Shown here: in pieces, positions 1 to 64,000 of the stretch
Layout: each line of letters begins with the position of its first letter
Position numbering within the stretch: position 1 is the first letter of the stretch
From: a virus
IMG/VR virus record: IMGVR_UViG_3300042368_001013
Coordinates: 27,795-91,794 of that record
Length of the DNA stretch: 64,000 bases
Direction: 5' to 3' (one strand)
Program-made: the position numbers and the translations under genes
Notes under the pieces: generated by a model
Seen by the model: the letters and a program-made list of their open reading frames with translations, nothing else
What the model was told of the DNA's origin: nothing
Databases searched by the model: none

Positions 1-119
1 GGGCCACCTAATCCGTCACCACCATCGTCAATAATGCTTTCGATTAAATGTTCTAATTTAGTTGCTTTATACTGAAGCTGTTCGCAAAGATTTTTGTAAT
101 AGTTGGTTAAGTAATTCAT
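1..119 (-). CDS. Partial ORF (runs off window edge); 'YYKNLCEQLQ' leader family paralog
   Basis: ATG at 119 reads MNYLTNYYKNLCEQLQYKATKLEHLIESIIDDGGDGLGG, near-identical to the N-terminus of the ORF starting at 815. Confidence 0.8.
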   Translation of the reverse strand, partial: MNYLTNYYKNLCEQLQYKATKLEHLIESIIDDGGDGLGG

Positions 120-128
120 AAAATTTAA

Positions 129-815
129 TTAATAATTTTGTCTATTCCATCTCTCAAATGATCGTTCTCTGGCTCTAGGATTTGGTTTTTCCCTTGGTGG
201 TGTATCCCAATTTTCAACGTCTAAATATGACGGCGTAGGATGCCGTAGTATCTCTTTTTTCCAAACTTCCAACAGACGCTTCCAATTATTTTCCAAAATT
301 TGTTCTAAAGTTTTTCTTTGCTCTTTAGTAATTGAACCAGGTGGATATTTTGCATTTAGAGCTCTACGGATTTTGTCTTGTATCGTCAAAAGAGGATCTC
401 CGGGGTCATCTCTAAGTCTTATTCCAAATTGTAACCAAAGCCATCGGCTGAATATATGAATTCCATTACCATATCTCATTCTCATTAATAATTGAAATAA
501 TGCTTCAATATCAAGCATCTGTCTTTGTATATCTTCATAATCTATTTCGGGAAGCTGAAAACGAGTCGGAGGTTTTGGAAAATTTCCAGGAATAGTTGGT
601 CCGTCGCTTGTGGGTACGATGTACATGGGAGTTGGACGTGGTCCTTTTGGTGCAGGAATAGATCCAGGAGGAACTCGATTTCTTCCTGACATGTCATTAG
701 GACCACCCATTCCATCACCATCGTCAATAATGCTTTCAACCAAATGTTCTAATTTAGTTGCTTTATACTGAAGCTTTTCGCAAAGATTCTTGTAATAGTT
801 GGTTAAATAATTCAT
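129..815 (-). CDS. Pro/Trp-rich hypothetical protein, leader family; true start likely 815 rather than 866
   Basis: ATG at 815 matches the paralog start at 119 and lies 5 nt after TATAAATA (821-828). Confidence 0.75.
   Translation of the reverse strand: MNYLTNYYKNLCEKLQYKATKLEHLVESIIDDGDGMGGPNDMSGRNRVPPGSIPAPKGPRPTPMYIVPTSDGPTIPGNFPKPPTRFQLPEIDYEDIQRQMLDIEALFQLLMRMRYGNGIHIFSRWLWLQFGIRLRDDPGDPLLTIQDKIRRALNAKYPPGSITKEQRKTLEQILENNWKRLLEVWKKEILRHPTPSYLDVENWDTPPREKPNPRARERSFERWNRQNY
700..815 (-). repeat. ~115-bp imperfect direct repeat of 1..119 (shared 5' coding module)
   Basis: Direct comparison; mismatches mostly synonymous or conservative. Confidence 0.9.
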
Positions 816-876
816 AAAGATATTTATAAAACCGAAAAATAGAATAATGAAAATTAGATAAGTCAATATAGGAATG

Positions 877-905
877 AAAAAGGATCCAATATCTGGATCC
901 TTTTC
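877..905. terminator. Intrinsic terminator, probably bidirectional
   Basis: AAAAGGATCCA-ATATC-TGGATCCTTTT hairpin with A/T tracts. Confidence 0.75.
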
Positions 906-927
906 TTTTTAAAATTTTTATTTAATT

Positions 928-1440
928 TTAATACTGGTTAAATGGTCTACCAGTTCTCATTTTAAATGAAGCCATATCAGATGGTGAAGGGAATGGTCGT
1001 TGTAGATTTCCGGTGTATGCATTTTTTGTTTGTGCAGCTACAACTTCTTCGCTGGAACCTTTTTCACCGGGATCGGAAGTATCAAATGCATCTGCACCCA
1101 AATCCCATGGCTTTTCTGATGGAAGATCACTTTGTTTTACACCAGTTTTGATGCCCATTGATGAAAGTGGCATATCAAGATCTAAAATTCCTGGTTTCAA
1201 TGCTTCGGCTTGAGCAAATTTTGCATTTGCTTCTGAAGCACCTATATGATTAGGCATTTCATTAAATCTTGTTTGTTCGTCACGATAATATTGCAATCTT
1301 GCTTTTCTTTTTGCAAGTTCTTGTTGCATCAATGCAGGATTACCTGTGCTGAGTGCTTTTTTCAAACCTGCTTCAAGAAGATTTATTCTTCCTTGAAGTT
1401 GTTCACATAAATTTTTATAATATTGTGCTTGATAATCCAT
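928..1440 (-). CDS. Hypothetical protein, leader family
   Basis: MDYQAQYYKNLCEQLQGRINLLEA; late box AATAAATA 5 nt upstream. Confidence 0.75.
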   Translation of the reverse strand: MDYQAQYYKNLCEQLQGRINLLEAGLKKALSTGNPALMQQELAKRKARLQYYRDEQTRFNEMPNHIGASEANAKFAQAEALKPGILDLDMPLSSMGIKTGVKQSDLPSEKPWDLGADAFDTSDPGEKGSSEEVVAAQTKNAYTGNLQRPFPSPSDMASFKMRTGRPFNQY

Positions 1441-1517
1441 AAAATTATTTATTAAAAATGTGGTGGTTCAAAATTATCTTTAGTCGCGCTTACACAAACT
1501 TGACGATATCCTGGTTG

Positions 1518-2123
1518 TCAGTAACGTCTTGCACTATAAGAAATTCCAGCTGAATTAATAACTGGGAATCTAATGGGGATTCCATTATTTGCTGCGGCTG
1601 TGTTTTTATTCCAGCTACTTACAGTATCCAAATAAAAATCTGGGCTGTTATCTTGGCCAGCTCTTTGGATAGCACCAGCTACATGTGAGCAAAAATTATA
1701 CCAACAATCTTGAATATCAGGAGCATGCGAGGGCCAAAATTCAGCTCTAAACCATGATGGTGCGGCATTATACATGTAAGTTATCCATAGATTGTATAAA
1801 CCTTGCCAATTTGTTGCATCGATATAAGGTGTTTGTGGTGGATTGTCTCTTTGGTATATTTCCCATGCTTTAGTTTTGGAAAAAGCATCTGAGTCACCAA
1901 CTTCTTCTGGGCGGCAAAGACCAAGCGGGCAATCTGGGCGGTCATCATTTTCCAGTATAACCAAAGCAGACTTCAATGTATTTGCTTTTTGAATTAATCT
2001 TTCACATTTATTTTTAAAATATGCTTCATGTTCATCTATTTGTTGCTTTTGAAATTTTTTAATGACATTATCATATGTATTTGCAAAAGTGTTAAATTGA
2101 TCATTGAATGGATTTAGTATCAT
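1518..2123 (-). CDS. Trp-rich hypothetical protein with diverged leader motif
   Basis: Internal YFKNKCERLIQKANTLKSALVILE; TATAAATA (2141-2148) and GAGG RBS. Confidence 0.7.
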   Translation of the reverse strand: MILNPFNDQFNTFANTYDNVIKKFQKQQIDEHEAYFKNKCERLIQKANTLKSALVILENDDRPDCPLGLCRPEEVGDSDAFSKTKAWEIYQRDNPPQTPYIDATNWQGLYNLWITYMYNAAPSWFRAEFWPSHAPDIQDCWYNFCSHVAGAIQRAGQDNSPDFYLDTVSSWNKNTAAANNGIPIRFPVINSAGISYSARRY

Positions 2124-2143
2124 AAAAGCCTCTTTTTTATTAT

Positions 2144-2668
2144 TTATAGTCTTGAAGTTTTAGATGTTTTGCCCAAAGATCCAGTTTCCGTATTTAATTT
2201 TGGTATTGTCATACTACCTGGAATTTTTTGTGATGATTGGTATCCCGAATAAATTGAAGAACTATTATTATCTAATCCGGGTGAAAGTGTCAGCGCATCA
2301 ACTGTGCTGGTTGCTTGGCCTCTTATAAGTTTATTAAAAGCACTTTCTTTGGATGAAGGTGTAGATAATGTTGGTACTACTGGTGGTTCAGACGACAATG
2401 TATTTACAGAAGCAGGTTCTGATGGAGTTGTAGTAAGAGGATTGGTCAAAAGTTTAGTTTGAGCTATTTCTTGTTGTTTTTGATTCAACAAATCATTTAA
2501 ACGATCTTTTTCTTCTGGTCTACCAGTTGTAATTTTCTTTTGTTGTAAGATATCTTTCTTATCTTTTTTCAAAGAATCCATATAATTTGTAATTGATGGA
2601 TTATTTGAAGTTCCTTCTGGACCAATACCCAGATCTTCTTTAAGTAAAAAATCTTTAAATTTTAGCAT
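2144..2668 (-). CDS. Putative internal head protein, S/T/P-rich
   Basis: N-terminus MLKFKDFLLKE resembles the T4 capsid-targeting sequence MKTYQEFIAE; late box 5 nt upstream. Confidence 0.55.
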   Translation of the reverse strand: MLKFKDFLLKEDLGIGPEGTSNNPSITNYMDSLKKDKKDILQQKKITTGRPEEKDRLNDLLNQKQQEIAQTKLLTNPLTTTPSEPASVNTLSSEPPVVPTLSTPSSKESAFNKLIRGQATSTVDALTLSPGLDNNSSSIYSGYQSSQKIPGSMTIPKLNTETGSLGKTSKTSRL

Positions 2669-2684
2669 ATAATTATTTATTAAC

Positions 2685-3389
2685 TTATTCTTTTGTAAAT
2701 AAACTTTTAACAGACTTAATGATTCCTTTGGCGGAATCTAAAGTATCTGAAACTTTAAACCCTTCACCTTTTTCTTCCTCAAATTTTCCTTTGGGGCATC
2801 TTAATGTTGGCATGTAAAGTTTTTCTGATAAAGCTGCACGTGGATTACCAACAGAACAACCACATCCACCTTTACACCAGCCAATAGAATCATGGTTTGG
2901 TTGTTTATTTGATAGTGGAATATTGTTTACTCTGAATTCGCAATTCATGCAGATTTCTTTTCTTTTCTCAAAATTTTCCTTGGATATTTTTCCTTGAGTT
3001 GCTTGAGAAGATTCTGCCTTTAGATAACTAGAAGCTTTTTCTATAAATGATTTTTCAGATTTCATTTGTTTCTTTAATTCTTCAAATTTTTTAATACCTT
3101 CTTGTGTTTTATCGTGCAATTTTTTTATTTTTAGATCAATATCTTCTTTTGTTTCTGAAAGAATAATATTTCCTTCAACTATTCTTGATGATTCTACATA
3201 AGAACTTTCAATAGATTTTCTTTTATCGCATCTTATGCAGAAATTAAAATCTGGATTTTTTGTAACATTTATTGCACATGAAGTGTCACATTCTTGATTA
3301 GTGCTCCAGTGTATACAATTAATTACAGGTAAATTAATTGTATGATTTTTGCATGGAATTACTTTTGGTAATATTGGATTGTTATTCAT
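2685..3389 (-). CDS. Cys-rich protein (CxxC ... CxGGCGC ... KLxxPxLxCP)
   Basis: ORF track; Cys motifs; directly downstream of the 1219-aa Cys-rich gene. Confidence 0.7.
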   Translation of the reverse strand: MNNNPILPKVIPCKNHTINLPVINCIHWSTNQECDTSCAINVTKNPDFNFCIRCDKRKSIESSYVESSRIVEGNIILSETKEDIDLKIKKLHDKTQEGIKKFEELKKQMKSEKSFIEKASSYLKAESSQATQGKISKENFEKRKEICMNCEFRVNNIPLSNKQPNHDSIGWCKGGCGCSVGNPRAALSEKLYMPTLRCPKGKFEEEKGEGFKVSDTLDSAKGIIKSVKSLFTKE

Positions 3390-3406
3390 ATAAATTATCT
3401 CTTAAT

Positions 3407-6400
3407 TTAAAATACTGATATCGTTCCATAATCAGTGATACATGGTGTGTCTTGATTTTGTCCTATTTTGTTGATTTGACATTTGCATCCACTACAAGGA
3501 GTTGGGCCACCATCTGCTTGTGACAGACATGTACCCGAACAACCACTACTGTTTCCACCAAACCCTTGTATTACGCAATCGGTATAATCAACCCCCGGAT
3601 TACAACATGTATAAGGTTGGCATAGGTCACAAAATTGAGTAATATCTTGTACATCACTACAACTTTTCGCATTATCTCCACAGCCTGTTCGTTCGGAACA
3701 ACAACCTTTAGTATCGGCATTGCAGTTATTTGGATCGTCTGAAAATACATATTGTGAACATTTTATAACTGAACACGATTGCCCACCCCTTGGACCTCCA
3801 GCTTCTTGAAAACAGAAGTTATCGGGAGTTTCTACTACAAAATTCCATCTTGTACCATTTTTCCATTCGGGGTAACTAACACCAGAAGCACTTATAAATA
3901 CTCCTTCTATGTATGCGGGTGTGAAGCTCCCATCAAAAGTGTAACAATCAGTTTCTTCACTTCCATCTTGAGTATCGCAAATAGGATCTGCCCTAAATGT
4001 TACACAACATTTATATTTTGGAGATTTAAAATTAAAAGTTCCTTTGACAGTTCCACCAACTATAGAATATGTTAGTGTAAGATTGTCACCATCTTTTATT
4101 TTAGGTGATTGATCTTCACAGCCACAGCAATCTGAACCGCAAGTCATTATTCGGTCACCATACCATCCACTATCATCTATAGGATAAGCAGTTGCAAATG
4201 GTGCTGTGCAAAGATTTATAATATTTGCAGCAGAAGAAATAGGAGCACCAACTAAATCTACACATTGTTTGCAAACTTTAATTCTATAACCATTTAAAGT
4301 ACAATTTTCTCCGCATATCTTTTTTATATAAGATGTTTTTTCTAATTTTAATAACTGTTCTGCTTTTAATAGCATGTCATTATTGGTCATACCAGCAAAT
4401 AAACATGGATTTAGTACAACTTCCATTGCAGTAGCTTCATATTCTTCTGTTTGCTTCGATATATAAATGCACATTTGTGTTTCGTATGATTTATGTTCAA
4501 CTATGACATTATCATAAGTTACATATTGTGCCATCTCACATTGTTCTTTTTGGCAACCACATTGATCACAACATATGGCTTTTACTGCATCAGTAGAAAG
4601 GCATGGAGTTCTTTCTATATGTGCTTTAAACCCAGTAAAAGTAGCGTCAAAACACCCAGTAGTTGGAATACCACTATCACATGGATTTGTTAATATATTT
4701 TGTGGCGTATAAGTTACATTTTTTGTTTTGCTGTCCATTAATAGTGGGCCAGCTCTATACAAATTTGTAAAAATATAATTTGGTAAGTTAGATAACGATT
4801 TTTTAATTCCAGCAAAAAGTCCAGTCAAATTAAAAGGAAATGGAGTATTACATACTAATGGAGTAATATTACATTTTTGATAACATGATTGATCACCATC
4901 CCAACACCCTTCAACATCACATATTCTTCTTTGAGTGCATGCATTAAAAGAAAATGTTGTAATTAGTTCTAAAGGCACTGCCTCTTCTTCTGGGCAAAAT
5001 CCACAAGAACTATTTCCACCGACTCCATACAGATTTCTTACACATAATTTTGCATTACTGTGAATAAATGTTAAAAATCCATTTATTCCTTCTGGGTCCG
5101 GGAATGAATAATCATTATTAAAAACAACACGACAAATACAATCGCCATCAGATGGACCTGTATTGCAAATTATTGTGACATTTGAATTTGATCCACTGTC
5201 ATCACACAATTGTTGTTTTAGCTGATCAATATCAAGAGTATCTGCATCAGCATAATATGATAACGAGTTTCCAAGATTTATTTGATTTTCGGAATTAAAT
5301 CCATCATAAAAATCATAAAGAGTATTTACACTATCATTACCAAAACGTCTCCAACCAAATGCTGGAATACACAGATAATAAAATCCAGATGGTTCATCTA
5401 TAGCTATAAATGGAGAATCTGTATCTACTCCACTACGACATATGGATTTATATTTTGGAGCAGTATCAGGATCTGAACAATAACATCCCTGCAAATTTCC
5501 TTGGGGATCTATAGTACTTGTACAATTAAAATTAGGTGGTCTACAGATTCTTTCACCAATAAAAATATCACAGCATCCTGTTACAGTAGAAAGATCTATG
5601 CCGTAATCTTCATATAAGTTTTTAAAAAAGTTTCTAGAATCAGAATAATTTGCAAAAACATTTGTTGTGGGTACAAACCATTTTACATTTGATGGTATTC
5701 CATCAGCAATATATTCTGGCTCACATCCTAAAGTGCAATAATAAAGATCATAAGGATCAGTAAAATCATCGTCAAGCCATGTAACTAAAATATATCTTTC
5801 GCCATTTAATTCAAATGATAATTTAACATCAGTGGCTCCAGCAGAAAAAATGGAATTATAATCTGGTAAGTTTGCAAAAGCTTCACCTGTAATAAGTGAA
5901 ACTTGTCCTTCACTCAAACAAATATAATTTGGTCCATTTGGAAATACTCCACGAACATCATTTGTTGATTGGCTTTCATTGCACGGACACCAACGGGTTC
6001 TATGATATTCAGCACCTTGTCCAGGTTGCCCATTAAAAAAAGAAACATATTCTGTATTAATTGCCTGTAAATATCTTCCAAGATTATTTGCACCAATACC
6101 CGAATCTTTATTTAATTTTTCAAAAAATGGGCTGCATCGGCTTCCGGGACCAATACTAGTTCCATCAAATCCTTGATCTATTGGATTTTGTGAAAATATA
6201 TCAAATTTTGTAGATGATCCACCACCACCAGAACTGTTAGGTCCACCACCACCACCTCCAAAATAACCTGCACCACCACCACCACCTACATTTTGAATTG
6301 GTATATTTCCCGATGGAGTAGGTCTATAACCATACCCACCTACTCTAGCATATCCGGCGCCCGCATTAGCCCCACCAGCACCACCCTGTGTTTGTGTTGC

Positions 6401-7066
6401 TGCATTTCCCGGAGAAGGGCCGTCACCTGGCTCGCCATTATCTACACCACCATGTCCACCAAATCTACTATCAAGATTAAAATCAGCTCCCGCTCCTGCA
6501 CCAGACCCAACCACATATTCTCCACCTATTTGAAGCGCTTGTGTATTATTTCCCTCTTCTATTAAACCCTCTACTATACTACCAGTTCCATATGCTACCG
6601 CACCACCACCCCAACCAGCAAGAGGAAATCCACCACCACCTCCATATGGATCTTGAGTAGATGTGGAAAAGTTGGTATGGATACCACCTGTGCCACCTCC
6701 TCCAACAAAAACGGACATCGTAATTGTTGTTGTGATATTAAATGGTACAAGATTAAAATCAATGTAAGCACCATTTCCACCATAGCCTTCTCTTGGTGCT
6801 CCACCACCAGAACCACGCAACATCATTTTTATTCTTCTAGAACTATCTTTTGCAATTGATAATCCCGTTTCACCAATACCTGTAACGGTAAATGGAAAAT
6901 GAGGTTCATCTAATCCTGTTGTAGATGCTGTTGGTGGAAAATCATTAAAAATAATATTACTTCCAACACGCTTATAGTATTTTGTTGTATATTCATAACA
7001 TTTGATAGCAATGTAATGTTTTACAAGCGGATTTTCTTCTTTACAGCAGCAACCTTTTTTAGTCAT
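3407..7066 (-). CDS. 1219-aa Gly-rich plus Cys-rich protein, putative fibre/receptor-binding virion protein
   Basis: N-terminal CCC; GGGG-rich domain at about aa 85-290; about 70 Cys by hand count; TATAAATA at 7085-7092 and GAGG RBS. Confidence 0.6.
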   Translation of the reverse strand: MTKKGCCCKEENPLVKHYIAIKCYEYTTKYYKRVGSNIIFNDFPPTASTTGLDEPHFPFTVTGIGETGLSIAKDSSRRIKMMLRGSGGGAPREGYGGNGAYIDFNLVPFNITTTITMSVFVGGGGTGGIHTNFSTSTQDPYGGGGGFPLAGWGGGAVAYGTGSIVEGLIEEGNNTQALQIGGEYVVGSGAGAGADFNLDSRFGGHGGVDNGEPGDGPSPGNAATQTQGGAGGANAGAGYARVGGYGYRPTPSGNIPIQNVGGGGGAGYFGGGGGGPNSSGGGGSSTKFDIFSQNPIDQGFDGTSIGPGSRCSPFFEKLNKDSGIGANNLGRYLQAINTEYVSFFNGQPGQGAEYHRTRWCPCNESQSTNDVRGVFPNGPNYICLSEGQVSLITGEAFANLPDYNSIFSAGATDVKLSFELNGERYILVTWLDDDFTDPYDLYYCTLGCEPEYIADGIPSNVKWFVPTTNVFANYSDSRNFFKNLYEDYGIDLSTVTGCCDIFIGERICRPPNFNCTSTIDPQGNLQGCYCSDPDTAPKYKSICRSGVDTDSPFIAIDEPSGFYYLCIPAFGWRRFGNDSVNTLYDFYDGFNSENQINLGNSLSYYADADTLDIDQLKQQLCDDSGSNSNVTIICNTGPSDGDCICRVVFNNDYSFPDPEGINGFLTFIHSNAKLCVRNLYGVGGNSSCGFCPEEEAVPLELITTFSFNACTQRRICDVEGCWDGDQSCYQKCNITPLVCNTPFPFNLTGLFAGIKKSLSNLPNYIFTNLYRAGPLLMDSKTKNVTYTPQNILTNPCDSGIPTTGCFDATFTGFKAHIERTPCLSTDAVKAICCDQCGCQKEQCEMAQYVTYDNVIVEHKSYETQMCIYISKQTEEYEATAMEVVLNPCLFAGMTNNDMLLKAEQLLKLEKTSYIKKICGENCTLNGYRIKVCKQCVDLVGAPISSAANIINLCTAPFATAYPIDDSGWYGDRIMTCGSDCCGCEDQSPKIKDGDNLTLTYSIVGGTVKGTFNFKSPKYKCCVTFRADPICDTQDGSEETDCYTFDGSFTPAYIEGVFISASGVSYPEWKNGTRWNFVVETPDNFCFQEAGGPRGGQSCSVIKCSQYVFSDDPNNCNADTKGCCSERTGCGDNAKSCSDVQDITQFCDLCQPYTCCNPGVDYTDCVIQGFGGNSSGCSGTCLSQADGGPTPCSGCKCQINKIGQNQDTPCITDYGTISVF

Positions 7067-7087
7067 ACGAACCTCTACACTGATTAT

Positions 7088-7462
7088 TTATAGTATTGTT
7101 AGACCATTATCAGTAGTGTAATATATTTGATGAAAACTTTCCTTACACCATTTTTCACAAACAGGGCAGGGTTTAGAGTTTCTGAAATTGCCAAACCTGT
7201 TGAATCTAAAGTTCAACAAGATAAGTTTTTTATCCAACAAATTTTTTGAAATTTTTCTAAAAGCATCAAGCTCGGAATGCATTTCTGCAAATTTATATCC
7301 GAGCCTGAAACTTTCAGGATGTGTTTTAAAAATATTTTGACCTACTGAAATAATTTTACGCTTGTAAATAACCAAAGATATGTGCTTTTTCTGTCTTTCC
7401 ATTGCCATAGAAAGAGGCTTAGCAATAGGCATATAATTTTGCAGTACGGTCTCAATATTCAT
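7088..7462 (-). CDS. Zn-dependent cytidine/dCMP deaminase-like protein
   Basis: HSE ... SKPCPVC motif. Confidence 0.8.
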   Translation of the reverse strand: MNIETVLQNYMPIAKPLSMAMERQKKHISLVIYKRKIISVGQNIFKTHPESFRLGYKFAEMHSELDAFRKISKNLLDKKLILLNFRFNRFGNFRNSKPCPVCEKWCKESFHQIYYTTDNGLTIL

Positions 7463-7779
7463 TACGTAACCAACTTAAGTTTCGGATTGCCAGCCGGCGG
7501 ATCTATTTTGTTTCTAGGAGTTACTATACCACGATTCAGACTAGAATCATATTGGTTTTTTAGTTCATCAAGAGGTTCAACTGTAAAAGCAATAAAGCTT
7601 TTTGGAATAGAAACACCTTTAGATGCTTTAGTATAAATCATCCAAGGCATCAAACCAATTTGGCCTTCACCAACTGGGATGAGGATTGCTGGATCCTTGA
7701 TAAGCCAAGAATCACCTTGATCTTCAAATCTTGCGAGAACTTCTTCACCTGAATTTAGTCTAAATAATTTTACGTTCAT
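7462..7779 (-). CDS. Sm-like fold protein of T4-like phages
   Basis: VKLFRLNSGEEVLA ... IKDP ... GLMPW pattern. Confidence 0.65.
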   Translation of the reverse strand: MNVKLFRLNSGEEVLARFEDQGDSWLIKDPAILIPVGEGQIGLMPWMIYTKASKGVSIPKSFIAFTVEPLDELKNQYDSSLNRGIVTPRNKIDPPAGNPKLKLVT

Positions 7780-7800
7780 ATGTTTCCTTTACAGGTTTTT

Positions 7801-7828
7801 ATTATAACAGGTATTTTAGCACTAGCAA
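7801..7828 (-). promoter_or_regulatory. Sigma70-type early promoter
   Basis: TTGCTA-N16-TATAAT upstream of the AAGGA RBS of ORF 7779. Confidence 0.65.
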
Positions 7829-7839
7829 GTAACAATATT

Positions 7840-8472
7840 ATGAAATCATTTCAACAATTTTTAACTGAAGCCAATCAAAAAATTCAATGCGATATTAATG
7901 GTATTTGCAAAGTAATAAAACAATATGAATCTGCTGGTAACGAACAAAAAATTCTTTCTGTCTATAAAGACAGCAAAGGATTGTCTACAATAGGACACGG
8001 ACATTTAGTAACTCCACAGTCTCCAAAAATCTTTGCTGAATTAAATATTAGTCCTGATGTCTTGACTGGCAAAGCAAAATTAACACCAGAACAAGCAGAT
8101 AAATTGCTTGAAAGAGATGTCAAAACTCGATTACCTCAAGTTGAAAAATTAGTTCCAAATTTTAATACTTATTCTTCGGAACTTCAAGGTCAACTTGCAT
8201 CAGAACAATTTAGAGGTATGTTAGGAAAATCTCCTAGCGCTCTTAAAAAATTAAACGCAGGAGACTTTTCTGGTGCATCTACAGAATATTTAAATGCTAA
8301 AGATTATAGAGAATCTGTAAGAGATAAAACTGGTATTGCACCAAGAATGCAAAGTTTAGCGGATGCAATTAAAACGGAACCAGAACGTCAGAAGAAACGT
8401 CAGCAATCTTCTCTGCAAACCACTCAGGCGTCTCAGTCGCCTTCCACTTTGCAAACGCCGCTTTCTCGTTGA
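7840..8472 (+). CDS. T4-lysozyme-like muramidase (GH24) with capsid-targeting-like N-terminus
   Basis: YE...VYKDSKGLSTIGHGH catalytic E/D/T pattern; likely start MKSFQQFLTEA at 7840. Confidence 0.8.
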   Translation: MKSFQQFLTEANQKIQCDINGICKVIKQYESAGNEQKILSVYKDSKGLSTIGHGHLVTPQSPKIFAELNISPDVLTGKAKLTPEQADKLLERDVKTRLPQVEKLVPNFNTYSSELQGQLASEQFRGMLGKSPSALKKLNAGDFSGASTEYLNAKDYRESVRDKTGIAPRMQSLADAIKTEPERQKKRQQSSLQTTQASQSPSTLQTPLSR

Positions 8473-8932
8473 TATAATAACTACGATATGCAACTACTGC
8501 ATTTTCATTCTTATATTGTTCTGGCATTGCCTGAACAAAGGTAGTCAACTTACCTTTTGGCAAATTAATAGGACAGTCATACAATTCATTCAACAACATA
8601 GATTCCATTGAATGAATTTTGCCATAGCGGCGAGTGTATTCTTTACACAATGCATATGCATGTTTCCAAAGCCAAAGATAATTTTCTGACGTTGTACGTG
8701 TCCAAATATTGCATGGATGATTAATCATTGCAGCCTTGCAGATATTCTTCTTTGTACATACATGCGTAACATATCTACGCTTACCAGTATTGACTTCCAA
8801 TGGATCGCCATCCAAAACATGATGGGCAGTTGAAAGCAACTGGCAAGACTCAAGAATCATTTTTACAACGTGCTTGTCGCACATCATACGAGCGGAAGTA
8901 GCAGCATCATTGTCCAAAACAAAAATATTCAT
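8369..8932 (-). CDS. Pyrimidine-dimer DNA glycosylase (DenV)-family-like protein
   Basis: MNIFVLD...CDKHVVKMILESCQLL...HPC.IW...EYTRRYGKIH signature. Confidence 0.7.
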   Translation of the reverse strand: MNIFVLDNDAATSARMMCDKHVVKMILESCQLLSTAHHVLDGDPLEVNTGKRRYVTHVCTKKNICKAAMINHPCNIWTRTTSENYLWLWKHAYALCKEYTRRYGKIHSMESMLLNELYDCPINLPKGKLTTFVQAMPEQYKNENAVVAYRSYYINEKAAFAKWKATETPEWFAEKIADVSSDVLVPF

Positions 8933-9966
8933 ATTTCGTGATTCTCAAAAATGTTGTTTATAGTACGATTGACCTTAACCATTGTACCACGCGAATACAG
9001 TTCAGGCAAATTAAAAGCACCCACATACGAACAAGCAGAACGCAATCCACCAAGAATTTCTTTAACGGTATGATGTACAGATCCACGATAAGGTACTTCC
9101 ACAGTGCGGCCCTCGGAAGCACGGTAATCCTTAAGCCCTCCGTTGTATTTTTCATTTGCAGTTTTGCTGGACATACCATAATGAAGCATCGTGAGTGATG
9201 CGTTATTATTGGAGTGACGAATTTCTCCACCACACTCGTCATGGCCTGCAAATGCACCTCCAGCCATAACAAATGCAGCTCCAGCCACAAAAGACTTAGC
9301 AAAATCACCGGGATGTACAATTCCTCCATCAGATACGATCCCAATACCTAACGCTGCTGCGGTTTCCACACACTCTATGACCGCCGAGAGTTGGGGATAC
9401 CCCACTCCGGCTACTCGGCGCGTCAGGCACATCGACCCCGATCCTATTCCCACTTTTACGAGGTCGGCTCCAGCATCTGACAATACCACGACCCCCTCTG
9501 GGGTTACTACATTCCCTGCAATCAATATTGACTTCGGCCATTTCTGTCTCACTTTCTTTATAAAGTTATGAAATTCTGTCATGTAACCATTTGCAACATC
9601 AACACAAACAAAAGTTGGATCATTGATCGTTGCAGTATCAACAAACAACTTACTCTCGGCATCCAGACCAAGAGTCAACGAAACATATTTTTCTTTATCG
9701 GGATAACTGGTGGCAAAGGTAACATAATATTCACCACCCTTTTTCAAACAAGTAATCATCTTGTACTCTGACAATACAAGAGCCATCTGGTGGGTTCCAA
9801 CAGTAGACATATTTGCTGCCATAATAGGCACACCAGTCCACGTAGATCCACAATTAAAGGTAGTACCGACTTCAAGATTTACATCTTTACGAGACTTAAC
9901 ACTTGAAAGCCTTGGTACAATGAGTGCGTCTGAATAATCTAGTTTTGATTCGTAGTTTAAAATCAT
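8929..9966 (-). CDS. guaC: GMP reductase
   Basis: KLDYSD, PIMAANM, DVANGY, KVGIGSGSMCLTR, GVGYPQLSA, YGMSS, YRASEG, GGLRSACSYVGA; start trimmed to ATG 9966. Confidence 0.92.
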   Translation of the reverse strand: MILNYESKLDYSDALIVPRLSSVKSRKDVNLEVGTTFNCGSTWTGVPIMAANMSTVGTHQMALVLSEYKMITCLKKGGEYYVTFATSYPDKEKYVSLTLGLDAESKLFVDTATINDPTFVCVDVANGYMTEFHNFIKKVRQKWPKSILIAGNVVTPEGVVVLSDAGADLVKVGIGSGSMCLTRRVAGVGYPQLSAVIECVETAAALGIGIVSDGGIVHPGDFAKSFVAGAAFVMAGGAFAGHDECGGEIRHSNNNASLTMLHYGMSSKTANEKYNGGLKDYRASEGRTVEVPYRGSVHHTVKEILGGLRSACSYVGAFNLPELYSRGTMVKVNRTINNIFENHEI

Positions 9967-10005
9967 GACCCACAATAATGACACATATTGGGAACAGGTC
10001 AATAA

Positions 10006-10179
10006 TTATTTTGATTCTTCTATTCTTTGTATTGCATCACGAAGACTTAACATTTTGTTTGCTAATTCTTTTGATGTAATCTTATCCCGAAGATACTCTT
10101 CATATTTTGAAAGAATAATCTTCGCTTCTCGGAAAAGTATTGCATGTAAATGATCAGAATTTTTGGAATCATTGGACAT
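10006..10179 (-). CDS. 57-aa hypothetical protein (below ORF-track cutoff)
   Basis: MSNDSKNSDHLHAILFREAK...RIEESK; AATAAATA 6 nt upstream; fills the gap between genes. Confidence 0.65.
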   Translation of the reverse strand: MSNDSKNSDHLHAILFREAKIILSKYEEYLRDKITSKELANKMLSLRDAIQRIEESK

Positions 10180-10188
10180 CAATAATAT

Positions 10189-10878
10189 TTATTGAATTCC
10201 ACTCGTGTCATCTCTGACAAATCTTATTAGATTTTTCATATAAAAAGAAGACCATCCTCTTTTAATTAAATTCCAAACCAAAACTCTGTCTCCCTCTAGC
10301 CCTGCAAATGAATTTAATCTAGTTTGAAATTCATTACCCGGTACACTATTTTGAGACAATGAACAAACTAATCTATCAACATTTCCGTCTACTTGAAAAT
10401 ATTCAATTGTACAAACTCCACCTAACAATTCTAAAAGTGTTTCTTGCTGTGATATAAAACGAGATTTATAAAAAGTATCATTTGTAATTATTTCAACTTC
10501 AGCTTGATAATCTGATGCTGGGTCATAAATTTTATTTTGAAATGTAAAATTATTCATTTCCAAATAATTTTCTGCAGATCCATATATTCCTTTTATATAT
10601 TTGTTAAACTCTAAATCATTTTTACTAATATTTTTATATTTTTCAATTCTATATTGTGAGGAAAGATAATCTTCTTCTTTTTTTCCTTCACGTTTGCTTA
10701 TATCGGATAGATTGGAATCTAAAAAAGAACTTTCTAGATCATCTAACACTTCTATAGATAAACTTTTATTTATAGGTTGATTTATTCTAACATCAATCGG
10801 TGGATATTTTTCATTAATATCTAATGATGGTAATAAACCATCTAAATCATCACCGGGAGTTTTTGAAAACTGACTCAT
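10189..10878 (-). CDS. Protein with C-terminal SH3/Sm-like (WYL_2/DUF2693-type) domain
   Basis: GVCTIEYFQVDGNVDRLVCSL...VWNLIKRGWSSF. Confidence 0.6.
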   Translation of the reverse strand: MSQFSKTPGDDLDGLLPSLDINEKYPPIDVRINQPINKSLSIEVLDDLESSFLDSNLSDISKREGKKEEDYLSSQYRIEKYKNISKNDLEFNKYIKGIYGSAENYLEMNNFTFQNKIYDPASDYQAEVEIITNDTFYKSRFISQQETLLELLGGVCTIEYFQVDGNVDRLVCSLSQNSVPGNEFQTRLNSFAGLEGDRVLVWNLIKRGWSSFYMKNLIRFVRDDTSGIQ

Positions 10879-11120
10879 TAAATTTTAATTATTATTTGTT
10901 TTTCTTTTATTAAAACATTTTTATAATTTAAATCTTTAACTAATTTAAAAAAATAATCTTTTGGGAATTCTTTTTCTACCATCACAAATATATCTTGAAA
11001 TGGTTGTTTTTTAATTTTATCAATATCTTCTAAAACTTTTTTAATGTCAGTATCTACTGTTTTAGCATCAAAAGATAAAAAAATTTCTGTTTCTTTTAAG
11101 TTTTCTTTTTTTGTCACCAT
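10878..11120 (-). CDS. Hypothetical protein
   Basis: ORF tightly coupled to neighbours. Confidence 0.55.
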   Translation of the reverse strand: MVTKKENLKETEIFLSFDAKTVDTDIKKVLEDIDKIKKQPFQDIFVMVEKEFPKDYFFKLVKDLNYKNVLIKEKQIIIKI

Positions 11121-11305
11121 GTCTTTGGAGTTGGTCTAAAATCACCTAACAAAGATTGCCTATTATCGCCACCAATTTTTTGAGGTGGTACTATATTTGG
11201 TTGAAAGTGCCTATTGCTCTCACTTAGAGGAGATGGGGCATTTTTATATTTTTTATGTAAATCTTTTATTACATCTTCCAATGATTTTTGTTGATTGTGT
11301 TTCAT
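11114..11305 (-). CDS. Hypothetical protein
   Basis: ATGA overlap with the upstream ORF. Confidence 0.5.
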   Translation of the reverse strand: MKHNQQKSLEDVIKDLHKKYKNAPSPLSESNRHFQPNIVPPQKIGGDNRQSLLGDFRPTPKTW

Positions 11306-11679
11306 CTTCCACTATATCCTTTAAAGATAGATTCTCTTGCATCGCTTTGTAATTTTCTTGAAAGTAATCCAACTACATCCCCTTGTAAATGAGAGGGAAT
11401 ATCTTTCTTAATAATCTTTCCTAGTTCCATTGCAAATTCTTTTGAATCTGGAGAAAATTTAATTTTAGATACTGCATTTATAATATTTTCAAGAGCAGTT
11501 ACAATTTCACTTTTAATAGGGATTGATTGATCAGATAATGTTTGACCTATAATATTTTTTACTGATGATTTTGAACTTATGGCCTTAACATCCGTATCTT
11601 CAAATCCGTGACCAAAATTACCTTCAGTGAGCATAATAGATTGTATTACGTTTTTAAATTGTTTATTGTTTAATCTCAT
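11302..11679 (-). CDS. Hypothetical late protein, possible head-targeted leader ending MLTE|G
   Basis: CATAAATA 5 nt upstream. Confidence 0.6.
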   Translation of the reverse strand: MRLNNKQFKNVIQSIMLTEGNFGHGFEDTDVKAISSKSSVKNIIGQTLSDQSIPIKSEIVTALENIINAVSKIKFSPDSKEFAMELGKIIKKDIPSHLQGDVVGLLSRKLQSDARESIFKGYSGR

Positions 11680-11684
11680 AAAAA

Positions 11685-11699
11685 TATTTATGATAAATA
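11685..11699. promoter_or_regulatory. Back-to-back divergent T4-type late promoters
   Basis: TATTTATGATAAATA palindrome gives CATAAATA (-) and GATAAATA (+). Confidence 0.7.
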
Positions 11700-11707
11700 G
11701 TTATATC

Positions 11708-12070
11708 ATGTCCTGCATTAAAGTAATATTAAATTTTCAAAACGAATTAAGACTCCATCACTGGGGAACTCAATCATATTCAACTCACAAAGCTCTAGGT
11801 AATGCATATGAGGCTATTGATGGCCTTTTAGATACCTTTACCGAGACATATATGGGCGTGTATGGTAGAGACGAAATCTACCAAATCAAAGAAATGAAAT
11901 TTAATGGCCCAAATGAAATCAATGTAAATAGCATATTAGATTCATTTGAAGATTTTTTAATGAATGATATAAACAAAGAGATTAATTCCGATCAAACTGC
12001 TTTGTTAAACATAAGAGATGAAATTTTAGGAACTGTACAAAAAACAAAATATCTATTGACTCTTAAATGA
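11708..12070 (+). CDS. Ferritin/Dps-like four-helix protein (DUF5856-type)
   Basis: HWGTQSYSTHKALG..YE....LLDTFTETYMG ... KTKYLLTLK. Confidence 0.75.
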   Translation: MSCIKVILNFQNELRLHHWGTQSYSTHKALGNAYEAIDGLLDTFTETYMGVYGRDEIYQIKEMKFNGPNEINVNSILDSFEDFLMNDINKEINSDQTALLNIRDEILGTVQKTKYLLTLK

Positions 12071-12276
12071 GAAATAAGAAAAAAATATTAAATACAAAAC
12101 GAAAACAAAATGAGAATCATAGTTACTATTTTGTAGCACATGTTGATTCATCTGGAGAAGTAACTCCATTATTGCTAACAGACAAAGAATTTTTAACAGC
12201 AAAAAAAAGAGCAAATAGAAATAAAGAAGACGTTCCCTTAGATTTTATTGTGTTTTCTCAGTTTCATAAAAATTAA
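12067..12276 (+). CDS. Hypothetical protein
   Basis: Coupled to the upstream ORF. Confidence 0.5.
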   Translation: MRNKKKILNTKRKQNENHSYYFVAHVDSSGEVTPLLLTDKEFLTAKKRANRNKEDVPLDFIVFSQFHKN

Positions 12277-12286
12277 AGGAGTAGTT

Positions 12287-12652
12287 ATGAAAATTTCAGA
12301 GCTTGTTTATGAAATACGAAATTTAGCCCGTAAAGAAGAAGATCCTGTCAAAAAGGATCTTTTTTATCAATGTTCCAAATCAATGGAAATTCTTGGAAAT
12401 ATAGCCAAGATTGCCGATCTTGCGGTTGCAGAACATAACGCCACAGAAGTACCAGCAGTAAATGAAGAGGATATCATCAAATGGAATATTGATGATGTAA
12501 CTTTAAAAATGCTTGAAGAGTATGTGGATTCTTTAGTCCAGTATGGATTTATGGACAAAGATGATAGATGGCCTTATGGCGATCAACCATTTACAAAATT
12601 TGTATCAAAATATCTAAAATCTCAGATCGTAAACGATTCCAACATAGAATAA
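12287..12652 (+). CDS. Hypothetical protein
   Basis: AGGAG RBS before ATG 12287. Confidence 0.65.
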   Translation: MKISELVYEIRNLARKEEDPVKKDLFYQCSKSMEILGNIAKIADLAVAEHNATEVPAVNEEDIIKWNIDDVTLKMLEEYVDSLVQYGFMDKDDRWPYGDQPFTKFVSKYLKSQIVNDSNIE

Positions 12653-13221
12653 ACTTTTGCTGGAATTGTTTTATGGCTAAGAACAGCCATATTTGATGGC
12701 ATAATTTTTAAAACATACTTGCTATAGTATGGATTTCTTTTAAAAGAATCAAATTTACGAGTTCTTTCCATCAAAAAATGGCTATAGATGTATACGTGGG
12801 CACGTTTTGCGTACATTTTGCTATTAATAGCCAAATTAAAGTTCTTAATTATCTTAATTGCTCGTTTTTCACAGTCTCTTTCCATTGCTCGTACTATAAA
12901 AAATGCACGTTTTATCTTTTTAAGGGGATAATTTTTGCCTTTTAACCAAGCATCAACTATAAAAGATGCTTCGTATGATTTTTTATAAATTTTAGAACTG
13001 TTTATATATTGTAAAAAATGGCAATATTCGTGTACTAGAACATGCATGAATTCATTTGACTTGCCAGCCACGGCTATAGCCTTGCCAGACTCATCAAAAT
13101 AGCCTGAACAACGGAAACCATCAACATTTACATGTTTTCCACGACCAATAATAAGTTTCATACCGTATTGTGCGAGATGTTGCCTCACAAATTTTACGAA
13201 CTGACGATTGCTCTGTCCCAT
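12622..13221 (-). CDS. HExxH zinc metallopeptidase-like protein
   Basis: VLVHEYCHFLQ and a downstream E (AMERDCE); GGAGG RBS; CCTAAATA late box. Confidence 0.7.
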   Translation of the reverse strand: MGQSNRQFVKFVRQHLAQYGMKLIIGRGKHVNVDGFRCSGYFDESGKAIAVAGKSNEFMHVLVHEYCHFLQYINSSKIYKKSYEASFIVDAWLKGKNYPLKKIKRAFFIVRAMERDCEKRAIKIIKNFNLAINSKMYAKRAHVYIYSHFLMERTRKFDSFKRNPYYSKYVLKIMPSNMAVLSHKTIPAKVYSMLESFTI

Positions 13222-13257
13222 AGGGCCTCCTTCAGTCAGAATTATTTAGGGAATTAC

Positions 13258-13285
13258 TTGACAGTGAAATTGTATGTAGTATAGT
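13258..13285 (+). promoter_or_regulatory. Sigma70-type early promoter
   Basis: TTGACA-N16-TATAGT. Confidence 0.7.
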
Positions 13286-13312
13286 ATGGCAACTTCTTAA
13301 GAAAGGAAATTT

Positions 13313-13549
13313 ATGGAAATTACTAATGTTGACCGTCCGACCAAGATTCAAAGAGTTTTTGATTACATGCGTAAGGGTACTCCCCTAACCGCAGGCGAGG
13401 CTCGCAAACGTTTCCGTGTTGGAAACATGCGTGCAACTATGCACGATCTTCGTGAGGCATTTGATCGTTTTGAAATGAACTACACTGTGGTCCGTGAGCT
13501 TCGTAATGGTCGTTCTTATTACCGCGTATCTCGTAATCGAGTACGCTAA
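13313..13549 (+). CDS. Small winged-HTH DNA-binding protein
   Basis: G.PLTAGEARKRF.V.NMRATM.DLR...GRSYYR; monocistronic with its own promoter and terminator. Confidence 0.7.
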   Translation: MEITNVDRPTKIQRVFDYMRKGTPLTAGEARKRFRVGNMRATMHDLREAFDRFEMNYTVVRELRNGRSYYRVSRNRVR

Positions 13550-13570
13550 GTTAATAAGAAGGTCTGTGTG

Positions 13571-13600
13571 AAAAACCCCGCCGTTTTGGCGGGGTTTTTT
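13571..13600. terminator. Bidirectional intrinsic terminator
   Basis: AAAAACCCCGCC-GTTTT-GGCGGGGTTTTT between convergent genes. Confidence 0.9.
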
Positions 13601-14903
13601 AATTTACGTTTATTTGTAGATTTATTGTAGTTGGACCTACAAATTCAATATAAATTTTTCTTGAACTTGTCTGAGTTTTAGTATAAATTAACCCAGATTG
13701 GTCAAATCCAGGGACTCCCATTAAATAAATTCCCGAAGTTAATGGTACTGTCTTAGCAGAATCAACATAATAATTTACATTGAATCCTTTTAATGAGGGG
13801 TGACTGAAGTCTAATTTGAATCCCGTAGTGATATTAAAATTCAATTCACTTGTTACTTGAAGAGTATCTGCACCTTCTGCATTTGTTTTTAACGCATAGA
13901 CATATGATGGTGTATATGTTCCTTCAAAATCATAACTTCCAGCCAAAATTTCTTCAATAAAGACAAAAACTGATCCATCATATGGTAGAGCTTTATCTGA
14001 TGTTGCTGCATTGAATCCATTGTCAGTTAATCTTGAACAATATAAACAAGGTATCCATTGAGCGCTATAAGTACGACTTTCATATTGTGCTCTTAAAAAT
14101 GCTTGTAACTGATTTTGATTTTCAAAACATTCAATTTGATTACCATCTGCATCAAAAACAACATAGCACCCAAGTTGTTTTCTTGTTTTGGATAAAATTT
14201 CTGGATTTGCATTTCCACGTAAAAAATGTGTAAAAGTAATGCCGGATGTGGAAAGATTTTGATTTGTTAATGCTATGTCAGTATATACTAATTCTCTATT
14301 ATCTTTTAATTTTACAACAGAATTGATTTTAATTTTTCCAGCATTTGTTGTTGAACCAGATATCTCAATATATTCTTCTTTTCCAAATTGAGAGCCAACA
14401 ATACCAAAATTTACAAAAGACTTACTTTGGTTTATAGTTAAATTATTTTCAATATAATTCTGAGCAGTAGCTCCACCACTATAACCACTAGTATATTGTG
14501 GGTAGTCAATAAAATTACTAGAATTGTAAAATTTATAATTTGCTAAACTTGTAAACCCAGATTGTATTCCACCAATTATAATTTTATCATTACCAGTTAA
14601 ACTTTCTAAAGAAAAAACTCCACTTACATCCACAGAATAATCATAATTGGGATCATAATAATTTGCATTATTGAGTGCAAATGTAGTTCCAACTGGCGTA
14701 TTTTTAAAAACTTTTTGTAAATAAGTAAGATCGGAAATATTATAAGATGCTGTATAGTCTATAAAACAACTGGTTCCTATAACAGAAACATTTGGTTTAG
14801 AATTTACATATCCTTGTAAAAATACTGGATCAAAAGTTGAACCATAAATTTTTACGCCATAATTGATTAAATTCTTACAAGCATTAAGAGCATATAATGA
14901 CAT
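13599..14903 (-). CDS. Putative virion structural protein, S/T/G/N-rich
   Basis: Composition; 'YIEISGSTTNAG' segment; late operon with 14905..15852. Confidence 0.55.
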   Translation of the reverse strand: MSLYALNACKNLINYGVKIYGSTFDPVFLQGYVNSKPNVSVIGTSCFIDYTASYNISDLTYLQKVFKNTPVGTTFALNNANYYDPNYDYSVDVSGVFSLESLTGNDKIIIGGIQSGFTSLANYKFYNSSNFIDYPQYTSGYSGGATAQNYIENNLTINQSKSFVNFGIVGSQFGKEEYIEISGSTTNAGKIKINSVVKLKDNRELVYTDIALTNQNLSTSGITFTHFLRGNANPEILSKTRKQLGCYVVFDADGNQIECFENQNQLQAFLRAQYESRTYSAQWIPCLYCSRLTDNGFNAATSDKALPYDGSVFVFIEEILAGSYDFEGTYTPSYVYALKTNAEGADTLQVTSELNFNITTGFKLDFSHPSLKGFNVNYYVDSAKTVPLTSGIYLMGVPGFDQSGLIYTKTQTSSRKIYIEFVGPTTINLQINVN

Positions 14904-14904
14904 A

Positions 14905-15852
14905 TTACGAAGCCATGTAGGTTATAATTTGTGTTCCTGTATTTGATACTGCATACAACTTATTTGTATTTTGTATATCAAGGAAAACATTTTCTCCTGG
15001 ATCTAGGGCATATCCATATGAGGAACCAACTAGTCCAGATGTGTTACCAACATAGATAAAATCAGTATTTGTAGAAAGTGCTTTTATGTTTATACCAGTC
15101 AAACATGTAAAGCCACCTGAATCCATTTGTTGTACTGCAGCAGATGTTGGGGACACTCTACCAGTTTTGAATGTTGTTGGTCTACCTACTCCAAGAGCGG
15201 TAAAATCTGTACGCAATCCTACTATTTGTCCATAAATTGCGGTTATACCATTTGTTATATCATTATTGGCAATACCTACAGTGTTACCAACAGTTACTGC
15301 TACGGCAGTTGCACCAGAAATTCCGGCAACCAAAACAGTCGAAGGAATTGTGGCTGTAAATGTTGCTCCAGTTATGGCAACCTTCAGAGCATCACCACTG
15401 GTTCCAATTGACCAGCCAGTTGCACCGACCAATTTAACAAAGATTGAAGTTGCGCCAGATGGGCCATAAGTAGAAATTGAATCAACGGTTGTATATAATC
15501 TACCACCAGTAATTTCAATTTGACTTCCTGTAAAAGTTTTTACGTATACAGGTGATCCAGTAGAACCTGTTGCAATAATAGTTCCGCTTATGGGAAGAGG
15601 ATAACCACCACCAGTACCCTGTACGGTAACAAGCCCGTTGAATCCTGTAATAGAAGCGGTGAGACCACCTGCAACTGTTACTGGGAATGGATTTGCAGAG
15701 GAAGTTGTAGTTGCTACCCCCGTAATACCATGTGCCAATTTAAAGATTTGGAAGTGGGCAGTTGTTCCAGAATATTGAGCTACATCTGTAGCTACAGCAG
15801 CAGTTAATCCAGCTGTTTCAATAATAATGTTTGGGTCTGTATCTGAGGCCAT
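14905..15852 (-). CDS. Putative virion fibre/decoration protein, very rich in T-G/G-x-T
   Basis: Repeated ITG/ATG/GAT peptide motifs; C-terminal beta-sandwich-like IKALSTNTDFIYVG...YALDPGE; late box 15879-15886. Confidence 0.6.
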   Translation of the reverse strand: MASDTDPNIIIETAGLTAAVATDVAQYSGTTAHFQIFKLAHGITGVATTTSSANPFPVTVAGGLTASITGFNGLVTVQGTGGGYPLPISGTIIATGSTGSPVYVKTFTGSQIEITGGRLYTTVDSISTYGPSGATSIFVKLVGATGWSIGTSGDALKVAITGATFTATIPSTVLVAGISGATAVAVTVGNTVGIANNDITNGITAIYGQIVGLRTDFTALGVGRPTTFKTGRVSPTSAAVQQMDSGGFTCLTGINIKALSTNTDFIYVGNTSGLVGSSYGYALDPGENVFLDIQNTNKLYAVSNTGTQIITYMAS

Positions 15853-15940
15853 TTGATATCCTATAAATAGTTCTAGAATATTTAGAAGAGTAAAATGATT
15901 GCTTTTATTTGATTATAGTATATTATAGTGTGGAGAAAAT

Positions 15941-16174
15941 ATGTATATAGACGATTCAGCTAAAGAAAAATTTTCTGTTAAAGTTTTACAGAGAGTATCT
16001 AAAACAAAGTTATCTTTTATGGAATGTGTTTTGGAACTCAGTGGAGAAATGGGATTAGATCCATCTGCCGCAGGAAAACTTTTAACTAAACCTCTTATTG
16101 AAAAAATTGAACAAGAGGGTAGAAAGTTAAATATCCTAAAAAGTAAAAAAAGTCCAAGATTGCCAGTTGACTGA
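15941..16174 (+). CDS. gp33: Late transcription co-activator gp33
   Basis: Size, LSFMECVL...LLTKPLIEKIEQEG..LNIL motif, position before gp32. Confidence 0.85.
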   Translation: MYIDDSAKEKFSVKVLQRVSKTKLSFMECVLELSGEMGLDPSAAGKLLTKPLIEKIEQEGRKLNILKSKKSPRLPVD

Positions 16175-16194
16175 CTCAATTGGAACGTTATAAT
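16167..16194 (+). promoter_or_regulatory. Sigma70-type promoter for gp32
   Basis: TTGACT-N16-TATAAT. Confidence 0.75.
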
Positions 16195-16233
16195 TAAAAT
16201 AGAAAGGCCGAGGTAGATCCTCGGGTAATTAAT

Positions 16234-17088
16234 ATGGCAAGTTTTTCAGATTTTAAGAAAAAGAGTAAGAATTCTGTATCCGCACTTAGTGAACGTCTTG
16301 ATAAGTTGACTTCAAAGGAAAGTTACAAAGATGACAGGCTTTGGAAGCCAGGAATTGATAAGGCAGGCAATGGTTATGCCGTTATTAGATTCCTACCAGA
16401 GGTAGCTGGCGAAGATAGTCCATTTGTTTCGGTCTATAGCCACACCTTTAAGGGTAAGGGGGGTTGGTTGTTTGAAAATTGTCCAACTACCACTGGCGAC
16501 AAGTGTCCTGTTTGTGCAGCAAATACCGAACTATGGAATAGTGGCATCGAAGACGACAAGAACATTGCTCGTCAGCGTAAGCGCAAGCTAACCTACTTTT
16601 CCAATATTTTGGTAATTGAAGATCCTGCTAATCCAGAAAATAAGGGAAATGTTTTTCTTTATCAGTACGGAACAAAGATCTTTCAAAAGATTCAAAGCTT
16701 AGCACATCCAGAATTTCAAGATGAAGTTGCCGTTGATCCATTCAACTTCTGGACTGGAGCAGATTTTAAGATTAAAATTCGTAATGTCGGTGGTTATGTA
16801 AACTATGACCGTAGCGAATTTTCTTCCCCGGCTCCACTCTTTGCTGGAGATGATAAGAAGTTGGAAGAACTTTGGAAGAAGCAATATCCTCTGAAGCCAT
16901 TTGTTGATAAGAGCCAATTTAAGAGCTTCGATGAACTTAATGAAAGGTTCAAGAAGGCTGTTGGTGATGATATCCGTGCTCAGTTTATTGAAACTAAGAG
17001 CATTGAAGATGATATTGAAGAACCCACTATTACAGAAGCAGAGGAAAAAAATCCTCTGCAATACTTCTCCGAAATGGAGAATGATTGA
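16234..17088 (+). CDS. gp32: Single-stranded DNA-binding protein
   Basis: DDRLWKP..DKAGNGYAVIRFLP, ENCPTT.G..CPVC, DPFNFWTGADFKIKIR, NYD.SEF. Confidence 0.97.
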   Translation: MASFSDFKKKSKNSVSALSERLDKLTSKESYKDDRLWKPGIDKAGNGYAVIRFLPEVAGEDSPFVSVYSHTFKGKGGWLFENCPTTTGDKCPVCAANTELWNSGIEDDKNIARQRKRKLTYFSNILVIEDPANPENKGNVFLYQYGTKIFQKIQSLAHPEFQDEVAVDPFNFWTGADFKIKIRNVGGYVNYDRSEFSSPAPLFAGDDKKLEELWKKQYPLKPFVDKSQFKSFDELNERFKKAVGDDIRAQFIETKSIEDDIEEPTITEAEEKNPLQYFSEMEND

Positions 17089-17113
17089 AAAAAGCCCCGC
17101 AAGGGGCTTTTTT
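17088..17113. terminator. Bidirectional intrinsic terminator
   Basis: AAAAAAGCCCC-GCAA-GGGGCTTTTTT. Confidence 0.9.
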
Positions 17114-17682
17114 TATGACCATGTAAATTTTTGTGAAGTTCTAGTCAACTCATCACCAAAATAATGCAGATCACCATTATATGTTGGTCTTGTTTCGGTA
17201 AATCCTTTTGGATCTTTTCCCTTATCCATTAGAGCCGAAACTGATTTATATAAGTTTTGTAAAGCAGGGTTTACCGTTCCATTTATTTCACTAATTACAC
17301 CTGTGAATTCTTTTTTGGTTACAAAATTAGGTTCATTTGGTTTTTCTAAAATATTTGCCGGAGTTACCGTTTTGGGTACATATGTTTCAAAAAATGGTAT
17401 TTGTTGGAGTAATCTATTAGTTGTATCTGTATCAACTGTTGTTGATGTGGTTGATCTTGGTCTTTCAAACAATTTTAAATCATTACCAAAATCAAATGGT
17501 GTATTCAAAGATTGATTTAATAATTCATTTTCGGGTAGATTTGATTCTCCCAATGATGCAACAGCACGTTCCGAATTAGAAGTAAAAACGTCAGGCTCAA
17601 TTAAATAATTCTGAACAACTTGTTCAACTTTTACATCGTCTGAATTCGAATTTATTAAATCTAGTTTTTCTTTTTCTTCCAT
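17113..17682 (-). CDS. Hypothetical protein in the tape-measure/gp29 slot
   Basis: Directly after gp26-gp51; no recognisable motif. Confidence 0.5.
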   Translation of the reverse strand: MEEKEKLDLINSNSDDVKVEQVVQNYLIEPDVFTSNSERAVASLGESNLPENELLNQSLNTPFDFGNDLKLFERPRSTTSTTVDTDTTNRLLQQIPFFETYVPKTVTPANILEKPNEPNFVTKKEFTGVISEINGTVNPALQNLYKSVSALMDKGKDPKGFTETRPTYNGDLHYFGDELTRTSQKFTWS

Positions 17683-17684
17683 TT

Positions 17685-17876
17685 TTATCTACTGTATTGT
17701 CTGTTTAAAGCCATTTCTTGTTGCATTCTTTTTTCTTCTGCCAAAAGATTAATATAAATTTCTCTTTCCCAGAATAACATATTTTCAATATCTTCTAAAG
17801 ACCATTTGTAATTATTTACCAAAGAAAAGTTTGTTTTATAGTAATCAAATAGATCTAAGAAGTTTGAAGCAATGTA
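17685..17876 (-). CDS. gp51: gp51 baseplate hub assembly protein; no own ATG, likely made by -1 frameshift from gp26
   Basis: Hand translation YIASNFLDLFDYYKTNFSLVNNYKWSLEDIENMLFWEREIYINLL...; missed by the ORF track. Confidence 0.85.
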   Translation of the reverse strand, partial: YIASNFLDLFDYYKTNFSLVNNYKWSLEDIENMLFWEREIYINLLAEEKRMQQEMALNRQYSR

Positions 17877-18529
17877 AAAAAATTTAGGGTACCAGACACC
17901 TCTCTTTCTCCATCTTTTGCTGGGAGAATTGCATATAGTTCTGGTTGATTTTTTGAAATTTTCTCAATTTCTTTTAAGAAAGAATATGGTAAATTATCAA
18001 TCAATTGTTTAAATTCATCGCTGATAAAAGTATCTAAATTATACACTTCATTTTTTACAATTATTGATGTAATGTACTTTTTAAATAAAGATAATTCATC
18101 ATTTAAATCACATTCCAATATTTTCATAATTTTTGGAGTTTTAATTTTTGCATATACACCCTCTTTAATTTGTATATTAACGTCAGTAAGTGTATTTTTT
18201 ACTTGAATGTTATCTATATTAATTTTAAAAGATTCTTCACCAATTTTAAGATTTAGTTCTTCACCAACACTCTTAGATCTAATCTTTAAATACAAGTACT
18301 CAGCATCAGCAAGACATAGATCATCTATATCAACTCCAGAACTGTTTGTTTTTAAAATGTTTACCATTGCCATCAAGCATAGTTTTTTATTTTGTTCTTT
18401 TAAAATAATTGATATATTTTTAGAATCTTTTACTTTAAATGGTACAAATTTTACAGTTTTTTGGCTAACTGGTAATACGGTTTCGTAGGTTGGGTTCAAC
18501 TCTTGAATAATATTTTTCAATTCGTTCAT
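17855..18529 (-). CDS. gp26: Baseplate hub assembly chaperone gp26
   Basis: PTYE..LP.S.K.VKF.PF.VK, D.EYLYLKIRSKSVGE, terminal G..NFF. Confidence 0.9.
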   Translation of the reverse strand: MNELKNIIQELNPTYETVLPVSQKTVKFVPFKVKDSKNISIILKEQNKKLCLMAMVNILKTNSSGVDIDDLCLADAEYLYLKIRSKSVGEELNLKIGEESFKINIDNIQVKNTLTDVNIQIKEGVYAKIKTPKIMKILECDLNDELSLFKKYITSIIVKNEVYNLDTFISDEFKQLIDNLPYSFLKEIEKISKNQPELYAILPAKDGEREVSGTLNFFTLLQTS

Positions 18530-18533
18530 AATT

Positions 18534-19148
18534 TTAAGGGGTACTTGGGGTTGGTGTTACTTCTTGTTTGAATTCTCTAAAACCAAATGTAACAGCATAT
18601 TTTAGATATTTATCGACAAATGCCATACTCATTTCAATTGGTTGTGTTTCTACAGGAAAAACTTCAAAAAAAGTTAATGTATTGTTAGTTCCACCATTAG
18701 GATTTAAAATTTCAATATTCATTGTACAGTTCTTAACAACTCTATCATAATATGGAGTTACATATGCTCCAAAATATAATGGGCTTGCGGAATTTGCTCT
18801 CGGGGATCTATAAAATACATTGAACCAATTATTAAAAAAAGTCAATAAATGTTGATCATTAGTTATTGGAAAAATTAATTGAACACCAAATCCTCCGCTT
18901 AAGATATCTTGACTGCGGGGAACAAATCTTCCTTGACCAAATCCCGATAAATTATCTTGAACCGTATTTATTGCTCTTGGACCCAATGCCATGTATTCGG
19001 CCTGCACATAACCACCGCTATCGTCCCCTAAAACTACGCCAGATGGCAAACCGCTAAAGGACACTTTAAATCTATTGGCTAATTGTAATCCATTATGGTC
19101 AGTAAAATATTGTTTTATTGATGTTATTGGATTAGTTGGTGTTGGCAT
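18534..19148 (-). CDS. Tail-tube-like baseplate protein (gp54-like)
   Basis: GL.LANRFKV, FFNNW, YYD, FEVFP..TQPIEM, VTFGFRE; synteny gp4-gp54-gp26. Confidence 0.7.
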   Translation of the reverse strand: MPTPTNPITSIKQYFTDHNGLQLANRFKVSFSGLPSGVVLGDDSGGYVQAEYMALGPRAINTVQDNLSGFGQGRFVPRSQDILSGGFGVQLIFPITNDQHLLTFFNNWFNVFYRSPRANSASPLYFGAYVTPYYDRVVKNCTMNIEILNPNGGTNNTLTFFEVFPVETQPIEMSMAFVDKYLKYAVTFGFREFKQEVTPTPSTP

Positions 19149-19560
19149 TTGAGAATATTTCTTTTTCTGTTAGTAACTTAAATTGCATATTGTTCTTTTG
19201 GCAAAACGTTTTGGCTGCATTCCATTTTGCATTATTGATAACCCAGATAATTTTTTCTTTTTTAGATGCATTTTCTTTTAAAAAAGTTTGTTTAGCTGGC
19301 TTTACTTCTATTAACCAAGTTTGTAAATTATTTCCATTATTGAATTGAACTAAAAAGTCTGGAAAATAATTATGCATTTTCTTGTCAAGAGGATTTAGAT
19401 ATGGAATAACTATTTCCTCGGATGACCATTTTGTTATATTAATATTTTCATCTAAAAATTTACACACTCTTCTTTCCCATAAGGAACGACATACAATATT
19501 GGTAGCATCTCCAATATATTTTTTTATATTTTTGGGTTTAAATATTGTTTTGTATGCCAT
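19132..19560 (-). CDS. gp4: Head completion nuclease gp4
   Basis: KY.GD..NI..RSLWER, WSSEE..IPY, YFPDF, IEVKP, NNAKW.AA. Confidence 0.95.
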   Translation of the reverse strand: MAYKTIFKPKNIKKYIGDATNIVCRSLWERRVCKFLDENINITKWSSEEIVIPYLNPLDKKMHNYFPDFLVQFNNGNNLQTWLIEVKPAKQTFLKENASKKEKIIWVINNAKWNAAKTFCQKNNMQFKLLTEKEIFSNANTN

Positions 19561-19565
19561 AAAAA

Positions 19566-19589
19566 TATTTAGTTAATTTAAACTAAATA
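19566..19589. promoter_or_regulatory. Divergent late promoter pair for gp4 and gp48 operons
   Basis: ACTAAATA on both strands. Confidence 0.7.
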
Positions 19590-19597
19590 ATAATATA

Positions 19598-20404
19598 ATG
19601 GTTTACTTACGTCAATACCCCATAGCAAGTTCAAGTTTAACTAGCGAAGTTCCATATTGGTTAGTTTTTTATGCTGCTGATTATTCATTAAGAGCAGAAA
19701 ACAGAACTCGTATAGGTATAGCCTCCAGAGCTCATTCTAAATTAGTCTTACCATTTCCAAAAGAACCTGGATATTCTTTACGCCATGAATTTGGAGAAGG
19801 AACTAATCCAGTTGGTCCAGTTCTTTCTATGGCCGCATTAAATAATTCTGGTGGAGATTTTGAACTTTTGTGGAATAGAATAATTGATCCGGCAAAATTT
19901 CAAAATGAATATATGTATGCCACTACTACATATAGAAGATTTTCTAACGTAACAGAAGCCACAATGGTTTCTGAAGCAAGAAGAGAATACAATTTTGAAT
20001 ATATTTTTGTTCCAAAATCTGCAAACGAAAGCATAGAAGTTAGAGATATTGTTGGAACATTTAGAAAATCATCATATCCTGTAGTGGTTGCAGGTTTGCC
20101 AGAAAGATCGTATCCACAATCACTTTGGACGTTAAGAGTAGCAAAAGGCACTCCAATTGGAGGTGGAGATTTAGATTTAAACTTGACTGCTGATTGGCTT
20201 GGTGAACCAATGCCATTGGTTTTAACTTCCATGGTAGTTAAATATAGTGATGCATCAGATCCCATTGTAAGGACTTTGGCAAATGGTTATTCTTCTGTAA
20301 CTCTTTTAGGTTTAACGTTTAGAGAGTTTGAAACTGGAACTTTCAAACCTGGTACAGATCAAGGTGCAATGCTACTATCAAAGTCAGAAATTATAGGTAT
20401 GTAA
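19598..20404 (+). CDS. gp48: Baseplate tail-tube cap gp48-like
   Basis: R.YNFEYIFVPKSANES.EV..I...FR; VLTSM.VKY; L.LTFREFE. Confidence 0.8.
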   Translation: MVYLRQYPIASSSLTSEVPYWLVFYAADYSLRAENRTRIGIASRAHSKLVLPFPKEPGYSLRHEFGEGTNPVGPVLSMAALNNSGGDFELLWNRIIDPAKFQNEYMYATTTYRRFSNVTEATMVSEARREYNFEYIFVPKSANESIEVRDIVGTFRKSSYPVVVAGLPERSYPQSLWTLRVAKGTPIGGGDLDLNLTADWLGEPMPLVLTSMVVKYSDASDPIVRTLANGYSSVTLLGLTFREFETGTFKPGTDQGAMLLSKSEIIGM

Positions 20405-20406
20405 TA

Positions 20407-21234
20407 ATGCATTATTCTCAAAGTTTAGGAAAAATTTTATATACGACCGAACTTGGAACTTTTAATGTTAGTGATTTAACTTCGTATTTTATTTTAGAAA
20501 ATACAAAATTAAGTGCTGCAAATGTTGACGTATCTTCAAATACTACTTTATTGGAATTATCTAATACAGTTTATTCTGATGTAAATCTTTTTTGGTATTT
20601 TTTATATGCCAATAACTCAATAAATCCATTTAATTTATTTGACACCGATACGGCAGATTTACTAAGTGAATATAGTACAAATACACAAATAAATTCAACA
20701 ACACTTAGTGACGGGTATGATGTAATAGTTCCAGAAGGATCATTAATTTTACCTTGGGTAGCCAATTCTGGTGATACTTATAGTTATGGCTCTACTGGAA
20801 ATTTTAGTCTAACTGGTGGATTTGGATTCATAAAGGAATTTAATCCATTTACAAAGGTAGCTACAATTATTCAACCAATTGGTGGTGTCACATTTGCCGT
20901 AAATCAAAAAGTAAATTATCTTGTAAATGGTGATACTTATAGTTCTATTGGATCTTATGGTGGTGAAACCAGATCAATTCAATATGTGCAAACTCAATTA
21001 GAAGCAACAAAAGAAATTAAATATGAAATTTATGGAAATTTACAAGTATTTGGTATGATGGAAGATGATTTGCCCATAACCGAAAAAACTGATAATTTTG
21101 GATTTACTGGTGCAACCAGTGCCATAAGTTATCAGCAATATGCACAAAACAAAAATACAAATATTCAATATTATTTACCATATACTTCAAAGTCGTTTCC
21201 ATTTACAAAAATTACACAAAATTATATTGTCTAA
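20407..21234 (+). CDS. gp53: Baseplate wedge gp53-like
   Basis: ELSNTVYSD..LFWYFLYAN.SINPF LysM-like motif; synteny. Confidence 0.7.
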   Translation: MHYSQSLGKILYTTELGTFNVSDLTSYFILENTKLSAANVDVSSNTTLLELSNTVYSDVNLFWYFLYANNSINPFNLFDTDTADLLSEYSTNTQINSTTLSDGYDVIVPEGSLILPWVANSGDTYSYGSTGNFSLTGGFGFIKEFNPFTKVATIIQPIGGVTFAVNQKVNYLVNGDTYSSIGSYGGETRSIQYVQTQLEATKEIKYEIYGNLQVFGMMEDDLPITEKTDNFGFTGATSAISYQQYAQNKNTNIQYYLPYTSKSFPFTKITQNYIV

Positions 21235-21237
21235 TAT

Positions 21238-23202
21238 ATGCCATACTATACACCTCTAGATTCTCCAATAAAATCAATTTTTCTTGGTGGTATTAATATA
21301 ATACCACAAAATGATCTTTGTCGTTTTGAAAAAATTGAATTTACTGAAAGCGTATTTGATTTATTTCCAAATGGTTGTTTAGTTGTAAGAGATCTGAATG
21401 ATGTTATAAGTTACGTTAACAATTTATCTAATAAAAATTTTACAATTACATATGATAATGGAAACAGCGAAACATTTTATATAAATGGAACTGTGCATTT
21501 AAATAACGCCGCATCAGAGACAGAAGAAAACTTTATTGGAATAAATTTTACAAATAAATTATTTCTTTTAAATCAAAATCTTTCTGTTACTAATTTATTA
21601 AAATCTTCTGGATTTCCACAAGTTTATAATATTGAAACTTTTTATTCTGAAATGGTAGCAAAAATAAAACAAAATTCTAATACTTCAGGCATTGATGCGC
21701 CCAAATTAACTAATTTGGGTTCAAGAAAATTTTCTAATGTAATAGCGTATCGACCAATAAATCCACTAGAAGGTAAAACTGATGAAGCCAGTGAAAATCC
21801 TATTCAGTACATGAATTATATTTCAAGCTTGGCTTGTGATTCAAATACTTCTCAACCAAGATTTTTATTTTGGACAGGATTTAATAATGATATTAATTTA
21901 AAATATTTTAGTGAAACTTTTGCCAATGAAACTGTATATGGTTATTATGGAGTATATCAACAAGATATTCCAAGTTTGATATCAGCGGGTGCGTTAAGAA
22001 AGAAAATTTACGTATTAACAACATCCCCTGCATATCAATATTTAAATAGACAGTATTATTATACAAGAAAAACACCAAAACTTTTAAATAAATCATCATC
22101 ATCTACAACATCTGATGAGACTATTCTAATGAATCATCAGTTTTTGGATGATGGTACAAAGTATGATATTGAATTTGTAGTCGAATCAGGGGTCGTAAAT
22201 AACTTATCGGGCACTATTGGATTAAGCTCTTTAGAATATACAAATCATTATGGATACTATAACAAAAATGATACATTTACTCCATATGGCAATTCTACTT
22301 TATTGGGAATGGAATATGGCGTAAGTGATGTTTACGCAAATAAAGATATTATGGGTGTGGTTGCTCCATATCCATTTATTGATAATCCAGAGATGTGGAA
22401 AAATATGTGGGATATGACTCCCGTACATCCTAATATAGGCACATCAATAACTGGATCTATTACAGCTACAAATACTAATTTACAAAAAGTTTTTCAAGTT
22501 AGAGAATCATCAAAAACTTCAACTTCTAAATTAGAAAAAATAAAAGAAATAGAATTACAAAATTTTGTTTATTATGTTCTTTGTTGTTTAAAGGAACCTG
22601 TAGATCAAATAGAACAAGAAGAGACTTTTTTTGCTTGTCTTACAGGATGGCAACTTGATACAACCAATCCAAAACTTGGTTTGAATGGTGAGCCTTTGAC
22701 ATATAGATATACTTGGAAACGAATTGGTGTAAATTTACTGTTTAATGACATTAATTTTTTTAATTTTACAAATCCAGAATTATCTCCTTGGGAACAAATG
22801 GATGAAGGTTCTGACCCACAAGATATTGAAACATGGGCTATAAATATAAATGAAAGAAAAAATTCTCTGTTAGGTGGCGATGTTTTAGGGGCATATTATG
22901 GTCCTGGTTGGTATACACAAAATTTAACAGAACCTGTTTTTAAAGATTCGGTTACTTATAGACCAATTGGCAATAGGGGTGGAAATTTAGAAGAATTCGT
23001 AGATGGTACTACCTGCCGTCATATTGTTATGATGAAAAAAATACCATTTATTCAAATTGTTTTAAACGCTAAAAATTATGAAGATGTAATTGGTATTGAT
23101 CAGCAAAAGTTATTAGAATATATTGAAGCTTCAAAAGGAAAGTATCTATATTGCTTTGAACTATCTAACGTTACAGATGGTAAGTGCAATCCTATACAAT
23201 AA
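21238..23202 (+). CDS. Baseplate hub gp27-like, N-terminal part with long extension
   Basis: IEFTESVF..FPNG.LVVRD and later FLFW....INLK; position after gp53. Confidence 0.55.
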   Translation: MPYYTPLDSPIKSIFLGGINIIPQNDLCRFEKIEFTESVFDLFPNGCLVVRDLNDVISYVNNLSNKNFTITYDNGNSETFYINGTVHLNNAASETEENFIGINFTNKLFLLNQNLSVTNLLKSSGFPQVYNIETFYSEMVAKIKQNSNTSGIDAPKLTNLGSRKFSNVIAYRPINPLEGKTDEASENPIQYMNYISSLACDSNTSQPRFLFWTGFNNDINLKYFSETFANETVYGYYGVYQQDIPSLISAGALRKKIYVLTTSPAYQYLNRQYYYTRKTPKLLNKSSSSTTSDETILMNHQFLDDGTKYDIEFVVESGVVNNLSGTIGLSSLEYTNHYGYYNKNDTFTPYGNSTLLGMEYGVSDVYANKDIMGVVAPYPFIDNPEMWKNMWDMTPVHPNIGTSITGSITATNTNLQKVFQVRESSKTSTSKLEKIKEIELQNFVYYVLCCLKEPVDQIEQEETFFACLTGWQLDTTNPKLGLNGEPLTYRYTWKRIGVNLLFNDINFFNFTNPELSPWEQMDEGSDPQDIETWAININERKNSLLGGDVLGAYYGPGWYTQNLTEPVFKDSVTYRPIGNRGGNLEEFVDGTTCRHIVMMKKIPFIQIVLNAKNYEDVIGIDQQKLLEYIEASKGKYLYCFELSNVTDGKCNPIQ

Positions 23203-23210
23203 GGAAATTT

Positions 23211-23936
23211 ATGGCTGATTATATACCACAAGCTAAACAGATTAAAACAGTAAGTGCTGGTGAGGTAAGATATCTATTATATTCTCCCGGTTCACGGGAT
23301 ACTTATGAATGCGCAAATCCTTTTATTACTCGTGGACTAACTCAATCAGCCAGCACCTATGATGATTGTAAAAATAATTCATTATATGGAGCAAAGGTAA
23401 AAGCAGTTGCAGATGCTGTTGCTGGTGGAGAATTTATTCCTAATTGGTTTGGACCTCCATCTTTGACTGACGATACGCCTTCTTCAATTGATAGCGTTCT
23501 TATTGGAGATCTTTCTCCCGAGTGCGGTAGTATTGAAACCAAACTTGGTGCAGATTGGAAGGGTTGTTTTTGGGCTGCGCCTGATGCTTTGTTCAGCTGC
23601 GAATGCCCAGAAGTTGGTTCTAAGTACTTAGAGTACCTAAAACTAAGATTAAATGTGGCAACATTCTGGAATACTCCAGTAGAAACACCTATTAAAAGAA
23701 AAAGATTTTTAGATGCCATTACATATGGTCCAAAAATTACAATAGTAGTTGCTCCTGATCTCAGACTAAGACCTGGTGTTGTTATTGATGTTGCTGCAAA
23801 TGCAATAAGCGGTTATAATACAAGTACATCAAATTCAGTAATAAGCAAAAAATATTATGTAATTTCTGTAAAAAGCACTCTTACAAATTCTGGTGTTGGA
23901 GAAACTGCAGTTACTGCTGTAGAACTTCTATACTAA
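23211..23936 (+). CDS. Protein ending in a gp27/late-control-D C-terminal-like domain; Cys-rich N-half
   Basis: ITIVVAPDLRLRPGVVIDV...KKYYVISVKSTL; AAGGA RBS before 23211. Confidence 0.55.
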   Translation: MADYIPQAKQIKTVSAGEVRYLLYSPGSRDTYECANPFITRGLTQSASTYDDCKNNSLYGAKVKAVADAVAGGEFIPNWFGPPSLTDDTPSSIDSVLIGDLSPECGSIETKLGADWKGCFWAAPDALFSCECPEVGSKYLEYLKLRLNVATFWNTPVETPIKRKRFLDAITYGPKITIVVAPDLRLRPGVVIDVAANAISGYNTSTSNSVISKKYYVISVKSTLTNSGVGETAVTAVELLY

Positions 23937-23944
23937 ATATTACG

Positions 23945-24328
23945 ATGATAAATTTAAAAGATTTTAATATCTTAGGATTAAAAATTAGCTCCAGCGCAGA
24001 AAAAAAAGATATTGCGATGGTTACGGGTTTTAACGAATATATTCAAAAAATAGAAAATATTTGTAAAACACAAAAAGGTGAATTGCCATCGGACCCTTAT
24101 GTGGGTTCTGATTACTATAATCTAATTTTTAATCCTTCTGGTATTCAAAATTTAATTGAAACAGATCTTGAAAATTATATACAATATGCTATCAAAGACA
24201 TTAACAATATAAATGTTAGAATTAAATATTTTAATGATCAAAAAGTGATATTTGCTATAAAATTTTCTGCAGACACTTATTTAAAAAATCAACTGATGGA
24301 ATGCACAATTGAGGTCCCACTGCAATGA
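23945..24328 (+). CDS. gp25: Baseplate wedge gp25
   Basis: I.NI..TQKGE.P.DP.VGS...LIF. Confidence 0.85.
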   Translation: MINLKDFNILGLKISSSAEKKDIAMVTGFNEYIQKIENICKTQKGELPSDPYVGSDYYNLIFNPSGIQNLIETDLENYIQYAIKDINNINVRIKYFNDQKVIFAIKFSADTYLKNQLMECTIEVPLQ

Positions 24329-25395
24329 GCTTAAACTTTAAAAATTTAGATGTTGCTTCTCTTGATTATAATGAAATTATAACATCATTAAAAAACTTTT
24401 TAAAGAGCGAACCTACTTTAAAAGATTTGGATTATGATAGTTCAGCCAGTGCAGTTAATATGTTATTGAACATATTGGCAACAGCAACGGCTTATAATGG
24501 TGTATATGCTCAGTTAGGTTATAAAGAATCTTTTGTTAGTACTGCTACTCTTTTACCTTCACTTGTTGGCTTGGCTTCTAATTCTTCTATACTTTTGGAA
24601 GTTAAAAAATCAGCATCTACAACCAGAAATATTATTACTTATGGCGCTCTGAGCGCATATACTCCGTTTTATGCAACTAGCACCAGAGGAACAAATTTAT
24701 TGTTTTTTAACATAGAAGATGTTCCGGCAGCAACAACAAGCACAATAACTTTATATTGCGGATCCGAAGTTGTTCAATATGGTAGCTGGGATTTTAATAG
24801 TCAATCAATGACCTTGCCATTAACAGTAGATCCAAATACCATTACTATGGCATCAACTGATGTAGATGGAAATACTATTTCTTGGGAAAGAGTAGATAAA
24901 TCAAATCCAGCCTCAACAACAACTGGTTATTATTTTACAGTTTTAAATACAGTTAATGGTTACTTGGTAACTTCTAATTTACCAGAATCGTTTGTTTTAA
25001 CAAATGATTATACTGTTTACTGCAAAGCCGTTATTTCAAATGGCGCAGAGGGAAACGAAGCTACTTTAGCCACAAATAGCAGCTATGCTGGATTCTTAAC
25101 AATTTCTACACCAACAGGCGGTTATGATTCTCTTTCCACAACAAATGCAAAATCAAAAATTAATTTTTCAGCAAGAGCACAACATCGTTGTGTTACTTTG
25201 ACAGATTTTAAAAATGCAATATTGGCTTCTAGTATTGTAACTACATCAGAAGATCAAATAACTGTTGTCAATGCAGACCAACCAAGTACTATAAAAATTT
25301 ATGTAAATGGTATCAGTGAATCTGAAAGCAATGATCTTATTACATACTTGAGTGACATATCAGTAGCTGGTATCAACTTAATATATTCACAATAA
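24325..25395 (+). CDS. gp6: Baseplate wedge gp6 (short, 356 aa)
   Basis: LDYNEI..SLKNFLK.....KDLDY..S...LL.ILA; AQHRCVT..DF. Confidence 0.85.
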   Translation: MSLNFKNLDVASLDYNEIITSLKNFLKSEPTLKDLDYDSSASAVNMLLNILATATAYNGVYAQLGYKESFVSTATLLPSLVGLASNSSILLEVKKSASTTRNIITYGALSAYTPFYATSTRGTNLLFFNIEDVPAATTSTITLYCGSEVVQYGSWDFNSQSMTLPLTVDPNTITMASTDVDGNTISWERVDKSNPASTTTGYYFTVLNTVNGYLVTSNLPESFVLTNDYTVYCKAVISNGAEGNEATLATNSSYAGFLTISTPTGGYDSLSTTNAKSKINFSARAQHRCVTLTDFKNAILASSIVTTSEDQITVVNADQPSTIKIYVNGISESESNDLITYLSDISVAGINLIYSQ

Positions 25396-25396
25396 A

Positions 25397-26020
25397 ATGC
25401 TTTTACTATTTAATAAAATTCCAGTAACGCTTGAGGTAAAACTCAAAAAAATGGTAGAAAATGCCAAAAGCACTTTAGGATCAGATTTTTATAATTTGGC
25501 CGGAAGTCCTTGGTTTGGCGATAAATTGACTGTAAAATCTTTATTTCCAAACTGGATTTATAAAGAATCTATAAAAGATCCTTCTAATGTATTAATTGTT
25601 AAAATTATTCAATCATATTTAAGATGGCTTTTTAGTGAAAAATATGGATACGGTGGTAAAATTGATTGGGAAAATATTCAATGCCCATGGACAATAAATG
25701 ATAAATTTTTAGAAGGTTTATCTGATAAATATTTTCCATATGAAGATTTTTCTGAAGGTTCAGTTTTAAGAGATTTACTTCCAAACATTAAAAAATTTGC
25801 TATTAATTGTGATGAAAATTATTATAATATGAAAGGAAGTTGTATGGCTGTAAAATATCTTTTAACAACTTTAATAAATCTTCCGATAGATCAATGTGAT
25901 GTACAAACTGGAAGCCCAGGTTTTATGATAGTCCGGGCAAATGTTCCAGAAAAATATAAACCATTTTTAAATAGATCAGTATATCCAGCAGGAACTTATA
26001 TCTTATACGAAACTCCATGA
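25397..26020 (+). CDS. gp7-like wedge protein (short, 207 aa)
   Basis: FP.W...IIQSYL.WL, YYNMKGS..AVKYL, terminal YPAG (cf. HPAG); follows gp6. Confidence 0.6.
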   Translation: MLLLFNKIPVTLEVKLKKMVENAKSTLGSDFYNLAGSPWFGDKLTVKSLFPNWIYKESIKDPSNVLIVKIIQSYLRWLFSEKYGYGGKIDWENIQCPWTINDKFLEGLSDKYFPYEDFSEGSVLRDLLPNIKKFAINCDENYYNMKGSCMAVKYLLTTLINLPIDQCDVQTGSPGFMIVRANVPEKYKPFLNRSVYPAGTYILYETP

Positions 26021-26460
26021 TAAGTAAAATAATGATGTTTGCGATGTCTATCGCATCACGTGGAAAAGATAATAATAAAATAAATGATGATGTAAAGAAA
26101 CTGAGATATGTTTCTTGTTTTGGAATAGGTAATCCAAAACCATGCTCTAATCTTAAAAAAAGCGACAAATCAAATTTTTATTACTGTGGTGGATGTGGTT
26201 GTGGTGACCATAGCCACACATGGCTTTTAAGAGAACATGGAACATATTCTAAGCTAGATTATCCATATTTAAACTGCCCTTTAAAAATGCCAGGGTTTTC
26301 AAACTATGATCCAAACTCTCCAGAACAAGATTTGCATAGAAAAAAACAAATTGAAAATTTGCCACCTGAGATTGTTCAAAGAGTAAATCTTACAGTATCT
26401 GTAAATAAACAAAAACAAGATATGTTTGATGCTATAAATAAAATTATTGAAAATTCATAA
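26017..26460 (+). CDS. Cys-rich protein, distant paralog of 2685..3389
   Basis: CGGCGC...KLDYPYLNCP. Confidence 0.65.
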   Translation: MISKIMMFAMSIASRGKDNNKINDDVKKLRYVSCFGIGNPKPCSNLKKSDKSNFYYCGGCGCGDHSHTWLLREHGTYSKLDYPYLNCPLKMPGFSNYDPNSPEQDLHRKKQIENLPPEIVQRVNLTVSVNKQKQDMFDAINKIIENS

Positions 26461-26468
26461 ATAATTTT

Positions 26469-27299
26469 ATGGCGGCAACAACTAGACAACAATTTATCGA
26501 CTATTGTTTTAGAAACTTGGGTGCTCCTGTAATACAGGTAAATATAGATCCACAACAAGCACAGGATCGTTTAGATGAAGCATTAGAGTATATGTTTGAA
26601 AGACACTTTGATTTTAATCAAAGGGCTTTGTTTTTATACACTATGACTTCTGATGATATTAACAGAAGATATTTTGATACCACTACATTTGGTAGTGCTG
26701 TTGGTGCCCAACCAAGATATGACCCATCTACTGGTATTACTGGTGATTGGCCACAAGCAACTGACATTAGAACTATTACAAAAGTTTATACACCATCAGA
26801 TGTTTCTGGGTCTTATATGTTTGATTTGAGATATCAATTAACTTTATTTGATTTCTTTGGTTTGTATTTCAATCAAGGAGCTTTGAATAGTGGACCAATG
26901 GCATCCTATATGGAATCCATGAGTTATTTAAAAATGGTTAATGATGTATTTAATTATCCACCTGCCTATACATACACCAGAACAACTGATCGTCTTACAT
27001 TAGATCTAGATTGGACTCGATTGGTTCCTGGATCATATCTTTTGGTTGAATCCTATGTTCAAATTGATCCAAATCAATATCAAAAAGTTTGGCAAGATAG
27101 AGTATTTAAAAAGTATTACACAGCATTATTAAAGAAACAATGGGCACAAAATTTAATGAAGTTTGCTGGGGTGCCATTGCCTGGTGGCGCCCAATTAAAT
27201 TCTGCAGCCATAATGGCTGAAGCATTGAATGAACTAAATCAAATCGAAATAACGCTAACAAAAACACAAGAATTGCCACCAGATCCAATGATAGGATAA
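26469..27299 (+). CDS. gp13: Neck protein gp13
   Basis: TRQQFIDYC.R.LGAPVI.VN; KKY.TAL.KKQW.QNL.KF.GV.LPGG. Confidence 0.95.
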   Translation: MAATTRQQFIDYCFRNLGAPVIQVNIDPQQAQDRLDEALEYMFERHFDFNQRALFLYTMTSDDINRRYFDTTTFGSAVGAQPRYDPSTGITGDWPQATDIRTITKVYTPSDVSGSYMFDLRYQLTLFDFFGLYFNQGALNSGPMASYMESMSYLKMVNDVFNYPPAYTYTRTTDRLTLDLDWTRLVPGSYLLVESYVQIDPNQYQKVWQDRVFKKYYTALLKKQWAQNLMKFAGVPLPGGAQLNSAAIMAEALNELNQIEITLTKTQELPPDPMIG

Positions 27300-27302
27300 C
27301 AT

Positions 27303-27953
27303 TTGAAAAATCCGTATTTTCAAAATTATGAGCCAGAACAAGATTTAGTAGAAGGAATAACAATTGAAATTATTCAAGCTACTGGAGTTGACTGCTATTA
27401 TATTCCTAGAGACTATCTTTCAATAGATAAAATATTTGGAGAAGATCCTGGTTCCTACTTTGACAATGCATATGTTTTAGAAATGTATTTACAATCATTT
27501 AAAGGGTTTGAAGGAAACGATGTTATCACTCAGTTTGGTTTGGAAATCAAAGATAAAGTAAATTTAGTTTTTGCTAGAAAAAGATTTAAACAAGAAGTTA
27601 CAAATAAAAATTCAGCACTAACGAGACCTCGTGAAGGAGATTTGATTTATTTTCCACCATCAAAGTCATTGTTTGAAATAAACTTTGTAGAACATGAAAA
27701 TCCATTTTATCCACTGGGAAGATTGTATTCATATTTTATAACAGCTGAACTCTTTACTTACAGTTACGAAAAACTTTCTACTTCTATAAATGCCGTTGAT
27801 CAGCTTGTAAATAATACTAGAGGATTCTCTGGAAGTACAATAATTCCATTGAATAACGGACTTGGGACTACTGCTGGCGTAAATGATGTTCTTCAAACTG
27901 AAGCTGCGGGGTACACATTTGATCCGAATAATCCATTTATTGATTGCGAGTAA
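27303..27953 (+). CDS. gp14: Neck protein gp14
   Basis: NPYF..EQDL.E....E.I, YIPR, RPREGDLIYFP, FEI.FVEHE.PFY.LG. Confidence 0.95.
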   Translation: MKNPYFQNYEPEQDLVEGITIEIIQATGVDCYYIPRDYLSIDKIFGEDPGSYFDNAYVLEMYLQSFKGFEGNDVITQFGLEIKDKVNLVFARKRFKQEVTNKNSALTRPREGDLIYFPPSKSLFEINFVEHENPFYPLGRLYSYFITAELFTYSYEKLSTSINAVDQLVNNTRGFSGSTIIPLNNGLGTTAGVNDVLQTEAAGYTFDPNNPFIDCE

Positions 27954-27959
27954 TAAACT

Positions 27960-28631
27960 ATGTTTGATCAATTTTATAACAAAAGCTTAAGAAAACTTGT
28001 AGTCGGATTTGGAACATTATTTAATAATATTAATGTTAGTCACCAAAACCCAGATAATCCAAATGATCCTTTGGAAATACGAGTTCCAATAACTTATGCA
28101 CCCCAAGAAAAATTTATTAGAAGGTTGTTGGAACCATCATCTATTACTGACACCACTAGAATTGAAAATCAACTTCCAAGATTAAGTTATATAATGACAA
28201 CTGTGGTTCCTGATTCTACACGAAGAAGATCAAAATTTATGCCTTTATTTTCTTCAAACCAATCAGGAGGTCAATGTTCCTCTACAGGAAATGTTATTAA
28301 TGAACAAGTTCCTGTAAATGTTGGTTTTAGTTTATATGTTTATACACGACATATTGATGATACCTTGCAGATTATAGAACAAATAATTCCATATTTCAAT
28401 CCAGATCATATCGTTGAATTGGATTTAAATGATGCTCAGACAAATGTAAGAATACCAATAATAATGACCAGCAGTAATATATCTGAGAGATTTGATGGAG
28501 ATTTTGGTTCTAGAAGAGTAAATATTTCTTCTATATCTTTTATAGCTAAGAGTTACATATATGGAAAGGTTACGCCATCAGTTAGTACAATTACTTCTAC
28601 TGATTTGGATTTTGATTTTAATAATGCTTAA
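27960..28631 (+). CDS. gp15: Tail sheath stabiliser/terminator gp15
   Basis: FYN.S.RK.VVGFGTLFNNI, VPI.YAP.EKF, QIIEQIIPYFNP. Confidence 0.95.
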   Translation: MFDQFYNKSLRKLVVGFGTLFNNINVSHQNPDNPNDPLEIRVPITYAPQEKFIRRLLEPSSITDTTRIENQLPRLSYIMTTVVPDSTRRRSKFMPLFSSNQSGGQCSSTGNVINEQVPVNVGFSLYVYTRHIDDTLQIIEQIIPYFNPDHIVELDLNDAQTNVRIPIIMTSSNISERFDGDFGSRRVNISSISFIAKSYIYGKVTPSVSTITSTDLDFDFNNA

Positions 28632-29070
28632 TAAAAATTTAACAAACTTTTTTAATTTGCCGGATGAAAAAGAATCTAAAGTTTCTAAAGATGTTGCGGG
28701 GGGGACATTTGATTTAGGAAATTTTCAAAAAGATTATGAATCTGTTCAATTAAATTTAAAAGATTTAATACAAAATGGAAATGTTGCTTTAGAAAGTGCC
28801 CTTAAAGTTGCAACAGAATCAGATTCCCCAAGAGCTTTTGAGGTAGTTGCAATACTCTTAAAAACAATGGCAGATTTGAATAATAATGTTTTGGATGTTC
28901 ATAAAAAAGCAAAAGCAACAACAGCAGATATAAAAACGTCAATTAAACAAACCAACAATGCAGTTTTTGTTGGATCAACCAAAGATCTTCAAAATCTGTT
29001 AAATAAAGAAAGAAGCACTGAAAAAGAAGTGATTGAAGCTGAGGTTGTAAAAGATGGCTCAAAGCAATAA
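28624..29070 (+). CDS. gp16: Terminase small subunit
   Basis: DYE, A.ESDSPRAFEVVA, NNAVFVGST.DLQ. Confidence 0.92.
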   Translation: MLNKNLTNFFNLPDEKESKVSKDVAGGTFDLGNFQKDYESVQLNLKDLIQNGNVALESALKVATESDSPRAFEVVAILLKTMADLNNNVLDVHKKAKATTADIKTSIKQTNNAVFVGSTKDLQNLLNKERSTEKEVIEAEVVKDGSKQ

Positions 29071-30697
29071 CCAAGGTTATAGAAATAATCCAAAACTAAA
29101 GCATCCCGGTATTCAGTTAAATTATACTGAAGAAGAATTAAAAGAATACGTAAAATGTTCAAAAGATCCGGTTTATTTTTGTAGTAAATATGTAAAAGTT
29201 AAAACTCTAGACAGAGGAGTTATGCCCTTTGAACTATACGATTATCAGCAACGATTTGTAAAGACAATTCATGAAAATAGATTTACTATTTCAAAATGGC
29301 CTCGCCAATCAGGTAAATCTACATCAGTTATTGGTTACATTACACATTATGTGACCTTTAATCAGTCAGTAAGCTGTGCAATTCTGGCTAACAAGTTAAA
29401 AACTGCAAAAGATGAATTATTTGCTAAACTTCAATTAGCATATGAGAACTTACCACATTTTCTTCAACAGGGCGTGGTAGAATGGAACAAGACAAGCTTT
29501 AAACTGGAAAATGGGTCTAGAGTGGTCTGCGACGCAACATCGTCCTCGGCCATTCGTGGTGGCTCCTATAACCTTCTACTTTTGGACGAATACGCCTTCT
29601 TGCCTTCCCATATAGCAGAAGAATTTTATTCATCAACATACCCAACAATTTCAGCGGGTTTGACCACAAAACTTATTATTGTATCCACTCCAAATGGAAT
29701 GAATCATTTTCATAAACTTTGGATTGATGCAAATAGAGCAGAAGGGCATAAATTAAAAAATAAATTTGTGCCTATTGAGGTATCTTGGAGAGATGTCCCT
29801 ATAACTCCCGGTGGCCCACGCAGAGATGACGTATGGGCAGCTGAACAGATAGCAAATACAAGCGAAGAACAATTTCAACAAGAATATGGTTGTAGCTTTC
29901 TTGGTTCATCTAATACTTTAATTTCTTCAACAAAATTAAATGTATTGGCTCCAGAAGAATTTTTGTCTGAAGATAAAGAAGGCATAAGAACATTTAGAGA
30001 ACCAAATAAAGATGATGTGTATTTTTTAATGGCTGACGTTTCTCGTGGCCAAGGGTCCGATTATTCAGCAATAACAGTAATAAATGGTAGCAAAACACCA
30101 TATGAAGTTGTGGCTACATATAGAAACAATACAGTTAGTCCATTTCATTTCCCAACAATTATAAAAAATATTGCCGAAAAATATAATGGTGCTTATGTAT
30201 TGGTTGAAACTAATGACATTGGTGGTCAAGTAGCAAATATTTTATATAATGATCTTGAATATGAAAATCTTTTAATGACCATCATTAAAGGAAGAAAGGG
30301 GCAAATTTTATCTCAAGGATTTGCAAGCAACCGTAGTGAATTTGGACTTAGAACCACTGCCCAAACAAAAAAACTAGGTTGTTCTATTTTAAAAAGGTTA
30401 ATCGAAGAAGATAAAATTTTAATAAATGACGATAGGGTCATACAAGAATTAATGACTTTTGTGTCCAAATCTAATACTTTTAAAGCTGATGACGGGCACA
30501 ATGATGATCTAGTAATGACTTTGGTGTTCTTTGCTTGGCTTTGTAGACAAGAATATTTTCCAGATTTAATTGAATCAGGAAAATTAAATTTTGAAGAAGC
30601 AAAAAATGCAGAAGAAGATAATACTTTGTTTATGTTAAACCCACTTGACGACGAAGATAAATACTCCGATGGAGAGGTTGTATGGTATCCTGCATAA
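29054..30697 (+). CDS. gp17: Terminase large subunit
   Basis: PRQSGKST Walker A, LLDEYAF, STPNGMNHF, DVSRG.G.DYSA, HNDDLVM. Confidence 0.98.
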   Translation: MAQSNNQGYRNNPKLKHPGIQLNYTEEELKEYVKCSKDPVYFCSKYVKVKTLDRGVMPFELYDYQQRFVKTIHENRFTISKWPRQSGKSTSVIGYITHYVTFNQSVSCAILANKLKTAKDELFAKLQLAYENLPHFLQQGVVEWNKTSFKLENGSRVVCDATSSSAIRGGSYNLLLLDEYAFLPSHIAEEFYSSTYPTISAGLTTKLIIVSTPNGMNHFHKLWIDANRAEGHKLKNKFVPIEVSWRDVPITPGGPRRDDVWAAEQIANTSEEQFQQEYGCSFLGSSNTLISSTKLNVLAPEEFLSEDKEGIRTFREPNKDDVYFLMADVSRGQGSDYSAITVINGSKTPYEVVATYRNNTVSPFHFPTIIKNIAEKYNGAYVLVETNDIGGQVANILYNDLEYENLLMTIIKGRKGQILSQGFASNRSEFGLRTTAQTKKLGCSILKRLIEEDKILINDDRVIQELMTFVSKSNTFKADDGHNDDLVMTLVFFAWLCRQEYFPDLIESGKLNFEEAKNAEEDNTLFMLNPLDDEDKYSDGEVVWYPA

Positions 30698-30729
30698 AAT
30701 TCTAAATATTTTTATTACAAGGTAAACGA

Positions 30730-32031
30730 ATGCCAACATTAAATTCTTTTATTTCCCCTTCAATCTTTAGCACCGAAAGTACTACAAATCCTTTATATGC
30801 AGGTATGATCGCAGGAGCAACTTATGCGATCCCAACATTTACTGGTGCCAGCGGTGCCGCCTCAAACGATCCTGGTGGCCTTTATGGCTGGTTGATGTAT
30901 AGCAGAACCCAATTGGCAAACCCAGTTCGTGGTACCACTAGCGAAACATATATTGAATATTCAGACTATAATAGCTTTATAAACGATTTAAATCTTTTAA
31001 GTGGTATAACTTATTGCTTAGTCTCAAGGACAACCGAAGGCGGTACACAAGGTTTCTTTTCATATGCTGGAACAAAAGTTACTCCAAGAACCAATGGATA
31101 TGACTTTTTACATGCTTTAAATTATCTTTCTTACGGTGGTAGCCTTGTTATTGCTGGTACAACCACTGGACTTAAAAATTATTTAAATGCCAACTCCTAC
31201 AAGTTAGATATTTTAATGGGACAAACAGGCAATACTGCTACTGTTCCATTTGTAAGAGATAATGATTATATCTTTGGAGTATTTGCATCAAGCAGTGATG
31301 GTGCGGGATTTACAGCAATTAACTATGATTCGTTAATGGGGCCTGCATTTGTTCCATTTAGCCAAGGTGCTACCGCATCCGATAGAATCTTTAATGTAGG
31401 GGCACAAAGTTTTAAAGCTCCGTTTGCAACAGATAGTTTAATTTCTAATACAACTCTTGAATACACAATTTCATCGGTATCAGATGTTGCTGGTGCATTT
31501 ACCAGATCTAAGAATACAAATAGTTTGCCATTAACTGTAGCTGGATCTAATTTTTCTACACCACTAAACACAAAAATTAATAACATTGTTGATTGGAGTG
31601 ATGAAGCTACCAAAAATATTTACAAGAAAAACAGAGTTAATTTTTATACAAAAATTGATACTAATACTTTTACCAATTATTTCTTAGGATCTGATTTGGT
31701 TGGTGCTACTGCAGGTGCAGGTGCCACCTATACTTCATCTGAAAGAGTTGGTCCTGCATATCTACAAAATTATATTCAAAATAATGTAAATGACATTTTG
31801 CTCAAATATATTTTTGCTATAAACAACTCTACAACCAGATCATCGGTAAGCACAGAAATAGGATCATTTATTCTAAGTATTTCGCAATACATTGATCCTA
31901 CATTTACTCAAATTATATGTGATACCACAAATAATACTGATAATTCTGCTACATTGAGTGCAGATGTAACAGTAAAACCAATTCTTTCGACAACCACTTA
32001 TACAGTGACTGCATCAGTATCTAATACCTAA
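30730..32031 (+). CDS. gp18: Tail sheath protein gp18, divergent and short (433 aa)
   Basis: Position between gp17 and gp19; NYLSYGGSL; IFAINN..TR, IICDTTNNT, VTVKP. Confidence 0.75.
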   Translation: MPTLNSFISPSIFSTESTTNPLYAGMIAGATYAIPTFTGASGAASNDPGGLYGWLMYSRTQLANPVRGTTSETYIEYSDYNSFINDLNLLSGITYCLVSRTTEGGTQGFFSYAGTKVTPRTNGYDFLHALNYLSYGGSLVIAGTTTGLKNYLNANSYKLDILMGQTGNTATVPFVRDNDYIFGVFASSSDGAGFTAINYDSLMGPAFVPFSQGATASDRIFNVGAQSFKAPFATDSLISNTTLEYTISSVSDVAGAFTRSKNTNSLPLTVAGSNFSTPLNTKINNIVDWSDEATKNIYKKNRVNFYTKIDTNTFTNYFLGSDLVGATAGAGATYTSSERVGPAYLQNYIQNNVNDILLKYIFAINNSTTRSSVSTEIGSFILSISQYIDPTFTQIICDTTNNTDNSATLSADVTVKPILSTTTYTVTASVSNT

Positions 32032-32034
32032 TAA

Positions 32035-32607
32035 ATGTCATCTAACAATTCAATATCCAATTTTAAAAATGCATTTGGCGGTGGTACTAGAGCCAATAGG
32101 TTTGAAGTGACCGGAATTTTTCCAACTGTTGATGATTTTGGTGTTGGGCCTGTATCAGTTGGGGCTAATGAAACAAAATTTAAAATTTTTGCTACAAGTA
32201 TGCCTAAAGCAGAAGTCGGAACAATTCAAGTTCCATATAGAGGTAGACTTTTAAATTTTGCTGGAGACAGATCATATGGCAACTGGGCAGTTTCAATATA
32301 TGATGACAATAATACTAATAATCTATGGAAAGCTTTTAATACTTGGAAAGAATTATTAGACGGCCATTTAACACATCAAGTTGCAAATAGTGATTTTGAT
32401 TATAGTACTTTACAAAGAGATTGGACTGTAAAACAACTTCCTTTAAATGGACAACCAAGCGGAACTACTCCATTAAGACAAATAACTTTAAAAAATTGTT
32501 GGCCAAGCCAGATCAGTAGCATGGATTTTGATATGGCAAAAGCAGATCAAACAATATTTAATGTCGTATTGACATTTGATTGGTATTCAATAGATATAGG
32601 TATCTGA
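32035..32607 (+). CDS. gp19: Tail tube protein, copy 1
   Basis: GGG.RANRFEV, VPYRGR...AGDR.Y..W. Confidence 0.9.
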   Translation: MSSNNSISNFKNAFGGGTRANRFEVTGIFPTVDDFGVGPVSVGANETKFKIFATSMPKAEVGTIQVPYRGRLLNFAGDRSYGNWAVSIYDDNNTNNLWKAFNTWKELLDGHLTHQVANSDFDYSTLQRDWTVKQLPLNGQPSGTTPLRQITLKNCWPSQISSMDFDMAKADQTIFNVVLTFDWYSIDIGI

Positions 32608-32609
32608 AC

Positions 32610-33164
32610 ATGACAATACACATTTCTGATTTTAAAAATGCATTTTCGGGGGGAGCAAGACAAAATAGATTTGTTGTAACTGGAAATTTTCCAGGAGATG
32701 AACAAAGTGGTGGATCTGTATCATCATTTCATATAAGAGCCACACAAATTCCATCATTGTCAACTTTAACTTTAGAATACAATTATTTTGGTAGAAAAGG
32801 TTATTATCCAGGAGAAAAACAATATTCTGCTTGGAGTGTTGCGATTATAGATGATACACCAGAATTATATAATAGCTGGAAAAAATTTCATAATTGGCAA
32901 AATCAAATAAACGCACATACTACTAATATTTCTGATTTTCCCATAAATTATAAACAAGATGGCTGGACTGTTCAGCAACTAAACTTAAATGGTGAGGCAG
33001 ATCCTTCATTAAAACAATTTAAGATGTATGGAGTTTGGCCGAGAAGTATCATGGATATGCCTCTTAATATGGCCAACCCAAACACAATAAATCAATTTAC
33101 TGTTGTTTTTATTTACGATTATATAGAACTATATGCAGGAACTAATAAGATAACTGGCACTTAA
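32610..33164 (+). CDS. gp19: Tail tube protein, copy 2 (divergent)
   Basis: ISDFKNAFSGGARQNRF.V, YFGRK...PGE..Y..W, GVWP, F.YDY. Confidence 0.8.
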   Translation: MTIHISDFKNAFSGGARQNRFVVTGNFPGDEQSGGSVSSFHIRATQIPSLSTLTLEYNYFGRKGYYPGEKQYSAWSVAIIDDTPELYNSWKKFHNWQNQINAHTTNISDFPINYKQDGWTVQQLNLNGEADPSLKQFKMYGVWPRSIMDMPLNMANPNTINQFTVVFIYDYIELYAGTNKITGT

Positions 33165-33185
33165 TAAAAGGTGATAAATAATCAT

Positions 33186-34742
33186 ATGGAAATTGAACTA
33201 TTTGGATTTGAATTTGGAAAGAAAAAGACTGCAGAAAAAACTCAAGAAGATATTTTGCAAAAATTTTCAGTACCCGAGACTTACGATGGTACTGTAACTG
33301 TTGAGGCTGGTGGGTTTTTTAGTAGTGCTATTGATTATACTGGTGCGCTAAGAGACGAATCAAGTAACATTATTCAATATAGAAATATGGCCGTTTATCC
33401 TGAAGTAGATAATGCCATAGAAGAAATTGTTAATGCAGCCGTAGTAAAAGGAACTGACGGAAAGCCTGTTAAGATTGATTTGCGTGATGTTCCCATTTCC
33501 GATGGAATCAAAACTAAAATATACAAAGAATTTGATAGACTTACTCATCTATTAGATTTTCAAAACCGTGGATATGAAATTTTTAGAAGATGGTATATTG
33601 ATTCAAAACTTTTTTATAATGTTATAATTGATAAAGATAATCCACAAGAGGGAATACAAGAGATTATTCCAATTGATCCTTTAAAGATTAAAAAGATTCG
33701 TAAAGTAAAAAAAGAACCACAAAAGGGTTTTCAACAACCCATAAGCATGATAACAGAAATTGAAGAATATTATCTTTATACAGATTCTGATAAAGATTCT
33801 TATCTGTTAACTGGCCCCGGTGGTCTTCATCTTTCCACAGATAGTATTGTTTATGTTCAATCTGGTTTAATTGACATGAATACCAAGAGAGTTCTTGGTT
33901 ATCTGCATAAAGCCATAAGACCATTAAACATGCTTAGACAACTAGAAGATGCTCTTCTAGTTTACCGCGTAGCTCGTGCCCCAGAACGCAGAGTGTTCTA
34001 TGTTGACGTTGGTCAATTACCAAAACAAAAAGCAGAACAATATATGCGTGATATGATGAGCCGATTTAGAAATCGGGTAATTTATAACCAAAGTACTGGT
34101 GAAATTAGAGACGAAAAAAACCATGTCTCAGTTTTGGAAGATTATTGGTTGCCACGGCGTGAAGGTTCACAAGGAACACAAATTATAACTCTTCCCGGTG
34201 GTAATGCAATGTCACAAATTGAAGACGTTGATTACTTTAAAAAGAAGCTTTATAATTCTTTGAATGTCCCCCTTAGCCGTTTGGTTGCTGATCAAACTGG
34301 ATTTAACATGGGTAGGTCTGTTGAAATTACCAGAGAAGAAGTAAAGTTTTATAAATTTATTGATAGACTCAGAGCGCATTTCTCAAAACTATTTTATGAT
34401 ATGTTGCGCGTACAATTGTTGCTACGTGGAATAGTCACAGAAGACGATTGGGCTGCATTAAAGCAAGAAATTAAATTTGTTTATAATACTGACAATTATT
34501 TCTGGGATCTAAAAGAAGCTGAAATTCTTGCGGAACGCATCAAGATGCTTTCTATAGTTGAGCCATACGTTGGAAAGTATTTCTCGTCAGAATTTATTCG
34601 TAGAAAAATATTGAAGCAAACTGATGAAGAGATGCAAGTAATAGATCAACAAATGAAAATAGACATAGAAAAAATGCGTCAACAACAGATGCAACAGGCT
34701 ATGTTGCAGCAAATGCAAGCACAAACAGGACAAGAACAATGA
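33186..34742 (+). CDS. gp20: Portal vertex protein
   Basis: MEIELFGF start; FRRWYID, YLHKAI.P.N.LR.LED, RAPERRVFY.DVG.LP, EDYWLPRREG. Confidence 0.98.
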   Translation: MEIELFGFEFGKKKTAEKTQEDILQKFSVPETYDGTVTVEAGGFFSSAIDYTGALRDESSNIIQYRNMAVYPEVDNAIEEIVNAAVVKGTDGKPVKIDLRDVPISDGIKTKIYKEFDRLTHLLDFQNRGYEIFRRWYIDSKLFYNVIIDKDNPQEGIQEIIPIDPLKIKKIRKVKKEPQKGFQQPISMITEIEEYYLYTDSDKDSYLLTGPGGLHLSTDSIVYVQSGLIDMNTKRVLGYLHKAIRPLNMLRQLEDALLVYRVARAPERRVFYVDVGQLPKQKAEQYMRDMMSRFRNRVIYNQSTGEIRDEKNHVSVLEDYWLPRREGSQGTQIITLPGGNAMSQIEDVDYFKKKLYNSLNVPLSRLVADQTGFNMGRSVEITREEVKFYKFIDRLRAHFSKLFYDMLRVQLLLRGIVTEDDWAALKQEIKFVYNTDNYFWDLKEAEILAERIKMLSIVEPYVGKYFSSEFIRRKILKQTDEEMQVIDQQMKIDIEKMRQQQMQQAMLQQMQAQTGQEQ

Positions 34743-35158
34743 TGGATTTATCTACTAAAATTTTAAAAAATGGAATTCAAAACCTTTTAGAGGATGAAGA
34801 TCAAGCTTTTAAAAAGTCTCTTTCTGATTGTTTATCATTTAAAATTAATGAAGCAATAAATGAAGTAAAAGAAAATTTAAATGAAAAGTTTTTTGTCAAT
34901 GAATCCATTACTGAGGAATCAGACGAATTAAAATATTTTATTGAGTTTGTTGAAAAATATGATTCAAAACTCAATAATAAAATTAAATTAAAAAACCAAT
35001 CTTACTTATCTTTAACTGAAGGAGAATTTAAAGATTTAGTAAATTTGTTTGATAGTTTGTCTTCTAAAAATAGACAAATTATGCTTGAAGATATTTTAAG
35101 CACTCCACATCAACTTAAATCAAATATTAATTTTTATAAAAATTATAAAAATAAATAA
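34739..35158 (+). CDS. Prohead core-type protein (gp67/gp68 slot)
   Basis: Position between gp20 and gp21; acidic helical composition. Confidence 0.5.
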   Translation: MMDLSTKILKNGIQNLLEDEDQAFKKSLSDCLSFKINEAINEVKENLNEKFFVNESITEESDELKYFIEFVEKYDSKLNNKIKLKNQSYLSLTEGEFKDLVNLFDSLSSKNRQIMLEDILSTPHQLKSNINFYKNYKNK

Positions 35159-35192
35159 TCACAGTCTTTAACAATAATAAATAATAATAACC

Positions 35193-35684
35193 ATGGAAAA
35201 TAAAGTTTCAAATTTAATTAAAAATGTTTTAGAAGAAAATGCTGTTAAGTTTAAAGAACATACTTCTGAAATTTTGTATTCAAAAGTTTCAAATAGATTG
35301 AAACAACAATATGTTGAAGTTTCTAAAAACTTATTCAAGAATATAAATGAAAGGGTAGGATATCCGGAGTATATTGTTGAACCGGAAATGTCTGCACCTC
35401 CTCCTGCAAAAGGTGATGATAAACCTTCAAAAGAAAAAGGTTGGCCTGATCCAGGACCACCTCCAAGAAATCCATATCCAGATGGTCCTGGACCAAAGCC
35501 AGAACGTAAAAATTTTCCAAAAGGCCCTGAAGGCAATGAATTATATTTGGAAGCTCTGAGTGCTTGGGAGGCAAGAATAAAAGCAATACAAGAATATAAA
35601 AAGAAATATGCAGAATGGTATACTGCATATCAAAGGTGGAGAGGTAAGTATCCAACAACAGGTCCTGATGCTCCACAATCATAA
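35193..35684 (+). CDS. Prohead core-like N-terminus fused to a Pro-rich/aromatic C-terminus
   Basis: Position; PGPPPRNPYPDGPGP segment; late box 35176-35183. Confidence 0.55.
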   Translation: MENKVSNLIKNVLEENAVKFKEHTSEILYSKVSNRLKQQYVEVSKNLFKNINERVGYPEYIVEPEMSAPPPAKGDDKPSKEKGWPDPGPPPRNPYPDGPGPKPERKNFPKGPEGNELYLEALSAWEARIKAIQEYKKKYAEWYTAYQRWRGKYPTTGPDAPQS

Positions 35685-35702
35685 AGATAAGAAAGATAAT
35701 AA

Positions 35703-36347
35703 ATGAAACTTATAACAGAATTAACAGAAGACATCAAATACATCAAAGAGAATGTAGGCAATGGAGATAAACATTACTTCATTGAAGGTGTTTTCATGCA
35801 GTCTGATGTTAAGAACAGAAACGGTCGGATATACCCCACCAACACTCTTTTAAAAGAGTGCAAAAGATATATCAACGAATACGTTCAAAAAGGCCGCGCT
35901 CTTGGTGAATTAAACCACCCAACTGGCCCAACTGTTAATCTTGATAGGGTTTCACATATCGTAAAAGAACTTTACCAAGATGGTAAAAATGTTTATGGTA
36001 AAGCCAAAGTTCTTGATACCCCAATGGGTAAGATTGTAAAAAATCTTATTGATGAAGGAGCTCAACTCGGAGTTTCTACACGTGGTATGGGTTCCCTAAA
36101 ATCAAAAGGCGGATATCAAGAAGTCCAAGAAGATTTTATGTTAGCCGCTATCGACATTGTTGCTGATCCATCAGCCCCAAATGCTTTCGTTAATGGAATC
36201 ATGGAAGGCAAAGAATGGGTATTTGACAATGGTATGTGGTCTGAAAGAGATCTAATGAGAAGCAGAAAAATTATTAAAAATTCTTCTTCCAAAAATCTTG
36301 ATAAAAACATTGTAAAAATATTTGAACAATATTTTAGGAATTTATAA
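35703..36347 (+). CDS. gp21: Prohead core protease
   Basis: IEGVFMQ...NRNGR.YP, ALGELNHP, LGVSTRGMGSL, DIVADPSAP.AFV.GIME. Confidence 0.98.
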   Translation: MKLITELTEDIKYIKENVGNGDKHYFIEGVFMQSDVKNRNGRIYPTNTLLKECKRYINEYVQKGRALGELNHPTGPTVNLDRVSHIVKELYQDGKNVYGKAKVLDTPMGKIVKNLIDEGAQLGVSTRGMGSLKSKGGYQEVQEDFMLAAIDIVADPSAPNAFVNGIMEGKEWVFDNGMWSERDLMRSRKIIKNSSSKNLDKNIVKIFEQYFRNL

Positions 36348-37087
36348 TGCCATTATTTGAGCCATACACCCAAAATATTTTACTAGAGGCCACAAGAAGA
36401 AAAAGAACCACAACTCGTGTCACCAAAAGCCCTAGCGGTGGTGGTGGAGGTGGTGGTGGCAGTATGGGTGTAACTGGTTCAACAGGTGCCATGAATACTC
36501 CTTGGGCAGGAACTCCTGTTGCTCCTGGAACTCAGATGCCAGATATTTCTATTCCAACTCAAGCGACCTGGGGTTCAATTAGTAAAATGGCAGATTCTTA
36601 TATTGACCATTATTTAAATAAAACAAATGTATTAGGTAATGTTGTCGGTGGTGTAGTTGGTGCAGTTAAGCCCTCTGCAGGAGCTGCAGCACAAAATGCC
36701 GCCTCTCTTATTGGAACGGATCCAGCAGTTAAATTTGCTGTAAAACGGGGTGTAAAAACTATTTTAGCACAACAATATCTTGGAAGTCCTTCTGGACAAA
36801 TTGAGGATATTCCCTCCATTATTGGTGGTGCTATAAGCCAAAGTGTACATGGAATACCACCCTCAAAACCATCTAAGGGAAGCAGATTTGGAATTTTAGG
36901 TGATAAAGTTTCTGATAAAGTAGGATCATTGGCTGCAATGGGTATAGATCCTCTTGATTGGGTTACAAATGCATTTGGTGCACAGTCTGCACTATCACAT
37001 ATGTCTGGTATTGGTAGCCAAACTGCCAACGCTGCTGTAGGCGCTGGTGGCTATCTGGAACGAGGCAAGCGAAAAGGAATTTATTAA
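36347..37087 (+). CDS. Gly/Ala-rich protein inserted between gp21 and gp22
   Basis: Coupled to the gp21 stop; ILLE|A; poly-Gly; glycine-zipper-like segments. Confidence 0.65.
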   Translation: MPLFEPYTQNILLEATRRKRTTTRVTKSPSGGGGGGGGSMGVTGSTGAMNTPWAGTPVAPGTQMPDISIPTQATWGSISKMADSYIDHYLNKTNVLGNVVGGVVGAVKPSAGAAAQNAASLIGTDPAVKFAVKRGVKTILAQQYLGSPSGQIEDIPSIIGGAISQSVHGIPPSKPSKGSRFGILGDKVSDKVGSLAAMGIDPLDWVTNAFGAQSALSHMSGIGSQTANAAVGAGGYLERGKRKGIY

Positions 37088-37122
37088 AAATTATAAATAA
37101 TTTAAGTTTCAAGGATATACTA

Positions 37123-38148
37123 ATGAATAATTTAAACCAACAATACACTCCCGTAAACGGTGACGCCCGTACCCCAGATGGTAAAGGTACCTTCACCCCA
37201 CAACCAGTGGTTAAGGCCAATAATTTGGCTAAAGCCCAAGTCCCAACTCCAGTAGCAGCTATGTCTGGCGCATTTGCACCAAACATGCGCACACCTGGTC
37301 CTTCTCAAACTTCTCAAGAACCCGAGGATGAATATTATGAAGAAGAAGAAGCTGATAATGCCAATGAATCCAGTGAGCCAACTGAAGTTGAAGAAAACAA
37401 TTCTTATCAATTCAGAAATGCTTTAATTTCTCTTCTTGGTGAAAATGTCTCTGGTGAATTGATTTCTCAACTTGAAGCTATCTTTGAAGCTGCTGTAAAA
37501 GAAAAATCAGATTCAAAAGTAAATAACATTGTAACTAAGATTGATGAAAATGTTGCTTCTTATCTAGAAAACGTCACCAATACTTTGGTTGAAAAGGTTG
37601 ATGACTATCTAGATTATGTCGTAGAAGAATGGATGCAAGATAATACTCTTGCAGTCGAACAAGGAATTAAGACTCAAATTGCTGAAAACTTTATCGGTGG
37701 TTTGAAGAATCTTTTTGAAAATCATTACATCGATGTTCCAAATGAAAAATACAATGCTCTTGACGAGTTGTATGCACAAAATAGAAATCTAGAACAATCC
37801 TTGAACAATACAATTAATGAAAACATCAACATTAAGAAAGAACTTATGTTGAATGAATGTGCCACCATCTTTGTTGCTGAGACAAAAGATTTGGCAGACA
37901 CTCAAATTGCAAAACTTCAATCATTGATGGAAAATGTATCCTTTGAAAATCCTGGTGAATATCAAGCAAAATTAAATGCAATTAGAAATAATTACATGAG
38001 CTCACAAGCAAATTTTGTACGTTCAGTTCCAGTTCAAAAATACCAACCAATCAATGAAGAAATGACCTTCTCTGCAGTTAGACCTTTAGAAAATTCTACT
38101 GTAGAAAACTATGCTAGCGTAATCGGAAAACTTAACAAAAAAGTATAA
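37123..38148 (+). CDS. gp22: Prohead scaffold protein
   Basis: IFEAAV, KVDDYLDYVVEEWM..N..AVE.GIK..IAE.F..GLK.LF..HYIDVP. Confidence 0.95.
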   Translation: MNNLNQQYTPVNGDARTPDGKGTFTPQPVVKANNLAKAQVPTPVAAMSGAFAPNMRTPGPSQTSQEPEDEYYEEEEADNANESSEPTEVEENNSYQFRNALISLLGENVSGELISQLEAIFEAAVKEKSDSKVNNIVTKIDENVASYLENVTNTLVEKVDDYLDYVVEEWMQDNTLAVEQGIKTQIAENFIGGLKNLFENHYIDVPNEKYNALDELYAQNRNLEQSLNNTINENINIKKELMLNECATIFVAETKDLADTQIAKLQSLMENVSFENPGEYQAKLNAIRNNYMSSQANFVRSVPVQKYQPINEEMTFSAVRPLENSTVENYASVIGKLNKKV

Positions 38149-38192
38149 AAAACAAAAATTATAAATAATTTTACTTAGGAGATATTACACAA

Positions 38193-39614
38193 ATGAACTT
38201 TCAAGACAATACCCCATATGACATTTTAACAGAGAAGTGGAGCCCCGTGCTTGAGCATGGTGCCCTACCAAACATCTCTGATGATTATCGTAAGAAGGTC
38301 ACTGCCGTCCTTCTTGAAAACGAAGAGCAAGCTATTCGTTCTCAACACCTCACCGAAGACATGACTTCTAATAACTTGGGCATGCCAACCAACTTCACCA
38401 ACAATGGTGGAGTCGCAGGTTATGATCCAGTTCTTATCAGTCTCGTCCGTCGTGCAATGCCAAATCTCATGGCCTATGACATCTGCGGCGTTCAGCCAAT
38501 GACTGCTCCAACTGGCTTGATCTTTGCTATGCGCGCCAACTACGGTGGCCAAAACTACGGCAATACCACTTTCTACACTGAAGCTATGTTCCAAGAAGCC
38601 TTCCCAGCATACGGTGGCTCTGGTTACACTCTCGGTGCCTCAGAACGTGGTATCTGCGGTTTCTTTGGTCTCTGCGGTTCTTGCGGATTTAGCGGTGGTA
38701 ACAACCCAATATACCTCAGAAACAATGTTACTGCAGCACAATTCAGTGCTTTCCGTGGTATGTTGACCAACTCTGGTGAAGGTTTGGGTAGCGGAACTAG
38801 CAACCCATACAGCGCCTTTAACCAAATGGCCTTCTCAATTGACCGTGTTGCCGTACAAGCTCGTACTCGCGCTCTAAGCAGCAACTACACCATCGAATTG
38901 GCTCAAGATCTCAAGGCTGTTCACGGATTGGATGCCGAAGCCGAACTCGCAAATCTTCTCAGCACAGAAATTCTTGCTGAAATCAACCGCGAAATCGTTC
39001 GTACCATCTATTACGTTTCACGCAGCGGTTCTCAACAAGGCGATTTGACCAACAGAGGTCAATACGATCTTAATTCAGACTCAGACGGTCGTTGGTCTGC
39101 TGAAAGATTCCGTGGCCTCACTTTCCAAATTGAACGTGAATGCAACGCAATCGCCAAGGAAACTCGTCGTGGTAAGGGTAACTTTGTAATCTGCGATAGC
39201 GATACCGCAGCAGCCCTTGCAATGTCTGGTTTCATGAGTTTGAGCCCCGGCATCTCTCCTCAACTCAATGTTGATGATACTCAAAGCACCTTTGCTGGAT
39301 TGCTCAATGGTAAGGTTCGCGTCTATATCGATCCATACACCCCACTCGGCGCAAACTTCTTCTGCGTCGGATATAAGGGTGAATCTCCTTATGACGCTGG
39401 TCTCTTCTACTGCCCATACGTTCCGCTCCAAATGGTTCGTGCAGTAGATCCAAATACCTTCCAACCAAAGATTGGATTCAAGACCCGTTACGGCGTAGTT
39501 GCTAACCCATACGTCCTCAACGGCACCGTCCCCGATGGTGAAGCCTTGACTCAAGGTATCAACCAATACTATAGATTGACACAAGTCCTCAATCTACATG
39601 GTATGTGCCAATAA
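38193..39614 (+). CDS. gp23: Major capsid protein
   Basis: DPVLISLVRRAMPNL.AYDICGVQPM..PTGLIFAMR, ELAQDLKAVHGLDAE.EL, DAGLFYCPYVPL, GFKTRYG. Confidence 0.99.
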   Translation: MNFQDNTPYDILTEKWSPVLEHGALPNISDDYRKKVTAVLLENEEQAIRSQHLTEDMTSNNLGMPTNFTNNGGVAGYDPVLISLVRRAMPNLMAYDICGVQPMTAPTGLIFAMRANYGGQNYGNTTFYTEAMFQEAFPAYGGSGYTLGASERGICGFFGLCGSCGFSGGNNPIYLRNNVTAAQFSAFRGMLTNSGEGLGSGTSNPYSAFNQMAFSIDRVAVQARTRALSSNYTIELAQDLKAVHGLDAEAELANLLSTEILAEINREIVRTIYYVSRSGSQQGDLTNRGQYDLNSDSDGRWSAERFRGLTFQIERECNAIAKETRRGKGNFVICDSDTAAALAMSGFMSLSPGISPQLNVDDTQSTFAGLLNGKVRVYIDPYTPLGANFFCVGYKGESPYDAGLFYCPYVPLQMVRAVDPNTFQPKIGFKTRYGVVANPYVLNGTVPDGEALTQGINQYYRLTQVLNLHGMCQ

Positions 39615-39636
39615 TATAACTAAAAGGTTATAAAGA

Positions 39637-39667
39637 GCCCTCCCGAGAAATCGGGAGGGTTTTTTTT
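39637..39667 (+). terminator. Intrinsic terminator after gp23
   Basis: GCCCTCCCGA-GAAA-TCGGGAGGGT followed by a T-run. Confidence 0.92.
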
Positions 39668-39680
39668 ATAAATATTTTAT

Positions 39681-40214
39681 ATGCCTTTCTTAAAAAGTTT
39701 TAAAACATACTTAATCGAAGAACGAGAATCATTCTCTTTAGCTCAAGGACAAGCACCGGGAGTTAATTATGATTGGGACCCAAACTATAGGCATATTGGT
39801 GGAACTACTACATTAAACCCTGTAGTGACTGGTGACACACAAACAGCATTGGGTGGTAATACAAGTATGTTACATTGGATTAATTTAAATTTACTTGATA
39901 GTCTACCAAATACACATCCTCACTATAGTACATTAAAACTTTGGTTACAAAAATGGACTCAATTGGCTGTTGGATGGTATCATATACCAGAAGCAAATAG
40001 AATTAGATTGTATAACCAATATTATAGAGAATATACTCAAGGTTGGACCAATAGTTCTGGAACAATAACTTATCCAGCAATTCAAACTTTACTGCAAATG
40101 TTTTGGCCAGAAAATTTAGCAGTATCTTATAATAAAGATATGACAGGAAATTGTATTAGTTATCCAGGTAATAATGGCCCATGCTATTACGGTTCAAATA
40201 CACCATTGGGCTAA
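39681..40214 (+). CDS. Putative internal head protein, Trp/Tyr-rich
   Basis: N-terminus MPFLKSFKTYLIEE is capsid-targeting-like; TATAAATA 6 nt upstream. Confidence 0.55.
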   Translation: MPFLKSFKTYLIEERESFSLAQGQAPGVNYDWDPNYRHIGGTTTLNPVVTGDTQTALGGNTSMLHWINLNLLDSLPNTHPHYSTLKLWLQKWTQLAVGWYHIPEANRIRLYNQYYREYTQGWTNSSGTITYPAIQTLLQMFWPENLAVSYNKDMTGNCISYPGNNGPCYYGSNTPLG

Positions 40215-40217
40215 TTC

Positions 40218-40766
40218 ATGACAACAAATCCGTGCCAAGATAATACTAATAATCTTTACGCTAACTATTTTAGTTTTAAAATTCAGCGCGGAACAGATCA
40301 ATTAGAATTGATGGTCCAGAAAGCCAATCTTCCCGGATTAACTGTTCCTGATCAATCACAGCCTACAATTTTTGGTACAACAATACCAGTACCAACAATG
40401 ACAGTTCAATATGAACCTCTTGTTGTAGAATTTTTGGTAGATAACAATTTAAATAACTGGAAAACCATTTATTCTTGGATGCGTGATATAACAAACATAC
40501 AAGATGCTTATAATTACGATTTAGCTTACCAAAATTGGCATTATAGTGCATCTTTAATTTTACACCCTACAGTAAATTGTGATACACCAAATCCAGTTCT
40601 TACTGTAAAATTTGCTCACGTAATTCCCACCCGATTAAGTGGACTAGTATTTCAATCAGATGCAGCCGATGCAATCATCATAAAAGCATCAGCTACATTT
40701 AAATTTTCTTATTATGATCTTAATCCAGATGCTCCGGGTGCTCTTGGATATCCATACGGATCTTAA
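40218..40766 (+). CDS. gp3: Tail tube terminator gp3
   Basis: F.FKI.R, QKANLPG, YEPL.V.FLVD..L.NW..IY.WM, ATFKFSYY. Confidence 0.9.
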   Translation: MTTNPCQDNTNNLYANYFSFKIQRGTDQLELMVQKANLPGLTVPDQSQPTIFGTTIPVPTMTVQYEPLVVEFLVDNNLNNWKTIYSWMRDITNIQDAYNYDLAYQNWHYSASLILHPTVNCDTPNPVLTVKFAHVIPTRLSGLVFQSDAADAIIIKASATFKFSYYDLNPDAPGALGYPYGS

Positions 40767-41432
40767 TTACATATAATCTTTAGGATCGTCTGACCAGCTT
40801 TGTGGATCCGTAACTGGCTTATCAGGTTTATATGGCATTTTATTGCCCTCTGGTTTGATTGTACGGCGTTTCTTCTTCTTGGGTTTAGCTTCGGGTTCTT
40901 CTTCTACCGGAGGGCTTACAGAGGCTTCTGGCTCTGGTTCTATGTCATCATCTTCGTCACCAAAATCTGCTAAAATTTCAACACCTTCATAAGTATCCAT
41001 TAAATCATTTACAAAATTTACAAAATCTTCATTTGTAAATAAATCATTTAAAAGTTGTAAACCAGATTCTACATTAGCTGTGCCTTCCGGCAAGCTTGAG
41101 GTAATAGATTTAGGATCCTTTTGCATGGTCATAAAATATATTTCATACATTTTTTCTAATTCTAAAGAAGGATGACCAATAAAAATAATAGCTGATTCAG
41201 AAATAGTAACTTCAAACCCTTTAAGATTTCCAGCATAATTTGTTAGACGAACATATTCTACAACAACATCATTTTGATCTTTCTCAAAATAACTTTCTAA
41301 TTTTGCTGGTAATTTTATTGTAATTTTTCCAGGCGTTTCTTCATTAGCGAGACCAACAATTTCTTCGCCGGTCAACAGCTTCACAACTCTTAAAACGCCC
41401 GAGAATGAATTCTCAGGAAGTGATTCGGACAT
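40767..41432 (-). CDS. Sm-like protein with acidic tail (usual uvsW neighbour)
   Basis: VVKLLTGEEIVG; GGAGG RBS. Confidence 0.65.
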   Translation of the reverse strand: MSESLPENSFSGVLRVVKLLTGEEIVGLANEETPGKITIKLPAKLESYFEKDQNDVVVEYVRLTNYAGNLKGFEVTISESAIIFIGHPSLELEKMYEIYFMTMQKDPKSITSSLPEGTANVESGLQLLNDLFTNEDFVNFVNDLMDTYEGVEILADFGDEDDDIEPEPEASVSPPVEEEPEAKPKKKKRRTIKPEGNKMPYKPDKPVTDPQSWSDDPKDYM

Positions 41433-41453
41433 ATGTATGTCCTCCCTTCCTTA

Positions 41454-42962
41454 TTATTTATCTTTTAACAAATCAATAAATGACATTGAATATATTTTAT
41501 AATCAAATTTTTCTTTTTTGTATATTTTTAAACGCTCTTCAAAATGTCTGTATACGTGATTCTTGTGAGATTTATAAATTAAATCATCAACAATATCATA
41601 AACTTTTAATGTTTTCTTTTTCTCTGAAACACGCAACCCACGTCCAATACTTTGCAAAAGTCTTATAACAGATTTTGTAGGAGAGGCAAAAATAATATTA
41701 TCAAGATTGACAATGTTGATACCAGCAGAAGTAGTGCCGAAAGACGCAACCAATATTGCATTTTTTTCTCGGTCCACAACCCTGCGGATGTGTTCTCTTG
41801 TCTCAGCTTCTGTTTTTCCAGATATAAAATATACCTGTCTATTGCTTCCCGCTGCTTGTATGAGAGCGTGGAGTGGCTTGCCATGGTCCTCAACGTAATT
41901 AAAGAGTACGAGCGTGTTTCCTTTTGTTCGGAGGGCAAGTTCTTTAATGAATTGATTTCTTTTTTCATTTTTTGCCACCCATTTTATTTCATCGGAATAT
42001 TTTTGTTTTTTAAGAAGTTCTTTTTCTTCCTCTGTATATTTAAGAATTATACAATCTATACCCAGTTTAGCAAGCAAGCCTTTATTCATTAAATTTTTAG
42101 TATGAATAAATTGTACTGCTGGACCCAATATACCTTCAATACTCAATCTATGTGCTTGTGTTTGCTGTAAAGTTCCTGTGGTTCCTATTCTAAACCAAGC
42201 TTTGGAAAGTTTCTGACCAATAAAGTTGATAGATTCTGCTTTGGCTTGATGACATTCATCAAAAAAGATAGCATCAAATTGATCAAACCAAGTTTTTGGT
42301 AGTTTATATATCGACTGCCACGTGGATATTACAATTTGTTTATTAGTATCTTTATCCTGTCCTGCTGATATTTTGTGAATATATTTTTTACACGACCAAG
42401 ATTTATCTTGAGTTGAGTAATCAAAAAAATCAGATTCCATTTGGCTTACTAAACCAACTGTAGGAACTAATACTAAAATTTTACGATCTATACCTATTAC
42501 GGATTGCAGAAACCTGACCAAGACGTATATGATTAAACTTTTGCCTGAACCAGTTGGAGAAATCACCACCCCCCTGTGGTTGTTTAATGCATGTAGAATT
42601 GCTTCTTGTTGGTGTGCATGCATTTTTACTGGTTGCTTTCGAACAGATACTTTTAAAGAATCGTAATACTTTAAAAATTGTTCTTCTGTAATGCATACTT
42701 TATTTTTTGTTTCTTTAATATTTAAGAAGTATTTTCTTTCTTCGGCAAACTTTTTTAAATAAGTTTTTAATCCTCTTGGTAATGTAGAAGAAAGAATATC
42801 ATACAATCTAATTTTCCCATCCCATAGCCTGCGTTTAAACATAGGCATATATTCGGCACCGGGGACCATAAATGAAAAATAATCCCGCAATTCTTTTTTT
42901 ATCGCTTGTTCGGTTTTGATGTAGTAGCGAACTTCATCAATAGATTCAACTTCAATATCCAC
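41454..42962 (-). CDS. uvsW: UvsW SF2 helicase
   Basis: FSF.VPGA.YMP...WDGKIRL, SPTGSGKS, DECH, QSIGRGLR. Confidence 0.97.
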   Translation of the reverse strand: MDIEVESIDEVRYYIKTEQAIKKELRDYFSFMVPGAEYMPMFKRRLWDGKIRLYDILSSTLPRGLKTYLKKFAEERKYFLNIKETKNKVCITEEQFLKYYDSLKVSVRKQPVKMHAHQQEAILHALNNHRGVVISPTGSGKSLIIYVLVRFLQSVIGIDRKILVLVPTVGLVSQMESDFFDYSTQDKSWSCKKYIHKISAGQDKDTNKQIVISTWQSIYKLPKTWFDQFDAIFFDECHQAKAESINFIGQKLSKAWFRIGTTGTLQQTQAHRLSIEGILGPAVQFIHTKNLMNKGLLAKLGIDCIILKYTEEEKELLKKQKYSDEIKWVAKNEKRNQFIKELALRTKGNTLVLFNYVEDHGKPLHALIQAAGSNRQVYFISGKTEAETREHIRRVVDREKNAILVASFGTTSAGINIVNLDNIIFASPTKSVIRLLQSIGRGLRVSEKKKTLKVYDIVDDLIYKSHKNHVYRHFEERLKIYKKEKFDYKIYSMSFIDLLKDK

Positions 42963-42969
42963 ATAATAT

Positions 42970-43407
42970 TTATGCTACGCCATTCATAAGTTTATGCCAC
43001 TCAATAGCAGACTTGATCATAAAATTTCTATTATTGATTGAACGTATAAATTCTTCAACCATTTTTAATTTTACTTCTGCAACTGATATTTTAGATTTCA
43101 ATTCTATAACTTTTGCATCAGCTTCAACAAACTGTTCTACATCGCTTTTTAACAAAGTAAGTTCTGATGGTTCTTCTTTCCACAATTCAAGTTCTTCTTT
43201 AGAAGCTTTTCCTGTGTAAATTTTCCATTTACGCAATTTTAATACGGCCAAATCATTTTGATATTTTGCCAAAAGTAATTTGACATCTGCAAGTATGGTT
43301 AGATACTTAGAGTGTATTTGAGGTATCTTAAGAGACTCTATACCTAACTCAGTAGAGTCTATTTGAGAGTCTTTAGTAATAAGTTCTTTAAGGTTCTCTA
43401 GATTCAT
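42970..43407 (-). CDS. uvsY: Recombination mediator UvsY
   Basis: D..ID...L..ESLKIPQIHSKYL, YTGKA, R.F.IK.AIEW. Confidence 0.95.
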   Translation of the reverse strand: MNLENLKELITKDSQIDSTELGIESLKIPQIHSKYLTILADVKLLLAKYQNDLAVLKLRKWKIYTGKASKEELELWKEEPSELTLLKSDVEQFVEADAKVIELKSKISVAEVKLKMVEEFIRSINNRNFMIKSAIEWHKLMNGVA

Positions 43408-43419
43408 CTTTTATGATTT

Positions 43420-43485
43420 ATTTTATAGTACTCTAGAATAAAGTCAAATAAATAATCTTGACTTTTCTTAAAGGTAATTTATAAT
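43420..43485. promoter_or_regulatory. Divergent sigma70-type promoters for uvsY (-) and the glycosylation island (+)
   Basis: (-) TTGACT-N16-TAAAAT at 43447..43420; (+) TTGACT-N16-TATAAT at 43458..43485. Confidence 0.75.
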
Positions 43486-43501
43486 AGTTGAAAGGACTAA
43501 A

Positions 43502-44137
43502 ATGATTATTGATTTGCGTGAAATTTCGGTTGTCTGGATAAATCTAGACTCAGCAAAAAAGAATGCTGAAACTATGCAAGAACGTTTTCACAAATTTGGT
43601 TTTAAAAATACACATAGAAAACCAGGTTTAATAATTCCACCACCTCCAAATACAGATAAATCGATAGCACATTTTAGGGGGTGTGGACAATCTCATATTG
43701 ACATTTTGGATGATACAAATTATTCAACACCATTGTTGATTTTAGAAGATGATGTTGAATTTTATGATAATTTTAATCCAGTAATTGAAGTACCAGATGA
43801 TGCTGATGGAATCTATCTTGGTATTTCACACGGCAATATTTACTATCAAACTGCAATGTACAATGAAAATTATTTAAGAATAAATGGTATTTTAGCTGCA
43901 CATGCCATTTTGTACATTACACCCAAATATAGGCAAGCTATGTCTGAAATTGGTAAATTTTGTTTATATGATTTAAATAAACCGTGGGATGTGGGTACTG
44001 CAGGTATTCAAAAAGAATATATGGTATTAACACCAAATAGTCCTATGATATATCAATCGGATGATAGGGAAAGTTCTAATAAATGGCAACGCCTTACTGA
44101 TCAACCTCTTAAAGTGAAAAATAATTTAGTATTATGA
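43502..44137 (+). CDS. GT25-like glycosyltransferase
   Basis: WINLD, GC..SH, LLILEDDV, AHAILY. Confidence 0.75.
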   Translation: MIIDLREISVVWINLDSAKKNAETMQERFHKFGFKNTHRKPGLIIPPPPNTDKSIAHFRGCGQSHIDILDDTNYSTPLLILEDDVEFYDNFNPVIEVPDDADGIYLGISHGNIYYQTAMYNENYLRINGILAAHAILYITPKYRQAMSEIGKFCLYDLNKPWDVGTAGIQKEYMVLTPNSPMIYQSDDRESSNKWQRLTDQPLKVKNNLVL

Positions 44138-44919
44138 TTACATTTAAAACACTAGGTGTACATGGAAGAGCTGGCAATCAATTATTTCAATATGCTTGTT
44201 TATATTCAGTAGCAAAAAGAAATAATTATGAATTTGGTGTTCCATATAAAAATAAACACGAAAATCCATATTTTAATTTTGTTTTGCCTGAATATTTTAA
44301 AAATTTAAGTGCAAAAGATTGTTCTTATTATATGCCTCAATATTTGTATGAGCCCCCTTGTTGGGAATATAATGATTCTGTATTTAATGTAAAAGATAAT
44401 ACTGAAATACGAGGATATTTTCAAAGTGAAAAGTATTTTACAGATTACAAAGAAGATATTAAAAAAGAATTTACTTTTAAAGATGAAATATATGAAGAAT
44501 CTTTATATAAAAGAAACCAAATTAGCGATCCATTAATTGCCATTCATGTGCGCATCGGTGATTTTAAATTATTAAAAGGTAAACACCCAATCTGCGATGA
44601 ACAGTATTATTTACGTGCTTTAAGTTTATTACCACAAGATATTCCGTATATTATTTTTAGTGATACTCCATATGAAGTACATCACAGCTTAAAAACAAAT
44701 AGTCGTAATAAAAATTTAAATCAAAATTTAAATGAAAAAATGGACATGTGTTTAATGAGTATGTGTAATTATCATATTATAGCCAATAGTACATTTAGTT
44801 GGTGGGGAGCTTGGCTTTCAAATACCAATCAAGTAATTGCTCCAGCAAAATGGTTTGGAGATGAACTCGACATTCACAAGTGGTCTGACCTTTATTGTAA
44901 AAATTGGATTGTCATATGA
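44134..44919 (+). CDS. GT11 alpha-1,2-fucosyl/colitosyltransferase
   Basis: GR.GNQLFQYA, GYFQSEKYF, HVR.GD, IIANSTFSWWGAWL. Confidence 0.92.
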   Translation: MITFKTLGVHGRAGNQLFQYACLYSVAKRNNYEFGVPYKNKHENPYFNFVLPEYFKNLSAKDCSYYMPQYLYEPPCWEYNDSVFNVKDNTEIRGYFQSEKYFTDYKEDIKKEFTFKDEIYEESLYKRNQISDPLIAIHVRIGDFKLLKGKHPICDEQYYLRALSLLPQDIPYIIFSDTPYEVHHSLKTNSRNKNLNQNLNEKMDMCLMSMCNYHIIANSTFSWWGAWLSNTNQVIAPAKWFGDELDIHKWSDLYCKNWIVI

Positions 44920-45737
44920 ATACATTAAATATTTTTACCAGTGCTTTTAATAATCACTCATGTTTGAAAAGTCCACCAAAATTATTTTCTTGGATTTTTA
45001 ATACATATCCAACAAACAATGCTCCCGTAATTTATTTTGACGATGCAATTTTTAGATATATGAATGATGGATATACCGGACCCAAATATGGTTGGTTGGG
45101 TGAGTCTTCGGAAATTATATCCTCCCTTATAATGGGAGTGACATCAAATAAAGATGTATTGAAGTTAAGATATAAAAATATTTTTACAAATGATCAAAGA
45201 ATTATAAAAATTGATCCAAAGTTTTTTATATACAATCCACCTGCATCTAATATGCCATGGGTAGATAAAGCAAGCATATATGAAAAAACAAAATTATGTT
45301 CATACATAACCAGCTTTAAACAATTTACTTCTGGGCACATTAAAAGAATGGAATTGTTTGAAAAATTAAAAAATGATTCTAGATTTGCAGACCACATTTA
45401 CGGTAGAGATTATAAATTTATACCCAACAAGTTAGATGGATTGAAGGATTACATGTTTTCTATAGTTGTAGAAAATAGCATATATCCAAAATATTATACA
45501 GAAAAAATAACAGACTGTTTTGCCACTGGAACGGTGCCTATATATTATGGTGACAAAAGCATTGGTGAAGATTTTAATAGTAAAGGTATAATTTTTATAG
45601 ATGATATGGAAACTTTTGATTTTCTTACACCAGAACTATATAAAGAATGTTTGCCATATGTAAAAGAAAATTACGAAAGAGTAAATAGTCTTACTACTGC
45701 TGATGATTGTATTTACAAGAGTGTGATGAATGATTAA
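44916..45737 (+). CDS. GT10-like fucosyltransferase
   Basis: YMFSIVVENS....YYTEKITDCF..GTVPIYYG. Confidence 0.82.
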   Translation: MNTLNIFTSAFNNHSCLKSPPKLFSWIFNTYPTNNAPVIYFDDAIFRYMNDGYTGPKYGWLGESSEIISSLIMGVTSNKDVLKLRYKNIFTNDQRIIKIDPKFFIYNPPASNMPWVDKASIYEKTKLCSYITSFKQFTSGHIKRMELFEKLKNDSRFADHIYGRDYKFIPNKLDGLKDYMFSIVVENSIYPKYYTEKITDCFATGTVPIYYGDKSIGEDFNSKGIIFIDDMETFDFLTPELYKECLPYVKENYERVNSLTTADDCIYKSVMND

Positions 45738-46596
45738 ATTATCAATATACGGTTTTTGGCCAAACTTTAATTACGAAGATAACTTTTTTAAATCATTGTT
45801 CCAAGACATTTATGGAAATGATTTTTCATATACAACAAATCCGTATGAATCTAATTTATGTTTAATTGGTGAAAATTTAATTCCTCCGGGGTTAGATAGA
45901 TCAAAAACCAAATTGATATCGCATATAGCGGAGCCAAAAAACCCGTTCTATGACATTGCAGATTATCATTTTACATTTGATCCAACAGATTTGCCAAATG
46001 GAAATATTAGAATTCCTTTGTGGATGCTCTACATCAACAAATACAATTTAACAAGCGAACAATGCCCAGCTTTACCAGTTAATATAGATACCTTAACAAA
46101 CAATCAGTGGTTTAATCATCCAAAAACTGAATTTTGTGTGACTCCATTTTCTGCAGTACATGCAAATAGAATGGAATTTTGGCAAAAATTTAATCAATAC
46201 AAAAAGACCGATGGGTTTGGATTGCCATTTGGAAACGGAGATCAACAGAGAGATCAACTTAAAAAATATTTTGTAATTGCTCCATACAAATTTTGTATGG
46301 CGTATGAAAATACAAATAAACTTGGTTATGTCACAGAAAAAATACTACAAGCAAAAACTTCTGGATGCATCCCAATATATTGGGGTAGCGATCATGTCTT
46401 AAAGGATTTTAATCCAAATAGCTTTATCTATGTAAATAATTTTAACTCAATAAATGATGTGTTAGAATATGTTAAACGTGTAGACAATGACCCAAGTTTA
46501 TATGAATTGATTTATAAAAGTCCTATTTTTCATTACGATATTAATGAAAAATATGAAGAAATTAAAAGATTAATAAAGAAAACTATTTCAATATGA
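45730..46596 (+). CDS. GT10 alpha-1,3/4-fucosyltransferase
   Basis: YKFCMAYEN....GYVTEKI..A...GCIPIYWG, DFNPNSFI. Confidence 0.9.
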   Translation: MIKLSIYGFWPNFNYEDNFFKSLFQDIYGNDFSYTTNPYESNLCLIGENLIPPGLDRSKTKLISHIAEPKNPFYDIADYHFTFDPTDLPNGNIRIPLWMLYINKYNLTSEQCPALPVNIDTLTNNQWFNHPKTEFCVTPFSAVHANRMEFWQKFNQYKKTDGFGLPFGNGDQQRDQLKKYFVIAPYKFCMAYENTNKLGYVTEKILQAKTSGCIPIYWGSDHVLKDFNPNSFIYVNNFNSINDVLEYVKRVDNDPSLYELIYKSPIFHYDINEKYEEIKRLIKKTISI

Positions 46597-47348
46597 ATGT
46601 ACAAGTTATCACCTTACCGGAAGCAACGGAAAGACAAAGTAAAATAAAAAATAATTTTAACAACCACAATATTGGTTTTGATTTTAAAAGTGGAATAAAA
46701 TTAAATGAATGTTTTTTTATAGAAGAAAATGGAAAACATTTTGTTGTATGTGATAATATAAAATTGGAAATAAATGAAAATTTGCTTTTACAAAATACGA
46801 ATAGAAACTGGATTCGTTTTGGTGAAATAGCAGCCTACATAGCACATTATAAATTATGGAAAGAGTTTTTAAACTCAAATAACGAAATAGTTATTATATG
46901 CGAAGATGACGCAAACCCACAATCTGATTTGCTTTTTTTAAATTCTTTTGACTATTCTAATATTGATTTTTTAAATTTACAAAATGTAACTGCACACAAC
47001 CAACCAAAAATAAATTTGTACCGAGAACCATTTGTAAAAATAAGTAATAAACTTGTAGAATACAAAACACAGTTACCTATTTTGTGCGAAGGTTTGGCAG
47101 CATACTTAATTACTAAATCTGGAGCAAATAAACTGTGTTCTTACATTGAAGCCAACGGTTACGTTGGTCCTAATGACTGTATGATCACCAAATTGTGCCA
47201 AAATGGAATAATGAGTATTCATGCCCCCGTAGATGTTGAAAAGTGTTTTGGGTTAGATGCTGAAACTTATGAAACTTCTTATACACATTCCGGGGCATTT
47301 AAAATTTTTAAACAATTTAACCAAATGGTATTGCAAGTAAGGGAGTAA
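46593..47348 (+). CDS. GT25 glycosyltransferase
   Basis: VITL..A.ER, GEIA.Y..H..LW, ICEDD, AYLITK.GA.KL. Confidence 0.85.
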   Translation: MNVQVITLPEATERQSKIKNNFNNHNIGFDFKSGIKLNECFFIEENGKHFVVCDNIKLEINENLLLQNTNRNWIRFGEIAAYIAHYKLWKEFLNSNNEIVIICEDDANPQSDLLFLNSFDYSNIDFLNLQNVTAHNQPKINLYREPFVKISNKLVEYKTQLPILCEGLAAYLITKSGANKLCSYIEANGYVGPNDCMITKLCQNGIMSIHAPVDVEKCFGLDAETYETSYTHSGAFKIFKQFNQMVLQVRE

Positions 47349-47349
47349 T

Positions 47350-48117
47350 ATGTCTTATCTTCTGATAGAAAAAAGAACTGGTGGTTTGATGTCCTGCTTC
47401 AATTTAATCGCAGCGAGTCTAAGTTATCTTTATGATAATCAAATAAACAATTTTTATTTTATTTGGAACAGCGCCACTTATCAAAATAATCCACATGACA
47501 ATTTATTTGATAAGTTTATTTTTAAACAAACCCAACCAAGCGGCACATCTCCTTGGTCAAAAGTTATTAATGTTTTTGAATTAAGCCACCATTTTTATGC
47601 TCCAGTCGTACCACAAGAAAAAGTTGTAAGAATACACAATATATTGCAATATTATCATTATTTTTCAAATCCAATATATCAAGAACTCTTCAATACAGTA
47701 CCAAATAAACCAAAAACATTGGGTGTCCACGTAAGAAGAACTGACCACGCTATTCACGGAGATATATTGCCGGATGAATACTATTTTGAAAAAATAGATG
47801 CCAATTTAAAAACCGGAAAATATGAAAATATATTTTTAGCTACTGACGAATATAAAATTGTAGATGCATTTAAAAACAAGTATGGTAATATGTTATTTAC
47901 AAATGAGAATATAACAAGAAGCAATAATGACGTAACTATTCCATTTTGTAATTATGAAGACAAAGACAAGCTAGCATTAGATATTTTTAAAGAAGGAATT
48001 GCTCTTTCTAGGTGTGACAAAATGATTTTTACTAGTAGCAATATACCGAATTACGTAAGGTTTTTAAGTCCAAACATGGATTGCGAACAGATAGATACTC
48101 ATATACAGTTTAGGTAA
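47350..48117 (+). CDS. NodZ/GT23-like GDP-fucose-dependent transferase
   Basis: GG..S.F, LGVHVRRTD, IFLATD, LS.CD..I...SN. Confidence 0.8.
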   Translation: MSYLLIEKRTGGLMSCFNLIAASLSYLYDNQINNFYFIWNSATYQNNPHDNLFDKFIFKQTQPSGTSPWSKVINVFELSHHFYAPVVPQEKVVRIHNILQYYHYFSNPIYQELFNTVPNKPKTLGVHVRRTDHAIHGDILPDEYYFEKIDANLKTGKYENIFLATDEYKIVDAFKNKYGNMLFTNENITRSNNDVTIPFCNYEDKDKLALDIFKEGIALSRCDKMIFTSSNIPNYVRFLSPNMDCEQIDTHIQFR

Positions 48118-48120
48118 TTT

Positions 48121-48687
48121 ATGAATAAAATAGAACATTTTTATAAAACTATCGGAGAAGATTGGTTTCCTTATACAAATTTATACAAATTTATGGTTGA
48201 AAGGTTTGACTCTGGATCTAAATTTGTAGAAGTTGGTTCGTGGAAAGGTAGAAGTGCTGCTTTTATGGCGGTAGAAATACATAACTCAGGGAAAAATATA
48301 CACTTTGATTGCGTAGATACATGGAAGGGATCCGGTAATGAAGATTATCACCAAAATGATCCAGCTGTTCAAAACAATTTGTTATATGAAACATTTTTAA
48401 AAAATACGGAAACCGTAAAACATATAATAAATCCTGTTAGAGCAACTTCAGTAGAGGCATCAAAGATGTATGAGGACAACAGTTTAGATTTTGTATTTAT
48501 TGATGCATGCCATTTATACGAATGCGTAAAGGAAGACATAGAACACTGGTATCCAAAAGTAAAAGTAGGCGGCATGATTGCAGGTCACGATTTTCATTAT
48601 CCTGAAGTACAAAAGGCAGTATTAGAAAAATTTGAAAATGTATTTTACGATCAGCCCGGTGATTGTTGGGTTTTACAAAAAAATTGA
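48121..48687 (+). CDS. Class I SAM methyltransferase (Methyltransf_24-like)
   Basis: VEVGSWKGRS, VDTW, FVFIDA.H.YE.V..DI..W.PKVK.GG.IAGHD. Confidence 0.9.
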   Translation: MNKIEHFYKTIGEDWFPYTNLYKFMVERFDSGSKFVEVGSWKGRSAAFMAVEIHNSGKNIHFDCVDTWKGSGNEDYHQNDPAVQNNLLYETFLKNTETVKHIINPVRATSVEASKMYEDNSLDFVFIDACHLYECVKEDIEHWYPKVKVGGMIAGHDFHYPEVQKAVLEKFENVFYDQPGDCWVLQKN

Positions 48688-48693
48688 GGTCAC

Positions 48694-49581
48694 ATGCAGG
48701 AAGTACGTGGATTAATTTTTTATAGCAATGGACATAATGGTGATATACACTATTCTAGAAATTTTGTAAAAGATATTATGTCTCAAATGCCAATTCAAGC
48801 AGAATATAAATTTAATTGTTCCGCAAAATTATTAAAAGACATATTAAATTTATCTTTTAATAATTTTAATATCTTTCAATTTAATGATATGGAAATTTTA
48901 TACGACGAATCAACAAAATGTTTATTTGTCAATACGTGGGTTGGTTCTTCCAGAGCAAAATTTATTCAAAATGAAGTTGGTTGTTCTTTAACAGCAAATT
49001 ATAATAAATTTAAAGAAATATATTTTAATTTAAATTTGGAATTAAAGTCACCAGATTTTTACGTTCCAGATGTAAATTGGTCTAAGTATGACACCAGCTT
49101 TGTAGATGAATTTATATCAAAAAATGTATTTAAAAAATACATTTTAATAGCAAACGGAGAAGTGTTATCCGGCCAATCATCTTTTATTGATTTTAATCTT
49201 ATTGTTAAAAATTTATCTATTAAGTATACTGACGTTTGTTTTATTATGACAGATATTAAGAATAAAATATACCAACCAAATGTATTTTACACATCTGATT
49301 TTATTAAAACCGATGGTGGGGATTTAAATGAAATTGGTTACTTAAGCACTAAGGTTAATTTTATTATTGGTCGCGGGAGTGGTCCATTTTGTTTTGCTCA
49401 TAATAAAGATAATTTATTTGACAAAAATAAAAAGTTTTTGGCTATTACAAAATATAGAACTGATGGCCTATGGGCTTTACCAGAACAATTGCCCACAGAG
49501 CAAGCAAAACAACTTTGGACGAATATGTTTGACAACAACACAATTTATAGTATTATTTCAAAAGAAATAGAAAGCAATTAA
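48694..49581 (+). CDS. Putative GT-B glycosyltransferase (GT9-like)
   Basis: H.GD near the N-terminus, IIGR.SGP near the C-terminus; context. Confidence 0.5.
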   Translation: MQEVRGLIFYSNGHNGDIHYSRNFVKDIMSQMPIQAEYKFNCSAKLLKDILNLSFNNFNIFQFNDMEILYDESTKCLFVNTWVGSSRAKFIQNEVGCSLTANYNKFKEIYFNLNLELKSPDFYVPDVNWSKYDTSFVDEFISKNVFKKYILIANGEVLSGQSSFIDFNLIVKNLSIKYTDVCFIMTDIKNKIYQPNVFYTSDFIKTDGGDLNEIGYLSTKVNFIIGRGSGPFCFAHNKDNLFDKNKKFLAITKYRTDGLWALPEQLPTEQAKQLWTNMFDNNTIYSIISKEIESN

Positions 49582-49582
49582 A

Positions 49583-49939
49583 ATGAATATTGACGTTGCA
49601 TTAAATTTAGAATTGATTATTAAAAATAAAGTCAATGAAATTTTAAACCCAAAAACCGGTCTTCCAAAATTACCAGTTGATTTAGCAGTATCTGATAATT
49701 TGGGAGAGGTAATTGAAAAACTTGTCATTCTTCATATTAGAACTTGGTTTTTAGAAGATATGGCAGGAGTAGCCAAAACTGACGCAGAACTGGCTGACAT
49801 CAAAAGAAAAGTAGACATTTGTTTTAAGCAAAAGCGACCCATGTATGTTCAAGCTATAAATAAAATGATAGATTCGGCCATCAAAGGTGAAAGATCTCTA
49901 CAAGAAGACAGTGTAAAAATTTATAAAAGTGTTGAGTAA
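49583..49939 (+). CDS. Small helical protein (DUF4254-like)
   Basis: GEVIEKL.IL.IR.W.LED...R....IN. Confidence 0.55.
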   Translation: MNIDVALNLELIIKNKVNEILNPKTGLPKLPVDLAVSDNLGEVIEKLVILHIRTWFLEDMAGVAKTDAELADIKRKVDICFKQKRPMYVQAINKMIDSAIKGERSLQEDSVKIYKSVE

Positions 49940-50664
49940 TGAAAAAAGATCTTATTGTTAAAATTTTAACATTAGCAAATAAAAAGAAAGAAGGGCATAT
50001 AGGAAGTTCTCTTTCAATTTTAGATATTTTGTTAGTGTTGTACAAAGACTATATCAATAAAAACAATAAATTTGTTTTGTCCAAGGGACACGCTTCCCTT
50101 GGACTTTTTGTTGTATTAGAATATTTTGGATTACTTGAAAGTGACTTAAACACATTTTGTGATTTTAATTCTGAATTTGGAGGACACCCCTGCAATAAAG
50201 TAAAACATGTAGAAACATCTACTGGATCTTTGGGGCATGGTTTACCAATAGCGGTTGGTATGGCTCTTGGAAATAAAATACAAAAGGTAGAAGGCAATGT
50301 TTATGTGTTAATTGGTGACGGCGAATCAAATGAGGGATCTGTATGGGAAGCCGCGATGTTGGCATCACATCACAAACTAAACAATCTTGTTTGTATTATG
50401 GATTATAATCACTCTGGAGATAGAGCAATACGTATTGATTCTGTTTATGAAAAATTTAAAGCTTTTGGCTGGGATTGTGTCGAAATAGATGGTCATAGTG
50501 AAGCACAAATAAAATCTGCACTTAGCGTCACAAATAAACCACTTTTTATTTTGGCTAATACAATAAAAGGAAAAGGTATTAAGGTTATGGAAAATAATCC
50601 AGAGTGGCACCACAAAGCACCAAATGACGAAGAATTAAAATTGTTTATTGAAGAATTAAGATGA
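49939..50664 (+). CDS. Transketolase, N-terminal (ThDP-binding) subunit
   Basis: GHIGSSLS, LSKGHA, STGSLGHGL, GDGESNEGSVWEA, TIKGKG, WHH. Confidence 0.93.
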   Translation: MKKDLIVKILTLANKKKEGHIGSSLSILDILLVLYKDYINKNNKFVLSKGHASLGLFVVLEYFGLLESDLNTFCDFNSEFGGHPCNKVKHVETSTGSLGHGLPIAVGMALGNKIQKVEGNVYVLIGDGESNEGSVWEAAMLASHHKLNNLVCIMDYNHSGDRAIRIDSVYEKFKAFGWDCVEIDGHSEAQIKSALSVTNKPLFILANTIKGKGIKVMENNPEWHHKAPNDEELKLFIEELR

Positions 50665-51536
50665 GAAAACAGTTTACAAAGACTTTACAGAATATACTTT
50701 ATTCAAATAATAAGACCTGTCTTCTTTTAGGAGATATTGGAGTATTTGGTTTCAAGAATGAGCTGACTAACTTGCCAGACAGGGTTTACAATATAGGAAT
50801 TCTAGAGCAATCTACTATAGGAACGGCAGCTGGCTTGGCTAAAACTGGACTGATACCCTTTGTTCACACGATTGCACCATTTTTGGTTGAAAGAAGTCTT
50901 GAACAATTAAAAGTAGACTTTGGTTATCAATGTTTAAATGGTAATTTTATAAGTGTAGGTGCATCGTATGATTACGCATCTCTTGGTTGCACACATCACT
51001 GCCCCGGAGATATTATGTGTTTAATGTCCATTCCAAACATGGAAATTGTTTGTCCGGGAACATCAAAAGAGTTTGATAGTTTGATTACACAGTCTTATAA
51101 CAATGGAAATCCAACGTATTTTAGATTAAGCGAATACGAAAATGATTTGGACAATATTACGGAATTTGGGAAAGCAAAGCTAATAAAAAAAGGATCTAAA
51201 GCAACAATTGTTTGTTTTGGAAATATGTTAAAAAATATTTTAAAGGCAGTTGAAGATGTAGACGTTACTGTATTATATTACAATACTATAAAACCATTTG
51301 ATCATAAACTACTTCTAAATAATTTTAGTGAAACAATAATAGTATGTGAACCGTTTTATGAAGGTAGTGCCAATATTTTAATAACAAAAAGTTTAGAAAG
51401 CAAATCATATAAGCTTTTTAATATTGGTATTCCACATAAATTTTTAACCAACTATGGTAAAAAAGAGGATCATGATTATTATTTAAACTTAGATGAAAAA
51501 TCTTTAAAAGAAAGAATATTGAAGTGCTTGATATAA
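50661..51536 (+). CDS. Transketolase, C-terminal subunit
   Basis: YNIGILEQ, ERSLEQLK, LGCTHH, P.YFRL. Confidence 0.92.
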   Translation: MRKQFTKTLQNILYSNNKTCLLLGDIGVFGFKNELTNLPDRVYNIGILEQSTIGTAAGLAKTGLIPFVHTIAPFLVERSLEQLKVDFGYQCLNGNFISVGASYDYASLGCTHHCPGDIMCLMSIPNMEIVCPGTSKEFDSLITQSYNNGNPTYFRLSEYENDLDNITEFGKAKLIKKGSKATIVCFGNMLKNILKAVEDVDVTVLYYNTIKPFDHKLLLNNFSETIIVCEPFYEGSANILITKSLESKSYKLFNIGIPHKFLTNYGKKEDHDYYLNLDEKSLKERILKCLI

Positions 51537-52546
51537 TTTATAATGATGGAAAATTAAGTTACCAAAACATAAACATAAATTTTTCTTTATTAAAAGATAA
51601 AAAAGTTTTAATAACTGGTGCTACTGGATTAATAGGTTTGCACATTTTATCAATATTAAAAACGGCACAACTAGATTATAATATTAAAATTTTTTGTTGG
51701 GTTACTGGTCCAATTGACCCAAAGATTAGCCCAATCTTCAATAACTGTGAGTTACTTGTTGGTGATTTGACAAATATTAATCAAGATATTGAAACAAATT
51801 TTAATAAACACTTTGATTTGATAATCCATTCGGCTGGCTACGCCCAACCACAAAAATTTATCGGAAACAAAGTAAATACAATACAATTAAATACTTCAGC
51901 TATTATTGATTTGTTTAAATTATTAAAAGACAAAGGTACATTTGTTTTTTGCAGCACCAGTGAAATTTATAGTGGATTGATTAAAGAAAATATTTTTGAG
52001 CAAGAAATAGGTACTACTACACCAGAGCACCCAAGAGCCTGCTACATCGAAAGTAAACGCTGTGGGGAGACTATATGTCACTCTTTTGCTGAACGTGGGT
52101 ATTCGGTCAAGATAGCGCGCATAAGCCTAGCTTATGGTCCCGGAGCCAGAGCAAACGACACCAGAGTTATGCAGAACATAATCGACAAAGCGATAAAAGA
52201 AAACAAAATAGAACTGTTAGACAGTGGATCTTCTATTAGAACTTATTGTTATGCTGCTGACATAGCAGAAATGTTATGGAATATTTCTTTACTTGGCAAA
52301 AAAACTGTGTATAATATAGCGGGAATGTCTAGAATCACAATTAAAGAATTGGCTGAAAAAGTTGCCAATAAACTAAATTGTGAATTAATAATTCCTGCAG
52401 ATGATAAATTTAGTTTATCAGGAAACCCATCATTAGTAAATTTAAATATTGAAAAATATATGATAGAATTTAATAAAAAAAATTTTACTAATTTTGAAGA
52501 TGGTCTTGATAAAACCATACAATGGCAAAAATATATTTTAAAATAA
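51524..52546 (+). CDS. NAD-dependent NDP-sugar epimerase/decarboxylase (UDP-GlcA decarboxylase-like)
   Basis: ITGATGLIG, STSEIY, PRACYIESKRCGET, RTYCY..D. Confidence 0.85.
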   Translation: MLDIIYNDGKLSYQNININFSLLKDKKVLITGATGLIGLHILSILKTAQLDYNIKIFCWVTGPIDPKISPIFNNCELLVGDLTNINQDIETNFNKHFDLIIHSAGYAQPQKFIGNKVNTIQLNTSAIIDLFKLLKDKGTFVFCSTSEIYSGLIKENIFEQEIGTTTPEHPRACYIESKRCGETICHSFAERGYSVKIARISLAYGPGARANDTRVMQNIIDKAIKENKIELLDSGSSIRTYCYAADIAEMLWNISLLGKKTVYNIAGMSRITIKELAEKVANKLNCELIIPADDKFSLSGNPSLVNLNIEKYMIEFNKKNFTNFEDGLDKTIQWQKYILK

Positions 52547-52547
52547 C

Positions 52548-53720
52548 ATGTTAAGCAAACCAATTAAATTAGTAAAAGACACAATCACACATCAAGAAAT
52601 TGATCAGCTGTGTGACTGGTTAAAAACGTACCCACAACTTACTAAAGGTAAGTTAACAGAAGAATTTGAACAGTTGTGGTCAGACTGGTTGGGAGTAAAG
52701 TACTCTGTATTTGTAAATTCAGGTTCTTCAGCAAATTTAGCAATGCTTTATGCACTTAAAGTTGCCAACAGATTGAAGAATAATAAAATTATTCTTCCCT
52801 GTGTATCATGGGTCACCACTGTAAGCCCCGCAATCCAATTTGGTATGGAACCAATTTTGTGTGATACAGACAAAGATGGATTAGGATTAGATGTTGAGTA
52901 TTTTGAAAAACTTTGTAAAGAACACAATCCAGCATGTGTAATGTTGGTACATGTATTGGGTGTGCCAAATAAGTTAAATGAAATTTTAGATATATGCAAA
53001 AAGTATGACGTAATTTTGTTAGAAGATTCATGTGAAAGCGTTGGAACGTTGTATAATAGTAAACAAACAGGAACGTTTGGTATTATGTCTTCGTTTTCAA
53101 CTTATTTTGGCCATCACTTTTCAACTATAGAAGGTGGTTTTGTCTGTACGAATGATTTTGAATTGTATGAGATATTAAAATCAATTAGGTCGCACGGATG
53201 GAGTAGAGACTTATCAGTTGAAACAAAAGAAAAACTTCAAAAAGAAAACAACATAGACAATTTTAGAAATTTTTATACTTTTTATTATCCAGGATTTAAT
53301 TTAAGAGCAACAGATGTACAAGCTTTTCTTGGCATAAACCAGTTAAAAACTTTAAATACAAAAAATCAAAAAAGATACAACAATCTTGTACTTTACGACT
53401 CATTAATTAAAAATAATTATTGGAAGTTAAAATATGAAGGATTTGTTAGCAATTTTGCATATCCAATAATCCATCCCAATAAAAATAAAATTGCTCAAAA
53501 TTTACAAAACAACAACATTGAATGCAGACCACTTATTTGTGGAAGCATGTCAAGACAACCATTTTTTTACAAGCAATATGGTTTAAAACAATATCCATTC
53601 TCAGACGTTGTACATGATTATGGCTTGTACTTGCCAAACAATCCAGACATGACAGAAGAGGATATTGTTTATATTTCAAATATAGTAAACGAAACAATTA
53701 ATAAGGATACCAATGAATAA
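52548..53720 (+). CDS. colD: PLP-dependent GDP-4-keto-6-deoxymannose 3-dehydratase (ColD-like)
   Basis: DegT-family fold (VNSGSSANL, EDSCES.G) with His at the Schiff-base Lys position (FGHHFSTIEGG); adjacent to fcl and gmd. Confidence 0.75.
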   Translation: MLSKPIKLVKDTITHQEIDQLCDWLKTYPQLTKGKLTEEFEQLWSDWLGVKYSVFVNSGSSANLAMLYALKVANRLKNNKIILPCVSWVTTVSPAIQFGMEPILCDTDKDGLGLDVEYFEKLCKEHNPACVMLVHVLGVPNKLNEILDICKKYDVILLEDSCESVGTLYNSKQTGTFGIMSSFSTYFGHHFSTIEGGFVCTNDFELYEILKSIRSHGWSRDLSVETKEKLQKENNIDNFRNFYTFYYPGFNLRATDVQAFLGINQLKTLNTKNQKRYNNLVLYDSLIKNNYWKLKYEGFVSNFAYPIIHPNKNKIAQNLQNNNIECRPLICGSMSRQPFFYKQYGLKQYPFSDVVHDYGLYLPNNPDMTEEDIVYISNIVNETINKDTNE

Positions 53721-54657
53721 AAATGCAAAAATATTTGTAGCTGGCCATAGAGGTTTAATTGGCTCTGCTATTGTCAGAAAGCTTGAAGAACAAGGATATA
53801 CTAACATAATCAAAAGAACCAGACAAGAAATGGATCTCAGAGATCAACTAGCCGTTTGGCATTTTTTCCAAAAAGAAAAACCAGAATATGTATTTCTTTG
53901 TGCCGCAAAAGTAGGTGGAATAGGTTGGAACAAAGAGTGTCCAGCAGAATTTACTTATGATAATTTGCAAATTCAAAATAATGTAATTCATAGTGCAAGT
54001 TTATCTGGCACCAAAAAACTTTTGTTTTTGGGTTCAGCGTGTATCTATCCAAAAATTACACCACAGCCTATTAAAGAAGAATATCTTTTAACTGGTGAGT
54101 TAGAAGAAACAAATGCAGGATATGCATTGGCAAAAATTGTTGGTTTAAAAATGTGTCAATATTATAAACAACAATACGGTTTCAATTGCATTTCATTGAT
54201 GCCCGCAAATGCATACGGAATTAATGATAATTTTAATATTCAAAAATGTCACGTAATTCCAGCGTTGATTAGAAAATTTATTAATGCAAAAGAAAACAAT
54301 CATCCAACAGTAGAGTGTTTTGGTGATGGTACACCAACAAGAGAATTTATTTGTTCTGACGATATGGCTGACGCATCTGTTTATCTAATGAACAATTATG
54401 ATGGCTCTGATATTATCAATGTTGGTACTGGAATGGATGTAACAATAAAAGAATTGGCAGAAACCATCAAAGAAAAGATAGGTTATACTGGTGAAATCGT
54501 ATGGGACACTACTAAACCAAATGGAACACCTCTAAGAAAACTTAGTAATGATAGGTTAAAGAGTTTGGGATGGTCAGCAAAAATTAATTTGAGCGAAGGA
54601 ATTTCTCGCACCATTAAATGGTATATGGATAATAAAGAAACATATGATAGAAATTAA
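53713..54657 (+). CDS. fcl: GDP-L-fucose synthase / ColC-like epimerase-reductase
   Basis: AGHRGLIGSA, AAKVGGI, LGSACIYP, YA.AK, HVIPALIRK, GDGTPTREF. Confidence 0.93.
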   Translation: MNKNAKIFVAGHRGLIGSAIVRKLEEQGYTNIIKRTRQEMDLRDQLAVWHFFQKEKPEYVFLCAAKVGGIGWNKECPAEFTYDNLQIQNNVIHSASLSGTKKLLFLGSACIYPKITPQPIKEEYLLTGELEETNAGYALAKIVGLKMCQYYKQQYGFNCISLMPANAYGINDNFNIQKCHVIPALIRKFINAKENNHPTVECFGDGTPTREFICSDDMADASVYLMNNYDGSDIINVGTGMDVTIKELAETIKEKIGYTGEIVWDTTKPNGTPLRKLSNDRLKSLGWSAKINLSEGISRTIKWYMDNKETYDRN

Positions 54658-54669
54658 TAAAGGTTTTAT

Positions 54670-55671
54670 ATGAAAAAAGCATTAATTATCGGTGCAAACG
54701 GTCAAGACGCATCATATCTTGCGGAGTTTCTGCTAGATAAAAAATATGAAGTTCATGGTACAATTCGTAGAAATTCCGTACCAGAATCACAAACAACCAG
54801 AATACAATATCTTCATGATAAAAATTTAATTAAATTGCATTACGCAGATTTAACAGATCCAATTAGTATTGAATCTGTAATCCAGAGATTGCAGCCAGAA
54901 GAAATTTATCATTTGGCAGCACAATCTCACGTTCAGATATCGTTTGATTTACCACACTATACACTTGAGGTCAATGGCGGTGGTACTCTTTCTGTTCTTG
55001 AGGCAGTCAGACGATTTTCTCCAGAATCAAAGGTATACCACGCCGCAACTTCAGAAATGTTTGGTAATGCTAAAGATGCTGACGGATATCAAAGAGAAAC
55101 AACTCCCATGATTCCAGTTAGCCCATATGGATGTTCAAAATTATATGCCCATACTTTATGCAGAAATTACAGCCAAGCATATGGTATTTTTGCTTGTTCT
55201 GGAATTTTATTTAACCACGAATCTCCAAGACGCGGCATTAACTTTGTCACAAACAAAACAGCTTTAGAAGCAGCTAAAATTAAATTAGGATTATCTAATA
55301 AGTTGGTTTTAGGGAATCTTGGATCACAACGTGATTGGGGGCATGCCAAAGATTATGTAAAGGCAATGTGGTTAATGCTTCAACGACCATCTCCCGATAG
55401 CTATGTAATCGCAACAGGAGAAACCAGGTCTGTTTGTGAAATGGTAAATTACGTTTTTAATAGACTTAATTTAGATCCTAAAAAGTATATTATAACAGAT
55501 GAAAAATATTGCAGACCCGAAGAATTGCATTATTTAAAAGGTGATGCTACAAAAGCAAAAACAGAACTTAATTGGGCACCAGAAATTTCATTTTATTCTA
55601 TGATGGATGAAATGGTAGATCATTGGATTTCTGTATTACAGAATAAAAAACTTGATTTTACAATTGTATAA
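54670..55671 (+). CDS. gmd: GDP-mannose 4,6-dehydratase
   Basis: GQDASYLAEFLL.K.YEVHG, LAAQSHV, SPYG.SK, GILFNHESPRRG..FVT, RDWGHAKDYV. Confidence 0.96.
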   Translation: MKKALIIGANGQDASYLAEFLLDKKYEVHGTIRRNSVPESQTTRIQYLHDKNLIKLHYADLTDPISIESVIQRLQPEEIYHLAAQSHVQISFDLPHYTLEVNGGGTLSVLEAVRRFSPESKVYHAATSEMFGNAKDADGYQRETTPMIPVSPYGCSKLYAHTLCRNYSQAYGIFACSGILFNHESPRRGINFVTNKTALEAAKIKLGLSNKLVLGNLGSQRDWGHAKDYVKAMWLMLQRPSPDSYVIATGETRSVCEMVNYVFNRLNLDPKKYIITDEKYCRPEELHYLKGDATKAKTELNWAPEISFYSMMDEMVDHWISVLQNKKLDFTIV

Positions 55672-55679
55672 AGTATAAT
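55652..55679 (+). promoter_or_regulatory. Sigma70-type promoter for gp55
   Basis: TTGATT-N16-TATAAT, 6 nt before the GTG start. Confidence 0.7.
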
Positions 55680-55685
55680 AATAAA

Positions 55686-56255
55686 GTGAAAAAGCCAAAG
55701 AAAAAAAAATCAAAACCATCTGATGCTGATTATGTAGATAATCAAGAACTATATAATTCTTTGGTTGAATACAAAAAAAAGTGCAAAGACGCAGAAAATT
55801 CTGGTAGGAAAAAACCAAAATTACCAGATTATATTGGTGACGCTATACTTAAAATAGCAACCCGATTATCGTTTAGACCAAATTTTGCAAACTACTCATA
55901 CAGAGAAGAAATGGTTTCAGATGCGGTATTAAATTGCGTAACATACATTGACAATTTTGATCCCAAGCTTTCCACCAGCCCATTTGGTTACCTAACCCAA
56001 ATATGCTGGTTTTCTTTTGTTCGTATTATAAACAAAGAGAAAAAAGAAAAGTATGTTCAATATAAATTTGCAGAACAACAAAATAACAAAGACTTCCAAC
56101 ATTGGTTTAATGAAGTATATGCTGGTGTTGATATAGGAAGAAAAGACTTTTTTGGTTTGACTGATTCCGATATGGAACGGTTTGACATAATGTGTTCACC
56201 AAAACCAAGAAAAAAGAAAAGAAAAAATAACAAAAAAACCAAATTAGATATATGA
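55686..56255 (+). CDS. gp55: Late sigma factor gp55
   Basis: YVDN, YIG..ILKIA..LS.RPNF.NY.YREEM.SDA, NFDP..S..PF.Y.TQI. Confidence 0.96.
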   Translation: MKKPKKKKSKPSDADYVDNQELYNSLVEYKKKCKDAENSGRKKPKLPDYIGDAILKIATRLSFRPNFANYSYREEMVSDAVLNCVTYIDNFDPKLSTSPFGYLTQICWFSFVRIINKEKKEKYVQYKFAEQQNNKDFQHWFNEVYAGVDIGRKDFFGLTDSDMERFDIMCSPKPRKKKRKNNKKTKLDI

Positions 56256-57298
56256 AAGCAGTAATTCTTAACGATACCCATTTTGGCTATAAGGCCGATT
56301 CTCCTATCGTACTTGAATACTTTTTATCATTCTTCGAAGAACAATTGTTTCCTTATCTCAAGGAAAACAATATCAAAACCATCTTCCATTTGGGGGATGT
56401 TTTTGACCGTAGAAAGTATATAAACTTTAAGACACTTCATCAAGTCAGAACTAGATTTTTTGAACCGCTCAAAGACATGGGAATTAAGTGCATTGCTATA
56501 TGTGGTAATCATGATACCTATCACCGCAATAATAACAATGTTAATTCATTAAATGAGTTGGTAGCCATATATCAAAACTGGCAAATCTATTCAGAGCCAA
56601 CTGAAATTCAAACCTCAGCAGGATGCGTGGCTCTTCTGCCTTGGATTAACCCAGAGAATGAAGGTCAAGCAGCAGAATTCATAACCAATACCACATGTTC
56701 TCTTCTTATGGGACATCTGGAATTATTTGGCTTTCAGAGTATTCGTGGTATATTTATTGAACAAGGATATGATCCCAAACACTTCGACAAGTTTGAATAC
56801 GTTCTTACTGGGCACTATCATATTAAGTCCACTCGTGACAATATTCATTATCTGGGTACGCAATACCAAATGGCTTTCTCGGATGTTTGGGAACCAAAAG
56901 GATTCCACGTATTTGACTTTTTGGCTAGAGAATTGGTATTTGTCGAAAATAACAAAAAGTTATTCTATACGTTTGATTATAACGAAGACGAACCACAACA
57001 ACTTGACTACCCAAAGTTCAAAGACTGCTATATTAAGATTTTTATCAAGAAGCGTACTAAAGCTGCAAGTTTTGAAAAGTACATTGACAAATTCTATGAA
57101 GCGGGCGTGGCAGAATTGGCAATAACCGAAGAAGTCTCTACTAACCCAGAATTGGTGGCAGTAGATGTTCATAAGGATACTCTCCAACTTTTACATGAAG
57201 AGTTGAAGACAATAGATGACAAATCTATTGATAAAAAAATACTTACTAAAATAATAGATGATGCTTATAATTCCGCATTATCAGAGGACGAAGAGTGA
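56252..57298 (+). CDS. gp47: Recombination endonuclease subunit (Mre11/SbcD-like)
   Basis: DTHFG, HLGDVFDRRK, GNHD, GHYH. Confidence 0.96.
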   Translation: MKAVILNDTHFGYKADSPIVLEYFLSFFEEQLFPYLKENNIKTIFHLGDVFDRRKYINFKTLHQVRTRFFEPLKDMGIKCIAICGNHDTYHRNNNNVNSLNELVAIYQNWQIYSEPTEIQTSAGCVALLPWINPENEGQAAEFITNTTCSLLMGHLELFGFQSIRGIFIEQGYDPKHFDKFEYVLTGHYHIKSTRDNIHYLGTQYQMAFSDVWEPKGFHVFDFLARELVFVENNKKLFYTFDYNEDEPQQLDYPKFKDCYIKIFIKKRTKAASFEKYIDKFYEAGVAELAITEEVSTNPELVAVDVHKDTLQLLHEELKTIDDKSIDKKILTKIIDDAYNSALSEDEE

Positions 57299-59016
57299 TT
57301 GAATTTTTAAAAGTTAGATTTAAAAACTTTGGTTCTTTTGGAAATAATTTTTCAGAGATTGATCTAAACAACAGGAAGACTACTTTAGTTACCGGAACCA
57401 ATGGACACGGTAAATCTTTTGCCTTGTTAGATTCTTTGTGTTTTGGATTGTTTGGAAAACCATTTAGACCAATTAATATTCCTCAACTTGTTAATACAAT
57501 TAATGCAAAAAATTGTTTAGTTGAAATTGAATTTAAAAAATCTAATTCACACTATCTAATCAAAAGAGGATTGGCTCCTAAAATTTTTGAAATTCACAAA
57601 GATGGAAATCTTTTAGATCAAAATGCTAAATCTAAAGATTACCAAGAAATGTTTGAAGAACAGATTTTAGGATTTGATTATTCTGCTTTTAAGCAAGTTG
57701 TAATCCTTGGCAAATCAAACTTTATACCTTTCATGCAACTAACCCCAATGGAGCGCAGAAAGATCATAGAAGGGCTTTTGGAGCTTGATATCTTGGCCGA
57801 TATGAATGTATATGTAAAAGGTCAGTTAGGGGCTTTAAAGACATCTATTGCAGAACAAAACAGTATTTTAAAAATATTTCATGAAAAGATAAAATCTCAA
57901 AAAGAATTTATTGATCAAGTAAAAACCAGCAATACAGATGATATAAATGTTCTTACAAATCGTATTAAAGAATACCAAGATCAAATAGATAAAGATAAAG
58001 TATTACTTAAGACTGAACTTGATGAGCATAAAAAGCTTACAGATCAAATAACAAAAATTAACAAAAAGATTGATTCTCTTAAAGATGTTGCATCTATGTT
58101 GATAAAGACTGAGACTCTTCAGTCAACTATTTTAGATGAAATTAAAGCTTTAGAAGAAAATGCAACTTGTAAGTGTTGCTTACAAGTTCTGCCCATCGAT
58201 CAAAAAGAAAAGCATCTAGAAGAAAAACGTAAGAAAGTTAAAGATTGCTCAGATGCACTTAAAATTGCTGAAAAGAAAAATGCAGAACTTGATACGTTAA
58301 AAAAAGAATATGAAAAACTTATGGTCTTGTCAAGAGGGAAAGCACAAGACATTAATAGTATAAACTATAGAATTGGTAATTCTGAATCAAATATTAATGT
58401 TATTGAAAAAGATAAAAAAGACAAAGAAGCATCAAGCAATATTTCCATATTGGAAAACAGTCTTGCAGAATCAGAAAATAAAAAGAATGACACCGCTCAA
58501 AAACTTGAATCTTTTATCTCTCAACAAATTCACTATGATGTTGTTTATGATATCCTCAAGGATGGGGGGCTTAAGAGTCGCATTATCAAACATTATGTTC
58601 CCATCATCAATGGACTCGTTAACAAGTTCCTCGGAAAGCTTAATCTCTATGTTGACTTCACCATCGATGAAGAATTCAAGGAGACCATCAAATCACGATA
58701 TAGAGATGCATTCTCATATTCCTCTTTCTCTGAGGGAGAGAAACAGCGCATCGACTTGGCGATCCTGCTAACTTGGCGTGAAGTTGCCAAGATGAAGAAC
58801 AGCCTTAACTGCAATCTATTAATATTTGATGAAATTTTGGATTCATCATTGGATTCATCTGGAACAGAATCATTCTTGAAAGTCTTAAACAAAATGAAAA
58901 ATAAATGTTCTGTTTTTATCATAAGCCATAAATCAGATCAGTTGGTTGATAAATTTGATCAATCACTGCAATTTGAAAAGAAAAATAATTTTTCTAAGAT
59001 AAAAGCCCAAATATAA
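57295..59016 (+). CDS. gp46: Recombination ATPase subunit (Rad50/SbcC-like)
   Basis: G.NG.GKS, C.CC.Q hook, FSEGEKQRIDLA, DE..DSSLD. Confidence 0.97.
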   Translation: MIEFLKVRFKNFGSFGNNFSEIDLNNRKTTLVTGTNGHGKSFALLDSLCFGLFGKPFRPINIPQLVNTINAKNCLVEIEFKKSNSHYLIKRGLAPKIFEIHKDGNLLDQNAKSKDYQEMFEEQILGFDYSAFKQVVILGKSNFIPFMQLTPMERRKIIEGLLELDILADMNVYVKGQLGALKTSIAEQNSILKIFHEKIKSQKEFIDQVKTSNTDDINVLTNRIKEYQDQIDKDKVLLKTELDEHKKLTDQITKINKKIDSLKDVASMLIKTETLQSTILDEIKALEENATCKCCLQVLPIDQKEKHLEEKRKKVKDCSDALKIAEKKNAELDTLKKEYEKLMVLSRGKAQDINSINYRIGNSESNINVIEKDKKDKEASSNISILENSLAESENKKNDTAQKLESFISQQIHYDVVYDILKDGGLKSRIIKHYVPIINGLVNKFLGKLNLYVDFTIDEEFKETIKSRYRDAFSYSSFSEGEKQRIDLAILLTWREVAKMKNSLNCNLLIFDEILDSSLDSSGTESFLKVLNKMKNKCSVFIISHKSDQLVDKFDQSLQFEKKNNFSKIKAQI

Positions 59017-59026
59017 ATATTTTTAA

Positions 59027-59311
59027 ATGTTTAAAGGACAGTATAAACCAAAAAATGGCACCGGACAGCCTATACTCTATTCTAGAGGGGATGTTGTTCT
59101 GAATCAAGGTAGAGTATATGAATGCCTAGAAACCACTGTAGAAAGCCCTCTACAGAGTCCTGCGAGTTGGAAGACTACTGGTATAGATCATCCAATAACT
59201 AGCTCTAGCCCGCCTTTAAAGCCGATTGAAAATCAAACTTGGATTAGCACATCTGGAAAACAATATATCTATTTTAAAGATTCTAACGGATCTCAATGGA
59301 TTGAAACTTGA
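59027..59311 (+). CDS. Small late protein with CBM5/12-like carbohydrate-binding module
   Basis: Y..GDVV..QGRVYEC...T..SP.....W; TATAAATA upstream. Confidence 0.6.
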   Translation: MFKGQYKPKNGTGQPILYSRGDVVLNQGRVYECLETTVESPLQSPASWKTTGIDHPITSSSPPLKPIENQTWISTSGKQYIYFKDSNGSQWIET

Positions 59312-59341
59312 TTTTATTTTTATTGGAGATATAATAGAGTT

Positions 59342-59494
59342 ATGAATGAAGACAGTTTTGAAAAGTTTACTAATCGTAGGAAAAACAGACCCTCTGGTGT
59401 TAGCAAGAAACAAGAAAAGCAAAGCAAAAGAGGCAATCGCCACGCACAAAAACAACAACTGAATAATTCAATTTACCGAAAAGATTCTGAATAA
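59342..59494 (+). CDS. 50-aa basic protein (below ORF-track cutoff)
   Basis: MNEDSFEKFTNRRKNRPSGVSKKQEKQSKRGNRHAQKQQLNNSIYRKDSE; TTGATT-N16-TATAAT at 59308-59335. Confidence 0.6.
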   Translation: MNEDSFEKFTNRRKNRPSGVSKKQEKQSKRGNRHAQKQQLNNSIYRKDSE

Positions 59495-59512
59495 CTGTAA
59501 AGGATTTATATA

Positions 59513-60184
59513 ATGGAAACTGTGACTAAAATGAGACTATCAAAAGAAACTATTACTACGCTTAAGAATTTTGCAGCCATAAACTCCAATATTCTTATTA
59601 AACCCGGAACAAAAATCTCAACTGTATCGCCTCAATTCAACATTTATGCTGAGGCTACTATCCAAGAGGAATTCGAAACCGAAGTGCCAATTTGGGACTT
59701 GAATCAGTTTCTGGGAGTTATTAGCATGTTTGCTAACCCAGATCTTGAATTTAATGAAAAGTATGTTGACATTTCAAATGGAATGTCTTCTATTCGTTAT
59801 CATTATTCTGATGCAAGTTTGCTTGACGTTCCAAAGAAAGAACCAAAACTTCCTTCTGACACTTTTTCTTTTGATCTTGATGAATCATCTCTGAATGAAA
59901 TGATTAAAGCTGCAAATATTTTGCAAGTTAATGATTTGGAGATTAAGGGTGAAAATGGCAAGTTGGGTATTTTTATTCATGATAATAAAAATGATACCTC
60001 CAACAATTTTTCAATCGTGATTGATGAAAACTACAATGGACCGGACTATATGGGTAAAATTAAGGTATCCGATCTTAAACTTTATCCTGGTTCATATAAA
60101 GTGTATTTGACAAAAACTATTATTACCAAGTTTGTTCACGAATCGGGTAATTTGTTTTACATCATCGCAACAGAAAGAGAATAA
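59513..60184 (+). CDS. gp45: Sliding clamp
   Basis: LSKET...LKNFA.IN.NI.IKPG, I.DLNQFL, PG.Y.V. Confidence 0.95.
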   Translation: METVTKMRLSKETITTLKNFAAINSNILIKPGTKISTVSPQFNIYAEATIQEEFETEVPIWDLNQFLGVISMFANPDLEFNEKYVDISNGMSSIRYHYSDASLLDVPKKEPKLPSDTFSFDLDESSLNEMIKAANILQVNDLEIKGENGKLGIFIHDNKNDTSNNFSIVIDENYNGPDYMGKIKVSDLKLYPGSYKVYLTKTIITKFVHESGNLFYIIATERE

Positions 60185-60186
60185 TC

Positions 60187-61125
60187 TTGTCTGCAAATAA
60201 TTTGATTTGGGTTGAAAAATATCGACCCAAAAAACTGTCTGATTGTATATTGCCAACAGATTTGGGAATCATCTTTAATGGTATGCATAAAGATGGCAAA
60301 ATTCCAAACATGTTGTTTTACGGTAAAGCCGGAACAGGAAAAACATCAGTAGCCAAAGCTCTTGCGAATGATATTGGTATGGATTCAATCCTTATCAATT
60401 GTTCGGAAGACAAAGGCATTGATACTCTTCGTGTAAAAATTCGACAATACGCATCTACAATATCTTTGAGTGGGAAAGGCAAACTCATTATTTTGGATGA
60501 GTTTGATTATGCCACTACAGCTATTCAAACTGGTCTACGTGGTGCAATTGAAGAATTTGCTAATAATTGTCGATTTATTATTACCTGCAATTATAAAAGC
60601 AGAGTAATTGACCCACTACATTCTCGTTGTACTGGTATTGATTTTACTGTACCTTCTCCAGAAAAAGCAGCAATTGCTTCTCAGATTCTTGCAAGAATTG
60701 AAACCATTCTAAAGAACGAAAAGGTTCCTTATGATGTTCCGGTTCTTGTTAATCTGATCAAAAGACACTTCCCAGACATACGAAGAATTATTAATGAGCT
60801 ACAAAAGTATTCTTCATCTGGTAAAATCGATGTGGGTATTCTATCCCAAGGTAGCTGTGATTCTTATAAAGAACTATTGGGATACATGAAGAGTAAAGAT
60901 TTTGGTTCTTGCCGTAAGTGGGTGATGAATAATATCGATCTCAATACTGCTGAATTTTATAAAAAGCTTTATAACGAATTGTACAATGTTCTTAAACCCA
61001 CATCAATGCCTCAAGCTATTTTGATCATTGCCGAGTATCAATACAAATCTGCATTTGCTGCAGATCAAGAAATTAATAACATGGCAATGGTAGTTCAACT
61101 TATGATGGATTGTGAGTTTGCATAA
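60187..61125 (+). CDS. gp44: Clamp loader large subunit
   Basis: WVEKYRP, G.AGTGKT, DEFD, LHSRC, FPD.RR.INELQ. Confidence 0.97.
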   Translation: MSANNLIWVEKYRPKKLSDCILPTDLGIIFNGMHKDGKIPNMLFYGKAGTGKTSVAKALANDIGMDSILINCSEDKGIDTLRVKIRQYASTISLSGKGKLIILDEFDYATTAIQTGLRGAIEEFANNCRFIITCNYKSRVIDPLHSRCTGIDFTVPSPEKAAIASQILARIETILKNEKVPYDVPVLVNLIKRHFPDIRRIINELQKYSSSGKIDVGILSQGSCDSYKELLGYMKSKDFGSCRKWVMNNIDLNTAEFYKKLYNELYNVLKPTSMPQAILIIAEYQYKSAFAADQEINNMAMVVQLMMDCEFA

Positions 61126-61514
61126 TGAAACTTGGTGATTTTTTAAACAGCATCAATTACAATAAAAATCCTTTATTGGATAAAGACGAAAAAGATACAA
61201 ATTTATATAATCCATATCTTGTAAATCGCTGTCTATCCTTTTTTACGGACACAATATTTCATGCCAATGAAATGAATTGTAACTGGGAAATGGATAAAAA
61301 GATGCAATTTGATTATCATAGGTTTTCAATTAGAAAGAAAAAACGATTTAGCCCGTGGACCAAAAAAGAAGAAAATAACGATATTGAACTTATAAAACTG
61401 GCATACGGATATACCGATGCAAAAGCCCAAGAAGTTCTAAATATACTTGTACCCGGTGATTTGGACAAGATTAGATTGTTCATAGAAAAGGGTGGAATTA
61501 ATAATAAAGGGTGA
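61125..61514 (+). CDS. gp62: Clamp loader small subunit
   Basis: DFLNSIN..K, Y.PY..NR.LS, ANEMN, RK.KRFS.W, KGG. Confidence 0.95.
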   Translation: MKLGDFLNSINYNKNPLLDKDEKDTNLYNPYLVNRCLSFFTDTIFHANEMNCNWEMDKKMQFDYHRFSIRKKKRFSPWTKKEENNDIELIKLAYGYTDAKAQEVLNILVPGDLDKIRLFIEKGGINNKG

Positions 61515-61520
61515 TGTTTT

Positions 61521-61946
61521 ATGTCAGTTATTTCAGATAAAATTTTTAAGAATGTCGGTGTTCATATTAAGTTAATGGACCCAGAAGATTTTATGGTTGT
61601 GCGCGAAACATTATCGCGCATTGGCGTTTCGCCAAAAGGCAAAAATATTTTATATCAATCTTGTCATTTAATTCATAAAAATGAAGTATACATTATTGCT
61701 CATTTTAAAGAATTATTTGCTTTGGATGGTTTGCCATCAAACACATCAGAAGATGATATTAAAAGAAGAAATGCTATTGTACAACTTTTAAAGGACTGGG
61801 AACTTATTGAAGTTGTAGATGAAGAAAAAATACAAAATAAAATGCCAATTAATGGCATTAAAATTATTAAATATGATGAAAAAGATGACTGGGATTTAAT
61901 TCCTAAATTTAATCCAGGTACTCTTCGTAAATTTTTTAACTCATAA
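61521..61946 (+). CDS. regA: Translational repressor RegA
   Basis: DF..VRETL.RIGV, LYQSCH..HK, HFKELFALDG, RRN.I..LL.DW.L. Confidence 0.96.
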   Translation: MSVISDKIFKNVGVHIKLMDPEDFMVVRETLSRIGVSPKGKNILYQSCHLIHKNEVYIIAHFKELFALDGLPSNTSEDDIKRRNAIVQLLKDWELIEVVDEEKIQNKMPINGIKIIKYDEKDDWDLIPKFNPGTLRKFFNS

Positions 61947-61948
61947 GG

Positions 61949-63196
61949 ATGAATATGCACAAGTTAACGTTATCTATGATTGTAAAGAACGAAGCACCAA
62001 ACATTGAAAGGTGCTTAGAATCTGTAGCCCCGTATATCGATTATTATATTATTTGTGATACTGGATCAACTGACAATACCAAAGAAATCATTAAAACTTT
62101 TTTTGATAAAAAAGGAATTCCCGGAGAAATATTAGATCATGAGTGGAAGCATTTTGGTCATAATAGATCGTTGGCATTAGAAGCTTGCATGGGCAAAACC
62201 AAGTGGGCTTTGATGATTGATGCTGACGATAATCTTGCTGGAAAATTTCCAGTAGACAAACTGGATGATGATCTAGACGGTTACATTGTAAAGATAAAAA
62301 GAGCTTCATTTGAATGGTATCGGGCTCAAGTTTTTAATATTGCTAAGACAAAATGGTGGTATGAAGAGCCTCTGCATGAATATGCAGTTTGTCGTCAGCC
62401 AATGAATATTCATAAACTTGAAGGTGACTATTACTGGGAAGTTAGAACAGAAGGTTGCCGTTCAAGAGAAACAAATGGAGATGATAGAGAAAAGTATAGA
62501 AGAGATTATAATTTTCTAAAGAAATATCTAGAAGAACATCCTGATAATATGCGCACACAGTTTTATCTGGCCCAATCTGCTTTTGATGCACATATGTTCG
62601 AAGAAGCAGAAAAAGAATATCTAAAGAGAACCACTATGGGTGGTTGGGTTGAAGAAGTGTTTTATTCTTGGATGCGAGTTGGAATTTGTAGAGAAATATT
62701 AGACAGACCACTTGAACAAGTTATAGATGCATTTTTAATGGCGCATGAAACTCTTCCTGTGAGAGCTGAGCCATTTTGGCAAATGTCTTGCATTTACAGA
62801 AAGCATAATAGACCAAAAAATGCGTTTATAATGGCGAATCATGCATTAACCATTCCATTGCCAGACAATAATATTCTTTTCGTAGACACTAACGTTTATA
62901 CTTGGGGAGCATTAGATGAAATTGCAACAACTGCAGCACATGTTGGTAAATACCATATGGGTCTTGCTGCATGTGACAAATTGCTTTCAGAAAAATATCT
63001 ACCTCAATCAGAAAGAGAAAGAATTTTGAATAACCGAAAGCTTTATCATGATACTGTTGTAAAATTTAATGAACAATTGCTCAAACAACAAGAAGAAATT
63101 GTAAAAAAGCAAGAAGAAACAATTAAACAAGTAAATGAATATGCTGTAAAAACTACTTTAAATATTGATTTGTCAAAGCCCTTAGTAAAGCTTTAA
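61949..63196 (+). CDS. GT2 glycosyltransferase with C-terminal TPR repeats (protein/peptide-GT architecture)
   Basis: LSMIVKNE..NI.RCLESV, DTGSTD.T, F..NR..AL, IDADD, LHE; FYLAQS TPR helices. Confidence 0.9.
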   Translation: MNMHKLTLSMIVKNEAPNIERCLESVAPYIDYYIICDTGSTDNTKEIIKTFFDKKGIPGEILDHEWKHFGHNRSLALEACMGKTKWALMIDADDNLAGKFPVDKLDDDLDGYIVKIKRASFEWYRAQVFNIAKTKWWYEEPLHEYAVCRQPMNIHKLEGDYYWEVRTEGCRSRETNGDDREKYRRDYNFLKKYLEEHPDNMRTQFYLAQSAFDAHMFEEAEKEYLKRTTMGGWVEEVFYSWMRVGICREILDRPLEQVIDAFLMAHETLPVRAEPFWQMSCIYRKHNRPKNAFIMANHALTIPLPDNNILFVDTNVYTWGALDEIATTAAHVGKYHMGLAACDKLLSEKYLPQSERERILNNRKLYHDTVVKFNEQLLKQQEEIVKKQEETIKQVNEYAVKTTLNIDLSKPLVKL

Positions 63197-63213
63197 ATAA
63201 TCTCTAAATATTT

Positions 63214-63246
63214 AATAATGACCTAGAATATAGGTCATTATTTTTT
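63214..63246 (+). other. Perfect 12-bp hairpin followed by a T-run (terminator or 5' leader structure)
   Basis: AATAATGACCTA-GAATA-TAGGTCATTATT. Confidence 0.6.
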
Positions 63247-63255
63247 GGAGAATCA

Positions 63256-63657
63256 ATGGCTCAAAACAATGACATTATTGTAGTAAAGGGAGACACTGCT
63301 CGTTGGTCTGGATTTTTTACAGGTCTGACGAGCGGTTCTACATTTGATTTTGGTGGAACCACCCTATATATGCAAGTTAGAACTGGTTATTATAATGAGC
63401 CTCTTGTGGTAGGATATACACAATATATTGAGACAAATGCCACTTTAGCTTTTCCAAAAGGTATTACTGGTGGAATTTCTGCAGCAGCAGCAGGTGGAAC
63501 TGTTAATTTTTGTATTGGGTCTTCTTTTGCAAATAATTTAACTGCAGATAGAATGTGTAAATATGATGTAAAAGTTTACCATTCTTCTATTCAAGACTTA
63601 CAAACAATTTTACGTGGAAACATACAAGTATTGTCTAACGTATCACAAATAACATAA
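63256..63657 (+). CDS. Putative virion protein (BppU-N-like beta domain)
   Basis: DI.V.KGDT, FDF.G.T..MQVR, YDV, ILRG.I.V..NVS; GGAG RBS. Confidence 0.6.
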   Translation: MAQNNDIIVVKGDTARWSGFFTGLTSGSTFDFGGTTLYMQVRTGYYNEPLVVGYTQYIETNATLAFPKGITGGISAAAAGGTVNFCIGSSFANNLTADRMCKYDVKVYHSSIQDLQTILRGNIQVLSNVSQIT

Positions 63658-64000
63658 TGTTCTTTGGAAAGAACAAAACATCTTTAAAATTGACCAAACA
63701 GCATCCAGAAATGCTGAGTGGGGATGAATTTTTTATTGTTGAATCTGTAATTTCTCCAAAAATAATAAAAGTTGGTTCTGGATTAACTCAATTATTTTTA
63801 AGAAATTTAGATGGCGAAGAATATTTAATTGAAGGTAATGCTAGTAAAATAAGAGCTCTTTTTACTCCTTCACAAACTTATGATTCTGTAGATGGAAAAA
63901 TTTACAAAGTCAAAAGACCAGCTGCTTCATTTTTGCAGAATGAATATTTAAAGGAAGTTGCGCCCTGCCAATATGATGAAAAAATTCAATTGGGACATGG
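63657..64000 (+). CDS. Partial ORF (runs off window edge), hypothetical
   Basis: TAATG coupling; open frame MFFGKNKTSLKLTKQHPEML... Confidence 0.6.
   Translation, partial: MFFGKNKTSLKLTKQHPEMLSGDEFFIVESVISPKIIKVGSGLTQLFLRNLDGEEYLIEGNASKIRALFTPSQTYDSVDGKIYKVKRPAASFLQNEYLKEVAPCQYDEKIQLGH

Follow-up and report, generated by a model that had tools for sequence, protein, structure and literature searches.

What does the GT2-TPR gene at 61949-63196 of this phage act on, and does its product work together with the fucose/colitose sugar island of ~12 kb at 43.5-55.7 kb? The window, i.e., the whole stretch of 64,000 nucleotides analyzed here, is part of a 91.8-kb contig from an uncultured T4-like phage, whose closest cultured relatives are Melnitz phage and the cyanomyoviruses. 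A sequence-only reading had proposed that many virion proteins (gp13, gp14, gp18, gp53, a gp27-like protein, and others) carry a grafted short G-x-T/T-G sequon, that the GT2-TPR enzyme primes all of these proteins, and that the whole particle is thereby coated with glycan.

Sequence and predicted structure assign the product of 61949-63196 (+ strand) to the protein/peptide type of glycosyltransferase: it combines a GT-A domain with TPR and stands closest to GmaR, SunS, and ThuS, and in this respect the earlier reading was confirmed. The GT2 domain matched PF00535 (E 4e-13), a phmmer search against PDB returned GmaR (5e-11) and SunS (2e-9), and the profile search gave GmaR at 1e-23 and SunS at 3e-18, with TPR over positions 175-297 (1e-20 to 1e-30). 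Foldseek, run with the AF2 model (pLDDT 94.3), placed SunS/ThuS on top at full length (E 5e-16) and teichoic-acid GT-A enzymes at ~1e-6. The DADD motif at 91-94 (D91-A92-D93-D94) is invariant in A3, while in A2 D91-A92 is invariant and D93 nearly so. We infer the target of this soluble SgtA/GmaR/SunS-type enzyme: a protein substrate would be bound by the TPR half, while the DxD-containing GT-A half would put the first sugar on Thr or Ser.

The gene begins 2 nt past regA, lacks a promoter of its own, and is co-transcribed with the replication genes gp45-gp44-gp62-regA. Its location in the replication module, together with the existence of phage GT-A enzymes that glycosylate 5hmC DNA (10.1101/2023.12.21.572611), raises the idea that the enzyme and/or the island glycosylates phage DNA (hypermodified bases). 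We consider this extremely unlikely, as a search of the contig and of the 126-kb, 117-kb, and 62-kb relatives turned up no thymidylate-synthase-family hydroxymethylase, both the fold and the TPR half agree with peptide transferases rather than JGT-like enzymes, and members of the fucosyltransferase families lengthen glycans instead of modifying bases. Expression with early and middle replication genes would also suit an enzyme whose acceptor comes not from the phage but from the host (flagellin, pilin, or a collagen-like protein of the host surface); GmaR, the closest solved relative, is a flagellin O-GlcNAc transferase, and the bacterial homologs modify the cell's own proteins. Such a target seems improbable, however, given that the synteny of the gene is kept in 7/7 relatives, with the fiber module directly downstream in every one, and that G-x-T collagen-like fibers are encoded nearby in Tunturi_5, L006, and L007.

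The genomic neighborhoods of homologs support a tie between the GT2-TPR family and Gly-x-Thr acceptors, as judged from gene sequences in bacterial loci and two phage lineages. Collagen-like runs were defined as 10 or more G-x-y triplets in a row in which Thr makes up at least 40% of one position, and 41 of the 80 bacterial loci with a GT homolog contain such a run. It lies no more than 2.5 kb from the homolog in 37/80 loci (median 809 bp), and among full-flank loci 28 were near and 3 far (binomial p 1e-11). Collagen (PF01391) is the commonest neighbor family of the bacterial homologs, and the loci come from Actinomycetota, Pseudomonadota, Myxococcota, Cyanobacteriota, and Armatimonadota. Among phages, the GT/(Gly-x-Thr)n pairing is found in two lineages: Tunturi_5, where the GT lies 3.7 kb from a 1469-aa fiber with 79 G-x-T against 30 expected (z 10), and the relatives L006 and L007, in which collagen tracts of the G-x-T kind follow 2-3 kb after the GT. 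The adjacency of GT homologs to collagen-like genes in bacteria is an association and no proof of substrate.

As for the proposed coat, the motif strings on which it was built do exist: the translations confirm them in gp18, gp13, gp14, gp53, the gp27-like protein, 13599-14903, 14905-15852, 36347-37087, and 63256-63657. Raw motif density per residue is ~1.6x higher in virion proteins than in other proteins. Against within-protein shuffles, the virion proteins contain 95 G-x-[TS] where 83 are expected (1.15x, z 1.5) and 98 [TS]-G where 83 are expected (1.19x, z 1.9), and the non-virion proteins reach 1.25x and 1.27x, respectively. Since these ratios are no higher in virion than in non-virion proteins, composition explains the quoted strings and most of the suggested enrichment in late proteins. 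The scarcity of motifs in gp32, gp45, gp47, gp62, and regA was likewise seen, but is predicted by their low Gly and Thr content. G-x-T alone does exceed expectation in virion proteins (65 vs 43, 1.5-fold, z 3.8), and the gp14 motifs sit in its non-conserved C-terminal tail, both of which favor a grafted sequon. Yet cyanophage S-SM2, with no GT2-TPR homolog in its whole genome, has the same excess (82 vs 56, 1.46-fold, z 3.7) and a gp14 tail even richer in motifs; the G-x-T ratio is 0.92 in Melnitz and 0.93 in T4. In addition, the motif densities of gp13, gp14, gp15, gp18, gp19, gp20, and gp23 equal those of their orthologs in S-SM2, Melnitz, and T4, and no core virion protein passes multiple-test correction. 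Equal motif density in phages lacking the GT is what the sequence-only reading had itself named as refuting a sequon across the virion, and we regard a coat primed in this way as very unlikely.

The likely acceptors are the fiber-module proteins adjoining the GT gene, not gp13, gp14, gp18, gp23, or gp53, and it is in fiber-module proteins that the G-x-T excess is strongest (z 3.9-6.2). A hairpin with a T-run, read from the sequence at 63214-63246 (+), lies between the GT gene and this module, with TAAATA boxes at 63194-63199 and 63205-63210. The first candidate acceptor is a 133-aa fiber-module protein (63256-63657, +; phrog_1084) encoded directly after the GT, with 8 G-x-T against 1.7 expected (z 5.3), the sole protein standing out after multiple testing of motif counts. 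Its homologs also show the excess (z 5.8 and 3.9), and four of its G-x-T motifs are invariant (GDT, GxT, GxTGG, GGT). The Atlas leads for this protein were BppU_N and LtfC, and it is possibly a BppU_N/LtfC-like adaptor.

The next gene (63657-63998, +) encodes the N-terminus of a collagen-like tail fiber, recognized by its identity to the fibers of relatives (60-97% to the N-termini in L002, L003, L006, and L007). The contig end cuts it after 342 nt, so that any G-x-T collagen tract is visible in relatives only, where the full fiber measures ~650-690 aa. The fibers of these four relatives contain 42-53 G-X-Y triplets, and that of L006 also has a G-x-T tract. Counting against a fiber acceptor, the collagen tract of the L003 and L007 fibers has Gln, Arg, or Lys at Y and almost no Thr, and a G-x-T tract is lacking altogether in L003. 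A possible further acceptor is the Gly/Thr-rich conserved late protein at 14905-15852 (- strand; G 14%, T 16.5%; TAAATA at -32), which has the second-highest motif excess (z 2.4-2.8), with 18 G-x-[TS] against 10.8 (z 2.7). Its versions in 24 contigs are 57-81% identical, a good many of the G and T residues being invariant, and its AF2 model has a pLDDT of 38. T44 of the quoted GITG is not conserved: it is Cys in most relatives, which also speaks against the grafted sequon.

The sugar island was confirmed as well, and all of its genes lie on the + strand. It is preceded by a sigma-70-type promoter (TTGACT-16-TATAAT, 43458-43485, +; 11/12, the best-scoring site in 42.9-62.8 kb), and only one TAAATA occurs within 60 nt upstream of an island gene start, at -53 of the first gene. 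The transferase part comprises a GT25-like protein with a weak match (43502-44137; PF01755 E 0.002, below cut-off), a GT11 of the alpha-1,2-fucosyltransferase family (44134-44919; PF01531 E 3e-20), two GT10 fucosyltransferase-family proteins (44904-45737 and 45730-46596; PF00852 E 6e-9 and 2e-18), a GT25 (46593-47348; PF01755 E 4e-19), and a candidate FUT8/NodZ-like (GT23-like) fucosyltransferase (47350-48117; PF19745 E 2e-5 and PF05830 E 9e-4, both below cut-off). These are followed by a Methyltransf_24 protein of the sugar O-methyltransferase type (48121-48687; PF13578 E 9e-20) and two soluble proteins of 295 and 118 aa (48694-49939), without TM segment and with no match in Pfam, PHROG, or NCBIfam. 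A transketolase pair (49939-51536; PF00456, PF02779, PF02780) matches the split-chain transketolase PDB 6yak (E 2e-50), and a UXS-like SDR nucleotide-sugar dehydratase or decarboxylase (51524-52546; PF01370 E 1e-33) matches 8v4g (7e-30) and UDP-glucuronate decarboxylase (3e-27). The last three genes encode a ColD-type GDP-4-keto-6-deoxymannose 3-dehydratase (52548-53720; PDB ColD/WbdK 6e-60 vs CDP E1 3e-37, with GHH aligned to SHH of ColD), a GDP-L-fucose synthase (Fcl) or ColC-like reductase/epimerase (53713-54657; NF047922 E 5e-130, 433 bits vs a cut-off of 500), and a GDP-mannose 4,6-dehydratase (Gmd; 54670-55671; PF16363 E 3e-111).

Whether the island belongs with the GT2-TPR enzyme is less sure. 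Of 48 long GT2-TPR homologs, 9 have a GT25 domain fused to the module, 2 a GT10 domain, and 1 a Methyltransf_24 domain, and because of these fusions a functional link between enzyme and island is plausible. For five of the island proteins, among them the two GT10 proteins, 43502-44137 (in P0183), and 48121-48687 (in P0200), a fusion of this kind contains a homologous domain. The claim that the GT primes and the island extends retains a plausible link but loses its virion-wide acceptor set. Counting against a joint system, the island lies 6 kb from the GT under its own early promoter. Under its main rival, the target of the island is the host surface: it would remodel the glycans there (LPS, LOS, or capsule) in the course of infection, e.g., for a superinfection block or altered recognition, with the GT2-TPR enzyme acting separately. 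Such remodeling, which we hold to be possible though rather unlikely, is the usual interpretation of cyanomyovirus LPS-type gene sets, and the families present, GT10, GT11, and GT25 along with Gmd, Fcl, and ColD, are typical of O-antigen and LOS synthesis. The early promoter, the hypervariable transferase part (GT11 37-77% identical among relatives vs 80-84% for Gmd in four relatives), and a location that Melnitz and S-SM2 leave empty also agree with it. Furthermore, the T4-like marine cyanomyoviruses P-SSM2, S-SCSM1, and S-SCSM2R carry GT10, GT11, GT25, and GT2 with NDP-sugar epimerases in a variable region, without GT2-TPR and interpreted as host cell-wall modification (PMC12801897), so the island need not depend on the GT2-TPR enzyme. 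The island of the window differs from those sets by its ColD-type dehydratase and split transketolase. Against remodeling, it lacks an initiating phosphoglycosyl transferase, flippase, polymerase, ligase, or any membrane protein (no TM segment in any product), several of its families are fused elsewhere to a protein-type module, and for the cyanophage sets, too, remodeling is a supposed function.

Among known systems, SunS and ThuS (glycocin S-glycosyltransferases) and Listeria GmaR (flagellin O-GlcNAc transferase) give the best sequence and full-length structural matches and share the order of a GT-A domain and then a TPR-like helical domain, but the identity is no higher than 15-20%; SunS acts on a Cys in a small peptide and GmaR on flagellin, and no glycocin precursor or flagellin gene lies near the phage GT. 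Chloroviruses carry capsid glycans with virus-encoded GDP-fucose synthesis, and mimiviruses modify their fibrils and collagen. These giant viruses resemble the phage in having their own nucleotide-sugar synthesis (Gmd plus a reductase) and soluble transferases, with glycans placed on their own structural proteins in the cytoplasm, a likeness drawn at the level of function; the viruses, hosts, and enzyme families differ. Mycobacteriophage glycosyltransferases are reported to decorate the phages' own virion proteins (Freeman et al. 2023, cited in PMC12619734 and PMC12801897), as proposed here, although the acceptors described there are C-termini of capsid and tail-tube subunits, whereas the capsid and tube proteins of the window phage carry no special motif load and the candidates are fiber proteins.

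The most likely reading, to which we give an even chance, is a two-part phage-encoded system, deduced from sequence, in which the GT2-TPR enzyme and the sugar island O-glycosylate the phage's own tail-fiber proteins and not the whole virion. The enzyme would act on the 133-aa G-x-T protein and the collagen-like fiber encoded directly downstream, and on fiber proteins encoded past the contig end, where (Gly-x-Thr)n tracts are known from relatives. The island, read from its early promoter into soluble products, may then, less surely, make GDP-fucose and GDP-colitose-type sugars, and its GT10, GT11, GT25, and GT23-like transferases and methyltransferase may extend the first sugar into a variable glycan. 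The closest counterpart is the exosporium collagen-like glycoprotein BclA3 of Clostridioides difficile with SgtA, a 358-aa GT-A enzyme with 4 TPR that adds beta-O-GlcNAc to Thr in the collagen repeats (PMC7157674). The two are likened by description: a GT-A domain with C-terminal TPR (~360-415 aa), an enzyme gene adjoining a collagen-like gene, a family tied to Gly-x-Thr repeats, and a first sugar on Thr or Ser that other enzymes extend. By contrast, the phage enzyme is encoded beside tail-fiber genes, and the main collagen tract of the nearest relatives' fiber has few Thr. By this analogy, fiber O-glycosylation in this phage would probably be SgtA/BclA3-like, perhaps extended by the island.

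The virus is a T4-like phage known from a 91.8-kb IMG/VR contig, which is approximately 50% complete by CheckV and of which the window forms the right-hand two thirds. PHROG and Pfam scans identified a T4-like gene set in the window, comprising among others baseplate, neck, terminase, sheath, tube, portal, protease, scaffold, and major capsid genes, as well as those of the UvsW and gp55 regions, gp47, gp46, gp45, gp44, gp62, and regA. Its nearest relatives in culture are Melnitz, a Methylophilales phage, and cyanomyoviruses, and the identity of the portal proteins is only ~48%. At the DNA level, almost nothing in cultured phages is similar, and a megablast search of them with the structural region gave a single 126-bp match.

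The gene at 61949-63196 (+) encodes a protein with an N-terminal GT2 (GT-A) domain (PF00535, E = 4e-13) followed by tetratricopeptide repeats (TPR). Its DxD motif is DADD at residues 91-94, with all four residues (D91, A92, D93, and D94) invariant in one alignment of homologues (A3); in another (A2), D91 and A92 do not vary and D93 hardly does. Five of the six positions of the nucleotide-binding motif DTGSTD (residues 37-42) are also invariant. Among proteins of solved structure, GmaR (5e-11) and SunS (2e-9, with an alignment spanning residues 6-228) are closest in sequence, and these matches improve to 1e-23 and 3e-18, respectively, with a 38-sequence profile, positions 175-297 of which match consensus TPR proteins (E = 1e-20 to 1e-30) and the TPRs of OGT (1e-7). 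The AF2 model (pLDDT 94.3) has paired helices over residues 179-347, and the best full-length Foldseek matches are SunS (5e-16) and ThuS (3e-15) over ~395 columns, followed by teichoic-acid GT-A enzymes at ~1e-6. The start of the gene is 2 nt from the end of regA, and no promoter-like box precedes it; TAAATA boxes and a hairpin with a T-run follow the gene, which occupies a position common to all seven related contigs. The family is very large (17,448 representatives at E ≤ 0.001); among cultured phages, Tunturi_5 has the homologue nearest to this protein (gp35, 33% identity). Together, the sequence and the predicted structure support the assignment of 61949-63196 as a putative SgtA/GmaR/SunS-type GT-A plus TPR glycosyltransferase (hereafter the GT) at the head of a fibre module.

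Virion glycosylation is established for actinobacteriophages and giant viruses. The sequence-only reading had proposed that the GT primes a short G-x-T/T-G sequon across the whole virion, and the motif strings that it quoted, where checked in the translations, are indeed present in the genes concerned. We counted G-x-[TS], [TS]-G, G-x-T, and T-G in 78 ORFs against 300-1000 within-protein shuffles. Per residue, the motifs are ~1.6-fold more common in virion proteins than in the remaining proteins because the Gly, Thr, and Ser content of virion proteins is higher; the claimed enrichment beyond composition was not recovered, with observed/expected ratios in virion proteins of 1.15 for G-x-[TS] (z = 1.5) and 1.19 for [TS]-G (z = 1.9), versus 1.25 and 1.27 in non-virion proteins. 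G-x-T is the only motif raised in virion proteins (65 observed versus 43 expected, z = 3.8). In the structural modules of comparison phages, the corresponding G-x-T ratio is 1.46 in S-SM2 (z = 3.7), 0.92 in Melnitz, and 0.93 in T4; the GT2-TPR profile has no match in any of these three genomes, while the Tunturi_5 positive control was matched.

Motif density was also expected to exceed that of phages lacking the GT, and this expectation failed, as gp13, gp14, gp15, gp18, gp19, gp20, and gp23 equal their orthologues in Melnitz, S-SM2, and T4 (for gp23, 3.4 motifs per 100 aa versus 4.0, 3.4, and 3.5 in the three orthologues). The suggestion that motifs sit in non-conserved parts of structural proteins holds for gp14, the motifs of which do lie in a non-conserved C-terminal tail, but the gp14 tail of S-SM2 is longer and richer in motifs. 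Only the 133-aa protein encoded immediately after the GT (63256-63657) survives multiple testing (eight G-x-T versus 1.7 expected, z = 5.3); in Melnitz, S-SM2, and T4, z is at most 2.8 for every individual protein. The virion-wide sequon was rejected on the shuffles, the comparison with the three phages, and the orthologue densities: there is no excess over composition, GT-less phages are equally dense in motifs, and both outcomes had been set in advance as refuting it. Such a sequon is thus not supported by the protein sequences. The arrangement also differs from virion glycosylation of the actinobacteriophage type, in which the capsid and tail tube carry acceptor tails, whereas the motif densities of gp23 and gp19 here equal those of GT-less phages and the GT lies outside the head/tube gene block. 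Separately, DNA glycosylation was considered and rejected, as no ThyA-family gene was found in this contig or in three relatives, all four contigs being incomplete.

The sheath homologue (30730-32031) has only 433 aa versus 660-750 aa in Melnitz, S-SM2, and T4; its match to a PHROG sheath family is limited to the last ~90 residues, ~180 residues align to the S-SM2 and T4 sheaths by BLASTP, the N-terminal ~245 aa match no sheath tested, and Thr makes up 13.6% of the whole protein. Four separate genes match the tail-tube family phrog_45 (18534-19148, 32035-32607, 32580-33164, and 40218-40766), the second and third of which are adjacent, overlapping, and placed straight after the sheath gene. The gp23 homologue has 473 aa versus 427 aa in Melnitz and contains a Cys/Gly-rich stretch, GICGFFGLCGSCGFSGGN, at aa 153-170 (38649-38702). 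Between the prohead protease and scaffold genes, 36347-37087 encodes a 246-aa Gly-rich protein (16% Gly, with a G8 run) with no family match, possibly a component of the prohead core or an internal protein. For the Gly/Thr-rich late protein at 14905-15852, no firm match was obtained with Atlas, Pfam, PHROGs, or NCBIfam, and AF2 reached a pLDDT of 38 from a 14-sequence alignment. A 94-aa Ser/Thr-rich protein (59027-59311) between gp46 and gp45 has its own TATAAATA late promoter, is kept in all relatives, and shows a weak CBM_5_12 match (E = 0.0085).

Scanning contigs with a 10-sequence profile identified 80 bacterial loci with homologues 32-41% identical to the phage GT. In a Pfam tally of 106 flanking ORFs, Collagen (PF01391) ranks first, with 10 members and a best E of 1e-90, and PGRS ranks second. 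A six-frame scan looked for 10 or more G-x-y triplets in a row with at least 40% Thr at one position. Such Thr-rich runs, typically (G-A/P-T)n of up to 359 triplets, occur in 41 of the 80 loci, in 37 of these within 2.5 kb of the GT homologue (median 809 bp); when the count is restricted to loci with complete flanks, the run is near in 28 and far in three (binomial p = 1e-11). A few strand assignments may be wrong, given naive ORF calls and a six-frame scan in high-GC loci; runs of 10-359 triplets together with Pfam Collagen matches are not artefacts. The pairing occurs in actinobacterial taxa including Streptomyces, Kitasatospora, Actinomadura, and mycobacteria, and in Acidovorax, Methylobacter, Lysobacterales, Myxococcales, a cyanobacterium, and Fimbriimonadaceae. 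The association of the GT2-TPR family with (Gly-x-Thr)n collagen-like genes thus spans at least five phyla, a result that stands independently of how the phage is read. It mirrors the arrangement in C. difficile, in which sgtA adjoins bclA3 and SgtA, a GT-A plus four-TPR enzyme, adds beta-O-GlcNAc to Thr of collagen-repeat peptides (PMC7157674). In the mycobacterial loci, the GT2-TPR homologue adjoins Gly-rich proteins of the (G-G-T)/PGRS type instead of classic collagen repeats (seven Pfam PGRS and two PE matches), and the mycobacterial homologues might act on PE_PGRS-like proteins.

In the relatives of this phage, the GT gene is followed by the 133-aa protein, a collagen-like tail fibre of 650-690 aa, and then virion structural proteins. 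The window stops 342 nt into the fibre gene, and the candidate acceptor neighbour visible here is the G-x-T-rich 133-aa protein alone. This protein belongs to phrog_1084 and retains four invariant G-x-T motifs across 47-95% identity; a language-model match to BppU_N and LtfC, both fibre-docking, serves as a lead only. The strongest G-x-T excess among the proteins tested is in the fibre-module proteins of the relatives (z = 3.9-6.2). In the main collagen tract of the fibre, position Y is occupied by Gln, Arg, Lys, or Asp, and Thr is almost absent. Relative L006 has a second tract, GNTGATGPAGATG..., within the same fibre gene, and relative L007 has an additional 539-aa fibre in which 12 of 17 triplets are G-x-T; no G-x-T tract was found in relative L003. 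In Tunturi_5, a tail fibre of 1469 aa containing more than 100 G-x-T triplets (79 G-x-T versus 30 expected, z = 10) is encoded 3.7 kb away from the GT homologue gp35. A Gly-x-Thr collagen-like gene thus lies near a homologue of the GT in Tunturi_5, L006, and L007 as well as in the 41 bacterial loci. Judging from these sequences, the GT probably glycosylates fibre proteins, which would be its candidate acceptors. Also in Tunturi_5, four tandem paralogues of ~283 aa (gp30-gp33, 11394-14812 of its locus) separate the GT2-TPR gene from the giant fibre.

The sugar island at 43.5-55.7 kb encodes, in gene order, a weak GT25-like protein, GT11, two GT10, GT25, and a weak FUT8/NodZ-like transferase, followed by Methyltransf_24, two proteins annotated without function, a split transketolase, and a UXS-like SDR. 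It ends with a ColD-type 3-dehydratase (52548-53720; ColD/WbdK, 6e-60), in which GHH aligns to SHH of ColD, placing His-His where aminotransferases have Lys; a single Fcl/ColC-like enzyme (53713-54657; NF047922, 433 bits versus a cut-off of 500), predicted to act in a route that could be that of fucose, of colitose, or both; and Gmd (GDP-mannose 4,6-dehydratase, 54670-55671; PF16363, E = 3e-111). The earlier label of a fucose/colitose island is reasonable because of this gene content. No TM-like segment was found in any island protein, and none matched Wzx/Wzy- or ABC-type machinery (initiating phosphoglycosyl transferase, flippase/transporter, polymerase, or ligase). These observations support a soluble fucose/colitose system. 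The best-scoring sigma-70-type promoter of the region directly precedes the first island gene, and that gene is the only one of the island with a TAAATA late box near its start, at -53. The island occupies the same place in four relatives (Gmd 80-84% identity; GT11 variable, 37-77%), and nothing is found at the corresponding site in Melnitz and S-SM2. The split-chain transketolase pair within it (49939-51536; best PDB match 6yak, a split-chain transketolase, 2e-50) is unusual for a glycan cluster and may indicate a sugar that is branched or extended by two carbons.

The island may extend a glycan started by the GT on fibre proteins, or it may instead act on host glycans, as similar GT10/GT11/GT25 sets in cyanomyoviruses have been read as host cell-wall modification (PMC12801897). 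Co-occurrence of the GT and the island is uninformative, because every relative with one also has the other. Gene fusions bear on the question, as many GT2-TPR module homologues sit within proteins of 600-1900 aa (e.g., a 1882-aa Bradyrhizobium protein), and the domains fused in 48 long homologues include GT25 (in nine), GT4/GT1 (five), GT10 (two), GT9 (two), and Methyltransf_24 (one). Five island proteins, namely both GT10, both GT25-like proteins, and the methyltransferase, have counterparts 25-39% identical inside such fusions. These Rosetta-stone fusions suggest that the families share one pathway and are not proof for this phage. We propose only tentatively that the tail fibres of this abundant, uncultured T4-like clade receive a methylated O-glycan with a fucose/colitose cap, started by an SgtA-like primer and extended by a hypervariable 12-kb island.

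We found no literature report of glycosylated virions in T4-like phages, nor of glycosylated phage tail fibres. If this reading of the clade is true, fibre "glycotypes" would vary among close relatives as O-antigens do among bacteria. Glycosylated fibres would mean that receptor-binding organelles could gain a second, non-templated layer of variability, which would bear on host range and protease resistance. The host has long been taken to be the target of the LPS-type islands in marine T4-like phages, and, if its fibres are glycosylated, this clade would offer a testable alternative target for such islands.

Follow-up and report, generated by a model that had tools for sequence, protein, structure and literature searches.

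Background

T4-like phages are, to our knowledge, usually regarded as having the most elaborate baseplate known. The T4 record gives lengths of 659 aa for the sheath protein gp18, 660 aa for gp6, 1032 aa for gp7 and 590 aa for gp29, in agreement with the figures quoted in an earlier note on the DNA described here. In phage Mu the baseplate genes stand in the order gp44-gp48 and in P2 in the order V-W-J-I, and the sizes of the wedge proteins of both phages are used below as they are generally known. Compact sheaths are found in R-type pyocins, AFP and PVC, whose subunits have 349-385 aa. Among T4-like phages the Kyanoviridae and the pelagimyophages, with S-SSM7, S-PRM1 and Melnitz, are the closest to the DNA studied here as judged by their head proteins, and VrlC and gp8 are reported in the pelagimyophage paper (PMC7029224) as shared by all 35 genomes compared there.

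A T4-like contig with compact tail genes

We analysed a window of 64,000 nucleotides from the IMG/VR record IMGVR_UViG_3300042368_001013, a single linear metagenomic contig estimated by CheckV to be ~50% complete, for which a Pfam survey showed neither DNA polymerase nor gp41, primase or UvsX. A compact tail module occupies positions 17113-33164 of the window (Table 1), and our ORF coordinates and lengths agree with those of the earlier note, including a short sheath of 433 aa, a gp6 of 356 aa, a gp7-like protein of 207 aa and a 189-aa ORF after gp51. Homologues of T4 gp3, gp4, gp6, gp13-gp20, gp25, gp48 and gp51/26 are present, together with a weak gp53; genes 13 to 20 stand in the same order as in T4, and the C-terminal region of the sheath, the tube and the terminator are homologous to their T4 counterparts. 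T4 gp5, gp5.4 and gp8-gp12 are not recognisable. The head genes are full-length and conserved, as had been claimed, with best matches in Kyanoviridae (~48% identity for gp20, ~54% for gp23), and the gp4 / gp26-gp51 / gp48-gp53 arrangement is common to this clade, the Kyanoviridae and the pelagimyophages.

Table 1. Tail, neck and packaging features of the window, with selected features outside the tail module
Feature	Position	Strand	Basis
Candidate fibre/adhesin, 1219 aa, Gly-rich and Cys-rich	3407..7066	-	sequence; outside tail module
Free-standing lysozyme-domain protein, 230 aa	7780..8472	+	phrog_7 E 1.3e-9, phrog_13211; T4 gp5 E 8e-6; outside tail module
189-aa ORF in slot after gp51	17113..17682	-	position; no PHROG or Pfam match
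gp51-like frame, no start codon, overlaps end of upstream gene	17685..17963	-	stop-to-stop frame
Baseplate hub assembly protein (cyanophage gp26 / N-terminal part of T4 gp51), 224 aa	17855..18529	-	phrog_150 E 1.6e-25; S-SSM7 gp26 E 1.9e-17
Tube-like baseplate protein, gp54 position, 204 aa	18534..19148	-	phrog_45 E 2.5e-6
gp4 head completion	19132..19560	-	phrog_218 E 7.6e-50; T4 gp4 E 4e-23
gp48-like tail tube cap, 268 aa	19598..20404	+	phrog_230 E 4e-8
gp53-like wedge protein, 275 aa	20407..21234	+	phrog_232 E 0.0019; position kept in relatives
Predicted baseplate hub, 654 aa	21238..23202	+	AF2 model, Foldseek, VIA, BFVD
Putative Cys-rich hub/spike-associated protein, 250 aa	23184..23936	+	phrog_350 C-terminal module
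gp25 wedge/sheath initiator, 127 aa	23945..24328	+	phrog_261/120/43; T4 gp25 E 4e-5
gp6-like wedge protein, 356 aa	24325..25395	+	phrog_219 E 2.4e-20, PF21379
Possible gp7-core wedge protein (gp7-like), P2 gpI / Mu gp48 size class, 207 aa	25397..26020	+	ESM Atlas neighbours
Cys protein, 147 aa	26017..26460	+	alignment: six invariant Cys; always between gp7-like gene and gp13
gp13, gp14 (neck), gp15 (tail terminator)	26469..28631	+	phrog_211, phrog_679/460, phrog_227; T4 gp15 E 1.4e-25
gp16 and gp17 terminase subunits	28561..30697	+	phrog_445, phrog_2
Compact tail sheath, 433 aa	30730..32031	+	gp18 profile match and AF2 model
Two gp19-like tail tube paralogues, 190 and 194 aa	32035..33164	+	phrog_45 E 3e-30, 4e-32; T4 gp19 E ~1e-11 both
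gp3 tail tube terminator	40218..40766	+	T4 gp3 E 8e-11; phrog_45; outside tail module

The relatives compared, which include G001, G002 and G003, are 117-137 kb long and 58-76% complete. All the related loci that we examined repeat this gene order with proteins of these sizes, and the layout is therefore not due to chance. The hub is encoded in 158 IMG/VR loci; sheath clusters number at least 145, and among the 120 listed the lengths run from 377 to 449 aa, with ~430 aa typical. A tblastn search of 50,697 deposited phage records gave no match to the sheath, the hub or a Gly/Thr-rich 315-aa ORF. That the source is one linear metagenomic record would allow the small tail genes to be products of decay or misassembly, but dozens of contigs of independent origin carry these genes at 30-90% identity, with intact frames and with sizes and order unchanged; this conservation refutes such a reading, which we regard as scarcely credible.

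The earlier note had reported no fibre genes. This holds for the locus itself; the contig, however, ends at a gp62 homologue, and in the 126-137 kb relatives a cluster of collagen-like tail-fibre genes begins directly beyond that point. At the position of the 1219-aa candidate fibre, G003 carries an 890-aa orthologue of 30% identity, while G001 and G002 carry ORFs of 1093-1285 aa without a BLAST match.

The sheath retains a complete contractile core

The sheath family profile aligns with T4 gp18 over residues 463-643 (E 3e-13). PHROG and Pfam recognise only the C-terminus (phrog_10581, E 7.6e-7), with PF17482 found on one member of the family. The AF2 model of the 433-aa protein has a pLDDT of 92.5 and a pTM of 0.90, and superposition with VIA gave Z scores of 24.8 against a T4-type sheath and 22.6-24.8 against the PVC, AFP and pyocin R2 sheaths; over Foldseek and VIA together, the matches to these sheath types lie at Z 20-25. 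Residues 1-421 of the model correspond to residues 14-341 of the PVC/AFP sheaths and to residues 13-634 of the T4-type sheath, and 302-308 residues align end to end with the pyocin, AFP and PVC subunits. The predicted structure is thus that of a complete contractile core, in which the arms at both termini that connect neighbouring subunits are present and the T4 surface domains are missing. T4 gp18 is ~226 aa longer, a difference that we take to be these surface domains, and the Melnitz sheath has 663 aa. By sequence the present sheath is nearest to T4 gp18 and not to the sheaths of the pyocins, AFP and PVC, which are headless phage-tail-like particles, unlike the T4-like phages studied here.

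The small gene sizes had been read as a T4-like head on a very short, possibly weakly contractile or non-contractile tail. Modelling of gp18, one of the checks then suggested, gave a full contractile core, and the length of the sheath subunit does not set the length of the tail. The association of a T4-like head with compact tail genes is real and conserved; neither a very short tail nor a non-contractile one follows from the genes.

Tube and baseplate wedge

Directly after the sheath are two gp19-like genes, both of which are kept in the relatives, against a single gp19 in T4. Since gp3 was found as a separate gene, we take both tube genes as gp19-like. The 204-aa tube-like protein in the gp54 position matches the same family, phrog_45, of which T4 gp54 is itself a member. 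T4 gp51 covers the whole of phrog_150, and the small ORFs that are orthologous to our gp51-like frame in the relatives are matched by S-SSM7 gp51.

The operon had been described as gp48-53-27like-25-6-7like-Cys protein-13. The genes listed are all in place, but a conserved 250-aa ORF that precedes gp25 had been omitted. The gp53-like match is weak (PF11246, E 0.017, under the curated cut-off). The gp6-like protein, of 356 aa against 660 aa in T4, aligns to positions 5-382 of 598 in phrog_219, approximately the first 380 residues of a T4-type gp6; its N-terminal helical domain scores 32.5 bits against PF21379 (cut-off 27), and residues 15-350 were matched by tblastn on gp6 of Acinetobacter phage 133. 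For the 207-aa protein, which compares with 1032 aa for T4 gp7, HMM and hhalign searches including PDB profiles, T4 gp7, PHROG and Pfam gave no match. Its language-model based ESM Atlas neighbours (feature scores 0.90-0.93, TM 0.45-0.62) carry PF23786 Baseplate_wedge, PF09684 Tail_P2_I, PF11041 and PF10076 Phage_Mu_Gp48, which hints at a gp7-core wedge protein. The 147-aa Cys protein matches no PHROG or Pfam family, and the PF05488 PAAR search of it was negative.

By size, on the values generally known for P2 and Mu, gp25, the gp6-like and gp7-like proteins and the weak gp53 would make up a minimal wedge of the P2/Mu kind. The order of hub, 250-aa ORF, gp25, gp6 and gp7-like protein likewise corresponds to Mu gp44-gp48 and P2 V-W-J-I, while the remainder of the genome is T4-like.

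Hub, spike and lysozyme

In its AF2 model the 654-aa ORF shows tandem tube-like beta-barrel domains and a hub fold of the gp27 type, in accordance with the 27-like label that it had been given. The model is of moderate confidence (pLDDT 72.6); residues 1 to ~266-394 adopt the gp27/Mu gp44/VgrG fold, and the C-terminal domain (~460-654) is confidently predicted. Foldseek retrieved T4 gp27 (1k28, 2z6b), Mu gp44 (1wru) and VgrG, VIA aligned residues 2-394 with gp27 of a T4-like Klebsiella phage (Z 11.3), and the BFVD matches were gp27 and hub proteins. A 429-aa entry among the latter appears, judged by its length, to be the S-PRM1 member of phrog_350. The 56 hub homologues nearly all have 593-705 aa, compared with 391 aa for T4 gp27, and the gene is the immediate neighbour of gp53.

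We found 93 relatives of the 250-aa protein, with four nearly invariant cysteines. phrog_350, a Kyanoviridae hub-like protein of 431-470 aa that adjoins gp5, matches the G001 and G002 orthologues at profile positions 357-421, and hhalign of the family against the 470-aa S-SSM7 protein gave a probability of 82% (E 1e-5). These profile matches suggest that the C-terminal ~70 residues are homologous to the C-terminal module of phrog_350. At the sequence level an OB domain or beta-helix of the gpV/gp45 type, as in P2 and Mu, was not seen in this protein.

PHROG and Pfam searches agree with the earlier statement that gp5, PAAR and gp8 are not recognisable in the module, and the Pfam searches of four relatives of 117-137 kb were likewise negative, gp8 included. 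When the search was widened beyond the locus, gp5, PAAR, gp8 and gp29 were not detected in the contig or its relatives: PAAR (PF05488) gave no match at E<=1 in five records, the contig and its relatives, and the gp5 OB domain (PF06714) none in the contig and four relatives. The latter result carries little weight, because Pfam searching of this type overlooked the proven sheath as well. No ORF of the locus matched gp5 in PHROG, and the 315-aa ORF lacks the lag-8 periodicity of the T4 gp5 C-terminus, a beta-helix built on an 8-residue repeat. S-SSM7, in contrast, has a gp5 of 1008 aa. A lysozyme domain of the T4 gp5 type is present, but as a separate protein of 230 aa.

The 189-aa ORF and the missing tape measure

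The 189-aa ORF had been proposed as the tape measure from its position. Both of its termini are conserved, and the Ser/Thr-rich part between them varies; its eight homologues have 120-189 aa, and the proteins in the post-gp51 slot of the relatives have 144-202 aa. The fraction of helix-prone windows in a crude propensity scan is 0.01, against 0.30 for T4 gp29, and hhalign of the family against gp29 gave a probability of 0.2%. The ORF is neither helix-prone nor similar to gp29 or gp28, and only its position would make it a tape measure.

Searches with phrog_1283 and T4 gp29 gave no match in five records, and phmmer with gp29 was also empty. A tape measure turned up neither in the contig, including upstream of the hub where the comparison with P2 and Mu would place it, nor in three translated and screened relatives (126-137 kb, 70-76% complete), and the genes do not establish a short tail.

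The lack of any other candidate in these records would speak for the 189-aa ORF as the ruler of a tail of only ~20-30 nm, which might contract weakly, below a head of T4 size; the ORF ends the operon for hub assembly, a place that genes 27-28-29 take in T4, and conserved termini around a middle of variable length might fit a ruler anchored at both ends. However, a contractile tail of 28 nm would, once contracted, not extend far enough to get through the envelope of a Gram-negative cell, T4 gp28 (177 aa) has a comparable slot and size, and the relatives are only 58-76% complete. The authors of the pelagimyophage and cyanomyophage genomes could not identify a tape measure either (PMC7029224), so failure to detect one is common in this group. 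Together with the composition and profile results above, these points make so short a tail quite unlikely.

Less unlikely than this, though still the minor possibility, is that the 189-aa ORF corresponds to T4 gp28, as a distal subunit of the hub or a factor in its assembly, and that the ruler is among the unannotated proteins elsewhere in the genome. The gene order would agree with this, being syntenic with 51-27-28-29 of T4 if gp27 has moved, as would the 144-202 aa of the proteins in the slot; as possible rulers, G001 and G002 encode Ala/Glu/Lys-rich, helical, Cys-poor proteins of 472-509 aa in regions missing from the present contig. Yet hhalign against gp28 gave a probability of <1%, and none of the helical proteins matches gp29; they have N-terminal modules in common with unrelated paralogues and resemble capsid-targeted internal proteins more than a ruler. 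It seems to us improbable that the clade dispenses with a canonical long tape measure altogether, setting length through the 144-202-aa protein (and hence with an unusually short tail) or independently of a ruler, and with a split hub of 654 aa and 250 aa as its cell-puncturing centre in place of gp27-gp5-PAAR.

Conclusions

The short tail genes suggest a tail that is much reduced yet able to contract, on a baseplate in the style of P2/Mu. We consider it probable that the module encodes the core of tail and baseplate in an extensive aquatic lineage of uncultured T4-like phages related to Kyanoviridae, in which T4 head, neck and packaging genes are combined with a structurally minimal contractile tail. 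Such a tail would contract as in other compact-sheath systems. The centre of the baseplate is formed by the predicted 654-aa gp27-type hub, followed by the 250-aa Cys-rich protein with its Kyanoviridae hub-like C-terminal module, and the latter, with the separate lysozyme, may replace T4 gp5. The genes for the fibres and for the protein that sets tail length would lie outside the tail locus, partly past the end of this half-complete contig, and the 189-aa ORF, instead of being a ruler, may be a rapidly evolving factor of hub assembly or of the distal hub.

This would be a widespread uncultured lineage in which a T4-type head, neck and packaging machinery is joined to the minimal sheath and wedge of P2, Mu, pyocins and PVCs. 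It would provide a natural test of which parts of the T4 tail are dispensable and suggests that the tail module and the head module differ in their pace of evolution, and the hub pair and the absent tape measure offer concrete targets for structural and proteomic work.

Gene content of the tail module

When the open reading frames were re-derived, those listed in an earlier note on this DNA were recovered with the same lengths, and the T4 protein lengths that it cited agree with the T4 record; its operon string was incomplete, having left out a 250-aa ORF. PHROG and Pfam scans assigned gp4, a tube-like gp54-type protein and a gp26/gp51-type hub assembly protein on the minus strand, and gp48, a weak gp53, gp25, gp6, gp13 to gp17, the sheath and two tube genes on the plus strand (gp numbers follow T4). 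The sheath was recognised only over its last 90 residues, and the ORFs of 189, 654, 250, 207 and 147 aa had no family match in these scans. The head genes are full-length and conserved, as previously described, with gp20 and gp23 showing about 48% and 54% identity, respectively, to Kyanoviridae proteins. The hub family to which the 654-aa ORF belongs is found in 158 IMG/VR loci, and the order and sizes of the module genes are nearly invariant across the loci examined.

Features of the tail module and its surroundings (positions in the window)
Feature	Position	Strand	Remarks
Candidate fibre/adhesin, 1219-aa ORF	3407-7066	minus	Gly-rich N-terminal part, many Cys
Lysozyme gene, 230 aa	7780-8472		T4 gp5-like lysozyme domain
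Candidate fibre/adhesin pair, 315-aa and 434-aa ORFs	13599-15852	minus	conserved, Gly/Thr/Asn-rich, beside gp32
189-aa ORF	17113-17682	minus	
gp26/gp51 region	17685-18529	minus	T4 gp51 covers phrog_150 end to end; 224-aa 'gp26' covers positions 12-235 of 282
Hub, 654-aa ORF	21238-23202	plus	
250-aa ORF	23184-23936	plus	
gp6, 356 aa	24325-25395	plus	
gp7-like, 207-aa ORF	25397-26020	plus	
Cys-rich protein, 147 aa	26017-26460	plus	six invariant Cys; block 'YYCGGCGCGD..HTWL..KLDYP.L.CP.KMPGFSNYDPN'
Sheath, 433 aa	30730-32031	plus	
gp19-like pair	32035-33164	plus	
gp3 orthologue	40218-40766		
Sugar-nucleotide and glycosyltransferase gene run	43502-63657		GDP-mannose dehydratase, epimerases, fucosyltransferases, GT2, GT11, GT25, aminotransferase

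Sheath and tube

With the 433-aa sheath as query, tblastn gave no match among 50,697 phage records. In a large protein collection the family makes up at least 145 clusters (the 120 listed span 377-449 aa), and a profile built from 59 of its members hits T4 gp18 over residues 463-643 (E 3e-13). Its AlphaFold model is confident (pLDDT 92.5, pTM 0.90). Superposed with VIA-align, residues 1-421 of the model lie on residues 13-634 of a T4-type sheath chain (Z 24.8, 313 residues aligned), and the sheaths of PVC, AFP and pyocin R2, which have 349-385 aa, align with it from end to end (Z 22.6-24.8; Foldseek finds sheaths of these kinds as well). Because the model aligns in this way with T4-type, PVC, AFP and pyocin R2 sheaths, the protein is predicted to be a complete contractile-sheath core; compared with T4 it is without about 226 residues, which we take to be surface domains added in T4. 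Sheath subunits of this size power contraction in pyocins, AFP, PVC and P2. The length of a sheath subunit says nothing about the length of the tail, and the very short or non-contractile tail that had been proposed is not borne out by a protein that models as a full contractile core.

The two adjacent genes that follow the sheath share 31-37% identity and are kept in every relative. T4 gp3, gp19 and gp54 belong to one PHROG. A reading of the pair as gp19 plus gp3 is ruled out, as the true gp3 orthologue is a separate gene; both genes are therefore gp19 paralogues, and the tube gene is truly duplicated. Tube paralogues occur in AFP and PVC as well.

The hub

The 654-aa ORF family comprises 56 proteins, nearly all of 593-705 aa and without a Pfam domain. 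In the model (pLDDT 72.6), Foldseek recognises the gp27 / Mu gp44 / VgrG fold from residue 1 to about residue 266-394, and superposition on gp27 of a T4-like Klebsiella phage gives Z 11.3 (VIA). Its matches in BFVD are gp27-type hubs and uncharacterised proteins of 400-470 aa from many T4-like phages. A confidently modelled C-terminal domain (about residues 460-654) has no assigned family.

The 250-aa ORF, with 93 relatives, has four nearly invariant cysteines and a C-terminal motif, 'GD..RPG..I ... SGxWxV..I.H'. Its C-terminal ~70 residues align by hhalign to the C-terminal end of a 470-aa protein of the Kyanoviridae cyanophage S-SSM7 (82% probability, E 1e-5). This protein is a member of phrog_350, adjoins gp5 in S-SSM7 and is present in the pelagimyophage Melnitz too; positions 357-421 of phrog_350 also match the 250-aa orthologues in the related IMG/VR contigs G001 and G002. 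The S-PRM1 member of phrog_350 is a 431-aa open frame, and its length suggests that it is the BFVD entry of 429 aa among the matches to the hub fold. Between the 654-aa family and the S-SSM7 protein hhalign found no sequence signal, so the link is through structure only, and PDB profile searches with the 654-aa, 250-aa and 207-aa families gave nothing useful. The clade therefore has a gp27-type hub and a second protein that carries the module found at the end of the Kyanoviridae hub, and we regard the pair, with moderate confidence, as the central hub/spike complex.

The wedge

Aligned over its entire length, gp6 matches the N-terminal ~380 positions of T4-type gp6. For the 207-aa ORF, the nearest ESM-Atlas clusters carry Baseplate_wedge, Tail_P2_I, Phage_Wedge1 and Phage_Mu_Gp48 domains, which supports its reading as a gp7-core protein; neither HMM searches nor hhalign backed that assignment. 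The order hub, 250-aa ORF, gp25, gp6, gp7-like would correspond to Mu gp44-gp48 and P2 V-W-J-I, and the wedge proteins would be close to those of Mu and P2 in size. Because of this match in gene order, the baseplate core would be of a simple P2/Mu type inside a T4-like genome.

In the relatives examined, the 147-aa cysteine-rich protein, which has no family match, is always encoded directly after the gp7-like gene, usually with gp13 next. On the minus strand, a gp51-like frame without a start codon overlaps the end of the 224-aa 'gp26'.

Tape measure, gp5, PAAR and gp8

The 189-aa ORF had been placed in the tape-measure slot. It has only 8 detectable homologues, and the ORFs in this slot of the relatives (144-202 aa) have conserved N- and C-termini around a variable Ser/Thr-rich middle. 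The family showed no similarity by hhalign to T4 gp29, T4 gp28 or the S-SSM7 565- and 595-aa proteins that follow gp51, and in a crude scan the value for helix-prone windows was 0.01, against 0.30 in gp29. Because this similarity is absent and helix-prone windows are almost lacking, the label is one of position alone, and the proposal that the ORF is a tape measure is not sustained; judged by where it lies and how long it is, the ORF may just as well correspond to gp28 (177 aa in T4).

No tape measure was found in the contig or its relatives. All ORFs of at least 250 aa in four genomes were scanned crudely for helix and hydrophobicity, which yielded doubtful leads only, and a 786-aa Lys/Glu-rich protein was set aside as its end looks, by eye, like an HNH-type motif. 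Ala/Glu/Lys-rich helical proteins of 472-509 aa (G001 118667-120196, G002 35068-37982) have N-terminal modules that recur in unrelated paralogues. They may be proteins of the head interior or, with lower probability, candidates for the tape measure. Those who described the pelagimyophage genomes could not identify a tape measure in pelagimyophages or cyanomyophages either (PMC7029224).

The profiles phrog_1283 (gp29), PF06714 (gp5 OB), PF05488 (PAAR) and PF09215 (gp8) had no match in five records, in line with the reported lack of gp5, PAAR and gp8, but a search of the same type with PF17482 likewise missed the proven sheath, and these negatives are therefore weak. The pelagimyophage paper reports that VrlC and gp8 are shared by all 35 of the genomes it compared (PMC7029224), and neither was recognised in the module here. 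The T4 gp5-like lysozyme domain lies in a separate gene.

Relatives and fibre candidates

The source record is a linear IMG/VR contig of 91.8 kb with an estimated completeness of 50% (CheckV), and DNA polymerase, gp41, primase and UvsX are absent from it. In all three relatives compared in full (126-137 kb, 70-76% complete), large ORFs start directly after the homologue of the contig's last gene; in G002, which is annotated, some of them encode collagen-like tail-fibre proteins (654-1408 aa) and others virion structural proteins. Giant ORFs reach 3079 aa in G002 (L126:104-9343), without a PHROG match, and 2467 aa in G001 (7856-15259). Single-sequence PDB searches with the large unassigned ORFs of the relatives were empty.

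On the contig itself, the 1219-aa ORF is likely a fibre or adhesin; it adjoins two conserved small ORFs and the lysozyme gene. Another candidate, outside the module, is a 679-aa ORF with RCC1 repeats; in several relatives its homologues (897-1076 aa) separate gp14 from gp15. The 315-aa and 434-aa ORFs had no match in PHROG or, by single sequence, in the PDB, and tblastn with the former found nothing in deposited phages. The 434-aa ORF diverges fast, the pattern expected of a receptor-binding protein. A gp5-type beta-helix was ruled out for the 315-aa ORF, which has no 8-residue periodicity. The long run of sugar genes precedes, and is partly set among, gp46/47 and the clamp loader.

The term 'miniaturised', which the earlier note applied to this tail, holds for the protein sizes and the simple wedge; its extension to a very short or non-contractile tail was supported by no test that we ran. 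The module is that of T4-like phages in which a compact sheath is combined with a wedge of P2/Mu type and an unusual hub of two proteins.
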